Positions 1-64,000 of a DNA stretch of 64,000 bases are shown here, one piece after another. Position numbers and translations under genes: made by a program. The stretch lies in NCBI GenBank assembly GCA_030648265.1, contig JAUSHX010000013.1, forward strand, positions 3,030 to 67,029. Reading direction: 5' to 3'. How positions within the stretch are numbered: the first letter of the stretch is position 1; every line of letters begins with the position of its first letter. The notes under the pieces were generated by a model that worked only from the letters and a program-made list of their open reading frames with translations, was not told the origin of the DNA and made no database searches. Source of the stretch: a bacterium. GTDB lineage: Bacteria; Patescibacteriota; Minisyncoccia; Phycocordibacterales; UBA2100.

Positions 1-561
1 ATCTCACGATTTCTATCTTCTCGCCGAATTTTTGTATGGCCGAATCTATAAGTCCGCGAATAGTTATTGTCGGGTCCTTCACGTACGGCTGTTCCAAAAG
101 AATACGCTCTTTGAGGTAGCTTTCAATCTTGCCTTCCACGGCACGCGTGCGCACCGCCTCCGGAAGGTTCGCTGCCTCTTTCTCAAATACCTCAATCGCC
201 GCCCGCTTGTCCTCTTCCCGCACATCCGCGCGCGATTTGAATTGCGGATTCATGGCCGCAACATGCATGGCGATTCCATACGCAAGTTTTCCGAACTCCT
301 CGTTCTTTGCCACGAAATCGGTTTCGCAGGCGAGAACGACCGCCCCCACGACACTACCGCCCGCGTGCGTGTAGGCGCTTGCCACACCCGCGCCGAGCGC
401 ACGGTCGGATTTCTTTGATGCAATAGAGGAGCTCTGCTTGCGGAGAATTATTTTTGCCTTTTCCACATCCCCATCGGCTTCCTGTAATGCCTTCTTGCAC
501 TGCATGACAGAAACCCCAGTTTCATCCCGCAACGACTTTATAAGTTCAGTGGTGATTTCCA
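1..561 (-). CDS. tsf: Elongation factor Ts, N-terminal part (gene continues beyond window start)
   Basis: Reverse complement of 481-561 translates MEITTELIKSLRDETGVSVMQCKKALQE, the EF-Ts N-terminal signature. It lies downstream of rpsB as in the conserved rpsB-tsf pair. It is absent from the ORF track because the stop lies off-window. Confidence 0.7.
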
Positions 562-680
562 TAAATCGCGCCAATCTACAAATTTATCCCAATCTACAAA
601 TGGCTACGAATTTGACGTGCGTTATTTGCGGATATTTGTAGTATTCGTATCATTCGCAGATTGGGACTTTGTTTTTCCCT
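562..680 (-). repeat. Family-2 intercistronic repeat (CCAATCTACAAAT ... ATTTGTAGATTGGG), copy 1 of 4
   Basis: Direct and inverted CCAATCTAC(A/G)AAT motifs plus TATTCGTAGCCATTCGTAGTATTCGTATCATTTGTAGATTGGGAC. It sits between the tsf start and the rpsB 3' end and overlaps the rpsB C-terminal codons. Confidence 0.75.
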
Positions 681-1473
681 TCTCAAACGCTTCTGCAATT
701 GTCTCCGCGACAAGGCGAATACTCCGCACCGAGGTATCGTTCGCGGGCACCGGATACTGCACCATTGAAAAGTCGCAGTCCGAGCTGGAAAGGCCGATGA
801 CGGGAATGCCGAGCTGATTCGCTTCGCGCACCGCGGTTTCCTCGCGCTTCGTATCAACAATGAAAAGCGCCGAGGGAAGGTCAAGCATTTTCACTAGGCC
901 GCCGAATCGCGCGAGAAGCTCGGTGATTTCGCGGTCAATGAGAAGCCGTTCCTTTTTTGTGTATTTCTCAAGTTCCCCGCTGTCGCGCTCGCTCATCAAT
1001 TTCTCCAGACGGTCAATGCGCTTGCGGATATTCTTGAAGTTCGTGAGCGTACCACCTATCCAGCGTCCGGCGACATACGGCGCTCCGATTCTCTCGGCAA
1101 CTTCTTTGACGATATCAACGGCCTCGTTCTTTCCGCCGACAAAGAGAAGCTGCCCTGCTCTCCCGATTGCCTTCTCGCCTGTCTGCGCGCTCCGCTCGCC
1201 TGTGTGCAACGCGCGGGCAGTTACAGGCAGGCCTGACCGTGCTCCACGTGCAGGCGCGCCGGCGACAACCGCAGGACTCCCCGCAATCGAGCTCGCAAAT
1301 GCGCATGCCGCTTCAAGCCGTCTCTGCGTTTCCTCAAGGTCAAAGATGTCGTTTCGGTCTTTCGTGCCGAAAATAAACGGCGAAGCCGTCGGATGGCGGC
1401 GCGTGCGGGAGTACCCGAAATGCGCACCTGCCTCAAATAGCGTTTTAATGTCTTGTGTTACTGCCGTCATCAT
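622..1473 (-). CDS. rpsB: 30S ribosomal protein S2, with a GC-rich internal insertion of about 40 aa
   Basis: Motifs AGAHFGYSRTRRHPTASPFIFG, GGTLTNF and IPVIGLSSSDCDF. The last 14 codons overlap a family-2 repeat. Confidence 0.9.
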   Translation of the reverse strand: MMTAVTQDIKTLFEAGAHFGYSRTRRHPTASPFIFGTKDRNDIFDLEETQRRLEAACAFASSIAGSPAVVAGAPARGARSGLPVTARALHTGERSAQTGEKAIGRAGQLLFVGGKNEAVDIVKEVAERIGAPYVAGRWIGGTLTNFKNIRKRIDRLEKLMSERDSGELEKYTKKERLLIDREITELLARFGGLVKMLDLPSALFIVDTKREETAVREANQLGIPVIGLSSSDCDFSMVQYPVPANDTSVRSIRLVAETIAEAFEKGKTKSQSANDTNTTNIRK

Positions 1474-1570
1474 GTGGCGTGCACTTTAACACGGCATATA
1501 GGCAATAGGCAATAGGCGGACTGTATCAGAATGGCCTGCTGCAGTCGGAAAATTGTGATACAATCTCGCC

Positions 1571-2191
1571 ATGAACGAAAAAGAGAGCCACCACAGGAAA
1601 GAACGTACCCTCGTTATCATCAAGCCGGATGGCATCCAGCGGGCTCTCATTGGCGAGATAGTGCTGCGCTACGAACGGCTCGGCCTCAAATTGGTCGGCC
1701 TCAAGATGGTCGTTCCAACGGTTGAACAGATAGAGGGGCACTACACGCTTGACCCGAATTGGATGCGCGTGACTGGCGAGAAGACAATTAAGAGCTATCA
1801 CGACAAGGGTTTGACGCCTCCATCCGAAGACCCGCTCGCCATTACGGCGGTCATTCTCAAAAATCTTAAGAAGTACATGACAGCCGGGCCAGTGATAGTA
1901 ATGGCATGGGAGGGCGCGCATGCGGTAGAGCTCGTCCGCAAAGTGACGGGCGGAACGGAGCCGCGGTCGGCACAAGTCGGAACCATCCGCGGAGACTTCG
2001 TGGTGGATTCGTACATCATGTCCGACCAAGACGACAGAGCTGTCCGCAATTTAATTCACGCATCCGGTTCGGTTCCTGAAGCGGAAATGGAAATCCCCCA
2101 CTGGTTTCGCGCAAAAGAACTGGTAGAGTATAAGGTATCGCATGAGGACATCCTCTATGCGAAAGAATTACAAGGTATTTTAAACCAATAA
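1571..2191 (+). CDS. ndk: Nucleoside diphosphate kinase (long form with an insertion of about 40 aa)
   Basis: ERTLVIIKPDGIQRALIGEIVLRYERLGLKLVGLKM plus catalytic-region motifs. TGaTACAAT lies 6 nt upstream of the ATG. Confidence 0.85.
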   Translation: MNEKESHHRKERTLVIIKPDGIQRALIGEIVLRYERLGLKLVGLKMVVPTVEQIEGHYTLDPNWMRVTGEKTIKSYHDKGLTPPSEDPLAITAVILKNLKKYMTAGPVIVMAWEGAHAVELVRKVTGGTEPRSAQVGTIRGDFVVDSYIMSDQDDRAVRNLIHASGSVPEAEMEIPHWFRAKELVEYKVSHEDILYAKELQGILNQ

Positions 2192-2382
2192 TGCGTATGG
2201 GAGGATTAGAACAACAGGGGCCTCAAAAGAGAAATCTAGATAGGGTATTTAAAGCAGGCGAAAGTGACAACCAATGGATGACTGACCCGGAGACCGGACA
2301 AGTAATGTCCGAAAAAGACTGGGAAGCAAGAAGAAAAGAACGGCTTGAAGACCAAACGCATCGCCGCGACGAACTCCATTAG
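2191..2382 (+). CDS. Hypothetical small hydrophilic protein (63 aa)
   Basis: ORF only; no recognisable domain. Confidence 0.25.
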   Translation: MRMGGLEQQGPQKRNLDRVFKAGESDNQWMTDPETGQVMSEKDWEARRKERLEDQTHRRDELH

Positions 2383-2648
2383 TTTTCCACACTTGCATGT
2401 TCGGTGGCAGTGGTATACTGAACGCAGCGACAGGTATAACACCTGCTGGTACAACTTAGGGAGCTCGAATCGCTTTAGACTCCGGTCTGAATGCTGAGAG
2501 CACCCACCTGGTAAAACCCAGGCTTGCCGTGCCTGCCGCGCATAGAAACTCCGCATCCGCGGGGTTTTTGTGTTTTGGAGCGTTCGAAATCGGTGCCCGG
2601 TAGCACCTATCGCAACAGAGGCCAAGTCTGATATATTGGTTACTTAAC
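2383..2648 (+). promoter_or_regulatory. Untranslated leader of the leuCDAB-ilvE operon containing a hairpin plus T-run (possible attenuator or riboswitch-like leader)
   Basis: A 265-nt non-coding gap before leuC. A GC hairpin (ccgcatccgcgggg) followed by ttttt lies at about 2548-2580. No clear T-box consensus. Confidence 0.3.
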
Positions 2649-4055
2649 GTGAGTATGGTTAATGCAAAGAAAACTCTGTACGAAAAGATATGGGACGCTC
2701 ACGTGGTGCGAGAGGCTAAAGGCGAGCCCACTATATTGTATATAGACCTGCACCTGATACACGAGGTGACGACTCCGCAGGCATTCACCGGGTTGCACAA
2801 TCGGAAGTTGCCTGTCCGCCGCACTGACTTAACCATCGCGACCATGGACCATTCGGTTCCATCAATTAACCGAAAGAAACTGCCGTGGCCGGATGCGCTG
2901 GCGCAGAAGCAAGTGGGGATGCTCGCGGATAATTGCAAGAAATATGGTATCACGCTCTACGATTTGGACAGCAAACATCAGGGCATCGTGCACGTTATCG
3001 GGCCGGAGCTCGGCCTCACGCAGCCGGGAAAAACTGTCGTCTGCGGAGACAGCCACACTTCCACTCACGGCGCATTTGGCGCGCTCGCCTTCGGCATCGG
3101 CACATCGGAAGTGGAACACGTCCTCGCCACGCAGTGCCTCCTGCAGAACAAAACGAAAACGATGGCGATAATCATTAATGGCACGCTCCAGCCCGGCGTC
3201 TATTCCAAAGACATCATTCTGCGCATCATTCACGAGCTCGGGATTGCTGGCGGAATCGGCTACACGTTTGAGTACCGAGGTAGCGCCATACGCGCGCTCT
3301 CTATGGAAGCGCGCATGACCATCTGCAACATGAGCATTGAGGCCGGGGCGCGTGCGGGAATCATTGCGCCCGACCAAACGACAGTTGACTATCTGGAGAA
3401 GCGGGTGAAGTTCAAAAATGATTCCGAAAAAAAGAAGGCTATCGCTAGGTGGCTTTCGTGGCAAACCGACAAGGGAGCAAAGTTTGATAAAGAAATCGTC
3501 ATGGATGCGGCAACGATTGAGCCGATGGTCACATGGGGTACGAACCCCGGAATGTCCGTGGGCATCACCAAGAAAATACCTGATGGTGGCGGCGAAGATA
3601 TCAAGCAAGCTTTGGAATACATGGGGCTCCAAGGAGGGCAAAAGATGCGCGGCCAAAAAATAGACTATGTGTTTATGGGCAGCTGCACGAATTCCCGCAT
3701 TGAAGATTTGCGCGTTGAGGCAAGCATTATTAAAGGCAAGAAGATTGCGCCCGGCGTTACCTGCTACGTCGTACCCGGTTCATACGAGGTAAAACACAAA
3801 GCCGAGGCCGAAGGATTGGACAAAATATTCTTGTCGGCCGGATGTGAGTGGCGCGAACCCGGGTGCAGTATGTGCATCGGCATGAACGGCGACCTCGTGC
3901 CTTCGGGCAAATACTGCGCCTCCACTTCAAACCGCAACTTCATGGGCAGGCAGGGCAAGGGCGCCCGCACGCTCCTCATGTCGCCTGCGATGGCCGCCGT
4001 TGCCGCGATTGAAGGCGCTGTCGGAGACGCGCGAGAATATTTAGAAGATGTATGA
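2649..4055 (+). CDS. leuC: 3-isopropylmalate dehydratase large subunit
   Basis: Aconitase-family motifs: [17 protein letters not shown] and [11 protein letters not shown]. Confidence 0.95.
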
Positions 4056-4151
4056 GCGAAGCGAATTACATATTCTTAACCCAGCACCTTTCGCGAAAGG
4101 TGCTGGGCGCAAGTTGTTTCTAAACTCGGTTACTCGTTAAGAAAAACTAAT
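4056..4151 (+). repeat. Family-1 intercistronic palindromic element, copy 1 (only plus-strand copy)
   Basis: GCGAAGCGAATTACATATTCTTA-ACCCAGCACCTTTCG|CGAAAGGTGCTGGG-CGCAAGTTGTTTCTAAACTCGGTTACTCGTTAAGAAAAACTAAT-ATG. It fills the whole leuC-leuD spacer, and the leuC stop plus last codons (LEDV*) lie inside the conserved left arm. Confidence 0.85.
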
Positions 4152-4745
4152 ATGCGAACCTCACAATTCAAAGACTTAACCGCAACGCTCGCGCCATTAC
4201 TACGGGATAACGTGGACACTGACCAAATTATTCCCGCGCGTTACCTGACTGCCACCAATAAAAAAGGATTCGGCAAGCGGCTGTTCATGGATTTGCGCTA
4301 TGAGGAAGACGGAAAAACGCCGAGGCCGGATTTCGTCCTGAACCAAAAGAAATTCAAGGGCGCGAAAATCCTGCTCGGCCACAAAAATTTCGGCTGCGGC
4401 TCTTCCCGCGAACACGCTCCGTGGGCGCTTTTGGGGGCCGGATTTAATGCTGTTATCGCAATTTCATTCGCCGATATCTTCAGGAACAATTCGGCAAAAA
4501 ATGGACTGCTTCTAATTGAACTTCCGAGAAAAATAATAGACATGATGCACACCGAGGTTGTTGAGAATCCGAAAGAGAAAGCCGCTATCAACCTGAAGAA
4601 CCAAACAATAACGTGGAAAAAACAGGCTCATTCGTTCCCAATTAATCCATTCGTTAAGAGGTGCCTCATGGAAGGATTGGATGATATCGGCTACACTCTA
4701 AGCTTCGCAGACCAAATCAAGGCATACGAGCAAAAAACTAGATGA
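4152..4745 (+). CDS. leuD: 3-isopropylmalate dehydratase small subunit
   Basis: DNVDTDQIIPARYL, GCGSSREHAPWAL. Confidence 0.95.
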   Translation: MRTSQFKDLTATLAPLLRDNVDTDQIIPARYLTATNKKGFGKRLFMDLRYEEDGKTPRPDFVLNQKKFKGAKILLGHKNFGCGSSREHAPWALLGAGFNAVIAISFADIFRNNSAKNGLLLIELPRKIIDMMHTEVVENPKEKAAINLKNQTITWKKQAHSFPINPFVKRCLMEGLDDIGYTLSFADQIKAYEQKTR

Positions 4746-6496
4746 AAGATTCAAAGAAAAAATACCGCCCGTTCACTCCCGTAGATTTGAAGGACAGAAC
4801 GTGGCCGAATAAGACCATCACTCAAGCCCCCCGCTGGTGCTCGGTGGATTTGCGCGACGGCAATCAGGCGCTCGTCACGCCGATGAACCTTGAGCAGAAA
4901 TTGAACATGTTCAAACTGCTGGTGGACATCGGGTTCAAGGAAATTGAGGTCGGCTTCCCTTCCGCCTCGCAGGTTGAATTTGATTTTGTCCGCATACTTA
5001 TTGAACGCAAACTTATACCCCTAGATGTGACCGTCCAAGTGCTGACGCAAGCGCGCGAACACTTGATAGAAACCACGTGTCGTTCTCTTGTCGGCGCCAA
5101 GCGCGCGCTCATACACATGTACAATTCCACCTCGGAACTCCAGCGCCGCGTCGTATTCCGCATGGGCAAACCGGAAATTAAAGAGATGGCCGTCAAAGGC
5201 ACCGCATGGGTGCGGCAGTATAGCGAGAAATATCTGTCCTCCAAAGGAGGATCCGCCTCGGGCGGAAAAGCTACCGAGGTTCTGTACGAATACAGTCCCG
5301 AGAGTTTTATGGGCACCGAACTGGATTATGCCGTAGAGGTCTGCGATGCGGTCATTGAGGAATGGAAGCCGCGCGCGGGAGAGAAAGTCATCATCAATTT
5401 GCCCAACACGGTGGAAATGTCCACGCCCAACATTTACGCCGACCAGATAGAGTGGTTCTGCCGTCACTTCAAGTCGCGGGATAAGGCTATCATCAGTCTC
5501 CATGTGCACAACGACCGCGGATGCGCTGTCGCCGCGACGGAGCTCGGCATGATGGCGGGCGCAGAGCGCGTGGAGGGCACGCTCTTCGGCAACGGCGAGC
5601 GTACCGGCAACGTGGACATCATCACGCTCGCGCTCAACCTCCACACACAGGGCATTGACCCGCAACTGGATTTAAGCGATTTGGACCGTTGCATTGAGGT
5701 CTATCAATCCTGCACCGACCTTCCCGTGCATCCGCGCCACCCATACGCGGGAGAACTGGTCTTCACCGCATTTTCCGGCTCTCATCAGGACGCGATAGAC
5801 AAAGGGTTTCAGGCGATGAAGGATTCTGGGAAACCGCTGTGGGAAGTTCCCTACATTCCGATGGACCCGAAAGATGTCGGCCACACCTATGAGGCGGTAA
5901 TCCGCATCAACAGCCAGTCCGGCAAAGGCGGCGTCGCGCACATCCTGCGCAACGAGTTCGGATACAACACGCCGAAAGCGATGCACCCCGAATTGGGGAA
6001 AATGATTCAGCGCATTTCCGATGCGACCGGCAAAGAGGTGCTTCCCGGGGCAATACAAAAGGCGTTTGAAGACGAGTACCTGAATCGCTCAAGTCCAATC
6101 TCACTCCGGAGTTTCAAGATAAAAGACGAGAGTAGCGGGAAAGGCGATGTCACGACCCTCTCGGCGGTCATAAAAATGAATGGGAAGAAGCGTACGGTCA
6201 CAAGCACCGGCAACGGCCCGATTGACGCCTTCAGTAAAGCGCTGAAGCGTGCGGGCGCGGGACACTACAGTTTCCTCTCGTACGAGGAACACGCGCTTGG
6301 CAAAGGCGAGGACGCCCGCGCGGTCGCCTACATTCAGATTGCCGATGAAAAGGGCAACTCGTTTTTCGGTATCGGCACTGACTTCAATATCGTCGGCGCA
6401 TCTCTGCGCGCGCTCTTGAGCGCCTTGAATCGCTCGGAGCAATCTGCACAAAAAGTTAAGAGAGCCTCTCCGGCACGCGCCAAGAAGCGCCAATAA
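4742..6496 (+). CDS. leuA: 2-isopropylmalate synthase (long form, about 580 aa)
   Basis: RWCSVDLRDGNQALVTPMN, HVHNDRGCAVAATELG, and the C-terminal regulatory domain. Confidence 0.95.
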   Translation: MKDSKKKYRPFTPVDLKDRTWPNKTITQAPRWCSVDLRDGNQALVTPMNLEQKLNMFKLLVDIGFKEIEVGFPSASQVEFDFVRILIERKLIPLDVTVQVLTQAREHLIETTCRSLVGAKRALIHMYNSTSELQRRVVFRMGKPEIKEMAVKGTAWVRQYSEKYLSSKGGSASGGKATEVLYEYSPESFMGTELDYAVEVCDAVIEEWKPRAGEKVIINLPNTVEMSTPNIYADQIEWFCRHFKSRDKAIISLHVHNDRGCAVAATELGMMAGAERVEGTLFGNGERTGNVDIITLALNLHTQGIDPQLDLSDLDRCIEVYQSCTDLPVHPRHPYAGELVFTAFSGSHQDAIDKGFQAMKDSGKPLWEVPYIPMDPKDVGHTYEAVIRINSQSGKGGVAHILRNEFGYNTPKAMHPELGKMIQRISDATGKEVLPGAIQKAFEDEYLNRSSPISLRSFKIKDESSGKGDVTTLSAVIKMNGKKRTVTSTGNGPIDAFSKALKRAGAGHYSFLSYEEHALGKGEDARAVAYIQIADEKGNSFFGIGTDFNIVGASLRALLSALNRSEQSAQKVKRASPARAKKRQ

Positions 6497-6498
6497 TT

Positions 6499-7605
6499 AT
6501 GCGCGGAACGATCGCAGTCCTCGCTGGAGACGGCATCGGTCCGGAAATAATGGCTTCGGCTGTTCGCATTCTGGATGCGGTTAACGCGAAATTCGGCCAC
6601 ACATTTGAAACGAAGGAAGGTGTAACGGGCGGCGTCGCATACGATAAATTCGGCGTGCACCTGCCGGCAGAAACGGTTGAGATGTGCAAAAAGGCGGACG
6701 CGATTTTGTTCGGCGCCGTCGGTGGCCCCGTGTCCGATCAGGAATCCACGCGCTGGAAAGACGCCGAAAAGAACGTCATCCTCGGTTTGCGGGAGAAATT
6801 CAATTTGTTTGCCAACCTGCGCCCGCTCAAAGTGTGGCAAGGAACGGAATCCTTTAGCCCGCTTAAGCCGGACTTAATCGCAGGGATGGACGTGCTCATC
6901 GTGCGCGAGCTCATCGCGGGCATCTACTTCGGTCCCATGCGCCGGTACGAGGTTGACGGGGAAATAACCGCGGAGGAAACCAGCCGCTACACATGGAAAG
7001 AAATTGCGAGCGTCGTCCGCATCGCGTTCGTGGCCGCGCAAAAGCGCAGAAAAAAACTGACCATTGTGGATAAGGCGAATGTTCTTGAGACGTCGCGCCT
7101 GTGGCGTGATGTCACGCGCTTTATTCACGCAGAATTCCCCGACATTGCAATGGATTTTATGTTCGTGGACAACGCGGCCCAACAGCTCGTGCGCTCCCCC
7201 GCTTCGTTTGATGTCATCGCGACCGACAACATGTTCGGCGACATCTTGAGCGACCTCGGCGGCGCCGTCGTGGGCTCTCTCGGGCTCGTGCCCTCCGCGA
7301 GCATCTCCGCCAAAGTCGGATCCGCCTCCGGCGGAAACGCTCGAAGATTCGGCCTCTACGAGCCCGCGCACGGCTCCGCCCCCGACATCGCGGGCAAAAA
7401 TATTGCGAACCCGACCGCGCAAATCCTCTCACTCGCCATGCTCTTGCGCTACACATACGATTTAGACAAGGAAGCACAGGCGATTGAGGAAGCGGTTCTT
7501 TCGGCGTGGAAGGCGGGAAAGAAAACAAAAGACCTAGCGGCGAAGGGTGAAGAGATCCTTTCTACGGATGATTTCACATCTTGCGTGATAGAACAGTTAC
7601 AGTAA
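6499..7605 (+). CDS. leuB: 3-isopropylmalate dehydrogenase
   Basis: IAVLAGDGIGPEIM, NLFANLRP, DNMFGDILSD. Confidence 0.95.
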   Translation: MRGTIAVLAGDGIGPEIMASAVRILDAVNAKFGHTFETKEGVTGGVAYDKFGVHLPAETVEMCKKADAILFGAVGGPVSDQESTRWKDAEKNVILGLREKFNLFANLRPLKVWQGTESFSPLKPDLIAGMDVLIVRELIAGIYFGPMRRYEVDGEITAEETSRYTWKEIASVVRIAFVAAQKRRKKLTIVDKANVLETSRLWRDVTRFIHAEFPDIAMDFMFVDNAAQQLVRSPASFDVIATDNMFGDILSDLGGAVVGSLGLVPSASISAKVGSASGGNARRFGLYEPAHGSAPDIAGKNIANPTAQILSLAMLLRYTYDLDKEAQAIEEAVLSAWKAGKKTKDLAAKGEEILSTDDFTSCVIEQLQ

Positions 7606-7614
7606 GATGCGGGA

Positions 7615-8586
7615 ATGCAAGCAACAAAATACATTTGGTTCAACGGAAAGCTGGTTCCCTGGGCGAGCGCGAAAATTCACGTGCTTTCGCACTCTCTCCA
7701 CTACGGTACCGGCGCCTTTGAGGGCATCCGCATGTACGAGACCGAGAAGGGCTCGTCTACAGATGCCGACCATCAACCGGTCGGCCCTGCCATCTTCCAC
7801 CTGAAGCGACACATGGAGCGTCTTATATTCTCGGCGAAAAGCCTCGGGATGAAATTGCCATACACGCTGGACGAGCTCATGCAGGCGGTCGTGGAAACGG
7901 TGCGCAAAAACAAACTCAAGTCGTGCTATATCCGCCCGATTGCTTTCTTCGGTTTCGGCGAAGTGCGCGTGCTTCCCACCAACTGCCCCGTAGAGGTGGT
8001 AATCGCCGCGTGGCCGTGGGGCGCATATTTGGGCGACGAGCCCGCCCGCATCACCGTGGTAAAAACATTGCGCATCCATCCGCAGACTCTTAGAGTGAAT
8101 GCGAAAGTCTCCGGTCACTACGTGAATTCAATGCTCGCCGGCCGCGAGGCCACCGACCGCGGATTTACCGAGGCACTTCAATTGGACTATGAGGGCAACA
8201 TCGCCGAAGGGCCGGGAGAAAATTTCTTTATCGTCAAAGGCAAAACCATTTCCACGCCGAAGCTCGGTTCAATCTTGCCGGGCATTACGCGCGAATCCGT
8301 TATGACGCTCGCGCGCGACCTCGGCTACAAAGTGGTGGAGCGCACATTGACCATCAAAGATGCGCTTTCCGCCGATGAATGCTTCTTCACCGGCACCGCA
8401 GCGGAAGTGACGGCCATCGCCTCCATAGACAACAAGAAAATGAAGAAAGCGAATGGCTCGTCTACAGATGCCGATGCCTACTCCATCGGCCCAGTGACCA
8501 AACAAATCCGCGAAGAGTTCCTGAAAATCACCAGAGGAGAAAATCCGAGGTACAAAAAGTGGCTGACGTTCGTGAACGGATACTAG
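7615..8586 (+). CDS. ilvE: Branched-chain amino acid aminotransferase
   Basis: WFNGKLVPW...HSLHYGTGAFEGIRMYE and ECFFTGTAAEV. It carries two in-frame GSSTDAD mini-repeat insertions. Confidence 0.9.
   Translation: MQATKYIWFNGKLVPWASAKIHVLSHSLHYGTGAFEGIRMYETEKGSSTDADHQPVGPAIFHLKRHMERLIFSAKSLGMKLPYTLDELMQAVVETVRKNKLKSCYIRPIAFFGFGEVRVLPTNCPVEVVIAAWPWGAYLGDEPARITVVKTLRIHPQTLRVNAKVSGHYVNSMLAGREATDRGFTEALQLDYEGNIAEGPGENFFIVKGKTISTPKLGSILPGITRESVMTLARDLGYKVVERTLTIKDALSADECFFTGTAAEVTAIASIDNKKMKKANGSSTDADAYSIGPVTKQIREEFLKITRGENPRYKKWLTFVNGY
7749..7787 (+). repeat. In-frame intragenic mini-repeat (GGCTCGTCTACAGATGCCGAC-CATCAACC-GGTCGGCCC, encodes GSSTDADHQPVGP), copy 1 of 3
   Basis: Same 21-nt core as 8465-8503 and 16031-16067 with an internal 6-7 bp inverted repeat (GCCGACC/GGTCGGC). 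It is inserted between EKG and PAIF of ilvE relative to canonical IlvE. Confidence 0.7.
8465..8503 (+). repeat. In-frame intragenic mini-repeat copy 2 (encodes GSSTDADAYSIGP)
   Basis: GGCTCGTCTACAGATGCCGAT-GCCTACTCC-ATCGGCCCA. The stem is changed in a compensatory way (GCCGAT/ATCGGC). Confidence 0.65.
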
Positions 8587-8587
8587 A

Positions 8588-8637
8588 GCGCAAACGGCTC
8601 AATTACCGGTAATTGAGCCGTTTGCGCTCTTTTTTTT
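8588..8637 (+). terminator. Rho-independent terminator after ilvE
   Basis: GCGCAAACGGCTCAATTACCGGTAATTGAGCCGTTTGCGC followed by TTTTTTTT. Confidence 0.8.
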
Positions 8638-8668
8638 ATTGCAGTCTTTTGCAAAACACTAGCATAGA
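8638..8668. repeat. Family-3 palindrome (degenerate copy: GCAGTCTTTTGCAAAACACTAGC)
   Basis: Related to CCAGTGTTTTGCAAAACACTGG at 11569-11604 and 28291-28327. Confidence 0.5.
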
Positions 8669-8857
8669 AAAAGCCCAGCGTCGCAATCGCCGGGCCTTTC
8701 GAAATGGAACAAAAGTACAATTGGTTTGGCGGTCTTTGCCGCATTTCTCATCTCAGCGTCTGGGTCCGAGGGGTCAACCGTTCTTCCCCATGATGGTTGC
8801 CCCGCTTTCGGCAATCATTGCCTGCGCTTCGCGGTAGACCTTCGCAAGTCCGGCGAG

Positions 8858-9109
8858 CTATGTTTCAGCTTCCCTGATTTCTGCCTCAGCTTTTACCCGG
8901 CCGAGATGGTACGGTATATTGCTCGTTTCCGCGGAACTGAGCTGCTTGCCGTTGATTCTGTCCGCGTACCCGCGTTCGAACGACGCGACGGCCCTGTCTG
9001 CGGCCACATCGCCGACGTAATCGCGGATCCTTATAGGACATCCCACTTTATGCGACAGAGACGGCAATCCGTTGTCAATCCCACAACACTTGCACCATTG
9101 CGTGTTCAT
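8858..9109 (-). CDS. Hypothetical protein (83 aa); the reading frame continues after an in-frame stop and may be a pseudogene
   Basis: ORF only. Sequence past the TAG stays open for about 27 more codons. Confidence 0.2.
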   Translation of the reverse strand: MNTQWCKCCGIDNGLPSLSHKVGCPIRIRDYVGDVAADRAVASFERGYADRINGKQLSSAETSNIPYHLGRVKAEAEIREAET

Positions 9110-9262
9110 TAGACTTCCTTTCCTCTTGGAAAATTGAACCTCTGAAACAGTTTCTCTGCGTCGTGTATATCACGGGCTACAATGCGGGTCAATCCGCCTG
9201 CCAAAAGCTCGAAGCTAGTCCCTAGCAGCTAGAAGCCCTGCCTGCCTTCGGCAGGTGTCCCC

Positions 9263-10324
9263 TCACCTCCCCACCAGAGGCATTGGATGTTCAAGGTACG
9301 TGTAGACGGTGATGAGGGCAAGAAGCAGACTTATGCAGAGCGGCCCGAGAAAGATTCCGACCGGCCCGAAAAACACAATCCCGCCCAAGACGGACAGAAG
9401 CACGAGCAAGGGATGCATCCGCATGCCGCTGCCCACCAGTTTGGGCGCGAGGAAGTTGTCTATGAGCCCGACAGCGAGCGCCCCCCACACCAAGAGCCCG
9501 ATTGCCGGGACAATGCTTCCGGTAACAAACAGATAAATAATTCCGGGTATGAGCACGAGCGCCGTTCCAATCCCCGGTATGAGCGCCGCAACAACGGTAA
9601 CCGTTCCCCAGAGAATGCTGTTGGGGACGCCGAAAATAGCGAAGCCGATTGCCGTCAGCACTCCCTGCAGGCCCGCTATCATCAGACTTCCCTTCATCAC
9701 AGAATTAACAGCGAGCTCAAGCCGGTCAAACACAACTCTGTCATCTTTGTCGTTAAGCGGGCTTAGCGTTATCAGCGACTGTATTAATCTCGGCCCGTCC
9801 CGCAAGAGATAATAAAGAGAGATAAAGAAAATAAATAAGTTCAGCAAAAGCACGGAGATGCCCGATAGCGCCGCGCCCAAGTGGCCCGAAAGCCACACGA
9901 GTCCCTGCTTCACATACACATCAAGATTACTTGAAAGATGCGTGAAAAAATCACCGGTCCCCGGCACAATATTCTCGGATGTGTTCCCGATGCTTTGTAT
10001 CGCGTTAACGACAAGGTTCTGCGTGTTATCTCCCTGCGCAAGAGAGGCGTAGAGCTGCGTGGATTCGCGGAATATCTGCGTGCCCAACAATGCGAGCGGA
10101 ATGAGAATGCACACAAAACTGAACAGCAGGGTCGCACCGGCCGCCAATGCTTTCCTGTTGCCGGAGTTGCGAAGCAGGGTGCGGTACAGAGGCTGGAGCA
10201 CAACGGCACACACCGCCGCGAGAACAAGCGGGGTGAGAAACGGACTGATGATGAAAAACGACAAAACCAGCGCTCCCGCAAGAACTACCAAAAGAAACTG
10301 CAATTGTAACTTTGCGCTAGCCAT
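9263..10324 (-). CDS. AI-2E family (PerM/YhhT, UPF0118) transporter
   Basis: Eight predicted TM helices; typical AI-2E C-terminal region (GIGTALVLIPGIIYLF..., PLLVLLSVLGG). Confidence 0.75.
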   Translation of the reverse strand: MASAKLQLQFLLVVLAGALVLSFFIISPFLTPLVLAAVCAVVLQPLYRTLLRNSGNRKALAAGATLLFSFVCILIPLALLGTQIFRESTQLYASLAQGDNTQNLVVNAIQSIGNTSENIVPGTGDFFTHLSSNLDVYVKQGLVWLSGHLGAALSGISVLLLNLFIFFISLYYLLRDGPRLIQSLITLSPLNDKDDRVVFDRLELAVNSVMKGSLMIAGLQGVLTAIGFAIFGVPNSILWGTVTVVAALIPGIGTALVLIPGIIYLFVTGSIVPAIGLLVWGALAVGLIDNFLAPKLVGSGMRMHPLLVLLSVLGGIVFFGPVGIFLGPLCISLLLALITVYTYLEHPMPLVGR

Positions 10325-10378
10325 GCCTGAATCATATCAGAAATAACGCCTGCCACTACAGCGGCAAACGATACAGCA

Positions 10379-11560
10379 TCAACGCCATTCTTTTCCGCTG
10401 TCCCAAATCACTTTCACTATTGAGCCAAGCGCCAGCAGTACGAGTACAAACTTCGCGATGCCGCCGATAAGAGGGATGAATCCGAGCAAGGAGAATATGA
10501 GCACGCCGGAGAGTACCGTCTTCCACGTGAGTTGATAGTCCGCCGGCTTGTAAAATTGCTTGTGTACGAGCGAGCCGACAAGGACGGAAGCCCAAGCCGA
10601 GGCGGTAAGCAAGAGCGCCCCAAACAGGAGGAGACCCAACAGGCCGAACGGGATGCCGACGAGCGTTATGAGAGCAATGACTGATGCTATCGGAAGAACA
10701 ATCAGCACGATGAGCCCGCGGCCAATCTCCAGCATCGGATGTGCCGTGGCATTGCTAATGAGCGCGAGCGTGCAGCGTTTGAACGACAATCCCAGCACAA
10801 GCGCGAACAGAAGCGCCGCCAGAAATTTACCGAAGAGAAATGCGGATAGAATCGCCAGAATTCCTGCCGGCGAAACCGGGCTTTTCTTGGAGCCTCCCTG
10901 CTCCGTGTAAGTCGTCTTCCCTTTTACCACTGCACCCTCTTCCATGACGGCTTTCGCCGCCGCTTTGTAATCCAAGTTGCCGTCTATGACGGCGTCTTTG
11001 CCGAGCGTCAATTTGTTACCCTTAAACGTCACGTTTCCCTTCACGTGCGAATTGATAGTGGCCGAACTTCCTGCGAGCTTCATGTTGCCGCCGACAGAGC
11101 CGTCGGCATTAAGCGAACCGCCCGCCCATACGACATCACCGCCGACCGCGCCTGAAATTTGCGTCTGCCCCGCGGCAACGACAACATCGTTGCCGACTTT
11201 ACCGGCGAGAGTAATATTGCCGCCGCCGATGCGCACGTCATCCCCGGCATCAGAGAACACCGATATAGTGCCGCCGCCGATGAGGATATCCTGCGAAACC
11301 GGACCGTTGACGACAATGGTGCCGCCGCCGAGAATCAAATCGCCCTTGACCGTGCCGCCGCTTGAAATAGTGCCGCCGAAGAGATACAGGTCGTTTTGTA
11401 CCGTTTCTGTCGCGGAAAATGTCGGCGTTTCGCCGGTGCGAACCTCCGCACCAAGGGCAACTACCGGAATAATAAGCGCACTTATGACAAAGGCCGCCCA
11501 CGAAACCCTAAGAGTGTTATTCATATACGCCCATTGTACCCTCCGTTTCCCCTCTTTCAA
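10379..11560 (-). CDS. Membrane protein with N-terminal signal, a bactofilin/DUF4097-like beta-helical repeat domain and a C-terminal multi-TM region
   Basis: Repeats of the form GD.ILGGGTIVVNG / DILIGGGTISV / GDVVWAGGSL, followed by hydrophobic helices. Confidence 0.55.
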   Translation of the reverse strand: MKEGKRRVQWAYMNNTLRVSWAAFVISALIIPVVALGAEVRTGETPTFSATETVQNDLYLFGGTISSGGTVKGDLILGGGTIVVNGPVSQDILIGGGTISVFSDAGDDVRIGGGNITLAGKVGNDVVVAAGQTQISGAVGGDVVWAGGSLNADGSVGGNMKLAGSSATINSHVKGNVTFKGNKLTLGKDAVIDGNLDYKAAAKAVMEEGAVVKGKTTYTEQGGSKKSPVSPAGILAILSAFLFGKFLAALLFALVLGLSFKRCTLALISNATAHPMLEIGRGLIVLIVLPIASVIALITLVGIPFGLLGLLLFGALLLTASAWASVLVGSLVHKQFYKPADYQLTWKTVLSGVLIFSLLGFIPLIGGIAKFVLVLLALGSIVKVIWDSGKEWR

Positions 11561-11568
11561 CCCCGTTT

Positions 11569-11604
11569 CTCTATTCCAGTGTTTTGCAAAACACTGGAAT
11601 AGAG
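11569..11604. repeat. Family-3 perfect palindrome CTCTATTCCAGTGTTTTGCAAAACACTGGAATAGAG
   Basis: 36-bp palindrome just upstream of the 10379-11560 gene start. Confidence 0.7.
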
Positions 11605-11776
11605 AAAATATGCTTATATTATGGCTTTGATGCTTTTACATACTCACTCCCTGACTAATGGCTACCGACTATTTCCTGTCCCCTGTTTCCTCTTGCCTTC
11701 TGCCTATTGCCTGTCCTTCTCCCGTATACTCCACTTGGGTTTGCTTACTCACGTTTCTTTTTTAAGGAGACTGCAA

Positions 11777-11998
11777 ATGTCTCGCGCTAGGTTCTCGGAT
11801 TCTCGTTGTGTCTGTTGTGAAAACAGGGTTCAACGACTTCTTTTTTGGACCCTGAAAATCGGGAAATTGTACCGGCCCATACACGTCGCTTGTTTGTGGA
11901 GATATATCTCGGGCGGCTACCAACCGAATTTTGACATATCAATGTCATCCAACCTGGCGACCTGCGTCAGGAAGACTTGGAAAATGATCTTCAGGTAA
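11777..11998 (+). CDS. Possible small Cys-rich protein (73 aa), the only ORF in this window with a canonical AAGGAG RBS
   Basis: AAGGAG lies 7 nt upstream of ATG 11777. It is followed by the terminator hairpin at 12000-12035. No homology recognised. Confidence 0.25.
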   Translation: MSRARFSDSRCVCCENRVQRLLFWTLKIGKLYRPIHVACLWRYISGGYQPNFDISMSSNLATCVRKTWKMIFR

Positions 11999-11999
11999 C

Positions 12000-12035
12000 A
12001 GGCTGTCTTAGGACCACAGCCTGTTTTCCATGTAC
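12000..12035 (+). terminator. Hairpin plus T-run (AACAGGCTGTCTTAGGACCACAGCCTGTTTT)
   Basis: 10-bp stem, 9-nt loop and a T tract on the plus strand. Confidence 0.5.
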
Positions 12036-12137
12036 CCCCTCAAGTCTCAAGGGTCATATACACCAATTGACCCGTTAACTCCCCCGCTTCGCATTCCGTA
12101 TTTCTAAACTATACGCTATTCGCTAAACGCTTCTGCT

Positions 12138-12404
12138 TTAGTACGAATACGTAATCTCCTTTATTTGCGGAAGGCTCTTTTTTATTTTCTCTTCCATCTC
12201 AACGCCGAAGTGAACGCCCGCCATGCCACATCCTTGGCAATTTCCGATAAGGCGCAAAATGACCGAGTCCGATTCCACGGCAACAAGCTCCGCCCCGCCC
12301 CCGTGCTCCGTGAACATGGGCTCAAATTCTTTCAAAACGGCCTCCACCGCCGCGATGATTTGTTTGGTGGTTTTTTTCGCCGATTTTGTAGTCTTTTTGG
12401 CCAT
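12138..12404 (-). CDS. NifU-family Fe-S cluster assembly protein (Nfu-type C-terminal domain)
   Basis: GGGAELVAVESDSVILRLIGNCQGCGMAGVHFGVEMEEKIKKSLPQIKEI. Confidence 0.8.
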   Translation of the reverse strand: MAKKTTKSAKKTTKQIIAAVEAVLKEFEPMFTEHGGGAELVAVESDSVILRLIGNCQGCGMAGVHFGVEMEEKIKKSLPQIKEITYSY

Positions 12405-12429
12405 AGGTGTGTATTCTCAAGACTTCGAG

Positions 12430-14121
12430 CTAGATTTTCTTCTTACCTTCCATTGAGACACCCTGGGAAGCTACTCGTTTTGCATTCAGTTTGGATTCAC
12501 TGCCAATCTTGCGTAGCGCAACGGCTGCATTATTAGAAATAGATTTCATTTGTTCTGAGGCATCTCCAACAGAACCAAATATTAAAGCTCCCTTAATAAT
12601 ACGATGCATATGAACGCCACGTGCTTCCTTAAAAAGCCCGTAAAAATCATTTGAGGTCAACTTTGCTAGCATTTCAACATCTTCGGGATTCCAACCACGA
12701 TTCATGGCAATGCTTTCTAGCACTTGACCGGGGTCTCTGTCGTCAACAAAAGATTCGAGTTTTTCTTTAAAAGCTTTCGTCACGTCTGGGTCTTTCACCA
12801 TGTTACCAAACGCTGAGCGTTTTAGATCGTAGAGGTCTCTCTCTTCAGGACGTTTCTCAATATAGTGTTTTAGGAGCTGACGAGCTTGTTTAGTGCGACC
12901 AAATTCTTTCAGAAAAGAGACTGTGCCATCTAGGTTTGTAGGAGTAATAACGTCAACATTTTCCACAGCAGCATTATAAATACCATCTAGGACTTCTTTT
13001 TCACCAACACTAAAAGAATCGTGATATAGATCCCAGGCTTTACTAAATGAGCCATCTTTTTTATCACGCTTAAGTTTTTCACTTAGCTTAGCCGCCACTT
13101 TGTTTAGAGCATCAACATCAAAATATCCAAGACGAATCCCGTCTAGCACAACAAGATCAAATTCATCTGTCTGAAAAAACTGGTACGCACTTAGTAATGT
13201 TTGCCATAACTTCTCCTGTTTTGTGATTTTATCTCCACCCCTTTCCAAGTCAAAAATTGGACTGAAATTCTTAATAAAATCTAAAGACGGGGCAACCTTC
13301 GGCTCGTAAACGACCCACCCAAACAGCGTAGTGGAATGTAGAGCTTGATATAAAAGGTCGGGATACGTTTCTGAGAGTAATTCTTCCAACCTTCGAGCTA
13401 TTCGCTCTATCTTTTTGATAACTCTAATGTTGACGATGCCTAGAGATGTGCAGTTCTTGTGCAACAGACCATAAATGCCTTCTCGTGACGAAAAAACAAT
13501 GTCTGCCGCTTCCAGGGGAGATGGTTTAAATTCTAATACAGTATCAGTGACTTTCTCGAGTTGTTTCTTAAAGACCTCCTTATCTTCGGCAGAAAGCTCT
13601 TCGTCATTAAGCAGTAGAGCCACCTTGCACCCACGTTGTTCTTTGAGGAGAGAGATCATGCCTAACACATCAGTAGCTTTTAGATCCCCTCCGGCACGCT
13701 CAAGATCGTCAATACAAACTATTTGATTTCTAACGAGGAAAAATAAGGCTCGTTCCGAACCTGCAAGATAGGGTTGAAAGTTGGGGAACCTACTTAGAAA
13801 AACAACTCCCTTTCTATAATTTTTCTTTATCCAACGAAGTCCAGATTGCAGTGAGTTAATGTCCGGACCTCTGTCTATCTGCTCAACTTCAATAGTGTTT
13901 TCGAAGAGAGAAAATCTCAAGTCATCTAAACTCTTCTGCCCAAATAACGAGATGTACGAGTACCTACTTAGCCCGATCTCTTTGGTACTTAATGCCTCTT
14001 TTAGATAATGACCCCATGCGTAAGTTTTCCCCACTCCCCACTTACCTTTAATACATAGAACTTCAGGTTCTTTGCTGGCAAGAAAACGCTTTATTTCTTC
14101 GTGTACCAACTTGATTGACAT
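12430..14121 (-). CDS. KAP-family P-loop NTPase (563 aa), AT-rich and probably horizontally acquired
   Basis: Walker A region GKWGVGKTYAW and the KAP-type Walker B IVCIDDLERAG. GC content is clearly lower than the neighbouring genes. Confidence 0.55.
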   Translation of the reverse strand: MSIKLVHEEIKRFLASKEPEVLCIKGKWGVGKTYAWGHYLKEALSTKEIGLSRYSYISLFGQKSLDDLRFSLFENTIEVEQIDRGPDINSLQSGLRWIKKNYRKGVVFLSRFPNFQPYLAGSERALFFLVRNQIVCIDDLERAGGDLKATDVLGMISLLKEQRGCKVALLLNDEELSAEDKEVFKKQLEKVTDTVLEFKPSPLEAADIVFSSREGIYGLLHKNCTSLGIVNIRVIKKIERIARRLEELLSETYPDLLYQALHSTTLFGWVVYEPKVAPSLDFIKNFSPIFDLERGGDKITKQEKLWQTLLSAYQFFQTDEFDLVVLDGIRLGYFDVDALNKVAAKLSEKLKRDKKDGSFSKAWDLYHDSFSVGEKEVLDGIYNAAVENVDVITPTNLDGTVSFLKEFGRTKQARQLLKHYIEKRPEERDLYDLKRSAFGNMVKDPDVTKAFKEKLESFVDDRDPGQVLESIAMNRGWNPEDVEMLAKLTSNDFYGLFKEARGVHMHRIIKGALIFGSVGDASEQMKSISNNAAVALRKIGSESKLNAKRVASQGVSMEGKKKI

Positions 14122-14187
14122 ATCTCATATTCTACCTTTTTATCCCGAACCGGAGAAACTTCATTTTCGGACCCCGAAACTATTCAG

Positions 14188-14239
14188 CAAACATCTTCTG
14201 AAGCGCATAGAGAGATGAGCATGCACGGCAATCTAGCCG
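14188..14239 (-). pseudogene. Displaced paralogous copy of the sufU 3' end (encodes ARLPCMLISLCASEDVC*)
   Basis: About 85% identical to 15978-16031, which encodes the real SufU C-terminus ARLPCMLISLYALQKMFSEGR*. Confidence 0.6.
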
Positions 14240-14254
14240 AACTGACGGAGTAGG

Positions 14255-15868
14255 TTACTGGTTGAGAGCCGCGCGGGTCGCAGGGCCGACATAGCCGGCC
14301 GCGTTAATGCCTTTGGCAGTTTGGAACTTTTTGACTGCCGTCTCTGTTACCGTCCCGAAGTAACCGGTCGCAGAGCCCGAGAAAAATCCGAGCGTGGCGA
14401 GGCGTTTCTGCAATTCCAGAACATCCGTCCCGCTATCGCGAAGACCGATGAAATTCTTGAAGACGTACGCATCGCCCGCTGTTGTAGCGGCGCCTTCACT
14501 CACGTTCGCCGTTCCGGACGAACTGGATGCTAGAGCATTGAGCGCCGCGCGGGTCGCGGGACCGACGGTGCCGACCGGCGACAACCCGTGCGCCGCTTGG
14601 AATTTCTTGACGGCGGCGGTCGTGGCCGGTCCGAAGTGACCGTTCGGAGTGGCCGCTAGGAATCCTTGCGTTGCGAGCACGGTTTGCAACTGCAAGACGA
14701 CATCACCCGTTTGTCCTTGACGCAGATTCCCGCTGAAGACGTAGCCGGAAGAAGGCGTGGAATTCGCGCTGGTGGATAGACCTGCGATTTGTGCCTGAAG
14801 TTTTGCAAGCTGGTCCATGAGCGCGGAAGATGCCGTACTACTCGCAGTGCCCGATGTGGAACTGGCGACACTCGTGGAACTTGCGGAAGTAGCGGAAGTA
14901 GATGCAGGGACTATCGGCGGCGGGACCACTCCGCCGGGGCCGAGAACGACGATGGTCTGCGTCGTAGACGCAGATTGTCCCCATGCGCCCACGGTTCCGA
15001 TTATCCGGAGGACATGGGTTCCGAAATCGCCCGCAAGCGGCGTCCACGAGAAGAGTCCCGACGCGTTAATGTTGTTGTTCGTTATGGATGACGCCGTACC
15101 CGTGAATGCATCGCCGATGGAAAAGGTCGTGGGCCAATAACCCTGAGCGCCCGCCCTAAAGGTAACGGTCTGACCGGGCGTGATGTTTCCCGCGGGAGCA
15201 AGGAGTTGGATTGTGAGCGACGGCTCCGCGCCCACGCGCACTGTTTGACTGGCTGAAACGCTGCGGCCCACAGAATCAGTGGCGTAGACCGTGAGCACGT
15301 GTTCTCCTTGCTGGGTCACATCAGGAGTCCACGAGAAGTTCCCCGATGCATCAATGTTGGTATTGAGGATGCTTGAGCCGCTGGTTCCGCCGAACGCATC
15401 GTGGAGAGAAAAAGACGGGTTGGTGAGTCGCGATACGGTCGCCGTAAACGAGAGTTTTGCGCCAATCATGACGGTTGGTCCGGGGGAAAGCGATTGGATT
15501 ACAAGCGAGGGCGGCGGTGCGACGACGATACTCACCGTCGTGCTCGCCGCATTACCGACGTTATCAGAGGCAGTGACTATGAGCGGGTGTGTGCCGATGT
15601 CGCTTTGTACCGGAGTCCAAGAGAACGCGCCGTTTCCACTGATGTTGCTGTTGGACGCGGTTGATGTGCCGAAGGGATCGGACAATATGTACAGGCTGGG
15701 TGAGAAACCAGTGGGCGTGATGGTGAATGAGACAGTGGTACCGACGGGTATCGCACCCAGAGGAGAGAGCGACTGAATGGAAACGGACAATGCATCTGCG
15801 AATGCAAAAGGTACTGCGAGGAGCATGAGCCCGGACACCGCCGCAACAAGACGCTTTACGGCCCTCAT
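14255..15868 (-). CDS. Secreted protein with repeated Ig-like/beta-sandwich modules and two C-terminal peptidoglycan-binding (PG_binding_1-like) domains
   Basis: Signal peptide. Repeated segments SLVIQSLSP...FSWTP, and two GQTGDVVLQLQ..GHFGPAT..AV..FQ motifs. Confidence 0.65.
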   Translation of the reverse strand: MRAVKRLVAAVSGLMLLAVPFAFADALSVSIQSLSPLGAIPVGTTVSFTITPTGFSPSLYILSDPFGTSTASNSNISGNGAFSWTPVQSDIGTHPLIVTASDNVGNAASTTVSIVVAPPPSLVIQSLSPGPTVMIGAKLSFTATVSRLTNPSFSLHDAFGGTSGSSILNTNIDASGNFSWTPDVTQQGEHVLTVYATDSVGRSVSASQTVRVGAEPSLTIQLLAPAGNITPGQTVTFRAGAQGYWPTTFSIGDAFTGTASSITNNNINASGLFSWTPLAGDFGTHVLRIIGTVGAWGQSASTTQTIVVLGPGGVVPPPIVPASTSATSASSTSVASSTSGTASSTASSALMDQLAKLQAQIAGLSTSANSTPSSGYVFSGNLRQGQTGDVVLQLQTVLATQGFLAATPNGHFGPATTAAVKKFQAAHGLSPVGTVGPATRAALNALASSSSGTANVSEGAATTAGDAYVFKNFIGLRDSGTDVLELQKRLATLGFFSGSATGYFGTVTETAVKKFQTAKGINAAGYVGPATRAALNQ

Positions 15869-15963
15869 ATGGTTTTAATTATACGTCAGAGGTGAAAACG
15901 CGCCAGCCTAATGCACAACCCCGTACCGTAGGGTCCGAAGATTTGAATTAACACTCTGCCTTA

Positions 15964-16374
15964 TTACCGGCCCTCGGAAAACATTTTCTGGAGAGCGTAG
16001 AGTGAGATGAGCATGCACGGCAATCTAGCCGGGCCGACCGGTCCATGGTCGGCATCTGTAGACGAGCCTATCTCTGCACTTATCAATTTTTGAATCTGCT
16101 TCGGGCCGATTGCTTTCAATTTTTTCACGGTTTTGCCGAGCATCCATTCCGTAAACATTGAACTGGAGGCGATGGACAGGGCGCATCCGGAACCGCTGAA
16201 GCGCACTTGTTCAACAATGCCCTTTTTATTTACCTTCAACTGCAAAAGGATTTTGTCGCCACACAACGGATTTTTTGCTTCCACTTTATATGTCGGGCGC
16301 TTCATCACACCAAAATTCTGCGGATTCCGGTAGTGCTCCATTATTTCCTCGCGGTATATGTCATTATTGTCCAT
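15964..16374 (-). CDS. sufU: SufU/IscU-like Fe-S scaffold protein (ORF in the track extends upstream; likely start at MDNNDIY)
   Basis: NPLCGDKILLQLKV...FSGSGCALSIASSSMFTE. It carries one in-frame GSSTDADHGPVG mini-repeat near its C-terminus. Confidence 0.8.
   Translation of the reverse strand: MDNNDIYREEIMEHYRNPQNFGVMKRPTYKVEAKNPLCGDKILLQLKVNKKGIVEQVRFSGSGCALSIASSSMFTEWMLGKTVKKLKAIGPKQIQKLISAEIGSSTDADHGPVGPARLPCMLISLYALQKMFSEGR
16031..16067 (-). repeat. In-frame intragenic mini-repeat copy 3 (encodes GSSTDADHGPVGP in sufU)
   Basis: The reverse complement reads GGCTCGTCTACAGATGCCGACCATGGACCGGTCGGCCC. Confidence 0.7.
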
Positions 16375-16485
16375 ACTTAATACAAGTTTACAGTTGACCC
16401 CGAAAACGGCTCCGCCGACGGGGCGGGCAGTGAACAGTTGACAGCAAACCACTGCTTGAATTCCTGTAGACTGTTGACTCCATAC
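16375..16485 (-). repeat. Family-4 intercistronic element (ACAGTTGACAG ... CTGTAGACTGTTGAC)
   Basis: Shares GTTGACAG / CTGTAAACTGT arms with 43054-43153 and 45028-45111; lies between sufS and sufU. Confidence 0.6.
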
Positions 16486-17709
16486 TCATGATTGGAATTT
16501 CTTCTGTATCGCATTGAGCGCTACAACTAAGCGGTCAATTTCTGCGGGAGTATTGTATACGCAAAGACTTACTCGTACCGAAGCATCCAACGAAAAACTC
16601 TCGTGCAAAATCTGCGCGCAGTGGTGGCCGGCGCGGACGGCGATGCCTTCCCTATCAAGCAGAGTCGCGATGTCGTGCGGGTGAATGCCAGCAATCGTAA
16701 AGCTGAATATCGGCGCTCTCGCATCGGCGGTTGCGGGGCCAAGGAGCGTGAGACCGGAAACATTTTTGAGCGCGCGGAGCGCGTAGGCAGTCAGACTGCT
16801 TTCATTTTTCGCAATAGTTTTTAATCCGATTTTTTGCAGAAATGAGATTGCTGCACCCAAGCCAATCACCTCGGCAACGGGGGCTGTACCAGCTTCAAAT
16901 TTCTTCGGCAGAGGCGCGTAGGTTGTCTTTGTGCGTGTAACTTGTTCTATCATGTGACCACCAAATACTTGAGGCGGCAACTTCTCCAACAATTCTTTTT
17001 TGCCGTAGAGAACGCCGATTCCTGTCGGACCGTACATTTTATGGCCGGAGAAGGCCATGAAATCACAGTTCAGATTCTGCACATCAACGTCAAGGTGCGC
17101 GACACTTTGCGCCGCATCAACCAGCACTAATGCACCAACCGCGTGAGCAAGAGCAACCATCTCCCGAACCGGATTCTCCGTGCCAAGCACGTTTGAGACA
17201 TGGGTAATGCCGACGAACTTCGGTTTGTGCTTCGCCAATAATTTCTTGTACACACTAAGATTGATTCTTCCCTCTGCAGTGAGCGGAACAAAATCAATTT
17301 TTATTTTCTTCCGGAGAGCCGCGGCCTGCCATGGAACTATCATCGCATGGTGCTCCATGTCGGAAAGCAGAATGCGGTCTCCGCGATGCAAAAAAGCATT
17401 GGCCACTCCGGAAACGACCATGTTGATGCTCGCCGTTGCCCCTGAAGTAAAAATAATCTCCTTGCGATGTTCGGCGTTAATAAAATCTTTCACGTGGCCG
17501 CGGACGCCTTCGTACTTTGCAGTGGCAGCTTCCGCAAGCGCATAGACCCCGCGGTGAACCGGCGCGTTTTTGGAGCGGTAGAACGCATCCATTCGCTCAA
17601 GAACAACGTCGGGCTTTTGCGTGGTCGCGGCGTTATCAAAATACGCCAAAGGTTTAACTCCCCGTTTTCGGAATATCGGAAATTCTTTCTTTATAGTTTC
17701 CAGCATCAT
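16486..17709 (-). CDS. sufS: Cysteine desulfurase SufS
   Basis: YFDNAATTQKP, SGHKMYGPTGIGVLYGK, and a C-terminal RAGHHC loop. Confidence 0.9.
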   Translation of the reverse strand: MMLETIKKEFPIFRKRGVKPLAYFDNAATTQKPDVVLERMDAFYRSKNAPVHRGVYALAEAATAKYEGVRGHVKDFINAEHRKEIIFTSGATASINMVVSGVANAFLHRGDRILLSDMEHHAMIVPWQAAALRKKIKIDFVPLTAEGRINLSVYKKLLAKHKPKFVGITHVSNVLGTENPVREMVALAHAVGALVLVDAAQSVAHLDVDVQNLNCDFMAFSGHKMYGPTGIGVLYGKKELLEKLPPQVFGGHMIEQVTRTKTTYAPLPKKFEAGTAPVAEVIGLGAAISFLQKIGLKTIAKNESSLTAYALRALKNVSGLTLLGPATADARAPIFSFTIAGIHPHDIATLLDREGIAVRAGHHCAQILHESFSLDASVRVSLCVYNTPAEIDRLVVALNAIQKKFQS

Positions 17710-18272
17710 ATTCTTTCCAGTTCGGCATTTATGATTTCCGCTTCCTCTGCGGGAAACTCGCTAATGAGGGCGCCGAGAAACCCGCGCACGATGAGCTTTT
17801 TTGCATCACCCCGCGCAAGGCCGCGCGAGGCAAGGTAGAACAGCTGGTCTTCGTCAATTTTGCCAACCGTGGCACCGTGCCCGGCTTTCACTTCGTTTTC
17901 CAAAACCTCCAGCCGCGGGATAGCTCGCGCCCGCGCGTAGGGAGAAAGAAGAATGACGCGTTCGCTCAAATCAGTATCGGAATTCTTCGCCCCTTTTTCA
18001 ATAACGACCAGTCCCTCATAGTTGGCGCTCGCATCGCCGTCAAGCACGCCGCGCGCCAGCGTTCGCGAGAATGTGTCTTTCGCCTTATGAATGACCTCCG
18101 TTTCCAGATGAAACGCGTTGTGTTTGGCGTAAAACACGCACAAGACCTTCACCGACGAACCCGGCTTATCCAGTATCACGCGCACGAGCAGAGACCGGTT
18201 CTCTTCCCCGAACCAGAGTATGGGAACGATTTTCATTTCCCCGGCGTTTACTCGTACCTCAATGGTTGTCAT
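17706..18272 (-). CDS. sufD: SufD-like Fe-S assembly protein (short, SufB/D C-terminal core only)
   Basis: SufBD beta-helix C-terminal motifs (AGHGATVGKIDEDQLFYLASRGL). Confidence 0.7.
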   Translation of the reverse strand: MTTIEVRVNAGEMKIVPILWFGEENRSLLVRVILDKPGSSVKVLCVFYAKHNAFHLETEVIHKAKDTFSRTLARGVLDGDASANYEGLVVIEKGAKNSDTDLSERVILLSPYARARAIPRLEVLENEVKAGHGATVGKIDEDQLFYLASRGLARGDAKKLIVRGFLGALISEFPAEEAEIINAELERI

Positions 18273-18388
18273 ATTTGTGTACCAATCAACGAATGTATTC
18301 CAATCTACAAATAACTACAAATGTTAAGCCCCGTATATTCGTAACCATTCGTAGTATTCGTATCATTTGTAGATTGGGACATACTTAT
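18273..18388 (-). repeat. Family-2 intercistronic repeat, copy 2
   Basis: CCAATCAACGAATGTATTCCAATCTACAAATAACTACAAATG...TATTCGTAACCATTCGTAGTATTCGTATCATTTGTAGATTGGGAC between sufB and sufD. Confidence 0.75.
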
Positions 18389-19792
18389 TTATCCGAGGGA
18401 ACCTTCCATTTCCAGCTGGATAAGACGATTTAATTCAACGGCATATTCCAACGGGAGCGTTTTTATGACCGGTTCAATGAATCCCTGCACCACCAGATTG
18501 ACCGCTTCCTGCTCGGAGAGCCCGCGGCTCTGGAGGTAAAAGACCTGGTCTGCGGAAATCCGTCCGACTTTCGCCTCGTGTCCGATAGTAACGTCAGATT
18601 CGTTAACAACGATGTTCGGCACCGTATTGGATACCGAAATGTTGTCGGGCATGAGGGCATCGCACTGCACGTGCGAGGCCGCGCCCCGGGCACCTTTCAG
18701 AATTTTGAGCAGACCGCGGTACGTGGAAATCCCTCCGCCGAAACTGATGCTCTTGGAAACGATGGTGGAAGTGGTATTCGGCGCGCAGTGGATGACCTTG
18801 GCACCTGTATCCTTATGCTGGCCGGGCCCTGCGACGGCGATGTTCAAATGTTCGGCGCGCGCGCCACGGCCCTTCAGAATTGAGCACGGATAGAGCATCG
18901 TGGTCTTGCTGCCCAAGCTCCCGCCCACCCATTCCTGAATGCCGTCCTCTTCCACGATTGAGCGCTTCGTATTCAGGTTGTACACATCCTTGCTCCAGTT
19001 CTGGATGGTCGTGTACCGGCATCGCGCTCCTTTTTTCACGAAAATTTCCACCACTGCGGCGTGGAGCGAAGCGGTGTTGTATATCGGCGCGGTGCACCCC
19101 TCTATGTAGTGCACGGAGGCACCCTCATCAACGATGATGAGCGTGTGCTCAAATTGGCCGGAGCCCCTGGCATTCATGCGGAAATAGGTTTGGAGCGGCA
19201 TATCCACCTTCACCCCTTTCGGTACATACAAAAAGCTCCCGCCCGACCACACCGCCCCGTGGAGGGCGGAAAGTTTGTGTTCTTCGGCTTTGACGCACTC
19301 CGTCATAAAATACTTCTTCACCAGTTCCGGATATTTCTGAACCGCCGTGTCAGTATCGCAAAAGATAACGCCCTTATCTTCCCACTTGGAGCGCAGGTTC
19401 TGATAAAAACCTTCCGACTCGTACTGCCCGATGACGCCCGCGAGAAATTCGCGCTCCGCTTGCGGGACGCCGATTTTTTCAAACGTATTTTTTATATCTG
19501 CGGGCACGTCGTTCCACGATTGGTATTTTGCGGGCTCCGTCTTTTGGTAGTAGCGCATTGCTTGGAAATCCAGTTTGCTCAAATCGGGTCCCCATGTGGG
19601 CAGGGGAATTTTCAGGAATTGTTCGTACGACTTCAGGCGAAATTCCCGCATCCACGCAGGCTCGTTCTTTGACTCCGAGATTTGCTCAATAATTTCCCGC
19701 GACAATCCCCTTTCGGTGCGAAAGAGATACCTATCCGTGAGAGCGGCAGAAATTCCCTGGTCCTTTTCTATCACTGATGTGTGCTTTCTCAT
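18389..19792 (-). CDS. sufB: Fe-S cluster assembly protein SufB
   Basis: Full-length SufB motifs, including the C-terminal GHEAKVGRISADQVFYLQSRGL. Confidence 0.9.
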   Translation of the reverse strand: MRKHTSVIEKDQGISAALTDRYLFRTERGLSREIIEQISESKNEPAWMREFRLKSYEQFLKIPLPTWGPDLSKLDFQAMRYYQKTEPAKYQSWNDVPADIKNTFEKIGVPQAEREFLAGVIGQYESEGFYQNLRSKWEDKGVIFCDTDTAVQKYPELVKKYFMTECVKAEEHKLSALHGAVWSGGSFLYVPKGVKVDMPLQTYFRMNARGSGQFEHTLIIVDEGASVHYIEGCTAPIYNTASLHAAVVEIFVKKGARCRYTTIQNWSKDVYNLNTKRSIVEEDGIQEWVGGSLGSKTTMLYPCSILKGRGARAEHLNIAVAGPGQHKDTGAKVIHCAPNTTSTIVSKSISFGGGISTYRGLLKILKGARGAASHVQCDALMPDNISVSNTVPNIVVNESDVTIGHEAKVGRISADQVFYLQSRGLSEQEAVNLVVQGFIEPVIKTLPLEYAVELNRLIQLEMEGSLG

Positions 19793-19793
19793 C

Positions 19794-20606
19794 TTATTTG
19801 ATGTAGTCCCCGTAACCCTTCTTTTCTATGGCAGTCGCGAGCGTACTGGTTCCTGATTTTATGATTTTTCCTTTGTGCATTATGTGGACGCGGTCGGGCT
19901 TAATCCAGCGCAAAATGCGATTGTAGTGCGTGATGATTAGGAGAGTTACTCCGCGCGCGCGGAGTCGGGATATTTGTTTGGCAACAAGTTTGAGCGCGTC
20001 AATATCAAGTCCTGAATCAATTTCATCAATGACGATAAGTTGTGCGGGCAGGAGCGAAAGCTGGAGAATTTCCATTTTCTTTTTTTCTCCTCCGGAAAAC
20101 CCTTCGTTCAGAGAGCACGAGAGAAAATCTTTGGAAATCTTCAAAGTGTTTGCAGTGTCTTTAATTTCCTCCCTGAAATCCGCCATTTTGAAATCCTTGC
20201 CCTTCCCCTTGAAATTGCGGACAGCGGCTGTCAGAAGATTCGTTACTGAAACTCCGGAAACTGTTTGCGGATTCTGGAACGCGAGCAAAACTCCCGCGCG
20301 CGCAATTTCGTCGGTCTTCATCTTGGAAAGCATGTGCTTGCCGAATGTTATTGAGCCGCGGGAAATCTTGTACTGCGGATTCGCGAGCAGTGTGTTTCCG
20401 AGCGTTGACTTGCCGGAGCCGTTCGGCCCCATCAAGACGCAGGTCTGCCCCCTCCGCACGACAAGGTTGATGCCGTTCAAAATAGGATTCCCTGCCCCGC
20501 CGTGCCCCGTAGCCGCTTGCGTGGTACTGGGGTAGCCAGCGCGAAGCCCTGTGGTACTGGGGTTTTCAAGCCGTACATGGAGATTTTTTATAGTGAGGGT
20601 GGACAT
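19794..20606 (-). CDS. sufC: Fe-S cluster assembly ATPase SufC with an in-frame N-terminal insertion of about 25 aa
   Basis: GPNGSGKSTL, LSGGEKKKMEILQL, DEIDSGLDIDAL. The insertion PSTTGLRAGYPSTTQAATGHGGAGN is encoded by tandem CCCCAGTACCAC units at about 20480-20570. Confidence 0.9.
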   Translation of the reverse strand: MSTLTIKNLHVRLENPSTTGLRAGYPSTTQAATGHGGAGNPILNGINLVVRRGQTCVLMGPNGSGKSTLGNTLLANPQYKISRGSITFGKHMLSKMKTDEIARAGVLLAFQNPQTVSGVSVTNLLTAAVRNFKGKGKDFKMADFREEIKDTANTLKISKDFLSCSLNEGFSGGEKKKMEILQLSLLPAQLIVIDEIDSGLDIDALKLVAKQISRLRARGVTLLIITHYNRILRWIKPDRVHIMHKGKIIKSGTSTLATAIEKKGYGDYIK

Positions 20607-20734
20607 AATAATTCATCACTACAGGCCACGCGAGGCCGTATTATGAGGCTCGATTTGCCTGCACACAAGTATTGGCCTTTCCGCAATCTATTGAGCCTTT
20701 CCCACACTCCAAGGGTAATCCTTGGAGTGAGTTG

Positions 20735-21481
20735 TCATGCACGGCTAGCGGGTACAACCCTCTCAATCCATGCAGAAATTAGTGTGGAGGCCACAGGAGA
20801 TTCCCTCACAACGGATTCTGGCTTTACTCCTTCCGGCAAGTAGCCGAATTCTTTGAGACGTGCCGCGAACTTGGAATAATTCACTTCCGGATGAAATTGA
20901 AACGTATACGCTTTCTCGCCATAGCGCAGTGCGCTGAATTTGCATGCACGACCGTCCGCGAGAAGCAATGAACCGGAAGGAAGTACAGTAACAGAGTCTT
21001 TATGTCCGTATTGTGCGACAAAGCTTTTTGGGAAACCATTAAATAGCGGGTCGCCTTCTCCGTCAGGAGTCAAGTTCACTTCATGCGAGCCGACTTTCTT
21101 TTGCTCTAAATCACTCTCAACAACGCCCCCGTGCATCTGCGCAATAATCTGATGTCCGAAACAAATTCCCAAAACGGGAAGATTCTGCGCGAACGCATAC
21201 GTAATAAAGAGACGGGTCCGCGAAAGGATTATCGCCGCCATAATGCGAGCGGGATCTTTTTCTCTCCGTCCACCGTGCAGGTCAAAATCCGAGGAACCGC
21301 CGAATATGGCGCCATCGTATCCGGAGAGCACCTCGTCGGGCATTGTCCATGCCAACCGCTCATCAAGCGCTGAAAGAAACTCAAGCTCCGCAAGCTTACC
21401 AACCGCGCGCCGGAAATTCTCTTGTTCTATGTGAATCATCTCCGGAGTCTGCCGCGATTGAATGAGGAGGATTTTCTTCAC
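20735..21481 (-). CDS. Class I (type 1) glutamine amidotransferase-domain protein
   Basis: Catalytic LPVLGICFGHQ and a C-terminal His/Glu region. Confidence 0.65.
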   Translation of the reverse strand: MKKILLIQSRQTPEMIHIEQENFRRAVGKLAELEFLSALDERLAWTMPDEVLSGYDGAIFGGSSDFDLHGGRREKDPARIMAAIILSRTRLFITYAFAQNLPVLGICFGHQIIAQMHGGVVESDLEQKKVGSHEVNLTPDGEGDPLFNGFPKSFVAQYGHKDSVTVLPSGSLLLADGRACKFSALRYGEKAYTFQFHPEVNYSKFAARLKEFGYLPEGVKPESVVRESPVASTLISAWIERVVPASRA

Positions 21482-21566
21482 TCCTCCACTATACCTCGTG
21501 AGATAACAAGCCCAAATGCCCGTCCATATTTTGCCTCATAGTGCAAAGGAGGGATGTTGCTTTTAA

Positions 21567-22073
21567 TTATTCTTCCTCGTCACGCTCAATGATATGCAAA
21601 GAGTCTTTGCAGAGAGTAAAACACATATCCGGAATAACAATCGTCATATGCTGGACGGATTTGACATACATTCTCCCTTGCTGGACGGTTGCCGAAAATG
21701 GGACGTTCATTTGCGAGAAAGTTTGATGCTCTGGCCGGACACCCTGTACTGAACCCCTGTAATTTAGTGTTGCATTTACCGCATTTCTATTTTCACTTTT
21801 AATGGTCCCCAATTTTGAAGCGGCTTTTTTACATATATCTGCAACCGGCAGATTCTCATTTAATCCTATCTTTGACAACTCTAATGCTAATTCCAACGGA
21901 GAAACAACTACAGTCTTGACTGAACAAGGAATAAAATTTATTTCTTTCTCTGTTATTTGCCTGGTCTCTTTTCTCTCCGGCGTTATATTGCCAGCCGTTG
22001 TCATTACGCCATCTTTAACTTCTTTGAGCTTTGCGATACCGAGCCTCTTGTCTAACTTCTTTTCAGAATCCAT
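21567..22073 (-). CDS. Hypothetical protein, AT-rich (168 aa)
   Basis: ORF only; no recognisable domain; composition differs from neighbouring genes. Confidence 0.3.
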   Translation of the reverse strand: MDSEKKLDKRLGIAKLKEVKDGVMTTAGNITPERKETRQITEKEINFIPCSVKTVVVSPLELALELSKIGLNENLPVADICKKAASKLGTIKSENRNAVNATLNYRGSVQGVRPEHQTFSQMNVPFSATVQQGRMYVKSVQHMTIVIPDMCFTLCKDSLHIIERDEEE

Positions 22074-22088
22074 AACGTCCTAGCTTTC

Positions 22089-23351
22089 CTAAATCAGGAA
22101 AGAGAAAATCGGACTGTCTTTTTCAATGACTTCGTATGACATGCCGATTTTGTCCATACGCTTTAAGAGCGGTTTGAAATCTTCCCTTCTGGCAAGTTCA
22201 ATTCCGATGAGCGCGGGCCCGTTCTCGCGGTTGTTTTTCTTCGTGTACTCAAAAAGTGTGATGTCGTCGGTCGGGCCCAGCGCCTCGTTCAGGTAGCGTT
22301 TAAGCGCTCCGGGACGCTGTGAGAAGTTCACCATAAAGTAATGTTTAAGGCCCTGATACACGAGGCTTCGCTCTATCACTTCCGGATACCGGCTGATGTC
22401 GTTGTTGCCTCCGCTTACGATGCACACAACAGTTTTTCCCTTCAATTCAGGCCCAATCTGGTCAAGTGCGGCGATTGAAAGAGCGCCTGCCGGTTCCGCG
22501 ACAATCCCGTCGCGCTGATAGAGAGAAATCATCGTCTCGCAGACCTTTCCTTCGGGAACGAGAATTAATTTGTCCAGCACCTTTTTGCAAAGCTTGAAAG
22601 TGAGGTCGCCCACGGTCCGCACGGCCGCACCGTCAACGAAAGTGTCCAGTTTCTCCAGAGTAACTACTTTCCCCGCTTTGAGAGCTTGGTCCATGGCCGG
22701 AGCTCCTGCCGGTTCTACCCCGATAATTTTCGTTGAAGGGCTCTTCCACTTAAAGTACGAGCCGAGGCCGGAACATAGTCCTCCGCCACCTATCGGTACG
22801 ACCACATAATCAATTTTTTCTCCGCTCTTGGTGGACAATTGTTCAAGAATCTCCGCGCCGACCGTTCCCTGCCCCGCGATGACGAGCGGGTCGTTGAAGG
22901 GGTGCACAAAAACACGCTTCTTTTTCTGCGCTACGCTTTTTGCTTCCGCGAAAGCTTCGTCAAATGTGTCGCCGTAGAGTTCTATGGTGACATACGGGCC
23001 ACCCAAGCTCCGCACGCGGTCAATTTTTTGGCGCGGCGTATTTCGCGGCATGAAAATAATGCCGTGCGTTTTGAGCGCCTTGCAGCTGAAGGCCACGCCC
23101 TGCGCATGGTTGCCCGCGCTCGCGCACACGACACCCCTCTTTTTTTCCGCCGAGGAGAGCACGCGCATCCTGTTGTACGCTCCGCGCAATTTGTACGAAC
23201 GTACGACCTGCAAATCCTCGCGCTTCAGATAAATCTTCGCGCTAAAGTGCTGGGATAATCCGGCGTGAAATTGCAGAGGTGTTTCATTCACAACGCCCCG
23301 CAAGTGCTCGCGCGCCTCTTCTACAAGCATTGGTTCAAATGTCTTTGCCAT
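22089..23351 (-). CDS. ilvA: Threonine dehydratase (biosynthetic, with C-terminal ACT-like domain)
   Basis: PLP-fold motifs: SYKLRGAYN, VCASAGNHAQGVA, GGGGLCSG. Confidence 0.9.
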   Translation of the reverse strand: MAKTFEPMLVEEAREHLRGVVNETPLQFHAGLSQHFSAKIYLKREDLQVVRSYKLRGAYNRMRVLSSAEKKRGVVCASAGNHAQGVAFSCKALKTHGIIFMPRNTPRQKIDRVRSLGGPYVTIELYGDTFDEAFAEAKSVAQKKKRVFVHPFNDPLVIAGQGTVGAEILEQLSTKSGEKIDYVVVPIGGGGLCSGLGSYFKWKSPSTKIIGVEPAGAPAMDQALKAGKVVTLEKLDTFVDGAAVRTVGDLTFKLCKKVLDKLILVPEGKVCETMISLYQRDGIVAEPAGALSIAALDQIGPELKGKTVVCIVSGGNNDISRYPEVIERSLVYQGLKHYFMVNFSQRPGALKRYLNEALGPTDDITLFEYTKKNNRENGPALIGIELARREDFKPLLKRMDKIGMSYEVIEKDSPIFSFLI

Positions 23352-23374
23352 AATATTAAGGGTTTACGAAACCA

Positions 23375-23752
23375 CTATTTTATAAGGGCCACACAGGAAA
23401 TTTCAATGAGCGCGTTCTTCGGCAATGCTGATACGCCAACTGTGGCGCGAGCTGGTTTGTGCTCGCCAAATGTTTCTGCATACACCTCATTCATGTCTTT
23501 AAAATCATTTATATCGCGCAGGTAGATGTTCACGCTCGCGACCGAATCAAAACCAACTCCCGCGGCTTGAAGAACTTCCTCAAGATTCTTAAATATCTGC
23601 TCGGTCTGCTCTTTGATTCCGCCTTTTACAAACTCCCCCGTTGCGGGGTCAGTAGGAATCTGACCCGAGCAAAAAACCAGATTTCCTGCCACAACCGCCT
23701 GCGAATACGGCCCTATTGCTTTTGGTGCCTTATCTGTGTGAATTGGCTTCAT
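23375..23752 (-). CDS. ridA: RidA/YjgF-family enamine/imine deaminase
   Basis: PKAIGPYSQAV...PARATVGVSALP..ALIEISCVA. Confidence 0.85.
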   Translation of the reverse strand: MKPIHTDKAPKAIGPYSQAVVAGNLVFCSGQIPTDPATGEFVKGGIKEQTEQIFKNLEEVLQAAGVGFDSVASVNIYLRDINDFKDMNEVYAETFGEHKPARATVGVSALPKNALIEISCVALIK

Positions 23753-23912
23753 GTTAGAGATTCTTAGCGAATGATAATGAGATTAGAAGCTCTTACACCC
23801 AGCACCTTTGTTTCATTGAGAAACGAAGGTGCTGGGTCAAGAATATGTAATTCGCTCTGCTCATAACATCTTCTAGACATTACTACAGAGGTTATGCGTT
23901 GACAATGTTTTA
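23753..23912 (-). repeat. Family-1 element, copy 2
   Basis: CATGTTAGAGATTCTTAGCGAATGATAATGAGATTAGAAGCTCTTAC-ACCCAGCACCTTTGTTTCATTGAGAAACGAAGGTGCTGGGT-CAAGAATATGTAATTCGCTCTGCTCATAAC. Fills the trpF-ridA spacer. Confidence 0.85.
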
Positions 23913-24560
23913 TCACTCCTTTCGTTTCGCTCGCTCAATAAACAACTTTACCTTTTCCAAATCTTTTGTTCCATCAGGATTTGATACGCCGGAATTCACA
24001 TCAACCGCGTACGGATTCACGGTTTTGATTGCTTCTTCTACGTTATCGGGATTCAGGCCGCCCGCAAGAATGACGGGAATAGAAATTGATTCAACAATCT
24101 TCCGGCTGATATTCCAGTCGTGCGTACGCCCGGTCCCGCCGCGTACGCCGGTCTCTTTATTGAGCGTGTCCAGCGCGATTGCATCCGCCGCCTTCTCATA
24201 TTTTTTAGCTTCTGCAATAGAGTTTTCATCAGCGACGTTGAGGACTTTCCACACCTGTACTGCTAGTGCCTTTTTGACCTGAAGAATAGTTTCGGGCGTT
24301 GCGTCCCCATAGAGTTGGAGAATCTTGGCGCCTGTCGCTCGCGCAAGTTCTATCAATCGCTCTGATTCCACGACGCTCGTCACCATCACGCTGGATACGG
24401 AGGCCGGAAGCTTCGCGATAATCTTGGCGGCATTCTCCGATTCAAGGGGCGCACGCGCTCCTGTAAGCCCCACGTGGAATCCAAGCGCGTCCGCACCCGC
24501 CGCAAGAGCGGCAAGGGCATCTTCTTCTGAACGAATCCCGCAGATTTTAATTATGGCCAT
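23913..24560 (-). CDS. trpF: Phosphoribosylanthranilate isomerase
   Basis: IKICGIRSEEDA, ADALGFHV, AGGLNPDNV. Confidence 0.85.
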   Translation of the reverse strand: MAIIKICGIRSEEDALAALAAGADALGFHVGLTGARAPLESENAAKIIAKLPASVSSVMVTSVVESERLIELARATGAKILQLYGDATPETILQVKKALAVQVWKVLNVADENSIAEAKKYEKAADAIALDTLNKETGVRGGTGRTHDWNISRKIVESISIPVILAGGLNPDNVEEAIKTVNPYAVDVNSGVSNPDGTKDLEKVKLFIERAKRKE

Positions 24561-24581
24561 GGTACGAGTATACTGTAAAGT

Positions 24582-25382
24582 GTGAGGAAAAACATTAACA
24601 TCTTAGACGAAATAGTGGAAACAAAGTGGATGGAGCTTGAAACTCTGAAAGCAATTCGGCCGCTCAAATCCCTTCAGGAAGAAGCCGGGAATTTTAAGCC
24701 CGAGAAACGCCCGTTCCGCGCACTGTTTGAGAAAGGACGTGTATTGATGGTAGAAATAAAACCACGCTCGCCTTCGGTAGAAAATCTTATCTCGGATTCA
24801 CCGCTCTCAATCGCAGACCTCTATGCAAAAAGCAATGCCGATGTGATTTCGGTCTTGACCGATGCCAAGTATTTCGGCGGTAGTGTTGAACTGCTGCGGC
24901 AGGTGCGCGCACGAGTTCCACAGGCGATTCTCCGCAAAGATTTTATTGTTGATGAATATCAGGTGTATGAAACGTTTCTTTTGCCCGCGGACGCGTATTT
25001 ATTGATTGCATCGCTACTGACGGATAGCGAACTCGCGCATTTAATCAAACTTGGGGCATCGCTCGGATTGGACGCCCTCGTCGAAGTGCGTGATGAAAAA
25101 GATATAGCAAAGGCGCTCCGCGCGGGAGCTTGCATCATAGGAATCAATAATCGCGATTTGATGACTTTCTATACTGATATTTCAGTCACAGAAAAACTTA
25201 TGAAGAGTATGCCGCAGAATACATTTGTCATTAGCGAGTCCGGTATCATGACTCCCAAAGACGCAGAGAGGGTGCGCAAATGCGGTATCAGCGGTATTCT
25301 GGTTGGTACATCAGTACTTCTATCAAAAGACCCTGTCAAAATGATAAACGAATTGAAAGAAGCACTAACCGCGCATGACTAG
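24582..25382 (+). CDS. trpC: Indole-3-glycerol phosphate synthase
   Basis: VEIKPRSPS, LLIASLL, INNRDL. Confidence 0.85.
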   Translation: MRKNINILDEIVETKWMELETLKAIRPLKSLQEEAGNFKPEKRPFRALFEKGRVLMVEIKPRSPSVENLISDSPLSIADLYAKSNADVISVLTDAKYFGGSVELLRQVRARVPQAILRKDFIVDEYQVYETFLLPADAYLLIASLLTDSELAHLIKLGASLGLDALVEVRDEKDIAKALRAGACIIGINNRDLMTFYTDISVTEKLMKSMPQNTFVISESGIMTPKDAERVRKCGISGILVGTSVLLSKDPVKMINELKEALTAHD

Positions 25383-26586
25383 GAGAATCAAGTACGGAGG
25401 GGCATACGTACCGGAGATGCTTTGGGACACGCTCCGCAAGCTTAGTGCGGAATTCGAGAGCGCAAAAAAGGATGCGGGATTTCAGAGCGAGTTCCAAGAC
25501 CTTCTCCGGAATTTCTCTGGTCGTCCGACACCGCTTATCTTCGCCGTGCGCGCAACCAGTGACCTCGGCGGTGCAAAAGTGTACCTTAAAAATGAGGGCG
25601 CCAATCACACCGGCGCGCACAAGATAACGCACTGTCTTGGCCAAGGACTTCTCGCGAAGCGCCTCGGAAAGAAGATGCTCATCGCGGAAACGGGGGCGGG
25701 CCAACACGGCGTGGCTACCGCCACGGTCGCCGCCAAATTGGGCTTGGACTGCGTCGTATTCATGGGAAGCGAAGATATCAAGCGCCAGCGACCCAACGTC
25801 TTTTTGATGGAGCGTCTGGGCACAAAAGTCGTCGCGGTGGAATACGGCAGCAAGACACTCAAAGACGCGGTGAACGAGGCGTTGAAATTCTGGATGGAGC
25901 ATCTGGACGAGGCGCACTACTGCATCGGCTCGGTCTTGGGGCCCGCCCCCTACCCCGAAATGAACCGCTATTTCCAATCAGTCATCGGGCGTGAAATCCG
26001 CGCGGAACTCATAGAGCGCCGGCACAAACTCCCCGACGCAGTCGTTGCCTGCGTCGGCGGCGGCTCCAATGCCATGGGAAGTTTTTATGAATTTATTAAG
26101 GAGAAATCTGTGCGTCTTATCGGCGTGGAGGCAGGAGGCACCGGTACAAAAATGGGAGAACACGCATCGCGCAAAATCGCGGGCGAGCCCGGCATATTTC
26201 AAGGATACAAATCACTCTTCCTCCAGACGGAAGAAGGTCAAATTGCGCCCACGCACTCTATCTCTGCAGGCCTTGATTATCCGGGGGTCGGCCCCGAGCT
26301 CGCAGACCTGTACACGAACGGCCGCGTGGAACTCACATACGCAACGGATGCGGAAGCGGTTTCAGCAGTGGATTACTTCGCGAAGCTAGAGGGTGTTATT
26401 TCCGCGCTTGAGAGCGCGCACGCGCTCGCGGAGGTGCGCAAAATTGCACCGACAATGCCCAAAGACGCAATCGTTGTCGCTACCCTCTCCGGTCGCGGCG
26501 ACAAAGACCTTTTCAACTTCGCCCGCGCGTTCAAAGACGAAAGCTTCCGCGACTTTTTGAAGGATGAATACGACCGCCCATATTAG
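25375..26586 (+). CDS. trpB: Tryptophan synthase beta chain
   Basis: GRPTPL, HTGAHKITH, GGGSNAMG. Confidence 0.95.
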   Translation: MTRRIKYGGAYVPEMLWDTLRKLSAEFESAKKDAGFQSEFQDLLRNFSGRPTPLIFAVRATSDLGGAKVYLKNEGANHTGAHKITHCLGQGLLAKRLGKKMLIAETGAGQHGVATATVAAKLGLDCVVFMGSEDIKRQRPNVFLMERLGTKVVAVEYGSKTLKDAVNEALKFWMEHLDEAHYCIGSVLGPAPYPEMNRYFQSVIGREIRAELIERRHKLPDAVVACVGGGSNAMGSFYEFIKEKSVRLIGVEAGGTGTKMGEHASRKIAGEPGIFQGYKSLFLQTEEGQIAPTHSISAGLDYPGVGPELADLYTNGRVELTYATDAEAVSAVDYFAKLEGVISALESAHALAEVRKIAPTMPKDAIVVATLSGRGDKDLFNFARAFKDESFRDFLKDEYDRPY

Positions 26587-27364
26587 ACATCCGATGTCTA
26601 ACTTTATGAACAAGCTTGACCAACTGTTCGCGGAAAAGAAAAGTGGGCTTTTTATGGCGCACATGATTGCGGGCTATCCAACAATTGAGGATTCGGAAAA
26701 AGTAGCCGAAGCGCTGGCCAAGGGCGGAGCAGACATCATTGAATTGCAAATTCCCTTCTCCGACCCGATGGCCGACGGCCCGGCGATTTCTGTTGCAAGT
26801 GATGAAGCCATTAAGAGTGGCGCGACAGTTGCAAAATCTCTGGCACTTCTTGGAAAAGTGGCGAAGCTTGGAAAGCCGGTGGTGGTGATGACCTATATAA
26901 ATATTCCATTCAGATACGGCATTCCAAAATTTGTGAAAACACTCGCGAAAGCGGGTGCCTCCGCGCTCATCGTCCCCGATTGTCCTTTTGATACCGAAGA
27001 GGGCCGCGAACTTCTTACCGCCTGCAAAGAAAATGATGTGTACCTGATTCCCGTCGTCTCCCCCGGCGTGCCGAAGGAACGCTTGGAGCAACTCGCTAGA
27101 GACGCGTCGGGTTTCGTCTACTGCACCTCGCGCCAAGGCATCACGGGCGCCAACAGCAAATTCGCCAAAGAGCTTTTTGATTTCGTGAAAGAGCTGAAAC
27201 AAGTCTTCAAACTCCCGATAGCCGTCGGCTTCGGCGTAAAATCAAAAGAGGACGTTGCCGAGCTAGCAAAAGTAGCCGACATAGTCATCGCCGGCAGTGT
27301 GTTCATTAACACAGTTAAGAATCGTGGGGATGTCGAAAAATTGACACTCATGTTAACTCGATGA
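26564..27364 (+). CDS. trpA: Tryptophan synthase alpha chain (true start may be the internal Met near 26594)
   Basis: ELQIPFSDPMADGP, AVGFGV. Confidence 0.9.
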   Translation: MNTTAHIRHPMSNFMNKLDQLFAEKKSGLFMAHMIAGYPTIEDSEKVAEALAKGGADIIELQIPFSDPMADGPAISVASDEAIKSGATVAKSLALLGKVAKLGKPVVVMTYINIPFRYGIPKFVKTLAKAGASALIVPDCPFDTEEGRELLTACKENDVYLIPVVSPGVPKERLEQLARDASGFVYCTSRQGITGANSKFAKELFDFVKELKQVFKLPIAVGFGVKSKEDVAELAKVADIVIAGSVFINTVKNRGDVEKLTLMLTR

Positions 27365-28107
27365 AAGAGATCTCGGACGGCAAATTGAAGAGTAACACGC
27401 GGAATCAAGTCGCTCGACAATTACGACATCTCCGCTCCGTAGAAGCGATCGGTGATGCAAAAGACTCCTATGAAATGAATCGTAGCGGTTCTGAGTATAT
27501 CTCCAACTTTAATGGAGTTAAGACGTTGTTCGAGTATACAAAAAAGTTACAGAGCCAGGTTATCCTTGACCTGGGCGCTGGGACGGCTAGGGCCATACGC
27601 GAAATATCAGAGAGTAATTTGGGGAGCGGGCTCGTATTCAGTGCTACGGTCTTAAGACACAGCCCAGAAATCACTAAGTATCTTGGTATAAGCAAGGTGC
27701 ATATTTCTCCTGTGGAAACTTTAAGGGGTGTGGCGGATTCTTCTATCGGATGCGTTTTGGCAAACCTTTCTATTGCTTACAGTGTTTCACCCAATCTCGC
27801 TGTCAAAAGCATTGACAGAGTTTTAGTTCCTGGCGGAGCTTTAAAGGCCGTCTTTCCTTCGCTGACTCAGAGTATTAAACGCGCAGGTGTGCTTCAAGAC
27901 TCTAGGATATTCAAGCTTGAGCTGGAGTCTATCGGATACGATACATACGAGAATCGCGGACCTCAATTAACCGTTCTCCTAGCAGTTAAACCCGGCAAAG
28001 CGATTGAAGGAGCTGCTCAGAACTTGTATTTTGCTGATGAGCTGACGGTATTCGATCAGCTAACGGACTTCGTACGGGATAGAACTACAAACCGCGCTGG
28101 AGGTTAA
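27361..28107 (+). CDS. Class I SAM-dependent methyltransferase-like protein
   Basis: Motif [11 protein letters not shown] and the post-I VLVPGGAL region. Confidence 0.5.
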
Positions 28108-28247
28108 CCGTTCTGCGCACGGTTGCGCAAAAAGTGATCCATAATGACGAGTGAGGACATCGCATCTACTATCGGGACGGCGCGCGGGAGGACGCATGGG
28201 TCGTGGCGGCCCGAGGCTTCGAGTTTTGCTACACCCGCCTTCTTCAT
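28105..28247 (-). pseudogene. Displaced paralogous copy of the aroC 3' end (intact 47-codon frame [47 protein letters not shown])
   Basis: About 85% nucleotide identity to the aroC 3' end at 28775-28930, which encodes ...[40 protein letters not shown]. Confidence 0.65.
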
Positions 28248-28290
28248 TGGAACCATTCGCGCGAATTAGACAATGCAGAAATGCTCGTTT

Positions 28291-28327
28291 TCTTATTCCA
28301 GTCTTTTGCAAAACACTGGAATAGACA
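28291..28327. repeat. Family-3 palindrome (CCAGTCTTTTGCAAAACACTGG)
   Basis: Third copy of the TTTTGCAAAA-centred palindrome. Confidence 0.6.
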
Positions 28328-28361
28328 TGACGTCAGATATTTCTCTCGTTACTGTCTATTT

Positions 28362-28397
28362 CCTTATATGCTTATTCGCGCGAATAAGCATATAAGG
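28362..28397. promoter_or_regulatory. Perfect 36-bp palindrome CCTTATATGCTTATTCGCGCGAATAAGCATATAAGG (downstream flank of hicB-like gene)
   Basis: Identical copy at 28726-28761 on the other side of the gene. Contains TATAAG. Confidence 0.8.
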
Positions 28398-28405
28398 AAT
28401 AATGC

Positions 28406-28678
28406 TCATGTGAGAACCGGCATTTTACTAGCGCGAGCAGTGAAGCGAAGATTCCCTTCCTTAACGGCCTCCGAAATAATGCGAGCTTCAATTGCTCCTT
28501 CAATACACTCGACAATCATTTCTTTCGCGTGCGATAAATTCTTGCCCCACGAGACGGTTCCCTGCACTTTTGGCGCAGTTGCAACATATCCGCCCATATC
28601 AACTTCCGGCTCAAAAACAGCCTTAAATGAGCCGTATTTCGTTTTTACAATAGCTGTTTTTATAGAGCTCTTTTTCAT
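28406..28678 (-). CDS. HicB-like (UPF0150/DUF1902 RNase-H-fold) antitoxin-family protein; no HicA partner present
   Basis: YGSFKAVFEPEVDMGGYVATAPKVQGTVSWGKNLSHAKEMIVECIEGAIE. TATAGT lies 9 nt upstream of the ATG. Confidence 0.55.
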   Translation of the reverse strand: MKKSSIKTAIVKTKYGSFKAVFEPEVDMGGYVATAPKVQGTVSWGKNLSHAKEMIVECIEGAIEARIISEAVKEGNLRFTARASKMPVLT

Positions 28679-28725
28679 GCTTGTAACTATACAATGCCAT
28701 GTTGGATTTCGCCACTACGTTTATT

Positions 28726-28761
28726 CCTTATATGCTTATTCGCGCGAATAAGCATATAAGG
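28726..28761. promoter_or_regulatory. Perfect 36-bp palindrome, second copy (upstream flank of hicB-like gene)
   Basis: Identical to 28362-28397. Confidence 0.8.
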
Positions 28762-28773
28762 AGTTATAACATT

Positions 28774-29859
28774 TCACGAGTTTTGCGCCTTGTTGCGCAG
28801 ATAGTGATCCATGATGACCAGCGCGGACATCGCGTCCACTATCGGAATCGCTCGCGGAAGGACGCACGGGTCGTGGCGGCCGGAGGCTTCTAGCTTGGTT
28901 GCCTCGCCTCCTTTTTTCACCGTGTCTTGCTCTTTCTTGATGGTTGAAACCGGCTTGAATACAACGCGGAAGTGAATTGTTTCCCCGCTTGAAATCCCGC
29001 CAATCGTACCGCCCGCGTTGTTCGTCTTTGTGTGTATTGTGCCATCCTTATCGGTGTAGAACGGGTCATTGTGTTCGCTCCCGCGCATGCCGACGCTCCG
29101 GAAGCCGAGCCCAATATCAAATCCCTTGACCGCATTGATTGAAAGCATCGCTTTCCCAAGGTCTGCATTGAGTTTATCAAACACCGGCTCGCCCAAACCA
29201 ACCGGGACATTCCGTATGACGCCTCTCACGACCCCGCCCACAGAATCGCCCTCAGATTTCACCTTTTCAACAAGCGCAATCATTTTTTCTGCCGATTTCT
29301 GGTCTGGGCAGCGGATGATATTTGATTCCACATCTTTCGCCGTGACCGTATTAAAATCCACGTCCGCGTGTATATCGCCGACTTGGTCCACGTAGCTGAT
29401 GATTTCTATGCCCAGCTTCTCTTTAAGGTATTTCTGCGCAATCGCACCCGCGGCGACGCGCGCAAGCGTCTCTCGCGCGGAAGCGCGCCCGGACCCCCTC
29501 CAGTCGCGGGCACCGTACTTCGCCTCGTAGGTGAAATCGGCATGCGACGGGCGGTACAAATCTTTGAGAGCCAGATAATCTTCGGGTTTTGTGTCTTCAT
29601 TGAGCACCATCATGAGAACCGGCGTACCCGTGGTCTTTCCCTCAAAGTAGCCGGAAAGAATATGAATTTTGTCCGCCTCTTTTCGGGGAGTCGTTATTTT
29701 ACTTTGCCCCGGGCGCCGCCTATCAAGCGCCACTTGAATTTCCTCCTCCGTTATCTCAATCCCCGGAGGGCACCCATCAACTACAACACCAACAGCCCCG
29801 CCATGCGATTCGCCGAATGTCGTTATCCGAAAGAGTTGTCCGAATGAATTTCCCGCCAT
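28774..29859 (-). CDS. aroC: Chorismate synthase
   Basis: [34 protein letters not shown]. Confidence 0.9.
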
Positions 29860-30028
29860 GTTAGATTTTGTTAACGAATGTAATGAGTTTAGAAAATCTT
29901 ACACCCAGCACCTTTCATGCATATTCTACCACTTAATCTGCGAATACCAGCTGTTGTTTGTGATTTAAATATAGCATCTGCCTAACGTTAAAGGTGCTGG
30001 GTTATAGAAAATATAGTCGCTTTGCTCC
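29860..30028 (-). repeat. Family-1 element, copy 3 (78-nt loop)
   Basis: ...TCTTAC-ACCCAGCACC-[loop]-GGTGCTGGGT-TATAGAAAATATAGTCGCTTTGCTCCTTATTTTC. Confidence 0.85.
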
Positions 30029-31846
30029 TTATTTTCTTATAACAACCCCTCTCTCCTGCAACTTTGCCACTATCTGCTCCACCGCGTGCTCCGGGGGCGC
30101 ACTTTCAGTGTCTATCGTCTCGTCAGCGGCCGCTTCGTAGAGCCCTGCCCTCTCCGCGAGCATTTTTTCCATCTCTTCCTGCGGTGTCGTCCCGGTAGTG
30201 AGTGCCGGCCGGTGAGAATCATCCTCCTCCATTCTGCTCAAAAGTATTTGAAGCGTTGCGCGCAGAAATATACACAGGCCGTTTTTCTTGACCGTCTCAA
30301 TGTTCTCCGAACGCGTGATAATCCCGCCTCCGGTAGAAATGACGGCGCCATTCTGCTCGGACACCTCGCGAATCATGTCGGATTCCAAATCCCTGAAATG
30401 GTCCCATCCAGATTTCTCCACGATATCCTTGATGCTCATGCCCGCTTTTTTTGCAACGAGTGAATCAATATCTTCGCATCTCTTTCCGAGGCGCTTCGCG
30501 AGAAGCCGAGCGACGGTCGTCTTCCCGCTCCCGCGCATGCCAATGAGAACAATGTTCGGGTCGCGCTCTGAAGTTGTGGTTTTAATGCCGATAGAATTCA
30601 ATTTCTCCCAGAACTCAGGAAATGTTTTCGTAACAACGTCAGGATTCCTTATTTCCATTCCTTGCATCTTGGTTCCTAAAACAGCGAATGCCATGGCCAT
30701 CCGGTGGTCCCAGTAGGTGTCTATGACCGCCGGTTTTGGATATCCTCCGTAAATCGTCATCGTGTCGGGGGTAGATTCGGAACGTATGCCCATTTTCGCG
30801 AGCTCTCTCTCAAGCGCCTCAACGCGCTCGGTTTCTTTCACCCGCAAGGAGCCGACTCCGGCAATATGAGTGGTCCCCGATACGCAGGCAGAAAGCGCGG
30901 CAAGCGTTTGAACCTGGTCCGGACAATCTTGCATGTTTATATCAACCGGCTTGATTCCGCGGCCTTGAATCGTTATTTGATTGTCGCCGTACTCAACCTC
31001 GTTCCCCATGTCGGCAAGGATTTTGAGGAATCCCATGTCGGCTTGCACCGATTTCGGGTTCATGTTTTTGAGCGTGATGCGCGATTGTGTAAGTGCGGCG
31101 ATAGCAAAGAAATATGAAGCGCTAGACGCATCACCCTCAACAATGTATTCATCAAGACCGTATTTTTGCCCTGCTGGAACGGCATAGGTGGATGCATCGG
31201 GAACTTCAACCTTCACGCCGAACCGCTTCATTGAATCAATGGTCATGTCAATATACGGCTTTGAGATTTGCTCGCCGATGACCTCAATATTCACTTCGCC
31301 GACCACGGGGGCAATCATGAGAATGGCCGAGAGGAATTGGCTGCTGACGGAGCCGTTCATCGTTATGGTGCCTGGGGTGAGTTTTGAGGAAGAGACGCGC
31401 ACCGGAGGAAATCCTTCTTTTTCAAGATATTCTATTTTTGCTCCGAGCTGGCGGAGAGCATTTACAAGGTCCCCGATTGGACGCTCATTCAAACGCCCCT
31501 CTCCCTGAATCGTCTTCTCTCCGGCAACAATGGAGGCAAGCGCGAGAATAAATCTGATGGTCGTGCCGGAAAGGTGCGCGTTGAGGTCGTACGAATTGTC
31601 AGCGACTGCGCGAATGTCTCCGGCGACTTCCAAATCGCCACCCTTTGAGACGACCTTGATTCCAAGCGTCTGAAGACAATCAATCATCGCCTTTGTGTCA
31701 TCGCTCACAAGCGGATTCTTTATCCGTACCGTTTTACCGACGAGTGCCGCCATAAGGAGCGCTCTGTTGGTGTAACTCTTGGAACCCGGAACAGAAATAG
31801 TAGCGTCTATGGGTTTCTCAAGCGGAAAAATCTTCGTTGTTTTCAT
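30029..31846 (-). CDS. aroA: Bifunctional EPSP synthase (AroA) fused to C-terminal shikimate kinase (AroK)
   Basis: The N-terminal 430 aa carry EPSP synthase motifs (PGSKSYTNRALL, domain repeats). The C-terminal 170 aa carry NIVLIGMRGSGKTTVARLLAKRLG. Confidence 0.85.
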   Translation of the reverse strand: MKTTKIFPLEKPIDATISVPGSKSYTNRALLMAALVGKTVRIKNPLVSDDTKAMIDCLQTLGIKVVSKGGDLEVAGDIRAVADNSYDLNAHLSGTTIRFILALASIVAGEKTIQGEGRLNERPIGDLVNALRQLGAKIEYLEKEGFPPVRVSSSKLTPGTITMNGSVSSQFLSAILMIAPVVGEVNIEVIGEQISKPYIDMTIDSMKRFGVKVEVPDASTYAVPAGQKYGLDEYIVEGDASSASYFFAIAALTQSRITLKNMNPKSVQADMGFLKILADMGNEVEYGDNQITIQGRGIKPVDINMQDCPDQVQTLAALSACVSGTTHIAGVGSLRVKETERVEALERELAKMGIRSESTPDTMTIYGGYPKPAVIDTYWDHRMAMAFAVLGTKMQGMEIRNPDVVTKTFPEFWEKLNSIGIKTTTSERDPNIVLIGMRGSGKTTVARLLAKRLGKRCEDIDSLVAKKAGMSIKDIVEKSGWDHFRDLESDMIREVSEQNGAVISTGGGIITRSENIETVKKNGLCIFLRATLQILLSRMEEDDSHRPALTTGTTPQEEMEKMLAERAGLYEAAADETIDTESAPPEHAVEQIVAKLQERGVVIRK

Positions 31847-31847
31847 A

Positions 31848-32873
31848 CTATGACTTAGGCGCGAATTTTTGCGTCTCTCTCACCAAACTCTCCAGAGCCT
31901 GCAGAGCCTTACCGCTATCAATAGACTCTTCGGCCAACTCAATTCCTTGTTTGGCATCCCGCGCAAGCCCTGCGCAGTAGAGCGCAAGCCCTGCGTTCAA
32001 TGCGACAATGTCGCGCTTCGGTCCTTTTTCACCGCTTAGAATTGCACGGACGATGCCGGCATTTTCTTCCGCATTTCCCCCACGGAGCGCCGTGACGGGC
32101 GCTTTCTTGAATCCCAGTTTAGCGGGCTCAATAACATACTTTTTCAGGGACCTTCCGGAAATCTCAAACACTTTCGTCTTTGCGCTGATGCTCGCTTCGT
32201 CCATCCCATCATCGCTCGTGATTATTAAAATGTGCGTATATCCGAGTCCGCGCGCAACCTCGGCCAATTCTTTTGCGAGGTCGGCATTTGGAACACCGAC
32301 AAGTTGGCGTTTGGTTCCTGCAGGATTTGAAAAGGGCCCGAGTACATTAAATATAGTCCGGATTTTGAGTTCTCTGCGAACTAGCACCACCTGTTTCATT
32401 GAAGGGTGATAGAGCGGAGCGAACAAAAACACCATGCCGATATTTTTAAATACTTCCTCCGCCTGCGCTGGCGTTAGTTCAATTCGTACTCCGAGAGCTT
32501 CAAGAACATCCGCGCTGCCGCATTTGCTGCTCGCGGCGCGATTTCCATGCTTTGCGATTTTCACTCCGGCACCGGAAGCTACAAAAGCGGCGGCCGTTGA
32601 AATATTGAACGTTCCGGAACCATCGCCTCCCGTGCCGACCACATCAATTGCGTCATCCGCACGCATAGAAACCATTTTCTCGCGCATCGCCTGTATAAGC
32701 CCGCGCACCTCCGCGACGCTCTCTCCCTTCATGCGGAATGCGGTAAGGATCGCAGCAGTCTGAACCGGAGTAATCGCTCCGTCCATCACATCAATAAGAA
32801 ACTGCCGTGCTTCAACAGCCGTCAAATCGTTTTTCTCCACGAGCGTATTCAATATTTCGGTTGCGTTCTTCAT
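31848..32873 (-). CDS. trpD: Anthranilate phosphoribosyltransferase
   Basis: VDVVGTGGDGSGTFNISTAAAFVASGAG, HGNRAASSKCGSADVLEALG. Confidence 0.9.
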   Translation of the reverse strand: MKNATEILNTLVEKNDLTAVEARQFLIDVMDGAITPVQTAAILTAFRMKGESVAEVRGLIQAMREKMVSMRADDAIDVVGTGGDGSGTFNISTAAAFVASGAGVKIAKHGNRAASSKCGSADVLEALGVRIELTPAQAEEVFKNIGMVFLFAPLYHPSMKQVVLVRRELKIRTIFNVLGPFSNPAGTKRQLVGVPNADLAKELAEVARGLGYTHILIITSDDGMDEASISAKTKVFEISGRSLKKYVIEPAKLGFKKAPVTALRGGNAEENAGIVRAILSGEKGPKRDIVALNAGLALYCAGLARDAKQGIELAEESIDSGKALQALESLVRETQKFAPKS

Positions 32874-32890
32874 ATGCTGATTCTAGCCTA

Positions 32891-33496
32891 TTATTTCTGG
32901 CTTAAGAAGTTGGCCAACAGTTGCTTACCTCCCTCGGTTGCGAAAGATTCCGGATGAAACTGAATGCCCTCCATCGGGTATACCTTGTGCCGCAATCCCA
33001 TTATTTCTCCAGTGTCGGGAGAAGTCGCCGTTATCGTGAGAACCTCCGGCAGCGTTTCTTTTTCCGCTACCAACGAATGGTACCGCATAACTTCAAGTTT
33101 CTGTGGGAGCCCGGTAAAAACCCCTCTGCCATCATGTTCTATGATGCTCGTTTTTCCATGCATGGGCTTTTGCGCGCGAATCACATTCCCGCCGAAGTAA
33201 TACGCCATGCCCTGCATTCCCAAGCACACGCCGAGAACGGGCGTTGTCTTTCCTACTGTTTTAAGGACGTCCGCGCATACGCCGAAATACTTATCCTCGC
33301 GCGGGTCGCCGGGCCCCGGGGAAATAATTATCCTGTCGTAGCGGCGTTTTTTTATTCCCGCGAGCGTTATTTCGTCATTCCTCACTACATCAAGAGTGAA
33401 CTTCTCGTGGCTCGCCGAAAGAATCTCCCCCACGTACTGGTAGAGGTTGAACGTGAACGAGTCGTAGTTGTCTATGATAAGGACTTTCATATTCAT
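32891..33496 (-). CDS. trpG: Anthranilate synthase component II (glutamine amidotransferase)
   Basis: VLIIDNYDSFTFNL, GVCLGMQ, HSL..E. Confidence 0.9.
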   Translation of the reverse strand: MNMKVLIIDNYDSFTFNLYQYVGEILSASHEKFTLDVVRNDEITLAGIKKRRYDRIIISPGPGDPREDKYFGVCADVLKTVGKTTPVLGVCLGMQGMAYYFGGNVIRAQKPMHGKTSIIEHDGRGVFTGLPQKLEVMRYHSLVAEKETLPEVLTITATSPDTGEIMGLRHKVYPMEGIQFHPESFATEGGKQLLANFLSQK

Positions 33497-34959
33497 GTTT
33501 GCGAAGCACCGAGGACTTTTTTCATTGCCGCTGATTTGTTTTGGATTTCCACGTATTCCTTCTTCGGTACGGAATCGTACACGATGCCTCCGCTTGTTTG
33601 CGTGTATGCGTCAGTGCCTGCGATAAAAACGGAGCGCAATGCAAGCGCGAACGTGCAATCGCCGTTAAACCCGAAATGTCCGACGCCTCCTCCATAGGGC
33701 CCCCGCGCCTCCTTCTCGTTAGCATCTATTATTTTTATCGTCTCTATCTTTGGCGTACCGCACACCGTTCCCATCGGAAACTGGCTCGCAAAACCGGAAA
33801 ACATATCTTCCTCGGGGCGGATGGTTCCCACCACCTCGCTTGAGATGTGCTGGACATGGCTGAATTTCTTCACGGTCATCAAATCGCGTATCTTTACGGT
33901 CCCGAATTTTGCCACTTTTCCGATGTCATTCCTGTGCAAGTCCACAAGCATATTGTGCTCCGCGCGCTCTTTTTCATCGTTCACGAGCTCGCGGGCTAGC
34001 TCTTGGTCCTCCTTAGGGTTCGCGCCTCGGCGAATCGTTCCCGCGAGCGGGCGCGTCGTCATTTCTCCGTCACGCAAAGAGAACAGGAGCTCAGGGCTCG
34101 CGCCGATGATTTTTTTACTTTGGAATTTAAGATAGTACATAAACGGCGATGGATTGATTTCGCGCAACCGTTCGTAAATCCCGACCGTGTCGCCGGTTAT
34201 CTTATACTTCGTCTTGAACCCGACCTCGCACTGAAACGTTTTTCCTTCTCTGATTTTTTCTTTCACATCCTCAACGATTTTCGCATGTTCCGCTTCCGAA
34301 AGACCTTCGTCTATACACTCCGCACTAAACGGCGCGGCCTCAATTTCTGACGCAATAATTTCTTTTAGAACCGCGCTTCTATCCTCGTCGTAGAAGAAAT
34401 ATGTAAGTTCGCCGGTCAGTTTATCTAGAATAAGTCCGTCCGTGTAAACGCCAAAAAGGAACTGGTCAAATTTTTCGTGCACCTTCACGTTTAGCGAGGG
34501 CTCCATGAGGTTAATCGCCTCGTAACTTAAATATCCAACGAGCCCCCCGTCGTAATTTCTTCCAATGGTGCGCTGCGGCATGATATCGCGCAGTGCGTAG
34601 TACGGATTCGGAACGGAATAGCTTGTGCCGTCAACGGTTAATTTGTTTCCTCTCCCTCCGATTAAATGCGCCGGTTCAAATCCGATTATGGAATAGCGGG
34701 AGAATTTCCCTTCCTCTCCCAACGACTCAAAAATAAAGCATGTGTCAAACCGGCGTTCTATTTTCTTGAACAAATCAAAAAACACTACGCCATCCGCAAG
34801 TTTGACGTATGTTGGCTTCTGCGAGATATGTATTTTCGGTAGGCTCGCCCCGTTAGAAATAGGACGCGCGTCCATAAAAGACGAGTCTTGGTTATGTTTT
34901 TTTGTTGTCATATGTTTTGTTGATGTGTCGCGTCCGCGATTTCTAATGGGGTTTTTCAT
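33493..34959 (-). CDS. trpE: Anthranilate synthase component I
   Basis: Chorismate-binding C-terminal motifs (GGGVGHFGFNGDCTFALALRS). Confidence 0.9.
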   Translation of the reverse strand: MKNPIRNRGRDTSTKHMTTKKHNQDSSFMDARPISNGASLPKIHISQKPTYVKLADGVVFFDLFKKIERRFDTCFIFESLGEEGKFSRYSIIGFEPAHLIGGRGNKLTVDGTSYSVPNPYYALRDIMPQRTIGRNYDGGLVGYLSYEAINLMEPSLNVKVHEKFDQFLFGVYTDGLILDKLTGELTYFFYDEDRSAVLKEIIASEIEAAPFSAECIDEGLSEAEHAKIVEDVKEKIREGKTFQCEVGFKTKYKITGDTVGIYERLREINPSPFMYYLKFQSKKIIGASPELLFSLRDGEMTTRPLAGTIRRGANPKEDQELARELVNDEKERAEHNMLVDLHRNDIGKVAKFGTVKIRDLMTVKKFSHVQHISSEVVGTIRPEEDMFSGFASQFPMGTVCGTPKIETIKIIDANEKEARGPYGGGVGHFGFNGDCTFALALRSVFIAGTDAYTQTSGGIVYDSVPKKEYVEIQNKSAAMKKVLGASQT

Positions 34960-35103
34960 GTTAGGGATTCTTAGCGAGCGATAGCGAGATTAGAAGCTCT
35001 TACACCCTGTTAAATGCGATTCTTCGAGTCGCCCCGCCCTTGGCGGGATTTAACAGGGTTAAGAATATGTAATTCGCTTCGCTCATAACATTTTCTAAAC
35101 AAA
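34960..35103 (-). repeat. Family-1 element, copy 4, with alternative stem ACCCTGTTAAAT/ATTTAACAGGGT
   Basis: Conserved arms (…GAGATTAGAAGCTCTTAC / TTAAGAATATGTAATTCGCTTCGCTCATAAC), but both halves of the stem are replaced by a different complementary pair. Immediately upstream of trpE. Confidence 0.85.
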
Positions 35104-35152
35104 AACCGCCCTTACCGCACAAGTATACCTTGCGCAATAAGGGCGGTTTTCT
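35104..35152. terminator. Bidirectional terminator hairpin AAAACCGCCCTTACCGCACAAGTATACCTTGCGCAATAAGGGCGGTTTT
   Basis: Long GC stem flanked by A-run and T-run. Confidence 0.75.
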
Positions 35153-35377
35153 ACCTCGATTTCTCTCGGTACAAGACGCGGTGCCACCTTAATTCATCCC
35201 GAGACTGTTTAACAATCGAGGGACCTCGTTATTCTTTTACGGAGAATTCCGGACTTCCACTACTGCAGAAATCACCTTCTCACCACATACAAAAGTGATG
35301 AAATCCAGGCCCAATCTCTTGGTCCTCCTTTGGAGGACTAGAGACCTGAACAGCGTTACCTAATCGCGATTGTACCA

Positions 35378-36289
35378 CTAATCGCTATCTTGTCCATGCG
35401 GAAGATTTCCGATTCGAAATACCAGGAAATACGACGGCAATTTGCATAATCCATAGCGGCTAAATACATATCTCTTGCTGCGAATTACTCTTTCTACGGA
35501 TATTCTCTTGTTTTGAAATTGAGCAATTTGTTCAATGGCTCGGCATACAAGTTCGATGTCTTCAACCACTTCAACGCCCTTCGTAATAAAATTAATTTGT
35601 CCTTTATCTGCATCAGAAAGACCGGATGGATTTGAAGGAAACTTGCCCTCCAAGATAATCTTTCCTCCGGGTTGTGTAATCTTTACTACCTCTTCAAGCG
35701 TCTTTCTCTGGTCAGTATCGAAGTCTATAAAATATGATAAAAAGACCAGGTCAAAGTTATTTTCTGGAAAGTGCAACTGCTCAATCCTGCCCGTATACCC
35801 ATGAAAGCCGTCCTCAATGATTATCTTCACGCTGGCCGGGCTCAAGTCAGAACCAAATAACTGATTGTGCTTAATGCCAAATTCGGTATGTAAAAAACGA
35901 AGGAGTTCATTACTACCTGCGCCGACATCAATAATCTTGAGATTTTTCATTTCGTCCGCTGTAATGCCGGTTATTTTTTCAAATTCTTGCCGAAAAAGAA
36001 GCGTGTTTAAGTACATATAATTTGGACGATCCAATCCCCCATATTCAACATCGTACATTGATGCAATGGCCTCGCTTGAGCTAGAACTCATTTTATAGAT
36101 GTGCTTTATCAGTTTTCGCACTGTATATAACCTTCCTATTCGCTTTAGAGCCTCAATTTTAAAGGACCAGAGTTTCCTATTGAAAAGTCCGGACATGCCG
36201 GACAGTGTGTCGATGTATATATATTCCGCTCCAAATGCCTCGGCAAGCTGAAATAATTTCTTGTCTCGCATAATGCCTCCCCCATTCAA
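35378..36289 (-). CDS. Class I SAM-dependent methyltransferase, AT-rich
   Basis: IIDVGAGSNELL (motif I), DLVFLSYFIDF, PGGKIILEG. Confidence 0.6.
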   Translation of the reverse strand: MNGGGIMRDKKLFQLAEAFGAEYIYIDTLSGMSGLFNRKLWSFKIEALKRIGRLYTVRKLIKHIYKMSSSSSEAIASMYDVEYGGLDRPNYMYLNTLLFRQEFEKITGITADEMKNLKIIDVGAGSNELLRFLHTEFGIKHNQLFGSDLSPASVKIIIEDGFHGYTGRIEQLHFPENNFDLVFLSYFIDFDTDQRKTLEEVVKITQPGGKIILEGKFPSNPSGLSDADKGQINFITKGVEVVEDIELVCRAIEQIAQFQNKRISVERVIRSKRYVFSRYGLCKLPSYFLVFRIGNLPHGQDSD

Positions 36290-36306
36290 TGAGCGGATCC
36301 CGTTAT

Positions 36307-39126
36307 CTACTGAAACGCCTGCATCGTTGGGTCTGGGGTCCTCTCTGGCTCAGCATATCTTGCCCGGATGTCCGCCTCAATTTCTTCCCTATCCTTGCCA
36401 TATGTGAGATATGAAAGCTCTTTGAGCGCAGGAACCTTGCTGGAATCATGCTCCGCCGGCTTCACTGTTTGGATGGTAAACGGCCGTGCTGGCGTGCCGT
36501 TCACAAGGAGCGACATGACGGCATTGTAATTCGGGAGGTTTTCCAAGTCGGGTGCGGTGAAGCCCGGTTCAAATTGCTTTGCAAGAAACTCGGCATCCAT
36601 CGTGCCGACGCGGAACGCGGCTTTCGTGCCGACGTTGCCGATGACGGCGTCGCGGATTTTCTCATCCAACTGTGCGATGAACTGGTGCGCAATAACGAGC
36701 GAGAGTTTGTATTTCCGCGCCTCGGAAAGTATCGTGCCGATGGACGGCGTCGCAAAGTTTTGGAACTCGTCGATATAGAGATAGAAGACAGGCAAGTCGC
36801 CTCGCGAATCAATGCGGGAGAATGCAGCTTGGAGGAATTTGGAAACCAACACAAGACCAAGAAGCGAGGTGTTGCGTTCGCCCAACCGTCCCTTGGAAAG
36901 GTTCGCGAGAAAAATCTTCTTGTCGTCCATAATTTTGCGGAAGTCAAAAGCCGATTTCTCCTGCGCGACGATGGGGCGCATGATGTCGTTCGCGAGAAAG
37001 ACATCAAACTTGCTTGAAATGTACGGTGTTACATTTTCCAAAGAGGCGTCTCCGCCGGCGGCCTCCGCGATTTTTCGCCAGAACTGGATGATGACCGGAT
37101 TTTTGCATTTTGAAATCTTAAGGTCGCGGAATGACGCGTCTGCAAATACCCGCGGAACTTCAAGGAACGTGGAGCCGGAATCTGGATCCTCCACGACCAG
37201 TTGCACGGCGTTGCGGTAGTACTGCTCAAACATCGGGCCGAACGCCTCCGGCACATCGGCATAGAGCTTGCGGAAAATCCCGTATACTTCGTCCACCACA
37301 AATGTTTTCATTTCCGGCTTTGAACGGTCGTATTCCAGCATGTTGAGGCCCATCGGACGCGCCGTGTACGCCGGGTCAAAATATATAACGTCGTTCATCC
37401 GCTCCGGAGGAATTGCAGCCAAAATGTCCTCAATGTCGTTTCCATGCGGGTCTATGAATGCGACGCCCTCGCCGTTTTGTATATCCTGAATAATCATGTT
37501 TTTGATAAGAGTCGTCTTGCCTGTGCCTGTCTGCCCGATGACGTAGCAGTGCCGCATTCTGTCGGAAGCGCCAAAATGCACAGGCGTCTCCGTCGCGCCG
37601 TAACGATTGATTCCGAGCGTAATGCCTTCGGCCGCCATCGCGACAGGCGCAGGCATTTGTTTTGCGAACGCGCGCTTCAGTTCGCGCGATGTCGTTACGC
37701 GCTCGGCGGTGAAGTGGAACATAGTTGCTACCTCGGACAAAGCGAGTGGCATTATAATAGAGCGGTCAAACGTACGATATATGAAATCGCGCAGAAAATT
37801 TTCTATGCCCCAATTCCCGACCTCTTTAAACATGAGGTGGTTTCCCCTCGGGTCGTCATATTGATTAAAGGGCGCAATCAGGTTTTGCAATATCTCCTGC
37901 GCTCGTTTCTTGTCGGGCGCCGAAGCCACCAAGCGGATAAGGACGGGCGCGATGCGGCTTTTTATCTTGCGTCCGATAATCTCCGTCGCGACCTGGTCCG
38001 AAACGCGCCGGTAATCTTTCTCTTTGTCCTCCTTGTAAACCTGCGGCATAAAAATCGCCCTGCCAAATTCATGAACGATGTCTCCCAAAACAGTCTCGGG
38101 AACTTTGAGCGCGCGCCACAGAGGCCATCCTCGCTCTATTACGCGAATCATCTTCTTGTAATGCCTGTTGTATCTGTCGCCCTCGTTGCCGACTATGAAT
38201 TGGATAGCCGCACCTTCTCCGTGCTTCGCGAGCTTGGCAAATGCTGAAAGCAGAACGTTCAATGGGTCGTGCTCAAACATCTCGTATGTTTTAAGCGGTA
38301 AGGCAGGGTGGTCGGAAAGCCGAGCAATAGCCCCCGCACTTTCTCCCTGGTAATTGAAGATGTTGTAATCGCCTCGGCTCTCTGAAATACGCGCGTTCGG
38401 AAACACAGATGATATTAAGCGTTCCGCAAGAACCTTTTTCGCATTTGGAACTCCGAGATATAAAGAAACTTCCTCCGAACCATTGGGAACGGCAATTTCA
38501 AGCGAGAAACCTTCGTTGGGAGAGATGAGGGACGTGAGCCCGGCGTAGAGCTGCTCGGAGGACGAAAGTATTTGCTCCAGTTTCATCTGTGCCTGCTGTT
38601 CTTTATCTTTTCCGCTATGCGCCTGCGGCTGAATTTCAAAAAGAACCATATGGAGTGCGCGCTTCACTTTTTCCGCCGGTGCAAACCCTTTTTCAGGAAG
38701 ACCCTCGGCAATGTAACGAACGAGCATCCGGTGCAAATCGTCTTCCAAATGCGGATTTTTCATGCGCGCCGCGACAGAGAGAGCGTTGCGTATCCCGTGT
38801 TCCGCTACGATTTTCAAAAGGCCGTCCATCTGCGCATCGTGCTCTTCCGGTTCTAGGTTGAGCGCAAGCCGTATAGTGTCGTGTTCTGGTAAAACAACCG
38901 CCTCATGCAGAACAGCATGCGCGGGCTGTGCGCCATACGCGGCAATTTCGCGCTTGGCTATGCGGTCTTTCTCAACGCGGTTTTCTGCGGTTTCCAACTC
39001 TCCTGTCTTTTCTTTCACCTTCTCGCGCAAATAGGCGAGTTCCTCTTGTGGGGATTTGAATTTTTCCGCCGTCTTCGTTATACGCTCCGAAATAAAGCGC
39101 GGTTCCGCTGCAACTAATGCCACCAT
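36307..39126 (-). CDS. Type IV secretion coupling-protein-like ATPase (VirD4/TraG/TraD family, FtsK-HerA superfamily), 939 aa with a large N-terminal extension
   Basis: Walker A HCYVIGQTGTGKTT. The C-terminal segment YLYIDEFQNF...ARKYKLSLVIAHQFIAQLDEKIRDAVIGNVGTKAAFRVG is typical of the TraG-D_C domain. Confidence 0.65.
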   Translation of the reverse strand: MVALVAAEPRFISERITKTAEKFKSPQEELAYLREKVKEKTGELETAENRVEKDRIAKREIAAYGAQPAHAVLHEAVVLPEHDTIRLALNLEPEEHDAQMDGLLKIVAEHGIRNALSVAARMKNPHLEDDLHRMLVRYIAEGLPEKGFAPAEKVKRALHMVLFEIQPQAHSGKDKEQQAQMKLEQILSSSEQLYAGLTSLISPNEGFSLEIAVPNGSEEVSLYLGVPNAKKVLAERLISSVFPNARISESRGDYNIFNYQGESAGAIARLSDHPALPLKTYEMFEHDPLNVLLSAFAKLAKHGEGAAIQFIVGNEGDRYNRHYKKMIRVIERGWPLWRALKVPETVLGDIVHEFGRAIFMPQVYKEDKEKDYRRVSDQVATEIIGRKIKSRIAPVLIRLVASAPDKKRAQEILQNLIAPFNQYDDPRGNHLMFKEVGNWGIENFLRDFIYRTFDRSIIMPLALSEVATMFHFTAERVTTSRELKRAFAKQMPAPVAMAAEGITLGINRYGATETPVHFGASDRMRHCYVIGQTGTGKTTLIKNMIIQDIQNGEGVAFIDPHGNDIEDILAAIPPERMNDVIYFDPAYTARPMGLNMLEYDRSKPEMKTFVVDEVYGIFRKLYADVPEAFGPMFEQYYRNAVQLVVEDPDSGSTFLEVPRVFADASFRDLKISKCKNPVIIQFWRKIAEAAGGDASLENVTPYISSKFDVFLANDIMRPIVAQEKSAFDFRKIMDDKKIFLANLSKGRLGERNTSLLGLVLVSKFLQAAFSRIDSRGDLPVFYLYIDEFQNFATPSIGTILSEARKYKLSLVIAHQFIAQLDEKIRDAVIGNVGTKAAFRVGTMDAEFLAKQFEPGFTAPDLENLPNYNAVMSLLVNGTPARPFTIQTVKPAEHDSSKVPALKELSYLTYGKDREEIEADIRARYAEPERTPDPTMQAFQ

Positions 39127-39144
39127 CGCTAAATTATAGCATCA

Positions 39145-40413
39145 CTATATCAACGCCTTCGCCCCGATGTCTCGGCGGAAGTATTTACCTTCAAAATGTA
39201 TCAGCTCAACGGCCTCATACGCGCGGTCAAGCGCGCCCTGAAGCGTGTCGCCCACGGCCGAGACTCCGAGTACGCGGCCTCCTGCCGTACTCAATGTCCC
39301 GCCTTGAGTTGAAGTGCCTGCGTGGAATACGACAACGCCTAGGATTTTCTCTGCTTCCTCAATTCCGGTTATGGGAAATCCTTTTTTGTACGTATCGGGA
39401 TACCCGCCGGAGGCAAGAACAATATTTACCGCAAAGCCGGAATTCCATTCAATATTCATGCCTGCAAGTTTTCCATCGGCGGAGGCTTCCAGAATATCCA
39501 ACAAATCTGTCTTCAACAGACGCATGTACACTTGGCATTCCGGGTCTCCAAAACGAGCGTTGAACTCCAGAACTTTAATGCCATTCGACGCCATTTTAAG
39601 CCCCGGGTACAAGATGCCGACGAACGGCGCCCCATGCTCCGCAAGCGCACGCAAGGTCGGGCGCACAATGCGAACTTCTATATCTTTCAGAGCCTCCATT
39701 GAAACGAACGGGACAGGTGCGATTGCCCCCATTCCGCCGGTGTTTTTTCCCGTTTCATTTTCGCCTACTTTTTTATGGTCCTGCGACGGCGGAAATAATA
39801 TGAAATCTTTGCCGTCCGCAAGCGCGTGAATGGAAATTTCCTGCCCATCCAGATATTCTTCTATGACGACTTCGTTGCCTGCCTCCTTGAACACGCGCTG
39901 TACCATGATTTCTTCAAGCGCGGACTCTGCTTCGGCGAGTGTCATACAAACGTAAACGCCCTTACCGAACGAAAGTCCGTTAGCTTTTACAACGATAGGA
40001 GCTCCGTGCTCGCGGATATAATTCAATGCGTCGTCGTGGTTGGAAAAAATCTCAAATTCGGCGGTGGGAACGCCTGCCTCCCTCATCAGGCGCTTCGCAA
40101 ATGCTTTTGACCCCTCAATGTGCGCCGCCGCTTTCACCGGACCCCACACGCGCAACCCGCGCAGCTTGAACAAATCTACGATGCCCTCTCCCAGCGGATT
40201 GTCAGGCCCGACGATTGTCAAAGCCACGTTTCTTTCCTTTGCGAACTTCACCAGATTCTCAAAATCCATTGCGTCTATCGGCACATTTTCACCTAAAGCC
40301 CCGGTGCCGCCGTTTCCCGGCGCAATGTAGAGTTTCCCGATGCGGGGCGATTGCGCGAGTTTCCACGCAAGCGCATTTTCCCTGCCTCCTGTGCCAACGA
40401 CCAAAACATCCAT
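39145..40413 (-). CDS. purD: Phosphoribosylamine-glycine ligase
   Basis: MDVLVVGTGGRENALAWKL and ATP-grasp motifs. Confidence 0.9.
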   Translation of the reverse strand: MDVLVVGTGGRENALAWKLAQSPRIGKLYIAPGNGGTGALGENVPIDAMDFENLVKFAKERNVALTIVGPDNPLGEGIVDLFKLRGLRVWGPVKAAAHIEGSKAFAKRLMREAGVPTAEFEIFSNHDDALNYIREHGAPIVVKANGLSFGKGVYVCMTLAEAESALEEIMVQRVFKEAGNEVVIEEYLDGQEISIHALADGKDFILFPPSQDHKKVGENETGKNTGGMGAIAPVPFVSMEALKDIEVRIVRPTLRALAEHGAPFVGILYPGLKMASNGIKVLEFNARFGDPECQVYMRLLKTDLLDILEASADGKLAGMNIEWNSGFAVNIVLASGGYPDTYKKGFPITGIEEAEKILGVVVFHAGTSTQGGTLSTAGGRVLGVSAVGDTLQGALDRAYEAVELIHFEGKYFRRDIGAKALI

Positions 40414-40459
40414 GGTTGGATTATATACGAGAATCCGAGAAAAGGTGTCGTATGTATAT

Positions 40460-40495
40460 GGTACAATCCATCAACACCTGTTGATGGATTGTACC
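40460..40495. promoter_or_regulatory. Perfect 36-bp palindrome GGTACAATCCATCAACACCTGTTGATGGATTGTACC abutting the ATG of the PaaX-like paralog 1
   Basis: Identical copy at 41101-41136 immediately after the same gene. Contains TACAAT. Confidence 0.8.
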
Positions 40496-41074
40496 ATGGC
40501 AAGAACATCCAATATGAAAACGACAGTGAATCAGAATCGGCGTGAGCGAACAGTGCAAATCCTCAAAATGGTTGCTGTCGGCGCACTTATCATTGGCATC
40601 GGTGCTGTACCATCTCCGCGGGCAGTTGGTAGGCTTCTTGCTGAACTAACACTTGGAGATAGCTCGAGAAATAGAAAATATGCGAGTCGGAAAATTAGAG
40701 AATTGAAAAAGCGCGGTTTCCTTGAGAAGCACGGCGTGCGGTATGCAGTCAGCGACAAAGGCCAACGAATACTCTCTCGCGAGCGCATTATGACCCTTGA
40801 GATACCAAGCTCCCGCAGGTGGAATGGGAGGTGGTATCTCATCATGTTTGACATTCCGCTCACGCAATCGTATGCACGGCAGGCACTCAATACGCTGTTA
40901 CTCGGCATGGGTCTGGTACAGTACCAGCAGTCGGTACTTATATATCCGTACCCCATCAAAGAAACGGTGCTGCACGTCTGCAGGTTTTACAAAGTCACTC
41001 GTTACGTATCTTTCGTTACGGCGGATAATGTCGACGGCGCGGACAAACTCAAAGGTCAGTTTGGCTTACCCTGA
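40496..41074 (+). CDS. Membrane-anchored wHTH + PaaX_C/Cas2-like domain protein, paralog 1 (likely start at MARTSN)
   Basis: N-terminal TM helix (MVAVGALIIGIGAV), a wHTH segment, then RWNGRWYLIMFDIPLTQSYARQALNTLLLGMGLVQYQQSVLIYPY. It is a paralog of 49699-50286 and 58780-59346. Confidence 0.55.
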   Translation: MARTSNMKTTVNQNRRERTVQILKMVAVGALIIGIGAVPSPRAVGRLLAELTLGDSSRNRKYASRKIRELKKRGFLEKHGVRYAVSDKGQRILSRERIMTLEIPSSRRWNGRWYLIMFDIPLTQSYARQALNTLLLGMGLVQYQQSVLIYPYPIKETVLHVCRFYKVTRYVSFVTADNVDGADKLKGQFGLP

Positions 41075-41100
41075 ACTTGCGCCGAGCTCACTCATGTAGC

Positions 41101-41136
41101 GGTACAATCCATCAACACCTGTTGATGGATTGTACC
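41101..41136. promoter_or_regulatory. Second copy of the paralog-1 palindrome
   Basis: Identical 36-mer. Confidence 0.8.
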
Positions 41137-41163
41137 GCCGTCTATGAGTCATGAGTATCCGAT

Positions 41164-41697
41164 CTATCGACCGTGACTATCAAGATGATGCATGGCCTCT
41201 TCGGGCGTACCGACAAAGTGCACTGAATTCATGATATCGTCCCTCAAAAATCCTTCGTCGTTCATTCGCTGTAACTGCTGTTTAAGCCCATCGTAGAAGT
41301 GGTCTGTATTGACGATGACTACCGGTTTATTCTGTTCTCCGTCCTTTTTCATTCGTACTATTTCCGTGAGTTCGTTGAGTGTACCTATCCCTCCAACAAG
41401 CACGATAATCACGTCGCCACGCTCAATGAGACCTAGGTTCATATCGCGACCATTTTTCACGACTATCATTTCGTCAGCATTTTTATACGCTTTATCCTTA
41501 ATTTTCTCCTGGATAACGCCGATTACTCTTGACCTGCCACGCTGTGCAGTGCGAGCAATAAGACCCATCAGGCCTTCGTCGGCTCCGCCCCAGACCAACG
41601 CATATTTGTGCTCAGCGATCAATCGTGCAAGCGTTTCCGCCGCCCCTTTATATTTTTCTGCGACATCATACTGCGAACAGAAAACGCAGATATTCAT
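41164..41697 (-). CDS. LOG-family (TIGR00730, cytokinin riboside 5-prime-monophosphate phosphoribohydrolase-like) protein
   Basis: ALVWGGADEGLMG and VLVGGIGTLNELTE. Confidence 0.75.
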   Translation of the reverse strand: MNICVFCSQYDVAEKYKGAAETLARLIAEHKYALVWGGADEGLMGLIARTAQRGRSRVIGVIQEKIKDKAYKNADEMIVVKNGRDMNLGLIERGDVIIVLVGGIGTLNELTEIVRMKKDGEQNKPVVIVNTDHFYDGLKQQLQRMNDEGFLRDDIMNSVHFVGTPEEAMHHLDSHGR

Positions 41698-41698
41698 A

Positions 41699-42469
41699 TC
41701 ATTCTTTAGTCAAAATCTCCGGACCGTCTTTGGTAATGATGACCGTGTGTTCAAAGTGCGCTGTGCGGGAGCCGTCTTTTGTGCGGTAGGAGTGGCCGTC
41801 TTTGTCAACATAGAGTTCGCCGGAGCCGAGCGCCATCATCGGTTCTATCGCAATAACAAGTCCTTCTTCAAGTTTCACTCCGCTCCCAGGGTGCCCGAAA
41901 TTGGGCACGTGCGGTTCTTCGTGTACTTTGAGCCCCACCCCGTGGCCCGAGAGATTTCGCGGAAATCCAAAGCCGTATTTTTTCGCGATGCGCTCAACGG
42001 CATAGCCGATATCCCCTGTAGTATTGCCGATTTTCGCCACCGCGATTCCAATTGTAAGAGCCTCTTGCGTTCCGTTCAACAAACGTTCGTCTTCCGGGTT
42101 CCGTTTTGTTCCCGCAATTACGGTAACCGCCGAATCGGTAAAAAATCCTTCATGCTTTATTCCAAAATCAAGGCATACGACATCGCCCTCTTCTATAGAA
42201 GTGTCATTCAATGCGGCAGGGCTGTGAACGATAACGTCGTTCACCGAAACGCACAGGCCGGATGGATACGGCTCTTCATTTTTTCCGCCTTTGTATCCGT
42301 AAAACGCCAGTTCATCGCCGTCTTTCGCGACCATTTCCCGGGCCATATCTTCCAGCTCGCGCGGAGTAATGCCAACTTTTACCATCCCCGACAAAATACG
42401 TAAATGCTTCGCGAGCCGTCTCCCTCCCTCGCGCAGTGCTGATATTTCCGTATCTCTTCTCGCGATCAT
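41699..42469 (-). CDS. map: Methionine aminopeptidase type I
   Basis: Metal-ligand motifs: VCLDFG, HGVGL, EPM. Confidence 0.9.
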   Translation of the reverse strand: MIARRDTEISALREGGRRLAKHLRILSGMVKVGITPRELEDMAREMVAKDGDELAFYGYKGGKNEEPYPSGLCVSVNDVIVHSPAALNDTSIEEGDVVCLDFGIKHEGFFTDSAVTVIAGTKRNPEDERLLNGTQEALTIGIAVAKIGNTTGDIGYAVERIAKKYGFGFPRNLSGHGVGLKVHEEPHVPNFGHPGSGVKLEEGLVIAIEPMMALGSGELYVDKDGHSYRTKDGSRTAHFEHTVIITKDGPEILTKE

Positions 42470-43053
42470 GTAAGCTTCAGCGCCGAAAGAATATTTCTAT
42501 GAATAGTCGTGACGTCCGGTTCGCCATCAATCTCATGGATAGTGCGACAGCGGCTCTTCAGAAGTTCCAGTTGCGGTAGCACGTCGGTCTTCGTCCACGC
42601 AAGCCGTCTGCGGATTCCTTCCTCCGTGTCATCGTTGCGACCGCGGCCGATTAATCGTTTTACCGCCGTATCATCGGAAATGACAAGATTTACGACCTGC
42701 AAATCGTCTCGCTTGAAGAACTGCATCATGTCGTCAAACCCGCGGGTCTGATCGTCTCCGCGAGCAAGACCGTCCGCAATGATATGTTCTTCACCGGTGA
42801 AATTATCTACCAGTAATTTCGTCTGAAGATAAATGGCCATAAAGTCATAGATGCGTATGCCGTTGTCTATAATCTCACCGGTTAATTTGCCTGCGTATGT
42901 GCCTGTATCGCGCAGACTACGAAGTTCGTGACCCATGTCAATACGGATAACTTTGCGGTCGGACTTGGACTTCAGATAATCAACGAGCATCTGCACTTGC
43001 GTACCTTTGCCTGCGCCCTGAGAGCCGAAAAAAAGCAGCGTGACAGGCTTCAT
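42466..43053 (-). CDS. adk: Adenylate kinase
   Basis: GSQGAGKGTQ P-loop, LID-region arginines, and position in the conserved secY-adk-map order. Confidence 0.8.
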   Translation of the reverse strand: MKPVTLLFFGSQGAGKGTQVQMLVDYLKSKSDRKVIRIDMGHELRSLRDTGTYAGKLTGEIIDNGIRIYDFMAIYLQTKLLVDNFTGEEHIIADGLARGDDQTRGFDDMMQFFKRDDLQVVNLVISDDTAVKRLIGRGRNDDTEEGIRRRLAWTKTDVLPQLELLKSRCRTIHEIDGEPDVTTIHRNILSALKLT

Positions 43054-43153
43054 AAGAAAAGTTGACAGTTGACAGTTGACAGTTGACAGTGAAAAACATC
43101 TCGGCTTCGAGCTTCTGTAAACTGTAAACTGTTTGCTGTAAACTGCATGATTC
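43054..43153 (-). repeat. Family-4 intercistronic element: (GTTGACA)x4 ... (CTGTAAACTG)x3
   Basis: Tandem heptamers whose two arms are near-complementary (one mismatch per unit); lies between gmk and adk. Confidence 0.7.
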
Positions 43154-43744
43154 TTATTTTAGATTATAGCCCTCTCTTTCAAGTATCGCCACAACTTCTT
43201 CCACGGTCTCCTCCAGTTTCCCGTCGGCATTCACGACCCGATAGTCGTACTGCGGGGAGTGGAGGCGCATCTCATCCTCTGTAATGCGCATGCGCGCATT
43301 GAACTCCGTCTGTGTCCATTCCGGATTACGGGTGCGCAGGCGCGCCCTGAACTGCTCAATGGATTCGGGCATGATGAATATTGTCATAGCGTTGTACCGC
43401 TCTTTGAGAAGCTTTGCGCCGACGATGTCTACCTGCGCGAAGACTGTTTTCCCATCGGCAATGCCCTTCTCAAGTGCCGGGAGGTACGTTCCGTAGTATG
43501 TATTGAGCGCGGGAACAAACCGGTGCTCGGGAATATTTCCGCTTGCGAGCTCTTCGTCAAATTTCTCCTGCGTAAAAAAGTAGTAATCTACGCCGTCCGT
43601 TTCCCCCTGGCGCATGGCGCGCGTCGTCGCCGTGACGAGGCGCATGCAATTGGAATACTGTTTGAGTATTTCCCCGATAACGGCATTTTTCCCGCTTCCA
43701 GAAGGCCCGGCTATGACCACAACTTGTTTGCCGTCCGCATTCAT
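43154..43744 (-). CDS. gmk: Guanylate kinase
   Basis: VIAGPSGSGKN, TTRAMRQGETDGVDYYF. Confidence 0.8.
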   Translation of the reverse strand: MNADGKQVVVIAGPSGSGKNAVIGEILKQYSNCMRLVTATTRAMRQGETDGVDYYFFTQEKFDEELASGNIPEHRFVPALNTYYGTYLPALEKGIADGKTVFAQVDIVGAKLLKERYNAMTIFIMPESIEQFRARLRTRNPEWTQTEFNARMRITEDEMRLHSPQYDYRVVNADGKLEETVEEVVAILEREGYNLK

Positions 43745-43752
43745 ATATGCGG

Positions 43753-45027
43753 TTAATACTCCCGTATGGAGGTTTGCGCGTCAACTTTCTTAACTACATC
43801 CAACACAACGGAGACAACGATCAGGAGCGCAGTGCCGCCGATGGTGACCGCGGTAATTCCCGTAATGCCTTGCAATATGAGCGGCAGAACCGCCAAAAAT
43901 CCCAAGAACAGCGCACCGACGAGCGTAATGCGCGTAATGATGTTGCCGAGATATTCAGACGTCGTAACACCGGGACGTACTCCCGGGATGAACGCGCCGT
44001 TTTTCTGTAAATTCTTTGCGATTTGCGTTGGCTCAAATGTAATCGCGGTGTAGAAGTACGTGAACAGGAACACCATTCCGAAATAGAGCGCTCCGTATAA
44101 CCACTGGTTCGCCAAAACTGAAACGACCCATGAGGCGGCGGAGGCGACTAATGCGATGGAGCTCTTGGATAGGAATGTCGCTATCATTTGCGGGAAAAGC
44201 AGAATGGAAAGCGCAAAGATGATAGGCATAACCCCAGCCTGATTAACTCGAAGCGGCAGGTATGTGGAAACACCTCCCATGACTTTCATACCGCGCACAC
44301 GCCTCGCGTACGTGACAGGTATCGGCCGTTCGGCCTCCGTGACAAAGACAACGCCCGCAACAATAACGGCGGCGACTACGGCAAAGCCTACGTACGCCGG
44401 CAATTGAGAAATATCAAAACTGAAGATAAATTGCGATATTGCGCTCGGAATGCCCGCGACAATGCCTGCGAAAATCAAAAGCGACACGCCGTTTCCAACA
44501 CCAAATTCCGTAATAAGCTCACCTATCCACATGAGCAGAAGCGCACCTGCAGCTATGACCATTACATTTGTAAGTGTTTGCATAAAATCCATTTCAGGGA
44601 CAACGCCGCTCTGGCGCAAAAGAATGAGAAAACCGAACGCCTGAATGAACGCGAGCGGAACTGTCAGGTATCTCGAATACTGCGTAAAGCGCATTCTCCC
44701 GGAATCTCCTTCCTCCTGATACATCGCCTTCAAGGAAGGAGAAAGTACCGAAACAAGCTGCATGACGATTGAAGCGGTGATGAACGGAGAGACTCCAATC
44801 ATCATGATAGAAAGGTTAGAAAATCCGCCGCCGGAAAAGACGTTGAGAAGGCCTAAGAATTGGTTGTTGCCGAGGAAATTTTCCAGTGCGGCTACATTGA
44901 TTCCCGGAATAGGAATTGCGGCAAGAAGGCGAAACACAACGAGGGCGCCGAGAACAAACAGAACGCGGTCGCGAAGAGTCTCGTCGGTGACGATAAGCTT
45001 GATCTTGCGATAGAATGTGTCCCACAT
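43753..45027 (-). CDS. secY: Preprotein translocase subunit SecY
   Basis: Ten TM helices and the conserved GVMPIIFA and NPGGRT-like segments. Confidence 0.9.
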   Translation of the reverse strand: MWDTFYRKIKLIVTDETLRDRVLFVLGALVVFRLLAAIPIPGINVAALENFLGNNQFLGLLNVFSGGGFSNLSIMMIGVSPFITASIVMQLVSVLSPSLKAMYQEEGDSGRMRFTQYSRYLTVPLAFIQAFGFLILLRQSGVVPEMDFMQTLTNVMVIAAGALLLMWIGELITEFGVGNGVSLLIFAGIVAGIPSAISQFIFSFDISQLPAYVGFAVVAAVIVAGVVFVTEAERPIPVTYARRVRGMKVMGGVSTYLPLRVNQAGVMPIIFALSILLFPQMIATFLSKSSIALVASAASWVVSVLANQWLYGALYFGMVFLFTYFYTAITFEPTQIAKNLQKNGAFIPGVRPGVTTSEYLGNIITRITLVGALFLGFLAVLPLILQGITGITAVTIGGTALLIVVSVVLDVVKKVDAQTSIREY

Positions 45028-45111
45028 AAAAAGTTTACAGTTGACGGTGAACAGTTAACAGTAAAGAGGTCCCTGAGTTTCCTGTAATCTGTAAACTGTA
45101 GACTGTGAACT
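45028..45111 (-). repeat. Family-4 intercistronic element
   Basis: TTTACAGTTGACGGTGAACAGTTAACAGT ... CTGTAATCTGTAAACTGTAGACTG between rplO and secY. Confidence 0.65.
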
Positions 45112-45561
45112 TCATATCGTTACGGTTCCGCCCGCCTTTTCAATCGCAGCGCGTGCAGTAGCGGAAACCACGCATCCTTTGAAATGCAATTTCTTGTCTG
45201 TTCCCCCGCCCATAATCTTGATTGGCGGAAAGAGAGGGCCGCGCGCGCGAATTATCATTTTCTCCTTCAACGCCTTCGGGGTAATCTCTGCGCCATCGGC
45301 AAAAATCTTTGCCACAACCGAGAGCGAAACCGGGATTGCGTCCTTGCGCGAAGGATTGACCGTACGGCCGCGATTCTTTCCGTATCCGCGGCGCTTGGGC
45401 AGTTTCTTTATGATGTCGCGGAGCTCCGGACGTTTCTTTCGGCCGGCACGGGCGTTCTGACCCTTTGTGCCGCGTCCCGCTGTTTTTCCGCGCTTGCCGC
45501 CGCGCCCCACGCGCATGCGCGAACGCGCCGTTATTCTTTTCAAGGTGTGTAATCCCGCCAT
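45112..45561 (-). CDS. rplO: 50S ribosomal protein L15
   Basis: RVGRGGKRGKTAGRGTKGQ. Confidence 0.9.
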   Translation of the reverse strand: MAGLHTLKRITARSRMRVGRGGKRGKTAGRGTKGQNARAGRKKRPELRDIIKKLPKRRGYGKNRGRTVNPSRKDAIPVSLSVVAKIFADGAEITPKALKEKMIIRARGPLFPPIKIMGGGTDKKLHFKGCVVSATARAAIEKAGGTVTI

Positions 45562-45563
45562 AA

Positions 45564-46199
45564 TTATTTTGAGACCGCTTTGAGTGCAGCCATTGCAGCG
45601 CGTGCATTGTTCAGCGGATTCTTGGAACGTGAGAGCAGTTTCGCCGTAACGTCGGAAATTCCCGCCAGTTCCAATACGGCTCGCACCGATGAACCGGCCA
45701 CAAGTCCGCGGCCGGGACTCGGCCTGATTTCCACGACCGATGCGCAGTACTTTGCTTCCACGTTACGCGGAATGCTTCTGGTTTTTGTGAGATTAATCGT
45801 GAGCATACTGCGCTTTGCCGCACGAGTCGCCTTTTCTATCGCCAACGCGGTGTCGGCGGCTTTCCCCAAGCCGACACCGACGCGCCCCTTCTTGTCCCCA
45901 AGAACGATGGCGACGCTGAAGTTAAAGCGCCGTCCGCCAGCCATAACGCGCGCGACGCGCCGAATGCCGATAAGTTTCTGGGCAAATTCGCTTCTGCGCT
46001 CATCGCGCTCCTTCCGTGGTCCTCGAGAAGGGCGGCCACGCATTCCTCCGCGGTCGCGGTCTCCCCCGCGGCGCGGAAAAGCCTTTTTCTCCGGCTCTTT
46101 CGTTTCAACGGGCACAACAGTTTCGTCAACTGGCAACAGGACTACTTCCGGTACAACAACCTCCTCCGCTTCGTCTATTATTTTTGGTTCAGCAGACAT
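45564..46199 (-). CDS. rpsE: 30S ribosomal protein S5 (with N-terminal extension)
   Basis: GRRFNFSVAIVLGDKKGRVGVGLGKA. Confidence 0.9.
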   Translation of the reverse strand: MSAEPKIIDEAEEVVVPEVVLLPVDETVVPVETKEPEKKAFPRRGGDRDRGGMRGRPSRGPRKERDERRSEFAQKLIGIRRVARVMAGGRRFNFSVAIVLGDKKGRVGVGLGKAADTALAIEKATRAAKRSMLTINLTKTRSIPRNVEAKYCASVVEIRPSPGRGLVAGSSVRAVLELAGISDVTAKLLSRSKNPLNNARAAMAALKAVSK

Positions 46200-46385
46200 A
46201 TCTTAGATTTAATTAGTGAGCGAAGCGAGCTTAGTAAATCTTAGACCCAGCACCACTTTTGAACTCCAGCAGTTCTTGCCGATGAGTTCTGGCTGTGATT
46301 GCTTTCGGTAGTTTTGCATAATTATCATAAGTTTCAAAAGTGGTGCTGGGTAAGTAAAATATAGTCGCTTTGCTCCTTATTTTAT
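46200..46385 (-). repeat. Family-1 element, copy 5 (stem ACCCAGCACCACTTTTGAA / TTCAAAAGTGGTGCTGGGT)
   Basis: Conserved arms. The loop is related to copy 15. Confidence 0.85.
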
Positions 46386-46724
46386 TTAGAATTGAAGTCC
46401 GGCGGTGCGCGCGGCATCAGCAAACGCTTTTATCGTTCCCTGGTACTGGAACCCGCCGCGGTCAAACACGACGGCCTTGATTCCTTTTTTGCCCGCGAGG
46501 GAGGCAAGAGTACCCGCGGCCGCTTCCGCGCGCTCTTTGGGAGTCTTTCCCTTCGCGTCATCGGACGATATGGCGGCGAGAGTCACCCCCTTCGCGTCAT
46601 CAATGAGCTGGGCGATAAGGCGCGTGTTTGATTTGTATACCGAGAGGCGCGGGCGCTGTTCCGTGCCGATGACCTTGGCGCGGACGCGGCGGTGCCTGCG
46701 TATTCTGTTATCTTGTTTTGTCAT
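46386..46724 (-). CDS. rplR: 50S ribosomal protein L18
   Basis: RLSVYKSNTRLIAQLIDD. Confidence 0.9.
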   Translation of the reverse strand: MTKQDNRIRRHRRVRAKVIGTEQRPRLSVYKSNTRLIAQLIDDAKGVTLAAISSDDAKGKTPKERAEAAAGTLASLAGKKGIKAVVFDRGGFQYQGTIKAFADAARTAGLQF

Positions 46725-46836
46725 GTTAGTTTTTCTTAACGAGTGATAACGAGTTTAGAAACAACTTACACCCAGCACCTTTCGCGAAAGGTGCTGGGTA
46801 AAGAAATAGTAATTCATTTCATTCATAACGATTTCA
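46725..46836 (-). repeat. Family-1 element, copy 6 (fully palindromic core ACCCAGCACCTTTCGCGAAAGGTGCTGGGT)
   Basis: Fills the rplF-rplR spacer from the stop codon to the start codon. Confidence 0.9.
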
Positions 46837-47382
46837 TTATGCGGCTGCGCTTGTGACTTTCTTACCCGCCTTCTTGCGTACGACCTCTCCTTCATATCGG
46901 ATGCCCTTGCCCTTGTACGGCTCCGGCTTCTTGAGTGCCCGCACTGAGGCCGCAAACTGACCAACCTGCTCCCTGTCAGAACCAGAAACCGTTATGATGT
47001 TCTTCTCAACGGTAACGTGCAGACCTTCCGGAATTGCGACTTTGACGGGATGAGAAAAGCCGATTGCGAGCGAAAGTGTTTTTCCCGAAAGCTCGGCTTT
47101 GAAACCGATGCCCTCTATCTGAAGTTTCTTCACAAACGGTTTGGCTACGCCCTGAATCATGTTGCGAATGTGCGCGGCATACGTTCCCCACAGGGCGCGG
47201 GCAAGGCGGGTTTCTGCCGTGGGCACAACGGTGACCGAGCCATTCTCAATATTGATGGAAATCTGCCGGTGCAGAGCGCGCGTGAGAACGCCGTCCTTTC
47301 CTTTGACGCTGATTATTCCATCGGCCACGGAAATTTCCGTGCCCGATGGTATTGCGATTGCTCTTTTTCCGGTGCGGCTCAT
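46837..47382 (-). CDS. rplF: 50S ribosomal protein L6
   Basis: Two-domain L6 motifs. Confidence 0.9.
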   Translation of the reverse strand: MSRTGKRAIAIPSGTEISVADGIISVKGKDGVLTRALHRQISINIENGSVTVVPTAETRLARALWGTYAAHIRNMIQGVAKPFVKKLQIEGIGFKAELSGKTLSLAIGFSHPVKVAIPEGLHVTVEKNIITVSGSDREQVGQFAASVRALKKPEPYKGKGIRYEGEVVRKKAGKKVTSAAA

Positions 47383-47650
47383 GTTAGTTTTTCTTAACGA
47401 CCGAGCACTTTCTGACGATGCAGGTCTGAATAACTGTTTTAATGTTCCTTTTCGTGTTCATGTTTTTATAATCAATTAGCTTCTGAAAGTGCTCGGGGGT
47501 TTAGAAACAACTTACACCCAGCACCTTTAACGTACAGAATGCCGCGGGTTGGCGGAGTGTATTCCTTTGCGTTGTGCTTGATAAGTAAGTTCATATTGCT
47601 GGAAAAGGTGCTGGGTAAGTAAAATATAGTCGCTTCGCTCCTTATTTTAC
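47383..47650 (-). repeat. Family-1 element, copy 7, with a second hairpin (CCGAGCACTTTC...GAAAGTGCTCGG) nested in its arm
   Basis: Conserved arms. An extra 95-nt hairpin sits at about 47404-47500. Confidence 0.8.
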
Positions 47651-48046
47651 TTACCATATCTCAAACAACGCCTCGCCTCCGACATTTTCTTTGCGCGCCT
47701 CTTTGCCCGTAAGAATTCCCTTGGGAGTTGAGAGGACTAGGGTGCCGTGGCCGTACCGCACCGGCATAATTTCGCTCACGCTCCGGTACATCCTCCGTCC
47801 CGGTTTTGAGATGCGCTTTACGCCGTGGATGACGTGGATTCCGTCGCTGTCATATTTGAGAACTACGTCCAGTGTCTTGCGGACCTTTTTCCCTTTCTTG
47901 TCTATTGATGCGACAAATCCGGCATCTTTCAACTTTTCGGCGACCGCCAGCTTGAGTGAAGAAAACGGCACGGAGACCGATTCCTTTTTCACGGCCCCCG
48001 CATTCTTGAGGCGGATTATGAAATCACCAATCGTATCGTTTACCAT
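47651..48046 (-). CDS. rpsH: 30S ribosomal protein S8
   Basis: DTIGDFIIRLKNA. Confidence 0.9.
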   Translation of the reverse strand: MVNDTIGDFIIRLKNAGAVKKESVSVPFSSLKLAVAEKLKDAGFVASIDKKGKKVRKTLDVVLKYDSDGIHVIHGVKRISKPGRRMYRSVSEIMPVRYGHGTLVLSTPKGILTGKEARKENVGGEALFEIW

Positions 48047-48167
48047 GTTAGTTTTTCTTGCGAGCGTAAGCGAGTTAGAAACAACTTACACCCAGCACCT
48101 TTGTTTCATTGAGAAACGAAGGTGCTGGGTAAAGAAATAGTAATTCATTTTATTCATAACGATTTCT
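48047..48167 (-). repeat. Family-1 element, copy 8
   Basis: ACCCAGCACCTTTGTTTCATTGAGAAACGAAGGTGCTGGGT core. Confidence 0.9.
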
Positions 48168-48353
48168 TTACCAAGAGGACTTCTTAATTCCCGGAATGTT
48201 TCCTTCAAGCGCCTCCTCGCGGAAGCAAATACGGCAAAGATTGAAATCACGCAGGAAACCGCGCGGGCGCCCGCATTTGAAACAGCGCCGGATTACCCGG
48301 CTCTTGAACTTGGGCGGTCTTTGCGCCTTTACAACCATTGACCTCTTTGCCAT
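48168..48353 (-). CDS. rpsN: 30S ribosomal protein S14 type Z (61 aa, zinc-binding)
   Basis: [23 protein letters not shown]. Confidence 0.9.
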
Positions 48354-48395
48354 ATCAGATTTTGTTACGAGCGAAGCGAGTTAGAAAATCTTATA

Positions 48396-48688
48396 CCCAG
48401 CACCTTGTTTGTTTACGACAGACTGTTTTTAAGGCGATTCTTTACATAAGTGCGAGCGTTGCCATATTGCTTGAGTTGCAATTCGCGCCTTACCGCGTCT
48501 TGCTTCGCTTTATAGCTCTCGACATAGACATACTCCCATGGTCGACCGCGACTCGTTGCCGTGACTTGTCCGCTGTTGTGCGAAGCAAGACGCTCATCAA
48601 GATTCTCGGTTCTGCCAAAGTAAAGAACGCCTTTTTCAACACTGCGGATTACGTACACATGGTACATAAACAAACAAGGTGCTGGGTT
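48396..48688 (-). mobile_element. Candidate GIY-YIG mini-element: 21-bp perfect terminal inverted repeats enclosing a single nuclease ORF
   Basis: The TIRs are identical over 21 bp. The ORF start lies 10 nt inside one TIR and the stop overlaps the other. Copies 2, 8 and 17 look like internal-deletion derivatives (ACCCAGCACCTTTGTTTC...GAAACGAAGGTGCTGGGT). Confidence 0.6.
48413..48667 (-). CDS. GIY-YIG nuclease family protein (UPF0213/YhbQ-like), 84 aa
   Basis: MYHVYVIRS..GVLYFGRTENLDERLASHNSG...WEYVYVESY...A..RE.QLK. The ORF track starts 2 codons earlier at a TTG. Confidence 0.75.
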   Translation of the reverse strand: MYHVYVIRSVEKGVLYFGRTENLDERLASHNSGQVTATSRGRPWEYVYVESYKAKQDAVRRELQLKQYGNARTYVKNRLKNSLS

Positions 48689-48929
48689 ACGAAAATCATA
48701 GTCGCCTCGCTTCGCTACGGCTTCTTGATTTTCAGTAATACCCCGAAGGAGAAGCTAGAAACTCCTGCATCCTGCCTTGCGGCTGAAGATTACGGAAGCT
48801 TCTTCGCGTGACCCTGTTCTTCGTCCAACTTGTGGTTGAAAAACAAAGCCCCCAACGAGGCTCCGAAAATATACGCGAGATGCGGATGAAAGTCAAACTT
48901 CAAAAAGTCTGTTCTGAAACTAATTCGGA

Positions 48930-49529
48930 TCAAAACTTGTCTATATCGTCATTTGCTTCCCGACGCTCTTTTCTTCTTTTGAATATTTCTTCTTGAGAAA
49001 GTTTTCTACCGGGTACAAACCCCTCTCGCTTTTCCTGCTTTTGGCCTGTTTTAACTAGCATTTTCTTCCATGCGGCATCCAACGCGGGCCCAAGTTCATC
49101 AATAGGGAACCTGCGGAGAATCATCTCCCTTTCGATAGACCACGTATGCTCACCGTGCGTGGCGTAGTCAGACCCCCGTTCTCTGCGCACAGCGCTCTTT
49201 TGTTGATGAGAATCTTTTCCGAATGTGATTTTGCTGTTTATAGTACCTATGGTTTCCTCCTTTTCATTGGGATTGCGGAGGTAGTTAGTCATTCTTGATG
49301 AATAATCTACTATTTTTATCATTTCGTCATCAGAAATAGGGATTTTAAGTTCCTCTATTTCTTTTCTGAGGAAATCTTCAAAAATTGCATTGTCTACCAT
49401 TTCCTCTCCCGCGGTCTGTCCCGATTCTTTTGCTTTATCCGCCATGAGTCCTTCAAACTTCTCCGTACTCGCCTCGTGTTCTTTCTCTCGCTCGGTAGAA
49501 GCGTTTCTTTTGCCCATTTCTAGTGCCAT
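48930..49529 (-). CDS. Hypothetical hydrophilic protein (199 aa)
   Basis: ORF only; charged and low-complexity; no recognisable domain. Confidence 0.35.
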   Translation of the reverse strand: MALEMGKRNASTEREKEHEASTEKFEGLMADKAKESGQTAGEEMVDNAIFEDFLRKEIEELKIPISDDEMIKIVDYSSRMTNYLRNPNEKEETIGTINSKITFGKDSHQQKSAVRRERGSDYATHGEHTWSIEREMILRRFPIDELGPALDAAWKKMLVKTGQKQEKREGFVPGRKLSQEEIFKRRKERREANDDIDKF

Positions 49530-49657
49530 AATTTTATGCCTTATTTCCTAATTTCTTAATGCTACCCCCACCCTCCAGATACGCAAGCGGCAAAAGTGGA
49601 CATCAAAAGTCTCTCCGCCTGCTTTTTTTCTCTTCCCTTTCACCTTTCTGGGGATAA

Positions 49658-49703
49658 CCCATGTCCCTATCCAGTGGCTATAGCTATAATATAAGGACAT
49701 GGG
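49658..49703. promoter_or_regulatory. Hairpin CCCATGTCC-CTATCCAGTGGCTATAGCTATAATATAA-GGACATGGG overlapping the start of PaaX-like paralog 2
   Basis: Contains a perfect TATAAT 8 nt before the ATG. A near-identical copy lies at about 50311-50356 just after the gene. Confidence 0.75.
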
Positions 49704-50286
49704 AAGAATGGAGCTCGCGGCAAAAAAGCGCCGGAGGAAAGAGAACGTCCAACAGATAGTGCTGGGAGTAGTCGCGGTTGCGGGCATACTTGCAGTAACA
49801 ATGATTGCGCCCAATATTTTCCAAGCTATTCCGCGCCTGTTGGGCGATAAATATAAGTTTGGTTATCGAGCGCGTACCGCCGCCGGCCGCCTTGCGCAAA
49901 AGGGATACGTACGCTTCGTGGAACGAAACGGCAAGAAGTTTGTGGAGATAACAGAGAAAGGAAAACGCGCATACGCATTGGAAAAGGCAAGATTCACGGC
50001 ATACACAAACATCAACAAGCGCTGGGACAAACGCTGGCGAATTGTTGCTTTTGACATCCCAGAGACTCGGCGAGGAACACGCGAACGTGTGCGCAGACTG
50101 ATGCGCGAATTCGGGTTCCTTAAACTACAAGACAGCGTTTGGGTATTTCCCTACGACTGCGAGGAACTTATTACAATGATGAAGGCAGAACTGCGGATTG
50201 GTAAGGATATCCTGTACATAATCGCGGACACTATCGAGAACGACCAATGGGTGAGAAGACAGTTTAACCTTCTCAAAGAATCATAG
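49699..50286 (+). CDS. Membrane-anchored wHTH + PaaX_C/Cas2-like domain protein, paralog 2
   Basis: TM helix VLGVVAVAGILAV; wHTH AAGRLAQKGYVRFVERNGKKFVEITEKG; RWDKRWRIVAFDIPETRRGTRERVRRLMREFGFLKLQDSVWVFPYDCEEL. Confidence 0.6.
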   Translation: MGRMELAAKKRRRKENVQQIVLGVVAVAGILAVTMIAPNIFQAIPRLLGDKYKFGYRARTAAGRLAQKGYVRFVERNGKKFVEITEKGKRAYALEKARFTAYTNINKRWDKRWRIVAFDIPETRRGTRERVRRLMREFGFLKLQDSVWVFPYDCEELITMMKAELRIGKDILYIIADTIENDQWVRRQFNLLKES

Positions 50287-50310
50287 TGTCGTCCTATTTC
50301 TCTCGGTTTT

Positions 50311-50356
50311 CCATATCCCTATCCAGTGGCTATAGCTATAATATAAGGACATTGGG
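50311..50356. promoter_or_regulatory. Second copy of the paralog-2 hairpin
   Basis: CCATATCCCTATCCAGTGGCTATAGCTATAATATAAGGACATTGG. Confidence 0.75.
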
Positions 50357-50413
50357 CCATGCAAGATACACCTCCAAAGAGTGCGCGGGCGACGACAGTA
50401 TCTTTCTGTTTTT

Positions 50414-50959
50414 CTATTTCTTTGCTTCTGCTTCCTTCAGCGGCAATCCCAAGTACCTTAAGAATGCCTCCGCCTCTTTCTTATTTTTTGCCGTTGTGAC
50501 AACCGTCACCGCGAGTCCGAAGATATCCTTGCTGTCTTCATCGGATGTCTCGGGGAATACGATGTTCTCCTTGATGCCTATCGTGATGTTGCCCATTTCA
50601 TCTATGGTTTCAGGCCGAATGCCGCGGAAGTCTTTTGAGCGCGGGAGAACAATATGAATGAGTTTGTCCAAGAAGGTCTGCGCCCGCTTGTTGCGCAACG
50701 TGACTTGAAAGCCGACTTGGTCGCCCGCGCGGATTTTAAAGGTTGCAATGGATTTTTTGGCCATGCGCGCCGCCGGTGCCTGCCCCGTTATTCTCGTCAG
50801 GCGGTCTTTGATAACCTCGCGCTTTTTAGGGTCATGCTTTGCGCCGACTCCGGTTGAGACGACAATTTTAGAAACCTTCGGCGCCTGCATAACGCTCTTG
50901 TAGTGAAATTCCGTTTTGAGAGCTTCAAATGTTTTGTGCTGTGCTGTTTGTGTTTTCAT
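50414..50959 (-). CDS. rplE: 50S ribosomal protein L5
   Basis: PKVSKIVVSTGVG... Confidence 0.9.
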   Translation of the reverse strand: MKTQTAQHKTFEALKTEFHYKSVMQAPKVSKIVVSTGVGAKHDPKKREVIKDRLTRITGQAPAARMAKKSIATFKIRAGDQVGFQVTLRNKRAQTFLDKLIHIVLPRSKDFRGIRPETIDEMGNITIGIKENIVFPETSDEDSKDIFGLAVTVVTTAKNKKEAEAFLRYLGLPLKEAEAKK

Positions 50960-51090
50960 GTGTTAGAGATTCTTAGTGAGTGCTAACGAGCTTAGAAGCT
51001 CTTACACCCTGTTAAATGCGACTTCGTCGCCCCGCCTTTGGCGGGATTTAACAGGGTCAAGAAATTATAATTCGCTTTGCTCATAAAAAT
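50960..51090 (-). repeat. Family-1 element, copy 10, with alternative stem ACCCTGTTAAAT/ATTTAACAGGGT (same variant as copy 4)
   Basis: Loop GCGACTTCGTCGCCCCGCCTTTGGCGGG, similar to the copy-4 loop. Confidence 0.85.
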
Positions 51091-51399
51091 TTACTTGACT
51101 TCCTGCCCGCTTACAACCGCAACGCGGACGCGGACGCCCTCTTTTCGTTCAATGCGGATGCGGGTCGGCTTGCCTCCCTTCGGGTCCGCAAGCATCACGT
51201 TAGAAGCATGAATGGACATCGGCTTCTCTATAATTTGCCCTGTGCGGTTCTGCGCCGACGCCTTGCGGTGTTTTTTGACCATGTTCACGCCATCAATAGT
51301 GACGCGGTTCTTTTTAGGCAACACATGCGCAATCGTGCCCGAAGCGCCGCGATTCTTGCCCGCTATAACTATTATTTTATCTCCTTTCTTTAGTTTCAT
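51091..51399 (-). CDS. rplX: 50S ribosomal protein L24
   Basis: KKGDKIIVIAGKNRGASG (KOW motif). Confidence 0.9.
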   Translation of the reverse strand: MKLKKGDKIIVIAGKNRGASGTIAHVLPKKNRVTIDGVNMVKKHRKASAQNRTGQIIEKPMSIHASNVMLADPKGGKPTRIRIERKEGVRVRVAVVSGQEVK

Positions 51400-51573
51400 G
51401 TTAGAGATTATTAGCGAGTATTCCGAGCTTAGAAGCTCTTACACCCAGCACCTTTTACGCCAATGCTGTTGGTTGCAGGATAATACTGTCTAAGCGCGAT
51501 TTGGGCAAGAAAATTCATAGAGATTTAAAGGTGCTGGGTTTAGAAAAATATAGTCGCGTTGCTCCTTATTTTT
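51400..51573 (-). repeat. Family-1 element, copy 11 (78-nt loop identical to copy 12)
   Basis: The loop TTTTACGCCAATGCTGTTGGTTGCAGGATAATACTGTCTAAGCGCGATTTGGGCAAGAAAATTCATAGAGATTTAAA is repeated in 51946-52100. Confidence 0.85.
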
Positions 51574-51945
51574 CTAAACGACCTCAGGCGCCAATGTTAC
51601 GATTTTCTGATAGCCCCGCTCAATCACCTCGCGCGGGATGGGGCCAAAAACGCGATTTGCTTTCGGTTCCTTCTTTTCCTTCTCTACCAACACAACCGCA
51701 TTCTCGTCAAAACGAATGTATGAGCCGTCTTTTCGGCGGAAGGCCTTCTTTTGCCGGACGACCACGGCGCGGTAAATCTCTTTCTTCTTCACCGATTTGC
51801 GCGGCTGGGCGGTCTGAATTGAAATAACGACTTCGTCGCCAAGTTCTGCATAACGGCGCTTTGAACCGCCGAGAACTTTGAAAACACGTCCGATGATTCC
51901 TCCGGAGTTGTCAGCAATTTTTACGAGTGAACGCGGTTGGATCAT
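51574..51945 (-). CDS. rplN: 50S ribosomal protein L14
   Basis: MIQPRSLVKIADNSGG. Confidence 0.9.
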   Translation of the reverse strand: MIQPRSLVKIADNSGGIIGRVFKVLGGSKRRYAELGDEVVISIQTAQPRKSVKKKEIYRAVVVRQKKAFRRKDGSYIRFDENAVVLVEKEKKEPKANRVFGPIPREVIERGYQKIVTLAPEVV

Positions 51946-52100
51946 GTTAGTTTTTGTTACGAGCGAAGCGAGTTAGAAAATCTTACACCCAGCACCTTTT
52001 ACGCCAATGCTGTTGGTTGCAGGATAATACTGTCTAAGCGCGATTTGGGCAAGAAAATTCATAGAGATTTAAAGGTGCTGGGTAATGTAAAACATAGTCG
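51946..52100 (-). repeat. Family-1 element, copy 12
   Basis: Same loop as copy 11. Confidence 0.85.
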
Positions 52101-52370
52101 CTACGCTTCTTGTTTTACTATTATGAACCGTTTGAGCTTGGAAATAGGTCGTGTTTCGCGGATTGTCACCTTCTCACCGACCGCCGCCGTGTTCCCCGGA
52201 TTGTGTACAAGGAATTTCTTACTGCGCTTCATGTACTTCTTGTATTTTGGATGCTTCACGTAACGTTCAACCTGAACGGTGATCGTGTCTTTCATTGCAG
52301 ACTTGACGACCACTCCCTCAAGGAATTTTCCTTCCTGCTCTATACTTGTTGAATTATTTTGTTTTTCCAT
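52101..52370 (-). CDS. rpsQ: 30S ribosomal protein S17
   Basis: GVVVKSAMKDTITVQVERYVKHPKYKK. Confidence 0.9.
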   Translation of the reverse strand: MEKQNNSTSIEQEGKFLEGVVVKSAMKDTITVQVERYVKHPKYKKYMKRSKKFLVHNPGNTAAVGEKVTIRETRPISKLKRFIIVKQEA

Positions 52371-52503
52371 ATGTATGTTCCAATCTACGAATATATTTCA
52401 ATCTACGAATATATTCCAATCTACAAATAACTACAAATGAGCGGCGTCGTATATTCGTAGCCATTCGTAGCATTCGCATCATTTGTAGATTGGGATTTCA
52501 TAT
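52371..52503 (-). repeat. Family-2 intercistronic repeat, copy 3
   Basis: CCAATCTACGAATATATTTCAATCTACGAATATATTCCAATCTACAAATAACTACAAATG...CATTTGTAGATTGGGAT. Confidence 0.8.
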
Positions 52504-52698
52504 TTATTTATTTTGTTCGTTCTTCCTTGATTGCACCTCGGTCAATATTTGCGCTATCTCTCTGCGCACATTCCTGCCTTCCCTGACATCCCGTACTCGG
52601 CTTCCTGCTCCACCGAAGCGGAACACCCGCAACGCTTCGCGCTTTTCCGCAACAGTACGCAGTAATTCCTCTGTGCTTTGTGATTTTATGTCATTCAT
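52504..52698 (-). CDS. rpmC: 50S ribosomal protein L29 (ORF track extends 15 codons upstream into the repeat; likely start MNDIKSQ)
   Basis: STEELLRTVAEKREALRVFRF. Confidence 0.8.
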   Translation of the reverse strand: MNDIKSQSTEELLRTVAEKREALRVFRFGGAGSRVRDVREGRNVRREIAQILTEVQSRKNEQNK

Positions 52699-52813
52699 AA
52701 TGTTCCAATCTACGAATATATTCCAATCTACAAATACCTGCAAATGAGCGACACCGTATATTCGTAGCCATTCGTAGTATTCGTATCATTTGCAGATTGG
52801 GACTTCATAGGGT
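52699..52813 (-). repeat. Family-2 intercistronic repeat, copy 4
   Basis: CCAATCTACGAATATATTCCAATCTACAAATACCTGCAAATG...CATTTGCAGATTGGGAC, with compensatory T/C changes in the stem. Confidence 0.8.
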
Positions 52814-53236
52814 TTACTGCCTGTCAATAATACGAACCTTGAACGGCAGTTTCTTGCCTGCTTTTCGCAGAGCCTCGCGAGCCATTGCTTCGGGAGCGCC
52901 GTCCACTTCAAAAATAACGCGTCCCGGTCGCACATCAAAAACGTAGCCCGCCACGTCGCCTTTTCCGCTACCCATGCCGACTTCCGCCGCCTTTTGCGTG
53001 CGGGGACGGTCGGGGAAAACGCGAATCCAGACTTTTGCGCTTTTTCCCGCGGCTCGCGTGAGCGCCCGGCGCGCCGCTTCTATCTGATTAGAAGTAAGAC
53101 GGGCCTGTCCCATGGCCTTGAGACCGTAGGAGCCGAAGGCGAGCGTGAGCCCGCGCGTCTCCGGCCTCACCAGACGGTCGCCCCGTCTGCGGCCTGTTTG
53201 CCATTTGCGATGCGCTGTTTTTTTAGGAGCCAACAT
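52814..53236 (-). CDS. rplP: 50S ribosomal protein L16
   Basis: RKWQTGRRRGD...GSGKGDVAGYV. Confidence 0.9.
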   Translation of the reverse strand: MLAPKKTAHRKWQTGRRRGDRLVRPETRGLTLAFGSYGLKAMGQARLTSNQIEAARRALTRAAGKSAKVWIRVFPDRPRTQKAAEVGMGSGKGDVAGYVFDVRPGRVIFEVDGAPEAMAREALRKAGKKLPFKVRIIDRQ

Positions 53237-53473
53237 GGTAGATTTTTACTGAGCGAAGCGATGATAATCGGTATTAATACTCATATTGGCTCCTCGGCTC
53301 GGAAAAGAAAGTGAGTACACTTCCTTTTCACTCGCCCTACGTCGCCAATAAAAATCACCACCCAGCACCTTTACACCCAAAGTGCTTTCCGATGTGCAAA
53401 GGATTTTTGTAACTCTATTTTGGATATTGTAGTTCATAGTGCTGTAAAAGGTGCTGGGTCTCGATAAAAATAG
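53237..53473 (-). repeat. Family-1 element, copy 13 (arm carries an extra insertion)
   Basis: ACCCAGCACCTTTACACCC...GCTGTAAAAGGTGCTGGGT, with about 90 nt of extra sequence in the arm nearest rplP. Confidence 0.8.
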
Positions 53474-54148
53474 TCACTTCGTTCCTTTTTTATCGGAAAA
53501 TATTTCCCCCCTGTATATCCAGACTTTTACGCCCAAGACACCGTACGGCAGGTACGCAACTTCGCGCGCAAAATCAATGTCGGCGCGCAGAGTCTGCAGA
53601 GGCACGCGCCCTCGCTTGATTTCCTCCGTTCGCGACATTTCGGCGCCTCCCAAGCGGCCGGCAATGGCAATGCGAACCCCCTGCACGTCCCTGTTTGCCA
53701 TTACTTTCTCAACCGTTTGCTTCAAGACTCTCCGGAACGGCATGCGCTTCTCCAATCCTTCGGCCACCATGTAGGCGACAACCGGAGATTGCGACTCCGG
53801 CGAGCGGACTTCTTCAATATCCAGTTTCACCGTCCGCGGCTCCACGCCCTTTATCTTACGGATGAGTACCTCTATCTCTTTGGTGAGCTTAACGCTCCCC
53901 TCGCCGCCGCGGCCGATGACAAGTCCCGGACGGGATGTCTTCAGAAGGACGCGGACAATCTTCTCTCTCCGCTCTATTTCTACAGATGTAATATAGTTCC
54001 CGCGCAAACGTTTCTTGATAAAACGGCGGATTGAGGAGTCAATCATAACGTTCTCGCGGTATTGCGCCGGAGTCTTTGAGAACCAACGGGATTTCCAGTC
54101 ACGGATTATTCCCAGGCGGTGTGCGAACGGATGTACGGTGTGGGTCAT
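53474..54148 (-). CDS. rpsC: 30S ribosomal protein S3
   Basis: KH-domain motif GLVIGRGGEG and C-terminal domain. Confidence 0.9.
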   Translation of the reverse strand: MTHTVHPFAHRLGIIRDWKSRWFSKTPAQYRENVMIDSSIRRFIKKRLRGNYITSVEIERREKIVRVLLKTSRPGLVIGRGGEGSVKLTKEIEVLIRKIKGVEPRTVKLDIEEVRSPESQSPVVAYMVAEGLEKRMPFRRVLKQTVEKVMANRDVQGVRIAIAGRLGGAEMSRTEEIKRGRVPLQTLRADIDFAREVAYLPYGVLGVKVWIYRGEIFSDKKGTK

Positions 54149-54309
54149 GTTAGATTTTGTTATGAGCGAAGCGAGTTAGAAAATCTTACACCCAGCACCT
54201 TTTGCGATAATAATGCTTTGGGTCGCAGGATGATACTGTTTAGCGGCAATTTGAGCAATGAAGTTCACAGTGCTTAAAAGGTGCTGGGTCAAAATTGTGA
54301 TATTGGTAT
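54149..54309 (-). repeat. Family-1 element, copy 14 (loop related to copies 11 and 12)
   Basis: Loop TTTTGCGATAATAATGCTTTGGGTCGCAGGATGATACTGTTTAGCGGCAATTTGAGCAATGAAGTTCACAGTGCTTAAAA. Confidence 0.85.
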
Positions 54310-54675
54310 TCATGATTTTTTTGCCACAATTTTGGCTTTTGCAGGCTTTACCTTTGATTGTCCAAGCTCAATTTTGATAATGCTGTATGTTTTGCGCAAA
54401 GTACCGGAGCGGCCGCGGCCGAACGGGCGCGCTCGGCGCGCAACTGCCCCTTTGTCAACACTCACGTGCCTCACGAAGAGCCCCTCGGGAGAAATTCCGG
54501 AATTCCGCGAGTTCGCAACGGCCGACTCCAAAAGCTTGCTGAACGCCTCAGAAGATTTCTGCATCAAAAATGAGAGCGCCACGCGCGCCTGCGGAACCGT
54601 CTTCCCGCGTATCAAATCCGCGACAAGGCGAACCTTCCTCGGCGACTGATGATAGTTTGTGAGCAGTGCTTTCAT
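54310..54675 (-). CDS. rplV: 50S ribosomal protein L22
   Basis: QSPRKVRLVADLIRGK. Confidence 0.9.
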   Translation of the reverse strand: MKALLTNYHQSPRKVRLVADLIRGKTVPQARVALSFLMQKSSEAFSKLLESAVANSRNSGISPEGLFVRHVSVDKGAVARRARPFGRGRSGTLRKTYSIIKIELGQSKVKPAKAKIVAKKS

Positions 54676-54861
54676 ATCTTAGATTTAGTTAGTGAGCGAA
54701 GCGAGCTTAGTAAATCTTAGATCCAGCACTAATTTTGAGCTCCAGCATGTTTTGCTAATACGTTCTGGTCGTGGTTGGTTTCGATAGTTTTGCATATATT
54801 TATGAAGTTTCAAAATTGGTGCTGGATAAGTAAAATATAGTCGCTTCGCTCGTTATTTTAC
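54676..54861 (-). repeat. Family-1 element, copy 15, with stem ATCCAGCACTAATTTTGA / TCAAAATTGGTGCTGGAT (covarying version of copy 5)
   Basis: Arms and loop about 80% identical to copy 5, with paired substitutions in the stem. Confidence 0.85.
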
Positions 54862-55209
54862 TTATTTCTTCGCTTTCGCGGTGTCCGCTGTAGTTTTCGC
54901 AGCTTGGGCAGTGGCAATCTCGGCGGCTTTGGCCGCAGTTTCAATTTCCTTCTGCATCTTGCCTCCGTGTCTGATGAATTTCGTGGTTGGAGCGAATTCT
55001 CCCAAACGGTGTCCTACCATATCTTCTGTCACAAATACGTCATCAAAACTCTTGCCCGTGTGGACCGCAAACGTGTAGCCGACAAATTCAGGCGCGATCT
55101 GCGACCGGCGCGCCCACGTCTTAATAGACCCCTGGCCGCTTTTTCGGCTGGAGACTTTTTTCGCGAGTTTGACGTCAACGAATGGACCTTTTTTTAGTGA
55201 ACGTGTCAT
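54862..55209 (-). CDS. rpsS: 30S ribosomal protein S19 (with Ala/Lys-rich C-terminal tail)
   Basis: SLKKGPFVD...TFAVHTGK. Confidence 0.9.
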
Positions 55210-55400
55210 GTTAGAGGTTTGTTATGAGCGAAGCGAATTAGAAACTCTTACACCCAGCACCATTTTGATATCCGTATCATCATTTGCCATTTTGAGATTC
55301 TGCTGAGACCGTCTCAACAAAGCACTGCATTTGAGAGTAAGTCGCAGGATACCAAAATGGTGCTGGGTTGTGAAAATCATTGTCGCCTCGCTTCGCTACG
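55210..55400 (-). repeat. Family-1 element, copy 16 (its arm next to the stem is near-identical to the arm of the GIY-YIG copy)
   Basis: GGTGCTGGGTTGTGAAAATCATTGTCGCCTCGCTTCGCTACGGCTCCTTGATTTTC compared with copy 9 GGTGCTGGGTTACGAAAATCATAGTCGCCTCGCTTCGCTACGGCTTCTTGATTTTC. Confidence 0.85.
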
Positions 55401-55492
55401 GCTCCTTGATTTTCTACAAAATCCCGCGGCGGCGGGATTGGCACAATGTATAGGAAATTAGGCACTTAGTCAAATTTAGCCTGATATTTCCT

Positions 55493-56341
55493 CTACTTGC
55501 GTTTGCCAACTCTGCGTCTGGTAACCAAAAATACGTTGGAATACTTCTTCGGACGACGGGATTTCTGACCCTTTCCGGTCGGTTTGCCCCACATTGAACG
55601 CGCTCTGCGGTGTCCGCGGCCCTGGCGCCCCTCGCCTCCGCCGTGCGGGTGGTCCACCGGGTTCATCGCAGTACCCCGGACAGTCGGTCTCACTCCCATC
55701 CAGCGTGTACGGCCCGCTTTTCCGATATTCACAAGACGGTGTTCCTCGTTGGAGACTTCTCCGACAGAAGCCCATGCCGTGCCGATGACGCGACGGACTT
55801 CCGTTGACGGCATTTTCAAATGCGTATAGCCGGCGTCCTGAGCGACGATTTCGCAATAATTTCCGGCGGAGCGTGCGAGGCGCGCGCCGTTCCCCGGTTT
55901 CAGCTCTATGTTGTACACGAACGTTCCCACCGGCAAATTGCCGAGCGGCAAACGGTTCCCCAGAGTTACCGGCGCAGTCTCGGAAACAACGAACGTATCG
56001 CCCACCTTCACTTTTTGCGGAAGCACGACGTAGCGCTTCTCGCCGTCTGCATACACGGCAAGGCCGATGAATCCGGAACGGAACGGGTCGTATTCTATTG
56101 ACGCGATTCTTGCCGAAATATTCTTTTTGTCATAGATGAAATCTACCATGCGATAGTTGCGCTTGTGGCCGCCTCCCTTGTGGCGTGTAGTTATGCGACC
56201 CTGATTATTGCGCCCCACTCCGCGCTTGTATCCGCCGACAAGCGATTTCGTCGGCTTGTGGCCGGAAAGAAGTTCCCGATAGTTGAGGCGTGTCATTCCG
56301 CGCGCCCCCGGCGACGTTGGTTTGTATATTTTTAGTGTCAT
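55493..56341 (-). CDS. rplB: 50S ribosomal protein L2
   Basis: GRNNQGRITTRHKGGGHKR and the C-terminal GTAMNPVDHPHGGGEG. Confidence 0.95.
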   Translation of the reverse strand: MTLKIYKPTSPGARGMTRLNYRELLSGHKPTKSLVGGYKRGVGRNNQGRITTRHKGGGHKRNYRMVDFIYDKKNISARIASIEYDPFRSGFIGLAVYADGEKRYVVLPQKVKVGDTFVVSETAPVTLGNRLPLGNLPVGTFVYNIELKPGNGARLARSAGNYCEIVAQDAGYTHLKMPSTEVRRVIGTAWASVGEVSNEEHRLVNIGKAGRTRWMGVRPTVRGTAMNPVDHPHGGGEGRQGRGHRRARSMWGKPTGKGQKSRRPKKYSNVFLVTRRRVGKRK

Positions 56342-56460
56342 GTTAGTTTTTCTTAACGAGTAATCGAGTTTAGAAACAACTTACACCCAGCACCTTTGTT
56401 TCATTGAGAAACGAAGGTGCTGGGTCATGAAACTGTAATTCGCTTTGCTCATAATAATTT
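56342..56460 (-). repeat. Family-1 element, copy 17
   Basis: ACCCAGCACCTTTGTTTCATTGAGAAACGAAGGTGCTGGGT core. Confidence 0.9.
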
Positions 56461-56835
56461 CTATGAAAGGTTAATCGTTTCCCCTTTCTTGAGGTACACG
56501 TAGGCTTTCTTTCCACCGCCCTTCACGCCGAGCTTTCCCGTTCGGGCACTGCGCTTTCGCTTGCTCGGTACCGTAACGATGTGCACTTTGCGCGGAGTGA
56601 CCGTGTAAATTGCCCGCACCGCTTGTGCGATTTGCTGTTTGTTCGCATCCAAGGCAACGTCAAAAACATAGACGCCCTGCGCGCTGTGCCATGTAGACTT
56701 CTCCGTAATGCGGGGTTTTACGATAACGTGAGAAAGTCCGAGACTTTCACGCGCTTCGCTAACTGGTGCGGACTTAGGATTAGCGACCGCTACCGGCTTT
56801 TTCTCCGTCTTCTTTGTTTTGCTGAATAGAGCCAT
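56461..56835 (-). CDS. rplW: 50S ribosomal protein L23 (with N-terminal extension)
   Basis: VIVKPRITEKS...YVFDV...AVRAIY. Confidence 0.85.
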   Translation of the reverse strand: MALFSKTKKTEKKPVAVANPKSAPVSEARESLGLSHVIVKPRITEKSTWHSAQGVYVFDVALDANKQQIAQAVRAIYTVTPRKVHIVTVPSKRKRSARTGKLGVKGGGKKAYVYLKKGETINLS

Positions 56836-56883
56836 ATAAATCAGGGTTTAGGTTTTAGGGTATAGGTTATAGATAAATTCAAA

Positions 56884-57627
56884 TTAATTCTTCTTGGATG
56901 CACGGGACTGAATGATTGCAACGGACGCTTCAGGGTTTTCAATGACGATATACGCGTTACCGAGAACAGAAACCGGATTGATATTCCTGACGCTCACACA
57001 CTCAACACTGCCGATGTTGCGGAAACTCTTGGCGGTTGCGGGAGACAGGTCGGCAAATGCAATGAGCGCGGCATTCTTTTTCTTATTAGCGAGTCTTTCA
57101 AATCCAACAATCCCGGAAAGCGTGACGAGTGTTTGCCTGGCGGCCGCCGTCTTTGGAACGTTCAGCCCGAATGAATTGACAAAAAGGATTTCGCCGTCCC
57201 TGAACTTGCGCGAGAGTGCGGCAAAAAGCGCCTTTGCACGCATCTTTTTCGGAATTTCGCGCGCATACACTTTCTCTTTCAAGGGACCGTGCGTCACGCC
57301 TCCGCCTTTCCATATCGGAGAGCGTATGGAGCCGTGACGGGCGCGGCCGGTACCTTTCTGCTGCCATGGCTTTCGCCCGCCTCCGCGCACCTCGCCGCGA
57401 CTTTTTGTGTGCGCAATGATATTCCGCGCATTGGCCTGCATGGTCGTCACCACCTGGTGCATGAGTGCATCGTTCCACTTCACGCTAAAAACATTTTCCG
57501 GAAGTTCCAGAGTTCCCGTTTTCTTTCCCTGCGCGTCATAAATATCCGCTTGCATGCTGCGAGGAACAACCGCGTTGTTTTTCGGAGTCTTGGGTTCCTT
57601 TTTCAGTTTTATTATTTTTGTTGCCAT
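56884..57627 (-). CDS. rplD: 50S ribosomal protein L4
   Basis: GGGRKPWQQKGTGRAR. Confidence 0.9.
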   Translation of the reverse strand: MATKIIKLKKEPKTPKNNAVVPRSMQADIYDAQGKKTGTLELPENVFSVKWNDALMHQVVTTMQANARNIIAHTKSRGEVRGGGRKPWQQKGTGRARHGSIRSPIWKGGGVTHGPLKEKVYAREIPKKMRAKALFAALSRKFRDGEILFVNSFGLNVPKTAAARQTLVTLSGIVGFERLANKKKNAALIAFADLSPATAKSFRNIGSVECVSVRNINPVSVLGNAYIVIENPEASVAIIQSRASKKN

Positions 57628-57650
57628 AAATCTTTGCTTGATATGAAAAA

Positions 57651-58319
57651 TTATCCGCGGATTTCAACGAGTGTCCCCGGCTTCCCCGGAACCGCGCCGC
57701 CGATAAGAAGCGTATTCGTCGCCACGTCAATCTGAAGCACGCGAAGATTTTTCACCGTAATGCGGTCCCCTCCCATTCGGCCGGCCATGCGCATGCCTTT
57801 TGCAACTCGCCCTCCGGCGCGTCCGCCGCCGCCGATTGAGCCAGGCGAGCGTTCCTTGTTCTTTTGTCCGTGGCTTCTTGGACCACCGTGAAAGCCGTGC
57901 CGTTTAACAACGCCTTGAAAACCTTTTCCTTTTGATATCGCAGACACGGTAACGAGGTCGCCCTCTCTAAATACGGAAACATCTATGACCTTTCCGCGCT
58001 CAAGTCCGCCATCCGTGGGAAATTCACGCAAATTCCGGAAAAGCCCCAGGTATTTTCCGCCAGAGGCGCCCGCCTGCCCGGCCGGCAGGGATCCGCCTTC
58101 GGCGGAGAAATGTCCAAGTTGCGGTTTTGCAATATTCTTTTCTTTTTTGGTGCCAAAACCGACTTGCACCGCGGTGTAGCCGTCTTTTTCCTTGGTCTTA
58201 ACCTGCGTTACTGTAAGAGGGCCCGCAGTAATTATTGTGGCGGGAAAGATGACGCCCTTGTCATCAAAGACCTGGGTCATTCTTCCTTTCGTGCCGAGCA
58301 TAAACTTGTTAGATTTCAT
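57651..58319 (-). CDS. rplC: 50S ribosomal protein L3
   Basis: GTKGRMTQVFDDKG...GKGFQGVVKRHGF. Confidence 0.9.
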   Translation of the reverse strand: MKSNKFMLGTKGRMTQVFDDKGVIFPATIITAGPLTVTQVKTKEKDGYTAVQVGFGTKKEKNIAKPQLGHFSAEGGSLPAGQAGASGGKYLGLFRNLREFPTDGGLERGKVIDVSVFREGDLVTVSAISKGKGFQGVVKRHGFHGGPRSHGQKNKERSPGSIGGGGRAGGRVAKGMRMAGRMGGDRITVKNLRVLQIDVATNTLLIGGAVPGKPGTLVEIRG

Positions 58320-58500
58320 TGTGAACGCAGTGAACTAGGAAATCTTACACCCAGCACCATTTTTGCATCCCTACGATTCGTATTACTTCCCGATTTGGTT
58401 GAGACTGGCTCAACAAAGTCAGACACTTTTCACGCTAGAACGGATACAAAAATGGTGCTGGGTCGTGAGAATTATAGTCGCGCACTGCTCGCTCCTTAAT
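58320..58500 (-). repeat. Family-1 element, copy 18 (loop related to copy 16)
   Basis: ACCCAGCACCATTTTTGCATCC...TTGAGACTGGCTCAACAAAG...CAAAAATGGTGCTGGGT. Confidence 0.8.
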
Positions 58501-58707
58501 TCCCTACGAAAAAATCGCGCAACGGCAAATCGCTTGCGCGAGATACCATTGGTCCCTCCCCAATTACGGGGCGTGCCCCAGAATTGGGGAGGGACGTAGC
58601 GTTGGGGAAGTATACATACAGGCTCCCAAAATGCAAATATATGCTACCCGAGTTCAATGTAGAAGTGCACAGCCAAGTACACTCATGTTTTGTCGTGAGT
58701 AAACACT

Positions 58708-58741
58708 GTACCGATTCTGCGCGACCGCGTATAATCGGTAC
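58708..58741. promoter_or_regulatory. Palindrome GTACCGATTCTGCGCGACCGCGTATAATCGGTAC at the 3' side of PaaX-like paralog 3 (contains TATAAT and GATTC/AATC half-sites)
   Basis: Near-copy of 59347-59380. Lies about 400 bp upstream of rplC. Confidence 0.7.
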
Positions 58742-58779
58742 GGGACGTCTCTTCCAATACATCCTCTCAAATATAATAA

Positions 58780-59346
58780 TCACGATAGTCCGAATCGTTT
58801 TTTGAGCGGGATGTCACCCTCGATGGTGTCAACAATCATATAGAGAACATCTCTCCCGACGTGAAAATCGGCCTTAATCATAGTAATAAGGTCTTCGCAA
58901 TCATATGGATACACCCATACGCTGTCTTGAAGTCGCACGAAGCCGATATCTTGAAGTATGTGCCGTAATTTGTCTCGCAATCCCTTGCGATATTCTGGAA
59001 TATCAAAAACTAACACGCGCCACTTGCGGTCCCAATGCCGTGGCTTGTCTTCGGAATAATCGCGCGCCCGAAGTATACGGAGTGCGCACTCGCCTTTTGC
59101 GGTGAGCCGCAACTTTTTGCCTTCCCACGCGAGAAGCCCTGCTCGCGCAAGCCTGTCGCAAGAACGTTCCACGACATTTTTCTGCCGCGGCGACCGTATG
59201 ATTCCTAGTTTTGCCATAGCCCCGACAACGTTTGGAGCGACAATAAATACGCTCACGAGTCCGGCAAACTTGACCGAATCAAGGATAATCCTCTTGAGTT
59301 CATTTTTACGCGTTCGTCTTTCGCTTTCCGCTTCCTTAATCCCCAT
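58780..59346 (-). CDS. Membrane-anchored wHTH + PaaX_C/Cas2-like domain protein, paralog 3
   Basis: TM helix FAGLVSVFIVAPNVV; wHTH RLARAGLLAWEGKKLRLTAKGE; HWDRKWRVLVFDIPEYRKGLRDKLRHILQDIGFVRLQDSVWVYPYDCEDL. Confidence 0.6.
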   Translation of the reverse strand: MGIKEAESERRTRKNELKRIILDSVKFAGLVSVFIVAPNVVGAMAKLGIIRSPRQKNVVERSCDRLARAGLLAWEGKKLRLTAKGECALRILRARDYSEDKPRHWDRKWRVLVFDIPEYRKGLRDKLRHILQDIGFVRLQDSVWVYPYDCEDLITMIKADFHVGRDVLYMIVDTIEGDIPLKKRFGLS

Positions 59347-59383
59347 GTACTGATTCTACGCGACCGCGTAGAATCAGTACATG
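59344..59383. promoter_or_regulatory. Perfect palindrome CATGTACTGATTCTACGCGACCGCGTAGAATCAGTACATG overlapping the start codon of paralog 3
   Basis: TGATTC-N18-GAATCA half-sites resemble a PaaX operator. TAGAAT lies 6 nt upstream of the ATG on the coding strand. Confidence 0.75.
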
Positions 59384-59468
59384 TTTCGGAGTGTACAACC
59401 ATTGTGGACAGCCACGAGCAATGCTCGTTACTGCGTGTGTCGAGTTTCTCTTCTTATTTCTCTATCAC

Positions 59469-60416
59469 CTACAATTCCTCAAAAATCGGAATGATGTTGA
59501 CTGTCTGTATTTCCGAGAGCGTGGCCGGAGTAACGCCGGCGTAAGCCGCGCACGTGAGTGTGTACGTGGTCTGGCCCGTTATCGCGCTGGATGTTTGGCC
59601 GCTAGCTCCGGACGACAATCCTGTCCATGAATCGCCGTTCGTACCGGTAACCGTGCACGATGTCACATTGCTCACCTCCCAATGAACCTGCGTGGTGTCT
59701 CCGCTTGACAGAAGCGACGGCAAAAGCTGGAGATGGCCGGTAAATCCAACAGATGAAATAAAGGACGGCTGCGGGTATAGGCACGCGCTTGAACCGGAGG
59801 AGCAGAATGCCGGCGCAGTGCAGGTTGCATATGTAGTGGTCTGGCAGAAAGAATCCGTGTATAGAATGGTTTGCGTTCCGGAGCAGGAGTATACAGGCGT
59901 ACAGCTCGGACCGCTCGCCAGCGAGAAATCCAGCCAGCCGACAACATCGCTTCCCCACGCATATCCGGAAAGCGTCCCGTTAACGTCTTGAGTGACCCCG
60001 TATCCTGAACCGCTTAAACTAATCCAACCGTCCCACCCACCGCCATAAGAGAGTGCTCGGAGCCATCCCGTGAGCGCGTTGCCGTTAAATTTGGCCCTGC
60101 AAGGATTAGCGGGACAGCCCGAAAGCTCCGACTCATTCGCGGTAATCCAACCGATGTTGTCGCTCCATGCGTAGCCGGAAAGTTTCCCGTTGGTATCCAT
60201 GGTGAGCCCGTAGTTGGAGCCGCTTAATGAGACCCATCCGATGTTGTCGCTCCATGCGTAACCCGAAAGATTGGACGTGTCGGCGAATGCAAAGTTCTTA
60301 TTCTTCAAAGAGCCGGCAGAGTTCAGAAAGAATAGCAAAACTGCCAGTCCGGCAAGCAATATAATAATCTGCTTAAAACGAAGTCTTTCTACTATTCCCT
60401 TGCCAGTGAATGCCAT
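59469..60416 (-). CDS. Secreted repeat protein (GYAWSDNIGW[IV]SL.G..YG.T.D.NG.LSGYAW repeats) with Cys-rich C-terminal region
   Basis: Signal/anchor helix, three or more copies of the 35-aa repeat, and a Ser/Thr-rich tail. Confidence 0.5.
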   Translation of the reverse strand: MAFTGKGIVERLRFKQIIILLAGLAVLLFFLNSAGSLKNKNFAFADTSNLSGYAWSDNIGWVSLSGSNYGLTMDTNGKLSGYAWSDNIGWITANESELSGCPANPCRAKFNGNALTGWLRALSYGGGWDGWISLSGSGYGVTQDVNGTLSGYAWGSDVVGWLDFSLASGPSCTPVYSCSGTQTILYTDSFCQTTTYATCTAPAFCSSGSSACLYPQPSFISSVGFTGHLQLLPSLLSSGDTTQVHWEVSNVTSCTVTGTNGDSWTGLSSGASGQTSSAITGQTTYTLTCAAYAGVTPATLSEIQTVNIIPIFEEL

Positions 60417-60425
60417 ACCTCTTTA

Positions 60426-60767
60426 TTATTTCTTTAATGATTCCAGCAGTTTTATTTTTTCCGCATCCTGTGCTGGTGTCGCGTTGTTTTTCGGAGAACT
60501 GGCTGCATTGTTCAATATCTTCTCTTTCGCACTGTCGCTAACGGTACTTGCCGGAGCGTTTGTCGATGACGTTAGACTGTTGAGCGCATTTATTTTTTGC
60601 TCATCTGTCGTTGTAATCGCAGGAAGTCTATTAGTGTTTTCACTGCCGACCACATTGGCGTCTTTGCCGACAGTGGCCCTAGCTGTGAAATACGACATAT
60701 ACACGACGTACCCCGCAACCGCCACGGCAATCACTCCCGCAACAATCAACAAAGGTTTATTACTCAT
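60426..60767 (-). CDS. Small membrane-anchored Ser/Thr/Ala-rich protein
   Basis: One N-terminal TM helix and a low-complexity tail. Confidence 0.35.
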   Translation of the reverse strand: MSNKPLLIVAGVIAVAVAGYVVYMSYFTARATVGKDANVVGSENTNRLPAITTTDEQKINALNSLTSSTNAPASTVSDSAKEKILNNAASSPKNNATPAQDAEKIKLLESLKK

Positions 60768-60846
60768 AGCAAAAGTATCTTTAATGATAGCACCTTATTC
60801 AGTATTGTACCGCGAAAGTTGAGACAATGCTGTCACTATTCACAAA

Positions 60847-61488
<642 letters not shown>

Positions 61489-61566
61489 GGAATTATTGTA
61501 ACACTTTTATTTTTGCGAAAAACTTCGCGGTGCGTGAAAATCTGCTGATCATGGTATAATGCACAT

Positions 61567-61959
61567 ATGTTGAGCGATTCTCTCTACGATTTCATATCAG
61601 GGCGCAAGCATCTCATCTGGTATGTCAAGGATTACCGCGCGCTCAACGAGGAAGCGGTCGTGGAAGCGACACTTAACTATGGTAATTGGGACGATGTTCA
61701 GAAATTGATTAGAATCCTCGGTATGGAGAAAGTCGCGCAGATATTCCGCAAGCAAATGGTGACGGGGAGACAGCGTGGAAATTACTATCCTGAGACTGCG
61801 CATTATTTCACGCTCTATTTCAATAAATATGTGCCACTATCCGCTCGTTCAAGAAAACTTATTGAAAAGCAAAGAATAAGTTTGTCGCCAAATATTAAGT
61901 CAAGTGGGTTTTCCCTCCGCTCCTTTCACAAAGAAAGTAATCCGCAAGCCAGAATTTGA
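61567..61959 (+). CDS. Hypothetical protein (130 aa)
   Basis: ORF only. Its 3' end abuts the first copy of the repeat that flanks the toxin-antitoxin module. Confidence 0.3.
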   Translation: MLSDSLYDFISGRKHLIWYVKDYRALNEEAVVEATLNYGNWDDVQKLIRILGMEKVAQIFRKQMVTGRQRGNYYPETAHYFTLYFNKYVPLSARSRKLIEKQRISLSPNIKSSGFSLRSFHKESNPQARI

Positions 61960-62011
61960 AGCGCCCGATGAGGAAATAAAGCGCGCGCTTACGGAATATG
62001 GTCTCTCGTAG
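61905..62011 (+). repeat. Direct repeat, copy 1 (gene-3-prime-end-like: ...PDEEIKRALTEYGLS*), flanking the Phd/MazF module
   Basis: TTTTCCCT...GCGCCCGATGAGGAAATAAAGCGCGCGCTTACGGAATATGGTCTCTCGTAG is about 85% identical to 62686-62788. Confidence 0.65.
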
Positions 62012-62080
62012 TCATGAAAAGAAATCTCATCCATTCTTCCATAGTCGCTAGTCTCCGAGATGGAAATTCATTGACAAATC

Positions 62081-62356
62081 TTGTACATTTTGTACAATTC
62101 CCATATGAGAACAATTACAACGACAGAGGCGCGTAGAAACCTCGGAACGCTCATTGACATGGTGCGCGACACGGGTGATGTGGTTTTGATTGGCCGGCGG
62201 GACAATATGGAGGCGATTCTGATGAAATACCCGAGAGATTACAACCGGGAGTTGAATGATATTACAAATATAAACACTCTGTCTCAAAGCTTTGATTTTT
62301 TGAGCGAGGAAGCGGATATATATTCGGAAGCCGATTTAAAAAAGAAATATGCCTAA
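62081..62356 (+). CDS. Phd/YefM-family antitoxin (likely start at the internal Met, MRTITTTEARRNLG)
   Basis: TTTEARRNLGTLIDMVRDTGDVVLIGRRD. Overlaps the downstream toxin gene by 8 nt. Confidence 0.6.
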   Translation: MYILYNSHMRTITTTEARRNLGTLIDMVRDTGDVVLIGRRDNMEAILMKYPRDYNRELNDITNINTLSQSFDFLSEEADIYSEADLKKKYA

Positions 62357-62678
62357 GAAGGGAACGATTGTTTTGGTCCCGTTTCCATTTACCGATTTAT
62401 CTGGAGTCAAAGTTCGTCCGGCTATTGTAATATCAACTGTAGCGATGGGGAAAGATGTTGTTGTCGTTTTCATTTCATCCAAGAAGGAGGTTAAAATTCG
62501 GAAATGTGATTTGGCAGTTTCCCCAAGCTCGGCAAATGGCCTTAAAGTAGATTCGGTGGTTAAATGCGGGAAAATAGCAACGCTTGAAAAAAGAATCATT
62601 CTTGGGGAGCTTGGAACTTTGGAATCTTCTGTAATGATAGAGGTAGATAAAAAACTTAAGCTCGTTTTGGGCGTATAG
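62349..62678 (+). CDS. MazF/PemK-family toxin (endoribonuclease fold)
   Basis: KGTIVLVPFPFTDLSGVKVRPAIVIS...LGELGTLESSVMIEVDKKLKLVLG. Confidence 0.65.
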   Translation: MPKKGTIVLVPFPFTDLSGVKVRPAIVISTVAMGKDVVVVFISSKKEVKIRKCDLAVSPSSANGLKVDSVVKCGKIATLEKRIILGELGTLESSVMIEVDKKLKLVLGV

Positions 62679-62685
62679 TATTTTC

Positions 62686-62788
62686 CCTTCTTTGATATCA
62701 AGTTGGCCAGGCAGATAGTGTTGCCGGGGTCTGAAGTGCCCGATGAAGAAATAAAGCGCGCGCTTACGGAATATAGTCTTTCATAAAG
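62686..62788 (+). repeat. Direct repeat, copy 2, flanking the Phd/MazF module
   Basis: ...GTGCCCGATGAAGAAATAAAGCGCGCGCTTACGGAATATAGTCTTTCATAA. Confidence 0.65.
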
Positions 62789-62848
62789 GTTCCTCGGGGC
62801 AAGCGCCGAGGAGCACATCGGATTTTGTTGCTGTCCTTCTTGTTGAAA

Positions 62849-63358
62849 TTACTTAGGCACCGGCGGGACGCCCAATGCTTTGGACGGGACCGATATATTG
62901 ATTGATACAGCCGTTAACGCTCCTCCGCCATACACCGGCTCTTTGGTTTGAATAGATACTAGTCCACCAACGACCAATGTACCGCCAGATACGACAGTGT
63001 CTTTAGTAATAGTGGCGGTCAAGTTTCTAACTGAAGCAGGTAGGGTCTGCGACTTCTTGAAATCAAATGTATCAAGGGCGGAGAGATTGACGAGACTGGT
63101 CTTTATCACTACTTCACTCGCGGTTGAAGAAACGACAGTGCCGGAAATAGTTCTGGTCGCGAGAAGACTGTCTTTGATGGCCTGCGCCTGATTGAAGGCC
63201 GGTTGATTTTGCGATGCTACCTCTTTCTCACTTGAAGTTTTGCTTATTTGTCCGTTTCTAATCTGACTAATCTCCTGTTGTTGCCAGACAACAAAAAGGG
63301 CGAGTGCGATGATGGCGAGAGAGAAAACGACGGTGCTTTTTTGTATGTTGTTTTCCAT
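62849..63358 (-). CDS. Hypothetical membrane-anchored protein (169 aa)
   Basis: N-terminal TM helix; Ser/Thr/Val-rich. Confidence 0.35.
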   Translation of the reverse strand: MENNIQKSTVVFSLAIIALALFVVWQQQEISQIRNGQISKTSSEKEVASQNQPAFNQAQAIKDSLLATRTISGTVVSSTASEVVIKTSLVNLSALDTFDFKKSQTLPASVRNLTATITKDTVVSGGTLVVGGLVSIQTKEPVYGGGALTAVSINISVPSKALGVPPVPK

Positions 63359-63366
63359 AATAATTT

Positions 63367-64000
63367 TTATGGTTCTAGGTGTCCGATGGGCGTGTTGGCA
63401 CAGGATGACTGCGTCGGATTATACGTACTACCATCACAATAGTAGTAATATGTCGTCCCGCTTTCTGGGTCCCACCCGTAAACATTTACAATACAAGTCG
63501 CTGAACTGGTCAGAATCCCTGACACTGTAAGTTCCAATCCACTCTTAAAACAACCCCAAGATTCTTGATACACTTGAGAACCATAGACAGTCGGGCCGGC
63601 GGGGCCTTGCGGACCCGTTGGACCAGTGAGTCCCGTTGCGCCAGTTGCTCCTGTCCCACCAGTTGCTCCGGTTGCTCCAGTTAAGCCGGTTGCACCTGCT
63701 GGGCCTGCCGGTCCCGTTGCACCTGTTGCTCCGGTAGTTCCTGTTGCACCCGTTGCTCCAGCCGGACCTGTTGGTCCTGGAGGCCAACTCGTAACGCAGG
63801 ACGCGCCGATGCAGAATTTCGGAGAAGTAATGGCGCTAGTGTTCACTATTGTTCCCCCCGATAAGTATATGGACATGGAGTCAAAGATAGTGTTGTTGGC
63901 CGAGAAATCTCCATGTTTGATTTGAGTAGTAATGCCGGTATTTATGGGTGTATCGGTGTTCCCGTCTGGCGGAGCGGCTGTTGGCCCTGTCCATGCATAG
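63367..64000 (-). CDS. Second collagen-like triple-helix repeat protein (paralog of 60847-61488); the N-terminus runs off the window end
   Basis: The reverse-strand frame beyond the annotated Met continues ...[22 protein letters not shown]..., matching the conserved N-terminal region of the paralog. GATGATG tracts follow. Confidence 0.55.

Follow-up and report, generated by a model that had tools for sequence, protein, structure and literature searches.

Covarying stems in a three-hairpin intergenic repeat of Kaiserbacteria-like Patescibacteria, a probable selfish element built on a GIY-YIG nuclease cassette

Introduction

The spacer immediately upstream of trpE in a patescibacterial chromosome holds a hairpin repeat in which both arms of the central stem differ from those of most related copies and still pair along their whole length. 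The question raised by this locus is what keeps the pairing while the sequence changes, and whether the hairpin matters as DNA or as RNA. The initial annotation took such paired changes as compensatory substitution under selection on a hairpin, which could be a cruciform or nuclease recognition site, an RNase III site or an mRNA stabiliser. The window analysed here, i.e., the whole stretch of 64 kb, is bacterial chromosome with leuCAB/ilvE, suf, trpEGD, purD, map, adk, and secY (Pfam scans of its ORFs) and with the S10/spc ribosomal-protein operon at 45.1–58.3 kb on the - strand. No description of the repeat, called family 1 below, was found in the literature on Patescibacteria, intergenic repeats and GIY-YIG nucleases.

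Results

Architecture and placement

Family 1 is present in 18 copies in the window, each of them intergenic, and the S10/spc operon hosts 14 of the 18, so that the majority of its junctions are occupied. An element consists of three hairpins, H1, H2, and H3, that together span the distance from a stop codon to the next ATG. On the gene strand the order is the same in every window copy: upstream stop, H1, H2, a GTAAG junction, H3, an AAC junction, and ATG. H1 has an A/T-rich stem and a loop of approximately GAGCGAAGCGA; H2 begins with ACCC at its 5' end and closes with GGGT at its 3' end around a variable interior of 10–273 nt; H1 and H3 flank H2, and the sequence of H1 roughly matches that of H3 in reverse complement. 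The copies and the one nuclease gene among them are as follows.

4056..4151, + strand: copy 1, leuC-to-leuD spacer; short 30-nt perfect-palindrome H2; the sole + strand copy
23753..23877, - strand: copy 2, 41-nt H2; abuts the ATG of ORF 23375-23752
29860..30028, - strand: copy 3, 100-nt H2; the relatives L041 and L027 have the same slot and loop class
34960..35103, - strand: copy 4, class-2 H2 (ACCCTGTTAAAT...ATTTAACAGGGT); immediately upstream of trpE
46200..46385, - strand: copy 5, L18-to-S5 spacer; H2 of 107 nt
46725..46836, - strand: copy 6, L6-to-L18 spacer; 30-nt H2; three-hairpin fold
47383..47650, - strand: copy 7, S8-to-L6 spacer; 101-nt H2; nested insert of ~140 nt with its own inverted repeat in the H3 loop
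48047..48167, - strand: copy 8, S14-to-S8 spacer; H2 of 41 nt
48354..48735, - strand: copy 9, full-length, upstream of S14; H1, a 20-bp H2 stem around the nuclease gene, and H3
48413..48667, - strand: GIY-YIG nuclease ORF, 84 aa, within the H2 loop of copy 9; operon sense; PF01541
50960..51090, - strand: copy 10, L24-to-L5 spacer; class-2 H2, variant stem
51400..51573, - strand: copy 11, L14-to-L24 spacer; 97-nt H2 identical to that of copy 12; H1 and H3 unlike
51946..52100, - strand: copy 12, S17-to-L14 spacer
53237..53473, - strand: copy 13, S3-to-L16 spacer; 100-nt H2; nested insert breaks H3
54149..54309, - strand: copy 14, L22-to-S3 spacer; degenerate H1
54676..54861, - strand: copy 15, S19-to-L22 spacer; point-compensated relative of copy 5
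55210..55415, - strand: copy 16, within the L2-to-S19 spacer; H2 of 117 nt
56342..56460, - strand: copy 17, L23-to-L2 spacer; H2 of 41 nt
58320..58495, - strand: copy 18, upstream of L3; H2 of 115 nt

The exact repeat pattern was matched at 40 loci in species-representative genomes, all with Patescibacteria/CPR labels except one 'Omnitrophica' contig, and two related MAGs have ten and nine loci that match it. A second scan, which constrained only GGGT, parts of H3 and CTAACATG, gave at least 120 further metagenome loci. Pooling both scans resulted in 175 non-identical elements among the matches listed, with the upper H2 stem left unconstrained; parts of H2 or H3 were fixed in both scans and their conservation is therefore partly imposed by the collection. 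The ribosomal proteins at the exact-pattern loci are 56–95% identical to those of the window and the best matches are to Kaiserbacteria-type MAGs, which argues that the host is one Kaiserbacteria-like clade and not the whole radiation. S10/spc-cluster genes lie downstream of one third of the sampled copies, an enrichment that could equally be read as an expression-related role. An origin as a phage element or promoter-stem-loop cassette was rejected, as the repeat has no match in phage records or viral contigs and the adjacent genes are housekeeping genes.

Placement relative to genes is strict. All 18 window copies are in gene orientation, including copy 1 with its + strand genes. After 170 of the 175 elements the abutting ATG opens an ORF of 50 codons or more (median 198), and a same-strand ORF ends in or near H1 before 78% of them. 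The orientation tracks the gene even in the 26 of 116 copies whose sense strand has a negative GC skew, and copies on both strands are found at three loci. The CTAAC-ATG junction is near-constant across copies, with a precision that exceeds what selection alone readily explains. The element-free spacers inspected in the window (57628-57650, 56836-56883, 45028-45111, and 43745-43752) have no Shine-Dalgarno motif before the ATG, and translation initiation in the host may be Shine-Dalgarno-independent. Insertion directly against an ATG may be tolerated because the genes are without this motif.

In many copies the H1 and H3 loops are complementary, and copy 4 folds accordingly. Kissing of the two loops, or one long hairpin, was nevertheless rejected as the conserved structure because variant H1 and H3 loops do not covary within an element. 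Some H3 loops carry nested inserts with inverted repeats of their own, e.g., CCGAGCACTTTC...GAAAGTGCTCGG (47383-47650, 53237-53473, and L029 2101-2182); the elements are therefore insertion targets themselves. The H2 loops of about 100 nt (e.g., 51443-51539, 54190-54289, and 47516-47616) share the blocks TTGCYCAAAA, TAYTATCC and AACAGCA, and a frame of about 29 codons is open in roughly half of the copies. This frame reads MNxxAQN...VKGAGCK and extends across the 3' arm; its stop is either TTCTAA or the TAA within the CTAAC that precedes the ATG. It was rejected as coding, as differences by codon position number 231/156/209 and the ratio of synonymous to non-synonymous changes is 50:308.

Pairing is conserved in three hairpins

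In copies 4 and 10, as noted in the initial annotation, ACCCTGTTAAAT/ATTTAACAGGGT replaces ACCCAGCACC/GGTGCTGGGT between outer arms that are as in other copies; the variant arms are complementary at 12 of 12 positions. The other 16 window copies have the ACCCAGCACC/GGTGCTGGGT stem or differ from it by one change per arm, e.g., copy 15. The paired changes claimed earlier between copy 15 (ATCCAGCACTAATTTTGA...TCAAAATTGGTGCTGGAT) and copy 5 (ACCCAGCACCACTTTTGA...TCAAAAGTGGTGCTGGGT) are borne out by two compensated pairs (C>T with G>A, and C>A with G>T), and at a third position the change leaves T.G on the + strand, i.e., A.C on the gene strand.

The covariation stays strong when more copies are added. 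With the 175 non-identical elements 91.2% of H2 cells are paired, compared to 65.4% after shuffling, and double-change cells number 350 against 130 +/- 8; for H3 the corresponding values are 87.4% against 77.6% and 102 against 40 +/- 6, and in neither hairpin did any of 500 shuffles reach the observed value, bearing in mind that the copies are related by descent and the cells therefore not independent events. H1 was counted as two types, which lie one column out of register so that RNAalifold gave no H1 consensus. In type A 81.9% of cells are paired (68.0% shuffled) with 30 double-change cells against 8.1, and in type B 85.5% (71.3% shuffled) with 36 against 12.4, again with 0/500 shuffles in each. 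The first ten positions of the H2 stem were picked for complementarity; positions 11 and 12, both ignored by the partner-arm search, are Watson-Crick paired in 97 and 93%, respectively, with several pair types, and at position 5 all four Watson-Crick pairs occur. An inner pair of H3 uses G-C, A-U, C-G, and U-A, and controls with slid partners collapse. Covariation is thus present in H1, H2, and H3, and pairing is conserved in three separate hairpins.

H2 encloses a nuclease gene and falls into stem classes

In copy 9 H2 is 293 nt long and its loop is an intact ORF in operon sense (48413-48667) for a single-domain GIY-YIG protein of 84 aa. PF01541 matches residues 3-76 (E=3e-16), the catalytic GIY, YIG, Arg, His/Asn, and Glu positions align, and the closest solved structure is UPF0213 BH0048 (E=2e-5); no NCBIfam model matches the protein. 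Homologues that are 55–99% identical are found in the same scaffold before fusA, S14, gap, and hsp20, and the window shares the order H1, 5' arm, ORF, 3' arm, H3 with L029, L042, L046, L049, L052, L059, L108, L112, L144, and L147. In the window and in all of the about ten independent contexts examined, the GIY-YIG ORF lies in sense inside H2. The nucleases of full-form H2 cassettes are 84–91 aa, and most element copies are ORF-less. Judged from these sequences, H2 is the inverted-repeat shell of a GIY-YIG gene and most copies are its ORF-less derivatives.

Four to five stem classes can be distinguished, each with a distinct nuclease lineage, and the lineages are mutually 32–55% identical. In the unbiased sample every class has a full-length form; four of the classes, with examples, are:

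Class 1: upper stem AGCACC; full-length in window copy 9
Class 2: upper stem TGTTAAAT; full-length in L112
Class 3: upper stem GCCYAAATTTT; full-length in L029, L108, L144, and L147
Class 4: upper stem CGCCCTCT; full-length in L059

As the class-2 stem has its own nuclease lineage elsewhere, the change in copies 4 and 10 is a module swap and not a stepwise compensation. The earlier idea of compensatory substitution therefore holds in that pairing is kept while the sequence changes, but not for copies 4 and 10, whose stem was replaced as a module and is the ORF-less shell of a separate cassette lineage (L112). The covariation between stem class and nuclease lineage could come from mere physical linkage.

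Modules and whole elements change between relatives

The H2 stem classes are freely combined with H1 and H3 types. In copies 11 and 12 the H2 sequences (51443-51539 and 51987-52083) are identical at 97 of 97 nt between flanking hairpins that are dissimilar and belong to different subtypes, which suggests recent copying or conversion of H2 alone. H2 hence moves, or undergoes conversion, separately from the flanking hairpins.

Occupancy also differs among relatives. Related operons hold only 1–3 elements each, at differing junctions. In L021, which encodes proteins 85–95% identical to those of the window, three of the junctions left empty in the window are occupied, two family-1 junctions of the window hold an unrelated repeat family, and two have family 1 with another H2 class than in the window. 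The adk and map genes overlap in the window (ATGA), whereas in L021 a 181-nt element lies directly 5' of the map ATG and the adk stop is a TGA inside H1 of the inserted element; no target-site duplication is visible in this filled-versus-empty comparison of a single junction. In the L046 operon, which is otherwise compact, the sole element bears the nuclease gene and occupies the slot of copy 9 in the window. A search for H1-H3 scaffolds without H2, i.e., candidate empty sites, found none. As the element can be missing or replaced at the same junctions in close relatives, it is dispensable at any given site.

The hairpins are better explained at the DNA level

The ratio of G.U to A.C on the mRNA strand is 38:38 in H2, 3:30 in H3, and 18:12 in H1. 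Read in sense, the common 41-nt H2 contains a C.A mismatch, which would be a G.U on the antisense strand. H2 is found in both orientations, at 14:3 for the 41-nt form and 11:4 for class 3. Folding as DNA is equally good for both strands (z-scores of -5.6 to -8.2), and z-scores of the RNA folds are near -6. At the apex of H1 two base pairs close a GNA triloop, as GCGAAGC or covarying variants of it, and a near-invariant G.A/A.G flanks this stem; in DNA, d(GCGAAGC) forms a mini-hairpin of very high stability. Mini-hairpins of the form NN-GNA-NN are enriched: in H1 the sense strand has them in 61 of 152 cases against an expected 15.5, and in H3 the antisense strand has them in 54 of 152 against 15.0. 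This mirror symmetry fits a DNA-level element that is read on both strands, unlike a single mRNA, and together with the lack of a G.U excess it points to hairpins that function as DNA rather than as RNA. Among the options raised initially, a nuclease recognition site on a DNA hairpin fits best, and an RNase III site or an mRNA stabiliser receives no specific support (G.U not favoured, flipped H2, equal folding of the strands, GNA apices). RNA roles may nevertheless be in play, as every copy is co-transcribed with genes. The whole window gave no Rfam match at gathering thresholds, and at E<=1 the 46–58.6 kb region gave only a chance miRNA match.

Other repeats in the window

A second hairpin family (CCCAATCTACAAAT...ATTTGTAGATTGG, with extra GATTGG units) is located at 571-669, 18277-18386, 52393-52502, and 52700-52809. 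It is intergenic, likewise ends at the next ATG, and has several pairs that are G.U on the gene strand. In this family a paired arm change had also been reported, and it is plausible, as CTGCAAAT and ATTTGCAG are both altered at 52700-52809. In L021 the second family is found in the S8-to-L6 and L6-to-L18 spacers, where the window has family 1, and also between L15 and secY. A third family, a heptamer-run hairpin that reaches the ATG, is present at 45028-45111 (L15-to-secY) and 43054-43153 (gmk-to-adk), with ACAGTTT... pairing with ...CTGTCAA/AACTGT. The fourth motif, AACCTATACCCTAAAACCTAAACCC, is non-palindromic and is seen at 56836-56883 (L4-to-L23) and in the S5-to-L15 spacer of L021.

The L5-S14 interval contains an ORF of 195 aa (49699-50286, +) that is antisense to the ribosomal operon. 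It lies between two direct repeats of ATGTCCTTATATTATAGCTATAGCCACTGGATAGGGA, each some 40 nt long (~49680-49725 and 50310-50356), and has the look of a separate insertion; the neighbouring ORF (48930-49529) is 199 aa long. The palindrome TTCCAGTGTTTTGCAAAACACTGGAA is found three times at gene ends (8626-8668, 11561-11603, and 28283-28325) and may be a terminator-like or protein-binding site. Two ORFs on the - strand (60847-61488 and 63367-63876) have long repeats with a 9-nt period that encode collagen-like Gly-X-Y tracts.

Discussion

The balance of the evidence leans toward family 1 being a composite selfish intergenic DNA element of Kaiserbacteria-like Patescibacteria that is built on the GIY-YIG H2 cassette. 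The covariation would stem mainly from a mobile system of DNA hairpins that is linked to nucleases and has several lineages side by side. More tentatively, and with somewhat less than an even chance, the element may be an undescribed kind of mobile element, in which a minimal GIY-YIG single-strand nuclease inside its own hairpin homes among three-hairpin scaffolds that colonise stop-to-start junctions in Patescibacteria that seem to do without Shine-Dalgarno sites. Its own stop codons and ATG lead-in would then let it saturate the ribosomal operon while the host survives, and by now the element may be part of operon expression.

By analogy to Ssn enzymes, the nuclease would recognise its own hairpin in single-stranded DNA, and cleavage followed by repair, or template switching, would copy cassettes between elements, with whole elements occasionally being seeded at new sites. 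We infer, as the reason for the exact placement, that only insertions running precisely from stop to ATG and oriented with the gene have survived. Tolerance would be provided by the absence of Shine-Dalgarno motifs from the genes and by the 5' stop codons and A-rich lead-in to the ATG that the element brings with it. Paired changes could then arise by two routes. First, each nuclease lineage would have its own stem. Second, a hairpin that fails to fold would lose recognition or copying. A hydrolytic nuclease alone cannot account for insertion at new, non-homologous sites.

Punctuation of operons at the RNA level, which we regard as unlikely, would have RNase III cut H2, H1 guard the upstream 3' end, and H3 shield the 5' end of the downstream fragment and present the AUG, with the nuclease gene as a passenger. 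It would agree with the co-orientation and co-transcription of every copy with genes, with an orientation that follows the gene despite negative GC skew and at the three loci with copies on both strands, with the fixed CTAAC-AUG spacing, and with the enrichment in ribosomal operons. H2 stems of 13–22 bp would suit RNase III, the RNA folds reach z-scores near -6, and the rRNA genes of CPR bacteria have GIY-YIG insertions in a setting where insertion sequences are generally described as removed from transcripts (PMC11270868). On the other hand G.U is not favoured over A.C in sense; the 41-nt H2 keeps a C.A mismatch in sense and H2 is found in either orientation; the GNA mini-hairpins are mirror-symmetric across strands; no Rfam family matches; and close relatives manage without the element, or with an unrelated repeat family, at the same junctions.

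It is still less probable that family 1 is an ordinary MITE, with H1 and H3 as the terminal inverted repeats of a transposase encoded elsewhere and the GIY-YIG gene as a homing endonuclease that invaded the loop. The approximate reverse complementarity of H1 and H3, the polymorphic occupancy among relatives, the exchange of H2 independently of the flanks, and the nesting of other elements in H3 loops are all what a MITE would show. However, about 50 window ORFs scanned against Pfam include no transposase, the adk/map junction has no visible target-site duplication, and every examined nuclease homologue is in this same scaffold. Furthermore, H1 and H3 are each a self-folding hairpin with covarying pairs, a property that terminal inverted repeats do not require. 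Finally, pairing without selection, by intrastrand template switching or hairpin-templated repair that copies one arm onto the other, fits the H2 flips, the common perfect 30-nt palindromes, the arms replaced as whole blocks and intermediates that are transitions in either direction, but is improbable, as three hairpins, unpaired GTAAG/CTAAC junctions and strand-specific GNA apices persist at 56–95% ribosomal-protein identity and the nuclease-gene link is left without explanation.

For the selfish nuclease-cassette element proposed here the closest precedent is the Ssn system, for which in vitro activity has been shown and the purpose of the nuclease-hairpin pairs and the self-multiplication of the repeats were left open (Chenal et al., 2025; PMC11893778). 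Family 1 offers comparative evidence on repeat multiplication, i.e., cassette moves, filled-versus-empty junctions and lineage-specific stems. It also means that the streamlined genomes of Patescibacteria tolerate, or use, structured repeats of 110–380 nt at nearly all ribosomal-protein junctions, which bears on translation start and operon-transcript processing, as well as on how genes are called and metagenome bins assembled. In addition, every nuclease-hairpin pair is a candidate sequence-specific tool for cutting ssDNA.

Comparison with known systems

Integron attC sites are likewise imperfect palindromes between short co-oriented genes that keep structure above sequence. They were rejected as an identity for family 1, as the core motifs are inverted (GTTA...TAAC, on both strands, compared to RYYYAAC (R'')...GTTRRRY (R') in attC), and the neighbours of family 1 are housekeeping operon genes, not cassettes. 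Correia/ERIC MITEs and the RNase III sites of the T7 early operon are long co-transcribed operon hairpins as well, can be cleaved by RNase III and can alter mRNA stability, but they are without a nested nuclease gene, fixation to an ATG, or a three-hairpin plan. REP/REPIN-RAYT and IS200/IS605 systems consist of extragenic hairpins that are multiplied by a nuclease recognising ssDNA hairpins, with many non-autonomous and few coding copies. Their enzymes are HUH/Y1 transposases with covalent intermediates and REPs are not tied to start codons, whereas the family-1 protein is a hydrolytic GIY-YIG nuclease; no HUH/Y1 transposase is found among the about 50 window ORFs scanned against Pfam.

In the same radiation, the rRNA genes of CPR bacteria carry short insertions at scattered sites that encode GIY-YIG proteins and are not group I or II introns, along with short ORF-less ones, and insertion sequences in these genes are generally described as removed from the transcripts (Tsurumaki et al., 2024; PMC11270868). 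These insertions may be related to family 1, with which they share the GIY-YIG ORFs and the host radiation, although they lie inside rRNA genes.

The Ssn proteins are single-domain GIY-YIG nucleases of about 94 aa that bind an ssDNA hairpin repeat and cleave next to it; this repeat, SRM (NTS), flanks their genes and is dispersed in hundreds of copies, and distinct nuclease-repeat pairs, ORF-less repeats that are almost always extragenic, and a layout resembling an insertion sequence were described (Chenal et al., 2025; PMC11893778). Family 1 shares with this system a small single-domain GIY-YIG gene (84–91 aa here) bracketed by hairpin-forming inverted repeats, many ORF-less repeat copies that are nearly all outside genes, distinct nuclease-repeat pairs, and an insertion-sequence-like layout. 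It differs in that the gene is located inside one hairpin, whereas the Ssn gene lies between complete hairpins; in being a fixed three-hairpin composite that is gene-oriented, abuts start codons and saturates the ribosomal operon; and in its patescibacterial host, a group absent from that study (PMC11893778). The SRM motif (searched as HGTCWY N0-2 YYVSBRH N0-5 WNVSBRG N0-2 RNCYNB) had no match in the window when both strands were searched (chance expectation 0.5), compared to four matches in each of the controls L174 and L175. These controls are the two canonical Ssn loci among six weak tblastn matches of the cassette nuclease to plasmids. The family-1 nucleases are 28–39% identical to the two SRM-flanked Ssn proteins (34–46 bits) and are without their C-terminal W-x-R-x-W-K...NP-x-W motif. 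Without claiming membership, we infer by analogy that family 1 probably works like Ssn/SRM. In L175 (Azospirillum lipoferum plasmid AZO_p3, 255376-255885) the Ssn gene, with two SRM hairpins per side, is inserted between sufB and sufC and co-oriented with them, which shows that operon-internal nuclease cassettes are not confined to Patescibacteria.

Follow-up and report, generated by a model that had tools for sequence, protein, structure and literature searches.

Three related genes lie at a distance from each other in the stretch of DNA analysed here (64,000 nucleotides, hereafter the window), and each has a short repeat of its own, one copy before its start and one after its stop. Why should a gene carry what looks like its own binding site at both ends, and what kind of protein does it encode? 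We favour the following answer, with moderate confidence: the genes most likely encode short PaaX-type repressors, each having one main operator at the promoter and an auxiliary one past the stop codon.

Three paralogs and their private repeats

Paralog 1 (40496-41074, + strand, 192 aa), paralog 2 (49699-50286, + strand, 195 aa) and paralog 3 (58780-59346, - strand, 188 aa) occupy exactly the positions and strands given in the original prediction. They align end to end with 25-40% mutual identity and share, as it had also proposed, a common motif, RW(D/N)..W.....FDIP......R..........G....Q.SV...PY. An HMM built from the three sequences finds no further family member in the 64 kb. Their neighbours are purD, a LOG-family gene, ribosomal-protein genes and glycosyltransferases, and no paa catabolic gene is found among them. 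Paralog 2 interrupts the ribosomal-protein cluster in antisense orientation, with rplE on one side and rpsN on the other. An ortholog of paralog 1, 79% identical, is found in the same context in L001/L108.

The two repeats of paralog 1 (P1) are identical at 36/36 bp and in the same orientation, with 17-bp arms around a CC centre (GGTACAATCCATCAACA-CC-TGTTGATGGATTGTACC). The last base of the upstream copy (40460-40495) abuts the ATG, and 46 bp separate this palindrome from the start codon of the divergent purD. The downstream copy (41101-41136) starts 26 nt past the stop codon, between convergent genes, and carries no T-tract. The DNA beside each copy is unrelated between the two.

For paralog 2, the upstream repeat (49660-49706, + strand) displays the outer half-sites CATGTCCCTA ... 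TAAGGACATG, with a TATAAT 8 nt ahead of the start codon, which itself falls within the right half-site. Its direct copy (50311-50357, + strand) starts 24 nt past the stop. All three repeats had been described as palindromes; this is correct for P1 and for that of paralog 3 (P3), but P2 consists here mainly of two direct ~46-bp copies that differ at 4-5 positions, and 9-bp inverted ends appear in the upstream copy only. The downstream copy of an 87%-identical paralog-2 ortholog is a perfect 44-bp palindrome.

The upstream copy of paralog 3 (59347-59380) is perfect over 16+2+16 positions (GTAC-TGATTC-TACGCG-AC-CGCGTA-GAATCA-GTAC), with TAGAAT 6 nt before the ATG. Its TGATTC/GAATCA half-sites are those of the PaaX box, to which it had been likened, but they are spaced by N14 instead of the N27 of E. 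coli PaaX. The downstream copy (58709-58742) starts 37 nt past the stop and differs from the upstream one at 4 positions: two of these form one symmetric change from T·A to C·G, and one creates a TATAAT that points back into the gene. This copy had been placed in the rplC promoter region; it lies instead ahead of the conserved S10-operon promoter (58637-58609), ~72 bp from its -35 element.

Each repeat is thus private to its gene, as predicted for these near-identical copies of 34-46 bp: P1, P2 and P3 occur nowhere else in the 64 kb, i.e. exactly two copies each, and cognate upstream and downstream copies match with scores of 36, 39 and 23, against 7-11 between different paralogs. The three upstream copies all abut or overlap the ATG, and the consensus scan finds -10-like hexamers there, again in agreement with the original prediction; these hexamers stand alone, without a full -35/-10 promoter.

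A winged helix joined to a Cas2-like domain

The three proteins match PF20803 (PaaX_M, the central Cas2-like domain of PaaX) with 58.5, 68.7 and 70.3 bits for a cutoff of 24 (E 7e-16 to 1.5e-19). With TIGR02277 (PaaX) the alignment is partial, covering profile positions 34-153, i.e. the recognition helix, the wing and the Cas2-like domain (E 1e-4 to 3e-11), and the scores are far under the equivalog cutoff. Matches of the paralogs to Cas2 PF09827 remain under the gathering threshold, those to several winged-helix families are also below threshold, and PF07848 is not matched. The predicted order, i.e. a hydrophobic N-terminal helix, a wHTH and a Cas2-like PaaX domain, holds, including for paralog 1. 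The predicted PaaX_C does not: no match to it is found, the proteins ending ~15-20 residues past the Cas2-like domain, and the real match is to the central PaaX_M. For TIGR01573 (cas2; cutoff 24.5), paralogs 2 and 3 reach 25.6 and 26.9 bits, and paralog 1 15.6. Because such scores just exceed the cutoff, relatives bear the public name “CRISPR-associated endonuclease Cas2”, and both PGAP and IMG label these proteins Cas2.

The AlphaFold model of paralog 2 (mean pLDDT 71.5, above 90 in the C-terminal domain) contains a long helix of low confidence (residues 3-35), the wHTH (40-84), a linker helix (86-104) and a ferredoxin-like β-α-β-β-α-β domain (113-176). Comparison with the PDB (Foldseek) puts E. 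coli PaaX 8a39 first (E 5.6e-5, 141 aligned columns), followed by Rv0674, Cas2 proteins and the PaaX-like 3l09; the Cas2 chains are matched with a probability of 0.9-1.0 but an E of 0.03-0.3. In the profile and structure comparisons with Cas2 and PaaX, the PF20803 match and the best fold match are thus to PaaX. A sequence search of the PDB with the single domain gave no informative match.

The family is large, 5,726 clusters (50% identity) at E ≤ 1e-3 and 2,724 at E ≤ 1e-10, and nearly uniform, with proteins of ~180-200 aa matching over their full length. Conservation was scored over 140 representatives, each less than 50% identical to the others. The most conserved residues, W109, D110, R114, D119 (100%), R128, Q144, S146, W148 and P151 (100%), all belong to the Cas2-like domain. 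In the helix-turn-helix region only L65 and G69 are kept, the region of the recognition helix being variable while the rest of the protein is conserved. In profile coordinates D119 falls at the beginning of the Cas2 profiles, which we take to be the place of the Cas2 metal-binding aspartate, i.e. the counterpart of D119. The invariance of Asp119, Gln144 and Ser146 (99-100% over the 140 representatives) exceeds the needs of a dimerisation module and hints at a catalytic or ligand-binding role.

The N-terminal hydrophobic helix is probably a membrane helix: the best 19-mer has a median Kyte-Doolittle value of 2.0, and reaches at least 1.6 in 56/84 proteins. Both of its flanks are basic. In the subfamilies resembling the window proteins the N-terminal flank is the more basic one, leaning towards an N-in/C-out topology that would put the wHTH outside the cell. 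One may then imagine a surface-anchored DNA receptor or nuclease, the palindromes being tags for uptake or recognition; competent bacteria do have membrane-anchored extracellular DNA-binding proteins and nucleases, e.g. ComEA, NucA and EndA. We consider this highly improbable. Over the family the charge asymmetry is inconsistent (35 loci one way, 38 the other, 11 tied), the upstream copy consistently lies over a -10 hexamer and the start codon, a position typical of operators, and recognising DNA that is already carried should bring no advantage for spread.

The two-ended layout across the family

The layout seen in the window was tested on 83 loci, i.e. the three window paralogs and 80 loci fetched from species-representative genomes, all Patescibacteria. 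At each locus two regions were compared, one spanning -150 to +30 relative to the start and the other -30 to +300 relative to the stop, and the best ungapped match was kept. Control regions of the same loci gave a median score of 9 and a 99th percentile of 13.9, and a match was accepted from 14 upwards. At this threshold the upstream region matches the downstream one in 74/83 loci. When all were compared against all, the cognate downstream region ranked first of the 83 candidates in 59/83 loci. Only 3.8% of non-cognate pairs reach 14, and they form evident orthologous groups. Paralogs of the same genome do not cross-match, each having private sites. The proposed pairing of each palindrome with its own protein therefore extends to the family.

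The sequences concerned are mostly palindromes of 30-48 bp with locus-specific outer arms and short palindromic cores at their centres, e.g. GCTATAGC, GCATATGC, GCGACCGC, GTACTATAGTAC, GCGATCGC and GCCATGGC. The upstream palindrome ends at a median of 15 nt before the start codon (IQR 6-29) and the downstream one starts at a median of 22 nt after the stop codon (IQR 10-35), with a median of 647 bp from centre to centre. No helical phasing appears in this spacing, a criterion that carries no information at a distance of 650 bp. Depending on the orthologous group, the second copy repeats the first in direct or in inverted orientation. Palindromic symmetry is higher in the downstream copy at 33 loci, higher in the upstream copy at 28, and the same in both at 13. 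In many downstream copies the palindrome extends over the whole length, beyond the half-sites, which is more than half-site recognition requires. In clear cases the upstream symmetry breaks exactly at TATAAT or TAGAAT. This is illustrated by L081, where the downstream copy reads CCATATCCCTATCTCATTGC-TATA-GCAATGAGATAGGGATATGG and the upstream one ...GC-TATA-GCTTATAATTGGGGATATGG.

Orthologs of paralog 2 that are 62-87% identical keep the outer ten bases of the site (CATRTCCYTA ... TARGGAYATG), while the interior changes. In L001, which carries a paralog-1 ortholog, the same left-arm change is found in both copies, and the downstream copy is changed matchingly on both arms. More generally, the outer half-sites are conserved among orthologs and their changes are parallel or symmetric.

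How could such a unit work? In the mechanism that we propose, a dimer would bind the locus-specific palindrome of ~34-46 bp through its outer half-sites, the Cas2-like domain providing dimerisation. The upstream copy overlaps the -10 hexamer and the start codon of its gene, and its occupancy would shut the gene off; judged from the sequences, autorepression through this copy is the most economical reading. In E. coli, PaaX binds the box TGATTC-N27-GAATCA and by steric hindrance keeps its own promoter repressed (review PMC9493321); the palindromes described here have a similar geometry, with an equal overall span. The downstream copy, in the first non-coding DNA after the stop, would be an auxiliary operator. 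It may help to fill the upstream site, presumably weaker since constrained by the promoter, e.g. by cooperative binding or by a loop of ~650 bp, or it may act as a roadblock against transcription coming from neighbouring genes, or do both. The whole unit would then be a self-contained, portable regulatory cassette expressed independently of its location, which fits the occurrence of cassettes antisense inside operons. DNA binding, repression, and the looping or roadblock action are what we infer from these data.

Other roles of the downstream copy have to be weighed against that of an auxiliary operator. The original prediction left open that it is a terminator, and one could extend this to a 3' hairpin stabilising the RNA, its resemblance to the upstream copy being incidental or due to gene conversion. 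The position of the copies, 3-49 nt past the stop, and their often long perfect stems are those expected of such a structure. But a run of at least four T follows only 10/74 copies, and none of the three window copies is a terminator by consensus scans and T-tract, while clear terminators of the window do have T-tracts (a 23-bp stem followed by T8 at 8585-8640; another at 35102-35150). The mismatches between arms are mostly transversions (47), and those compatible with G·U pairing are 20 in the sense and 16 in the antisense direction, i.e. without the strand bias of an RNA hairpin; no Rfam match is found anywhere in the window. A hairpin needs no match upstream, yet there is one in the 74 loci. 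A terminator or RNA hairpin is very unlikely in our view.

An operator of the next gene was the second option proposed. Neither this nor a promoter of that gene is general, because the downstream copy is present whichever way the neighbour points, in 34/37 loci with a convergent neighbour and in 38/44 with a co-directional one.

The downstream copy could also be mainly an inward-facing promoter-operator, the antisense transcription that it drives against the gene setting the level of repressor, with both promoters under repressor control. A Nomurabacteria-type orthologous group argues for it: in nine of the ten loci compared, the downstream copy is an inverted copy of the upstream one and includes a conserved GCATATGC-TA[GA]AAT pointing into the gene (L048, L015, L019, L062, L054, L034, L078, L061 and L043; the hexamer is TAGAAT, and TAAAAT in L043). 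So does the TATAAT downstream of paralog 3, which has the same direction. Other groups, however, have direct copies, or perfect palindromes devoid of a -10 hexamer (L081, the CGACCG group, paralog 2). A scan for -10 hexamers (at least 5/6 positions matched) in 32 loci having long palindromes does not discriminate: an inward -10 is found in 7/32 downstream copies, each arm of the upstream copies likewise gives 7, and the outward arm, with 3/32, only slightly fewer. An antisense -10 is thus restricted to one orthologous group and paralog 3. These sequences suggest that in some lineages convergent sense and antisense promoters may be placed under one repressor; as a general role for the downstream copy, an inward promoter appears unlikely.

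A metagenome scan for the paralog-2 half-sites at N22 spacing found 19 places. Five adjoin family genes, and among the rest several perfect palindromes stand alone, with no such gene next to them. In two of these solo cases (L100, 644-685, and L102, 367-408) homology to the downstream copy of L081 is clear, with symmetric changes. Some other matches may be due to chance, since a palindrome needs only one arm to fit the pattern. In L030 a palindrome is found before glyA and again between glyA and the family gene, with a half copy after the family gene; no third copy exists in the 3-kb flanks of the other loci. As far as sequence comparison can tell, solo and extra copies could correspond to further targets of the repressor or to scars of deletion between two copies.

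Accessory cassettes and comparison with known systems

Presence/absence polymorphism of the cassettes among relatives, a check suggested by the original prediction, is real. Among genomes whose L5 protein is 86-88% identical to that of the window, L109 is devoid of all three cassettes: there purD directly follows map, rpsN follows rplE, and the S10 promoter comes straight after the gene that precedes rplC. In L108 the ortholog of paralog 1 is retained at the same place. The rplE-rpsN junction is a hotspot whose content differs between genomes: the window and L081 have the PaaX-like cassette there, L105 has a PemK toxin pair, L106/L108 have a YafQ toxin pair, and L107/L109 have nothing. The 199-aa window protein beside paralog 2 is not clearly related to the genes of ~180-200 aa found beside the hotspot modules in L105 and L106. 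Relative to L109, the inserts span 40411-41711 for paralog 1, including the LOG-family gene and the promoter-bearing 46 bp before purD, 48897-50437 for paralog 2, including the 199-aa ORF, and about 58650-59468 for paralog 3, i.e. 55-88 bp outside each palindrome. Over the three loci the boundaries lie 46-90 bp outside the palindromes, and the alignment to L109 reveals no target duplication. The cassettes therefore behave as accessory modules of toxin-antitoxin type, gained and lost, and their palindromes do not act like the ends of a transposon.

This bears on the last option of the original prediction, in which the palindromes are the ends of a mobile cassette, and on its variant in which they are a duplicated target; in either case the wHTH-Cas2-like protein of the cassette, as a site-specific nuclease, would recognise them and cut or nick them. 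Several observations speak for it. The cassettes are variably present among close relatives, in a hotspot that elsewhere receives toxin-antitoxin modules; the aspartate at the Cas2 catalytic position is invariant, and TIGR01573 is just over its cutoff for paralogs 2 and 3; solo palindromes could be empty sites or deletion scars; and P1 is an exact direct duplication. Against it, the insertion boundaries relative to L109 do not coincide with the palindromes and no target duplication is seen there. Copies are mutually inverted in some groups, which target duplication cannot yield. Orthologs keep their position, the paralogs are only 25-40% identical without any identical multi-copy cassette, and we know of no strand-transfer activity of Cas2 alone. 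A mobile cassette of this kind is in our opinion quite unlikely.

Candidate origins of other kinds were also rejected. No relative is found in viral contigs, which also weighs against the mobile cassette, and PHROGs give a weak regulator match only; a phage origin was discarded. PADLOC returns weak Cas2 matches only, and membership of a defence system was discarded. Dispersal of the REP kind was rejected because no extra copies occur in the 64 kb or in the 3-kb flanks of other loci, and transposon ends with target duplication because of the boundaries, the missing duplication and the divergence of the paralogs described above.

A further proposal, suggested by the invariant Cas2-type aspartate, is that the proteins are not only repressors but also sequence-specific nucleases or nickases acting on their own bracketing palindromes, i.e. 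a selfish cassette based on Cas2, mobile or addiction-like. We rate it as improbable; if true, it would provide a present-day case, outside CRISPR, of a Cas2-fold protein working with cognate palindromic repeats.

In the literature searched, neither the family, nor PF20803 in Patescibacteria, nor a gene with its own operator at each end is described. The two-ended layout recurring in Patescibacteria thus appears to be undescribed, its novelty residing in the domain make-up and in the conserved placement of operators at both ends of PaaX-like repressor genes. Patescibacteria are thought to be poor in regulators, and a family of at least 2,700 clusters (50% identity) is now annotated there as “CRISPR-associated Cas2”. 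This label inflates CRISPR counts and hides proteins that may form a major class of sequence-specific DNA binders. The family offers natural pairs of protein and site by the hundred, which could serve to decode the specificity of wHTH domains, and possibly as orthogonal repressor-operator parts for engineering. Operators at both ends of a repressor's own gene would be an unusual design for an autoregulated, context-independent cassette, and the invariant residues of Cas2 type point to a possible link between Cas2-fold proteins and palindromic repeats.

Among known systems, PaaX itself is the closest (E. coli and Pseudomonas, responsive to phenylacetyl-CoA; structures 8a39, 3l09 and 3kfw). It shares the succession of a wHTH and a Cas2-like PF20803 domain and is the best fold match, its operator is made of inverted half-sites spanning ~40 bp, and it represses its own promoter as the window proteins are predicted to do. 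The latter differ by the absence of PaaX_C, the helical effector domain that binds phenylacetyl-CoA, and of nearby paa genes, by their size (~190 aa against ~310), by the additional N-terminal hydrophobic helix and by the second operator-like copy past the stop. In addition, their family forms many divergent paralogs per genome, each with private sites.

With the Cas2/VapD-like nucleases the window proteins have in common the ferredoxin-like fold, the FDIP and Q-S-V motifs and the aspartate at the Cas2 metal-binding position. A typical Cas2 is a stand-alone protein of ~90-110 aa encoded beside cas1 and a CRISPR array. With 188-195 aa the window proteins have twice that length, the Cas2-like part being fused to a wHTH and a hydrophobic helix; none of the 20 largest of the 51 repeat families of the window is a CRISPR-like array, and no annotated neighbour of the paralogs is cas1.

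RAYT/REP systems also bracket a gene with palindromes specific to the subfamily of that gene. The window proteins, unlike RAYTs, have no HUH/Y1 transposase domain, and their palindromes are not dispersed, remaining at two copies each in the 64 kb. Type II toxin-antitoxin modules are likewise small accessory cassettes, apparently self-regulated, with a palindromic operator at the promoter and many divergent copies per genome, and they occupy the same rplE-rpsN hotspot in sister genomes; the window cassette differs from them in being a single gene without partner.

Looping repressors, finally, provide the nearest parallel for the arrangement of the sites: lac O1/O2, gal OE/OI, deo and lambda OL-OR each associate a promoter operator with a site of equal or greater strength hundreds of bp away. 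In the family described here the second site always lies just past the stop codon of the repressor's own gene, so that the putative loop would enclose the repressor gene itself.

A HicB-like gene and a third palindrome family

The bracketed layout of the PaaX-like cassettes is not confined to them: in the window a second gene, unrelated to the PaaX-like paralogs, has the same layout. This HicB-like gene (90 aa, 28406-28678, minus strand) has a perfect 40-bp palindrome on either side; the two copies, at 28360-28399 and 28725-28762, are identical and read TTCCTTATATGCTTATTCGC directly followed by GCGAATAAGCATATAAGGAA. On one side of the gene and its palindromes lies the genuine 3' end of aroC (28780-28896), on the other a 117-bp duplicate of that end, 82% identical (28110-28226). 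The whole unit (28110-28896) looks like an insertion that brought along or duplicated the end of its target gene.

A further palindrome family, with the core TATTCCAGTGTTTTGCAAAACACTGGAATA, is found at 8631-8672, 11566-11607 and 28294-28323. A minus-strand block of three genes, for a 393-aa membrane protein, an AI-2E transporter and an 83-aa ORF, has one copy close upstream of it and another close downstream; the additional copy adjoins the HicB-like cassette. These palindromes may be operators, in which case their regulator would be encoded beyond the window.

Insertions beside purD and between rplE and rpsN

The palindrome upstream of PaaX-like paralog 1 is separated from purD by 46 bp (40414-40459), within which a TATAAT precedes the ATG of purD by 6 nt. 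In L109, a related locus devoid of all three PaaX-like cassettes, only 4 bp separate map from purD, and purD has no such promoter. Inserted DNA adjoining the palindrome therefore appears to have supplied purD with a new promoter. A homolog of TraG/VirD4-like coupling proteins (939 aa, 36307-39126) adjoins purD, a position that is kept in L109.

Within the spc operon of Kaiserbacteria-like genomes, the rplE-rpsN junction is a hotspot where small accessory modules are lodged. It covers 48897-50437 in the window, and 4059-5770, 4055-5836 and 4034-4338 in the loci of three relatives (L105, L106 and L107 respectively); depending on the genome, its content is the PaaX-like cassette, a pair with PemK, a pair with YafQ, or no module at all. 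In another related locus, L108, the space between rplB and rpsS also holds inserted genes: an HTH_3-containing pair and two large ones.

An element repeated between ribosomal-protein genes

At least 12 copies of a repeated intergenic element occupy the spacers of ribosomal-protein genes in the window between 23750 and 58480 (e.g. 46199-46388, 48044-48175, 51397-51576, 54141-54322 and 56339-56462). The element is made up of a hairpin, ACCCAGCACCTTT...AAAGGTGCTGGGT, with conserved segments on either side; the final segment terminates in ...AAAATCTAACATG at the start codon of the following gene. The counterparts of these genes in L109 are spaced by 4-20 bp and lack the element. The ribosomal-protein operons look as if they had been invaded by it in a MITE-like manner. 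One ACCCAGCACC hairpin (48390-48690; 5562-5854 in L106, where the inverted arms are perfect over 23 nt) contains in its loop a GIY-YIG nuclease ORF of 86 aa (48413-48673, minus strand; Pfam E 3e-16). A 374-bp segment including this ORF is missing from L109, and the ORF-bearing hairpin may be an autonomous version of the element.

Runs with a 9-nt period, and the S10-operon promoter and leader

ORFs 60847-61488 and 63367-63876, both encoded on the minus strand, contain long runs with a 9-nt period, at 60974-61230 and 63587-63770 respectively; on the coding strand these translate into Gly-X-Y-type (collagen-like) repeats.

In the stretch 58505-58640 (minus strand), the conserved promoter of the S10 operon, TTTGCA-N17-TATACT (58637-58609), is followed by a structured leader. 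This comprises a long hairpin (58552-58595), which shows compensatory changes relative to L109, and then a GC hairpin with a T-run. The leader, for which Rfam has no match, resembles an attenuator placed in front of rplC.

Follow-up and report, generated by a model that had tools for sequence, protein, structure and literature searches.

The window analysed here, a stretch of 64,000 nucleotides from an uncultured Kaiserbacteria (CPR) genome, carries on its minus strand a ribosomal-protein operon and 17 copies of a palindromic repeat, family-1; an eighteenth copy (copy 1, at 4056) lies alone on the plus strand, among plus-strand genes. The 18 copies listed in a first-pass annotation are all confirmed, as is the statement that each fills its spacer from the stop codon to the next ATG in the orientation of the genes. 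The 10-bp stem said to be common to them, ACCCAGCACC/GGTGCTGGGT, is found in 16; copies 4 and 10 (at 34960 and 50960) have the standard arms with a different central palindrome, ACCCTGTTAAAT/ATTTAACAGGGT. With at most one mismatch allowed, 32 sites in the window match the ACCCAGCACC stem, where shuffled sequence leads one to expect 2.3 and never exceeds 7, and these sites form 16 inverted pairs at the positions already listed. Most spacers of the ribosomal-protein operon are indeed occupied: in the run of genes L3 to SecY, 14 of 20 start sites have a copy upstream.

Each copy is built of three hairpins. The left arm (HL) has the upstream stop codon within its 5' stem. The central palindrome (HC) combines an invariant stem of 10 bp with a GTAAG flank conserved on its 3' side, and its tip bears an insert that differs between copies. 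The right arm (HR) terminates in CTAAC, with the ATG of the next gene directly after. The right arm had been correctly described as ending at the ATG, although the sequence quoted for it matches the window as the reverse complement only. The arms align well past the stem, and loops measured between the 10-bp stems span 10–273 nt, not 0 to about 330 nt as first reported. Copy 1 (4039–4151) separates leuC from leuD and is a class A copy, with a 30-nt perfect palindrome (HC 4079–4108) and the leuC stop codon in its HL; copy 6 (46725–46838, L6/L18) is also class A, with a 30-nt perfect palindrome (HC 46770–46799). Class B comprises copy 2 (23753–23879, 5' of a RidA/L-PSP gene; 41-nt centre, HC 23797–23837), copy 8 (48047–48171, S14/S8; HC 48090–48130) and copy 17 (56342–56464, L23/L2; HC 56385–56425). 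To class C belong copy 3 (29860–30046, 5' of the chorismate synthase gene; HC 29903–30002; orthologous copies in L024 and L038), copy 7 (47383–47656, S8/L6; HC 47516–47616), copy 11 (51400–51578, L14/L24; HC 51443–51539), copy 12 (51946–52103, S17/L14; HC 51987–52083), copy 13 (53237–53476, S3/L16; HC 53360–53459; orthologous copies in L053 and L054) and copy 14 (54149–54312, L22/S3; HC 54190–54289), the last with a degenerate HL. Copy 5 (46200–46391, L18/S5; HC 46245–46351) and copy 15 (54676–54864, S19/L22; variant stem ATCCAGCACC/GTGCTGGAT, 54718–54827) make up class D, and copy 16 (55210–55422, L2/S19; HC 55252–55368; a long-form HL as in copy 9) and copy 18 (58302–58512, 5' of L3; HC 58349–58463; orthologous copy in L023) class E. 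For L3 the probable start is 58301 instead of 58319, as the right arm of copy 18 contains an in-frame ATG. Copy 4 (34960–35099) follows a T-box-like leader and its terminator and precedes the trpE ATG, and copy 10 (50960–51093, L24/L5) has its alternative palindrome at 51007–51059. Copy 9 (48354–48733, 5' of S14; HC 48395–48687) is the complete form, in the order HL, stem, 273-nt insert, stem, HR; its long loop, noted earlier as a loop, encodes a GIY-YIG nuclease of 84 aa (48413–48667 on the minus strand, with the stop codon; PF01541).

The geometry of the element is exact. Across 61 distinct copies, from the window and from further loci, a same-strand ORF of at least 55 aa lies downstream of every one (61/61), the ATG falls 41–47 nt past HC in 51, and (T/A)CTAAC stands immediately 5' of the ATG in 43. 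The three-hairpin folds have z-scores of −3 to −7. Pairing in the HR helix reaches 87.5% and falls to 30–44% once it is slid out of register, and in 6 of its 12 pairs both partners have changed; the core pairs of HL are 100% paired through AT, GC, TA and CG exchanges, the extension of the HC stem covaries between insert classes, and the stems hold 28 G.U pairs against 9 A.C pairs on the sense strand. These features support the preferred reading given below, but the strict orientation and exact spacing, the covariation of HL and HR, the excess of G.U pairs and the stop codon in the HL stem also speak for a host RNA element. On that view the three hairpins would act as signals between the cistrons of polycistronic mRNA: protection of the upstream 3' end would fall to HL and HC, while HR followed by AAC-AUG would fix the start site or guide a cut that frees AUG-initial (leaderless) mRNAs, and the nuclease gene would be a passenger for which the hairpin tip is a safe site. 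The host context fits such a role. A Shine-Dalgarno-like motif precedes only 6 of 67 genes, TAnAAT lies 6–9 nt 5' of the ATG at many first genes, and the genome appears to use leaderless starts; copy 4, moreover, stands in a 5' UTR, past the T-box-like leader. The copies are probably transcribed within polycistronic mRNA, since copy 4 lies between that leader and trpE and the nuclease gene has no promoter of its own. The 10-bp HC stem, for its part, is invariant in sequence and does not covary, which suggests sequence-specific recognition over a requirement for structure alone, and no Rfam family matches family-1. On these grounds, and on those of distribution and linkage given below, we regard a host RNA element as unlikely.

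The same promoter context raises the idea of a terminator–promoter cassette, with HC ending the upstream transcript and HR serving as the promoter of a leaderless mRNA for the next gene. The genome's genuine promoters do lie 6–9 nt 5' of the ATG, and HR contains AAGAAT or CAAAAT hexamers 5–7 nt before it; these hexamers, however, have no conserved T1, and often no T6, of the genome's TAnAAT boxes, and there is no −35 element. One class A copy, called terminator-like, is a further point for the cassette. It is the only copy to pass a terminator scan, however, and the view that the copies are not intrinsic terminators holds in so far as they are not typical ones; a U-run is absent from most copies, if not from all as was first stated. 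Transcription from a promoter in copy 4 would escape control by the T-box-like leader, and the same genes are expressed in relatives with spacers of 1–16 nt, so that such a cassette has very little probability.

Family-1 copies occur in about 15 species-level genomes, very unevenly. The closest relative found, L052 (S3 96% identical in amino acids; about 84% in nucleotides), has spacers of 1–16 nt in the same operon, with no HL or HR matches and no copies; L053 and L055 have one copy each there, L054 about five and the window about 15, and in L054 a different repeat family occupies the same spacers. The elements are therefore not required, which weighs against a host RNA role, as does the uneven occupancy. 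Because L052 has none, the element is not one that is identical in all relatives, and the proposal of a spreading repeat is borne out by the comparison of spacers and by the alignment of copies past the stem. Some copies are nevertheless old, with orthologues in other species: those at the S3/L16 and aroC sites are shared across three species, and the pattern therefore partly reflects vertical inheritance and loss. In orthologous copies the arms are more conserved than the inserts, which, like the orthology itself, speaks for a host RNA element. Taken with the absence from L052 and the one to five copies of other relatives, an orthologous copy in three species indicates that copies have been both gained and lost.

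The element is a mosaic of three modules, HL, insert and HR, which assort independently among copies. Kinship between loops had been proposed within three groups and is found in each: the inserts of copies 11 and 12 are 100% identical, with arms only 65–68% identical, and that of copy 14 is 73% identical to both; copies 5 and 15 share 78% and copies 16 and 18 63%. Conversely, the arms of copies 6 and 8 are alike (95% and 83% identity) around different centres. Within class B the inserts stay identical from one set of arms or one species to another and stand in either orientation, and the same arms also carry other central palindromes. Nested inserts occur in HR, where copy 7 holds in its loop a palindromic module, CCGAGCACTTTC...GAAAGTGCTCGG (about 47401–47498), and copy 13 an additional insert (about 53265–53348). 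Such reshuffling resembles mobile DNA and is a further point against a host RNA element.

The protein encoded in copy 9 matches Pfam PF01541 with E 3e-16. Its homologs keep the catalytic residues invariant, and with dN/dS of 0.03–0.16 the gene is under strong long-term purifying selection. It is a bare catalytic domain without a DNA-binding domain, with a fold nearest to UPF0213, also its best sequence match among solved structures, and Slx1; I-TevI is a poorer match. Homologs of 55–99% identity occupy six different genomic sites (5' of S14, EF-G, L10, GAPDH and HSP20, and between pheS and pheT), every one within ACCCAGCACC...GGTGCTGGGT of HC, and the next gene follows directly downstream of the homologs, one distant copy excepted; a 46% homolog is enclosed by a different 18-bp inverted repeat. 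The nuclease gene is part of the element wherever it occurs, and its attachment to HC at six unrelated sites weighs against a host RNA element.

A nuclease at the centre of a palindrome could also point to classical homing, whereby a GIY-YIG dimer would cleave the 30-nt palindrome ACCCAGCACCTTTCG|CGAAAGGTGCTGGGT in its intact, double-stranded state and repair would copy the gene into the centre, with HL and HR as the homology and the stems beside the ORF as half-sites. Class A is such a perfect palindrome, every insert lies exactly at the centre and moves independently of the arms, and the nuclease region is more similar between genomes than the neighbouring genes (81% vs about 70% in L049; 89% vs about 80% in L054). 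The protein, however, is only the bare 84-aa catalytic domain, nearer in fold to Slx1 and UPF0213 than to I-TevI, and its characterised single-domain relatives (Ssn) leave dsDNA uncut (PMC11893778). Homing would explain neither the strict orientation of ORF-less copies nor the spread of the arms themselves, and the class C to E inserts, which have no ORF, show no homology to the nuclease gene. It strikes us as quite improbable.

Family-1 is best explained as a palindromic repeat of mosaic build that belongs to Kaiserbacteria and to neighbouring Paceibacterota (CPR). Its complete form carries a nuclease gene, and it therefore resembles a mobile repeat-plus-nuclease system rather than a fixed regulatory signal. 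Our preferred reading, to which we assign a probability of roughly 60%, is that it is such a system, like Ssn/NTS or REP/BIME-RAYT, confined to transcribed stop-to-start inserts. The complete form is the one with the 84-aa single-domain nuclease gene at the tip of HC, and the shorter copies would be derivatives without the ORF or carriers of other cargo. By analogy with Ssn on NTS repeats, we infer that the nuclease recognises the sense-strand hairpin when single-stranded, for example as the template of lagging-strand synthesis or, in highly transcribed operons, as the non-template strand, and nicks adjacent to it; repair, recombination or strand transfer between copies would then spread and reshuffle the modules. 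Copies would persist only where harmless, exactly from stop to start, in gene orientation and co-transcribed, and there the A-rich HR tail would leave the downstream start codon open to initiation although Shine-Dalgarno sites are hardly used in this genome. The architecture, the covariation, the rule of position and orientation, the differences in presence between species, the reshuffling of modules, the linkage to the nuclease and the purifying selection on it are observed; the activity and substrate of the nuclease, the route of mobilisation and any effect at the RNA level belong to the proposed mechanism. The zero spacing between the right end and the ATG may likewise reflect selection and not the insertion mechanism. 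Counting against this reading are the lack of a clear target-site duplication, the single nuclease gene at each locus, the presence in L049 of a nuclease copy with no further copies in 6 kb, the absence from the window of the published SRM motif of Ssn/NTS, the protein's best structural match to UPF0213, the placement of the gene within one hairpin, the copies shared by descent among three species and the lack of homology between the class C to E inserts and the nuclease gene.

Among known systems, mitochondrial tRNA punctuation and plastid intercistronic expression elements offer a functional analogy only: structures lie exactly between cistrons, and translation proceeds without Shine-Dalgarno sites or leaders, but family-1 is dispensable in close relatives, and any processing of it would be conjectural. 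The MITEs (Correia/NEMIS, ERIC/IRU, RUP, BOX, RPE) are imperfect palindromes of 100–200 nt with terminal inverted repeats, multicopy, often co-transcribed and expanded in particular lineages. Family-1 has no sequence or Rfam match to them, in keeping with its description as a distinct repeat family that occupies intercistronic spacers, and differs in its strict orientation (61/61), its three covarying hairpins and its GIY-YIG gene in place of a DDE transposase; RPEs, in addition, insert in frame into genes, which family-1 does not. The resemblance first proposed to ERIC/RPE thus gives way to Ssn/NTS and REP/BIME-RAYT as the closest described systems. Free-standing GIY-YIG homing endonucleases (T4 Seg, I-TevI relatives) are also small nuclease genes between co-oriented genes of conserved operons, patchy among relatives and with flanks more similar than the surrounding genes, yet the family-1 protein has no DNA-binding domain and a Slx1/UPF0213-like fold, and its gene is under strong long-term purifying selection and linked to a multicopy repeat of the genome.

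REP/BIME-RAYT systems (the REPtrons of Proteobacteria) share with family-1 a mosaic make-up, in which short hairpin repeats form inverted pairs joined by linkers of variable sequence. In both, the repeats lie in intergenic parts of operons that are transcribed, a small nuclease gene stands between inverted repeat copies, and copy numbers differ among relatives. The enzyme differs, RAYT being a Y1 (HUH) transposase of the IS200/IS605 type; family-1 shows neither a GTAG nor a CGTC head motif, and its units are larger (110–380 nt) and abut the start codon exactly. Ssn proteins are single-domain GIY-YIG nucleases that cut ssDNA beside oriented hairpin repeats, which flank the ssn gene itself and exist in hundreds of intergenic copies, an architecture likened to insertion sequences and REP/RAYT by Chenal et al., 2025 (Nat Commun; PMC11893778). 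In family-1 the two halves of a single hairpin enclose the gene, which does not stand between two complete repeats; HL and HR form additional, outer hairpins, the modules are mosaic, the spacers of essential operons are filled from stop to start in gene orientation, and the host belongs to the CPR bacteria, which that work does not mention. Membership of the Ssn clade (CDD cd10448) would be putative for the family-1 protein, whose best match among solved structures is UPF0213. What the two systems have in common is a single-domain GIY-YIG protein of about 90 aa, a gene bracketed by an inverted hairpin-forming sequence that is also present as many intergenic copies, and an invariant palindrome whose conserved non-palindromic flanks give it an orientation.

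The stem of family-1, the 18-copy palindromic repeat lying between cistrons, was searched for in the window as the 10-mer ACCCAGCACC with at most one mismatch, giving 32 matches over both strands where shuffled sequences lead one to expect 2.3. These matches pair into 16 inverted pairs at the positions listed in the first-pass annotation, whose count of 18 copies stands: 16 carry the ACCCAGCACC/GGTGCTGGGT stem, while those at 34960 and 50960 have family-1 arms surrounding a different central palindrome, ACCCTGTTAAAT/ATTTAACAGGGT. Seventeen copies are on the minus strand, as is the ribosomal-protein operon from L3 to SecY (58.3–43.7 kb). Copy 1 (4056) has the opposite orientation and shares the plus strand with leuC and leuD, the genes on either side of it. 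A copy precedes 14 of the operon's 20 start sites, and outside it copies stand before leuD, a RidA gene, chorismate synthase and trpE. When loci fetched from related genomes are added to the window, there are 61 distinct copies, ORF-less and ORF-bearing together; all 61 have a same-strand ORF of at least 55 aa downstream, the ATG lies 41–47 nt past the central hairpin in 51, and (T/A)CTAAC directly precedes the ATG in 43. Family-1 is confirmed, and it is more structured than had been described.

In gene orientation, a copy consists of three hairpins: left-arm (HL), central (HC) and right-arm (HR). The 5′ stem of HL usually takes in the upstream stop codon (e.g. UAGAAAAAUA...UAUUUUUCUA), and its loop is conserved as (A/U)GAGCGAAGCGA. 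HC is made up of an invariant 10-bp stem, a class-specific extension of 3–12 more pairs and an insert at the tip, and its GTAAG flank is conserved and oriented. The loop of HR, UCGCUUCGCUC, matches that of HL in reverse complement, and after HR come AAC and then ATG; as a whole the two arms, with loops GAGCGAAGCGA and TCGCTTCGCTC, form an inverted pair. At 58299–58319, the longest L3 ORF begins at an ATG (58319) inside HR, and comparison with homologs suggests that the true L3 start would be the MLGTKGRMTQ ATG at 58301.

The inserts fall into classes whose lengths, counting both 10-bp stems, are 30 nt (class A, a perfect palindrome), 41 nt (B), 97–102 nt (C), 106–110 nt (D), 114–117 nt (E) and 293 nt (F, the nuclease ORF of copy 9), and the classes of the window were found again in other genomes. 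Class E has an additional conserved inner hairpin, GTTGAGAC..GTCTCAAC. Class C has a conserved TATTATCC/TATCATCC motif (e.g. window 51453–51529, 54200–54279 and 47526–47606), and six copies have in common the reading frame MN.(L/F/I)AQ...Y(Y/H)P...VKGAGCK. A gene for a ~29-aa peptide is unsupported, as other copies lack the ORF or are frame-shifted, and what is conserved may be a small ORF in decay or a motif that acts as nucleic acid. Classes C to E (97–117 nt) were also considered as remnants of the nuclease gene, a reading rejected when a profile of nine nuclease inserts (nhmmer --max) found no match in them.

Pairing statistics support the hairpins. Over 49 distinct sequences the HR helix is 87.5% paired, against 30–44% with partners slid, and 6 of its 12 pairs have changes on both sides; HL keeps 100% of its core pairs through AT/GC/TA/CG exchanges, and the HC stem extension covaries from class to class. 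On the sense strand the stems contain 28 G.U pairs and 9 A.C pairs, and hence it is the folding of this strand, as RNA or as ssDNA, that is maintained. Folding as RNA would fit the main rival explanation, in which family-1 has a host RNA function; a mobile origin may coexist with such a function.

A Shine-Dalgarno-like motif precedes only 6 of the 67 window genes, the short spacers of relatives are also without such sites, and a TAnAAT box lies 6–9 nt before the ATG of 12 or more genes, among them many first genes, implying leaderless mRNAs. This suggests that such mRNAs are the norm in this Kaiserbacterium. Ahead of trpE the order is a T-box-like leader, its terminator, copy 4 and the ATG, an arrangement implying transcription of the element and no promoter function for HR. 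The leader itself (35136–35301, minus; AAGGTGGCACCGCG, then the terminator) scores 27.8 bits, below the Rfam gathering score. Consensus scans did not speak for family-1 acting as promoter or terminator. That the repeats are not intrinsic terminators, as first proposed, is borne out, with only the class A copy at 46769–46800 passing a scan for a GC-rich stem and U-run, and with 29 scan matches against 21 ± 4.5 in shuffles, which is no excess. A known RNA family was rejected as the identity of family-1, since nothing in the window reached the gathering score of an Rfam 15 model; the sole Rfam match between 45000 and 58600 was a spurious miRNA (E = 0.012).

Two stretches near copy 9 deserve separate mention. 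The first is noncoding (157 nt, 48742–48898, minus), lies upstream of copy 9 and S14, and is 94% identical to the related locus L052, where coding sequence is ~84% identical; it is conserved in three further loci (L053–L055), folds with a z-score of -4.1, has no Rfam match and holds the region's best promoter-like site (TTGACT-17-TATATT). It could represent a novel leader or small RNA. The second is the gap between L5 and S14 (48930–50350), which holds two inserted genes, one for a 199-aa protein without assigned function and the other PaaX/Cas2-like, together with a ~40-nt direct repeat with TATAAT at ~49660 and ~50310. Since relatives have other cargo at this site (NYN, YafQ toxin and HTH genes), the gap is a hot spot for insertion. 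Another gene of the PaaX-like kind is found at 58780–59346.

Copy 9 is the complete form of the element, with the gene for an 84-aa protein (48413–48667, minus) inside its class F insert (48395–48687). The sole domain of this protein is GIY-YIG (PF01541, E 3e-16). Its close homologs number 42, and a profile search brings up 644; all are ~84 aa long and come from Kaiserbacteria, Wolfebacteria, Yanofskybacteria and other Patescibacteria, and the best 120 profile matches are exclusively Candidate Phyla Radiation (CPR) proteins. Across 23 homologs no change is seen at Y5, Y16, G18, R26, H30, N31 or E62; the GIY and YIG tyrosines, the Arg, the His-Asn and the Glu are thus invariant, as is the motif LKQYGNARTYVK.R near the C-terminus. 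The predicted structure (pLDDT 85.7) has the GIY-YIG fold and is nearer to UPF0213 and Slx1 (TM 0.68, rmsd 1.8 Å) than to I-TevI (TM 0.51); by sequence, too, UPF0213 (1zg2, E 2e-5) and Slx1 come closest among solved structures. The dN/dS of the gene is 0.03–0.16, even at near-saturated dS, and the insert is exactly 293 nt long in nine distinct sequences. The predicted nuclease is, by these measures, a maintained and active-looking enzyme and no decaying passenger.

The nuclease gene was found at seven different genomic sites: upstream of S14 (the window, L049, L054 and L067/L073), EF-G (L039), L10 (L056), GAPDH (L059/L063), HSP20 (L064) and RNase P RNA (L075), and between pheS and pheT (L077). 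At every homolog locus examined the gene lies between inverted stems. Down to 55% identity, these are always ACCCAGCACC and GGTGCTGGGT, and the ORF is immediately 5′ of the next gene and in the same orientation. Most Kaiserbacteria copies have canonical HL and HR, and four loci (L049, L059, L064 and L077) have at least one arm that is degenerate or belongs to another type. The L075 homolog (46% identity) is enclosed by a different 18-bp inverted repeat, suggesting that enzyme and hairpin co-diverge. Immediately downstream of this distant homolog (L075 6265–6646, a Yanofskybacteria contig) comes an RNase P RNA-like sequence (GAGGAAAGTCCGGGC...). A metagenome scan for nuclease-bearing copies returned 9 loci, mostly ones already known; two scans of viral contigs found no phage carriage, plasmid homologs, sought as a link to the Ssn nucleases discussed below, were limited to a single weak match, and the window contains no transposase.

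Family-1 is present in ~15 species-level genomes, and its occupancy of the ribosomal-protein operon varies sharply among them. The closest relative found, L052 (S3 96% identical in aa, ~84% in nt over the operon), has no HL or HR profile match in 11 kb and has spacers of 1–16 nt. The count rises from a single copy in L053 and in L055 (75–76% nt) to about five in L054 (80% nt) and about 15 in the window. These numbers speak against an ancient fixed structure found in all relatives, which the first-pass annotation had named as refuting a spreading repeat, and such differences indicate that the elements are dispensable and vary on a speciation timescale, which has to be set against a host RNA function. 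Some copies are old and loss must also occur, as an HL stem variant is common to the S3 to L16 copy of the window, L053 and L054, and the aroC copy is common to the window, L024 and L038. A TAA or TAG at the left end of family-1 and the TAA inside ...CTAAC at its right end, which in comparison with the empty L052 sites might be read as a target-site duplication, are also the stop codon and part of the element. In L054 a different palindromic family fills most other spacers. A second palindromic family between cistrons, CCAATCTACGAATAT..., unrelated to family-1, lies in the minus-strand spacers flanking the L29 gene of the window (52371–52503 and 52708–52813), with at least 10 copies in L054 ribosomal-protein spacers where the window has family-1. 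A third repeat type, of CTGTAAAC/CAACTGT units, stands directly before the start codon in the L15 to SecY spacer (45028–45111) and also upstream of ATGs at ~42465 and ~15963.

The HL, insert and HR modules assort independently. Copies 11 and 12 have identical inserts and arms that are 65–68% identical; in copies 6 and 8 the centres differ and the arms are 95% and 83% identical; and copies 12 and 14 agree in HR (96%) and diverge in HL (50%). Inserts of class B do not differ between arms or between species, and they are found in both orientations. Relatives have family-1 arms with yet other central palindromes, solo HR is seen, and further palindromic modules are nested within HR.

The best-supported reading is that family-1 is a mobile mosaic hairpin repeat coupled to a small GIY-YIG nuclease and persisting as co-transcribed inserts that run from stop to start codon; we infer the nuclease substrate, the mobilisation pathway and any RNA role. 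A further proposal, which we think unlikely, is that the ~380-nt unit (HL, stem, 84-aa GIY-YIG gene, stem, HR) would mobilise itself via ssDNA hairpins, with the non-template strand of strongly transcribed operons as its target, and that the hairpins would have a second role in mRNA, through ribosome hand-on to, or processing at, the next AUG. Few known autonomous mobile elements would be as small as such a unit, which would be the hairpin equivalent of mitochondrial tRNA punctuation in a CPR host with few Shine-Dalgarno sites and leaderless-type starts. If family-1 is indeed a mobile repeat coupled to the nuclease, the newly described association of very small GIY-YIG nucleases with hairpin repeats spread through a genome reaches the Candidate Phyla Radiation, and does so in an extreme form, with nearly every essential ribosomal-protein gap filled in one species and none in its sister species. 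It would also offer a natural test case of how streamlined small genomes tolerate invasive DNA within essential operons, bear on translation restart without Shine-Dalgarno sites, and provide a new nuclease-hairpin pair with an invariant, well-defined candidate recognition site, which might serve as an ssDNA-cutting tool.

Several known systems share features with family-1. Like REP/BIME, it is a mosaic of inverted hairpin repeats with variable centres or linkers in transcribed intergenic regions, but unlike in REP/BIME-RAYT the linked gene encodes a GIY-YIG nuclease and not an IS200/IS605-like Y1 transposase. Like a classical MITE, it has terminal inverted repeats, with ends GTT(T)AGA... and ...TCT(A)AAC and arms that are imperfect inverted repeats. 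Unlike I-TevI-like homing endonucleases, its nuclease has only 84 aa and no joined DNA-binding domain. Integron attC-like sites were dropped, despite RYYYAAC/GTTRRRY-like ends in some copies, because of the wrong orientation to the ORFs, the essential ribosomal-protein genes and the lack of an integrase. The closest described system is Ssn, single-domain GIY-YIG proteins of ~94 aa whose binding sites are oriented hairpin repeats (NTS/SRM), found between genes in hundreds of copies, and which cut the adjoining ssDNA; their genes are typically repeat-flanked, and the authors liken the system to insertion sequences and REP/RAYT (Chenal et al., 2025; PMC11893778). The SRM motif HGTCWYN(0-2)YYVSBRHN(0-5)WNVSBRGN(0-2)RNCYNB has 0 matches on either strand of the window, and the family-1 protein is at most a candidate member of the Ssn clade, CDD cd10448 (GIY-YIG_unchar_3), with UPF0213 and Slx1 as its nearest solved structures. 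A further mark of Ssn is that it cuts ssDNA strand-specifically beside the hairpin and leaves dsDNA and RNA alone; for family-1 such cleavage would have indirect support in the 28 G.U against 9 A.C pairs of the sense strand and in the oriented GTAAG flank. Unlike in Ssn, the family-1 nuclease gene sits within one hairpin, to which outer hairpins are added. Both systems share a single-domain GIY-YIG protein with intact catalytic residues (84 aa here), a gene enclosed by a multicopy, intergenic hairpin repeat, and an invariant palindrome with an oriented conserved flank, which in family-1 is GTAAG.
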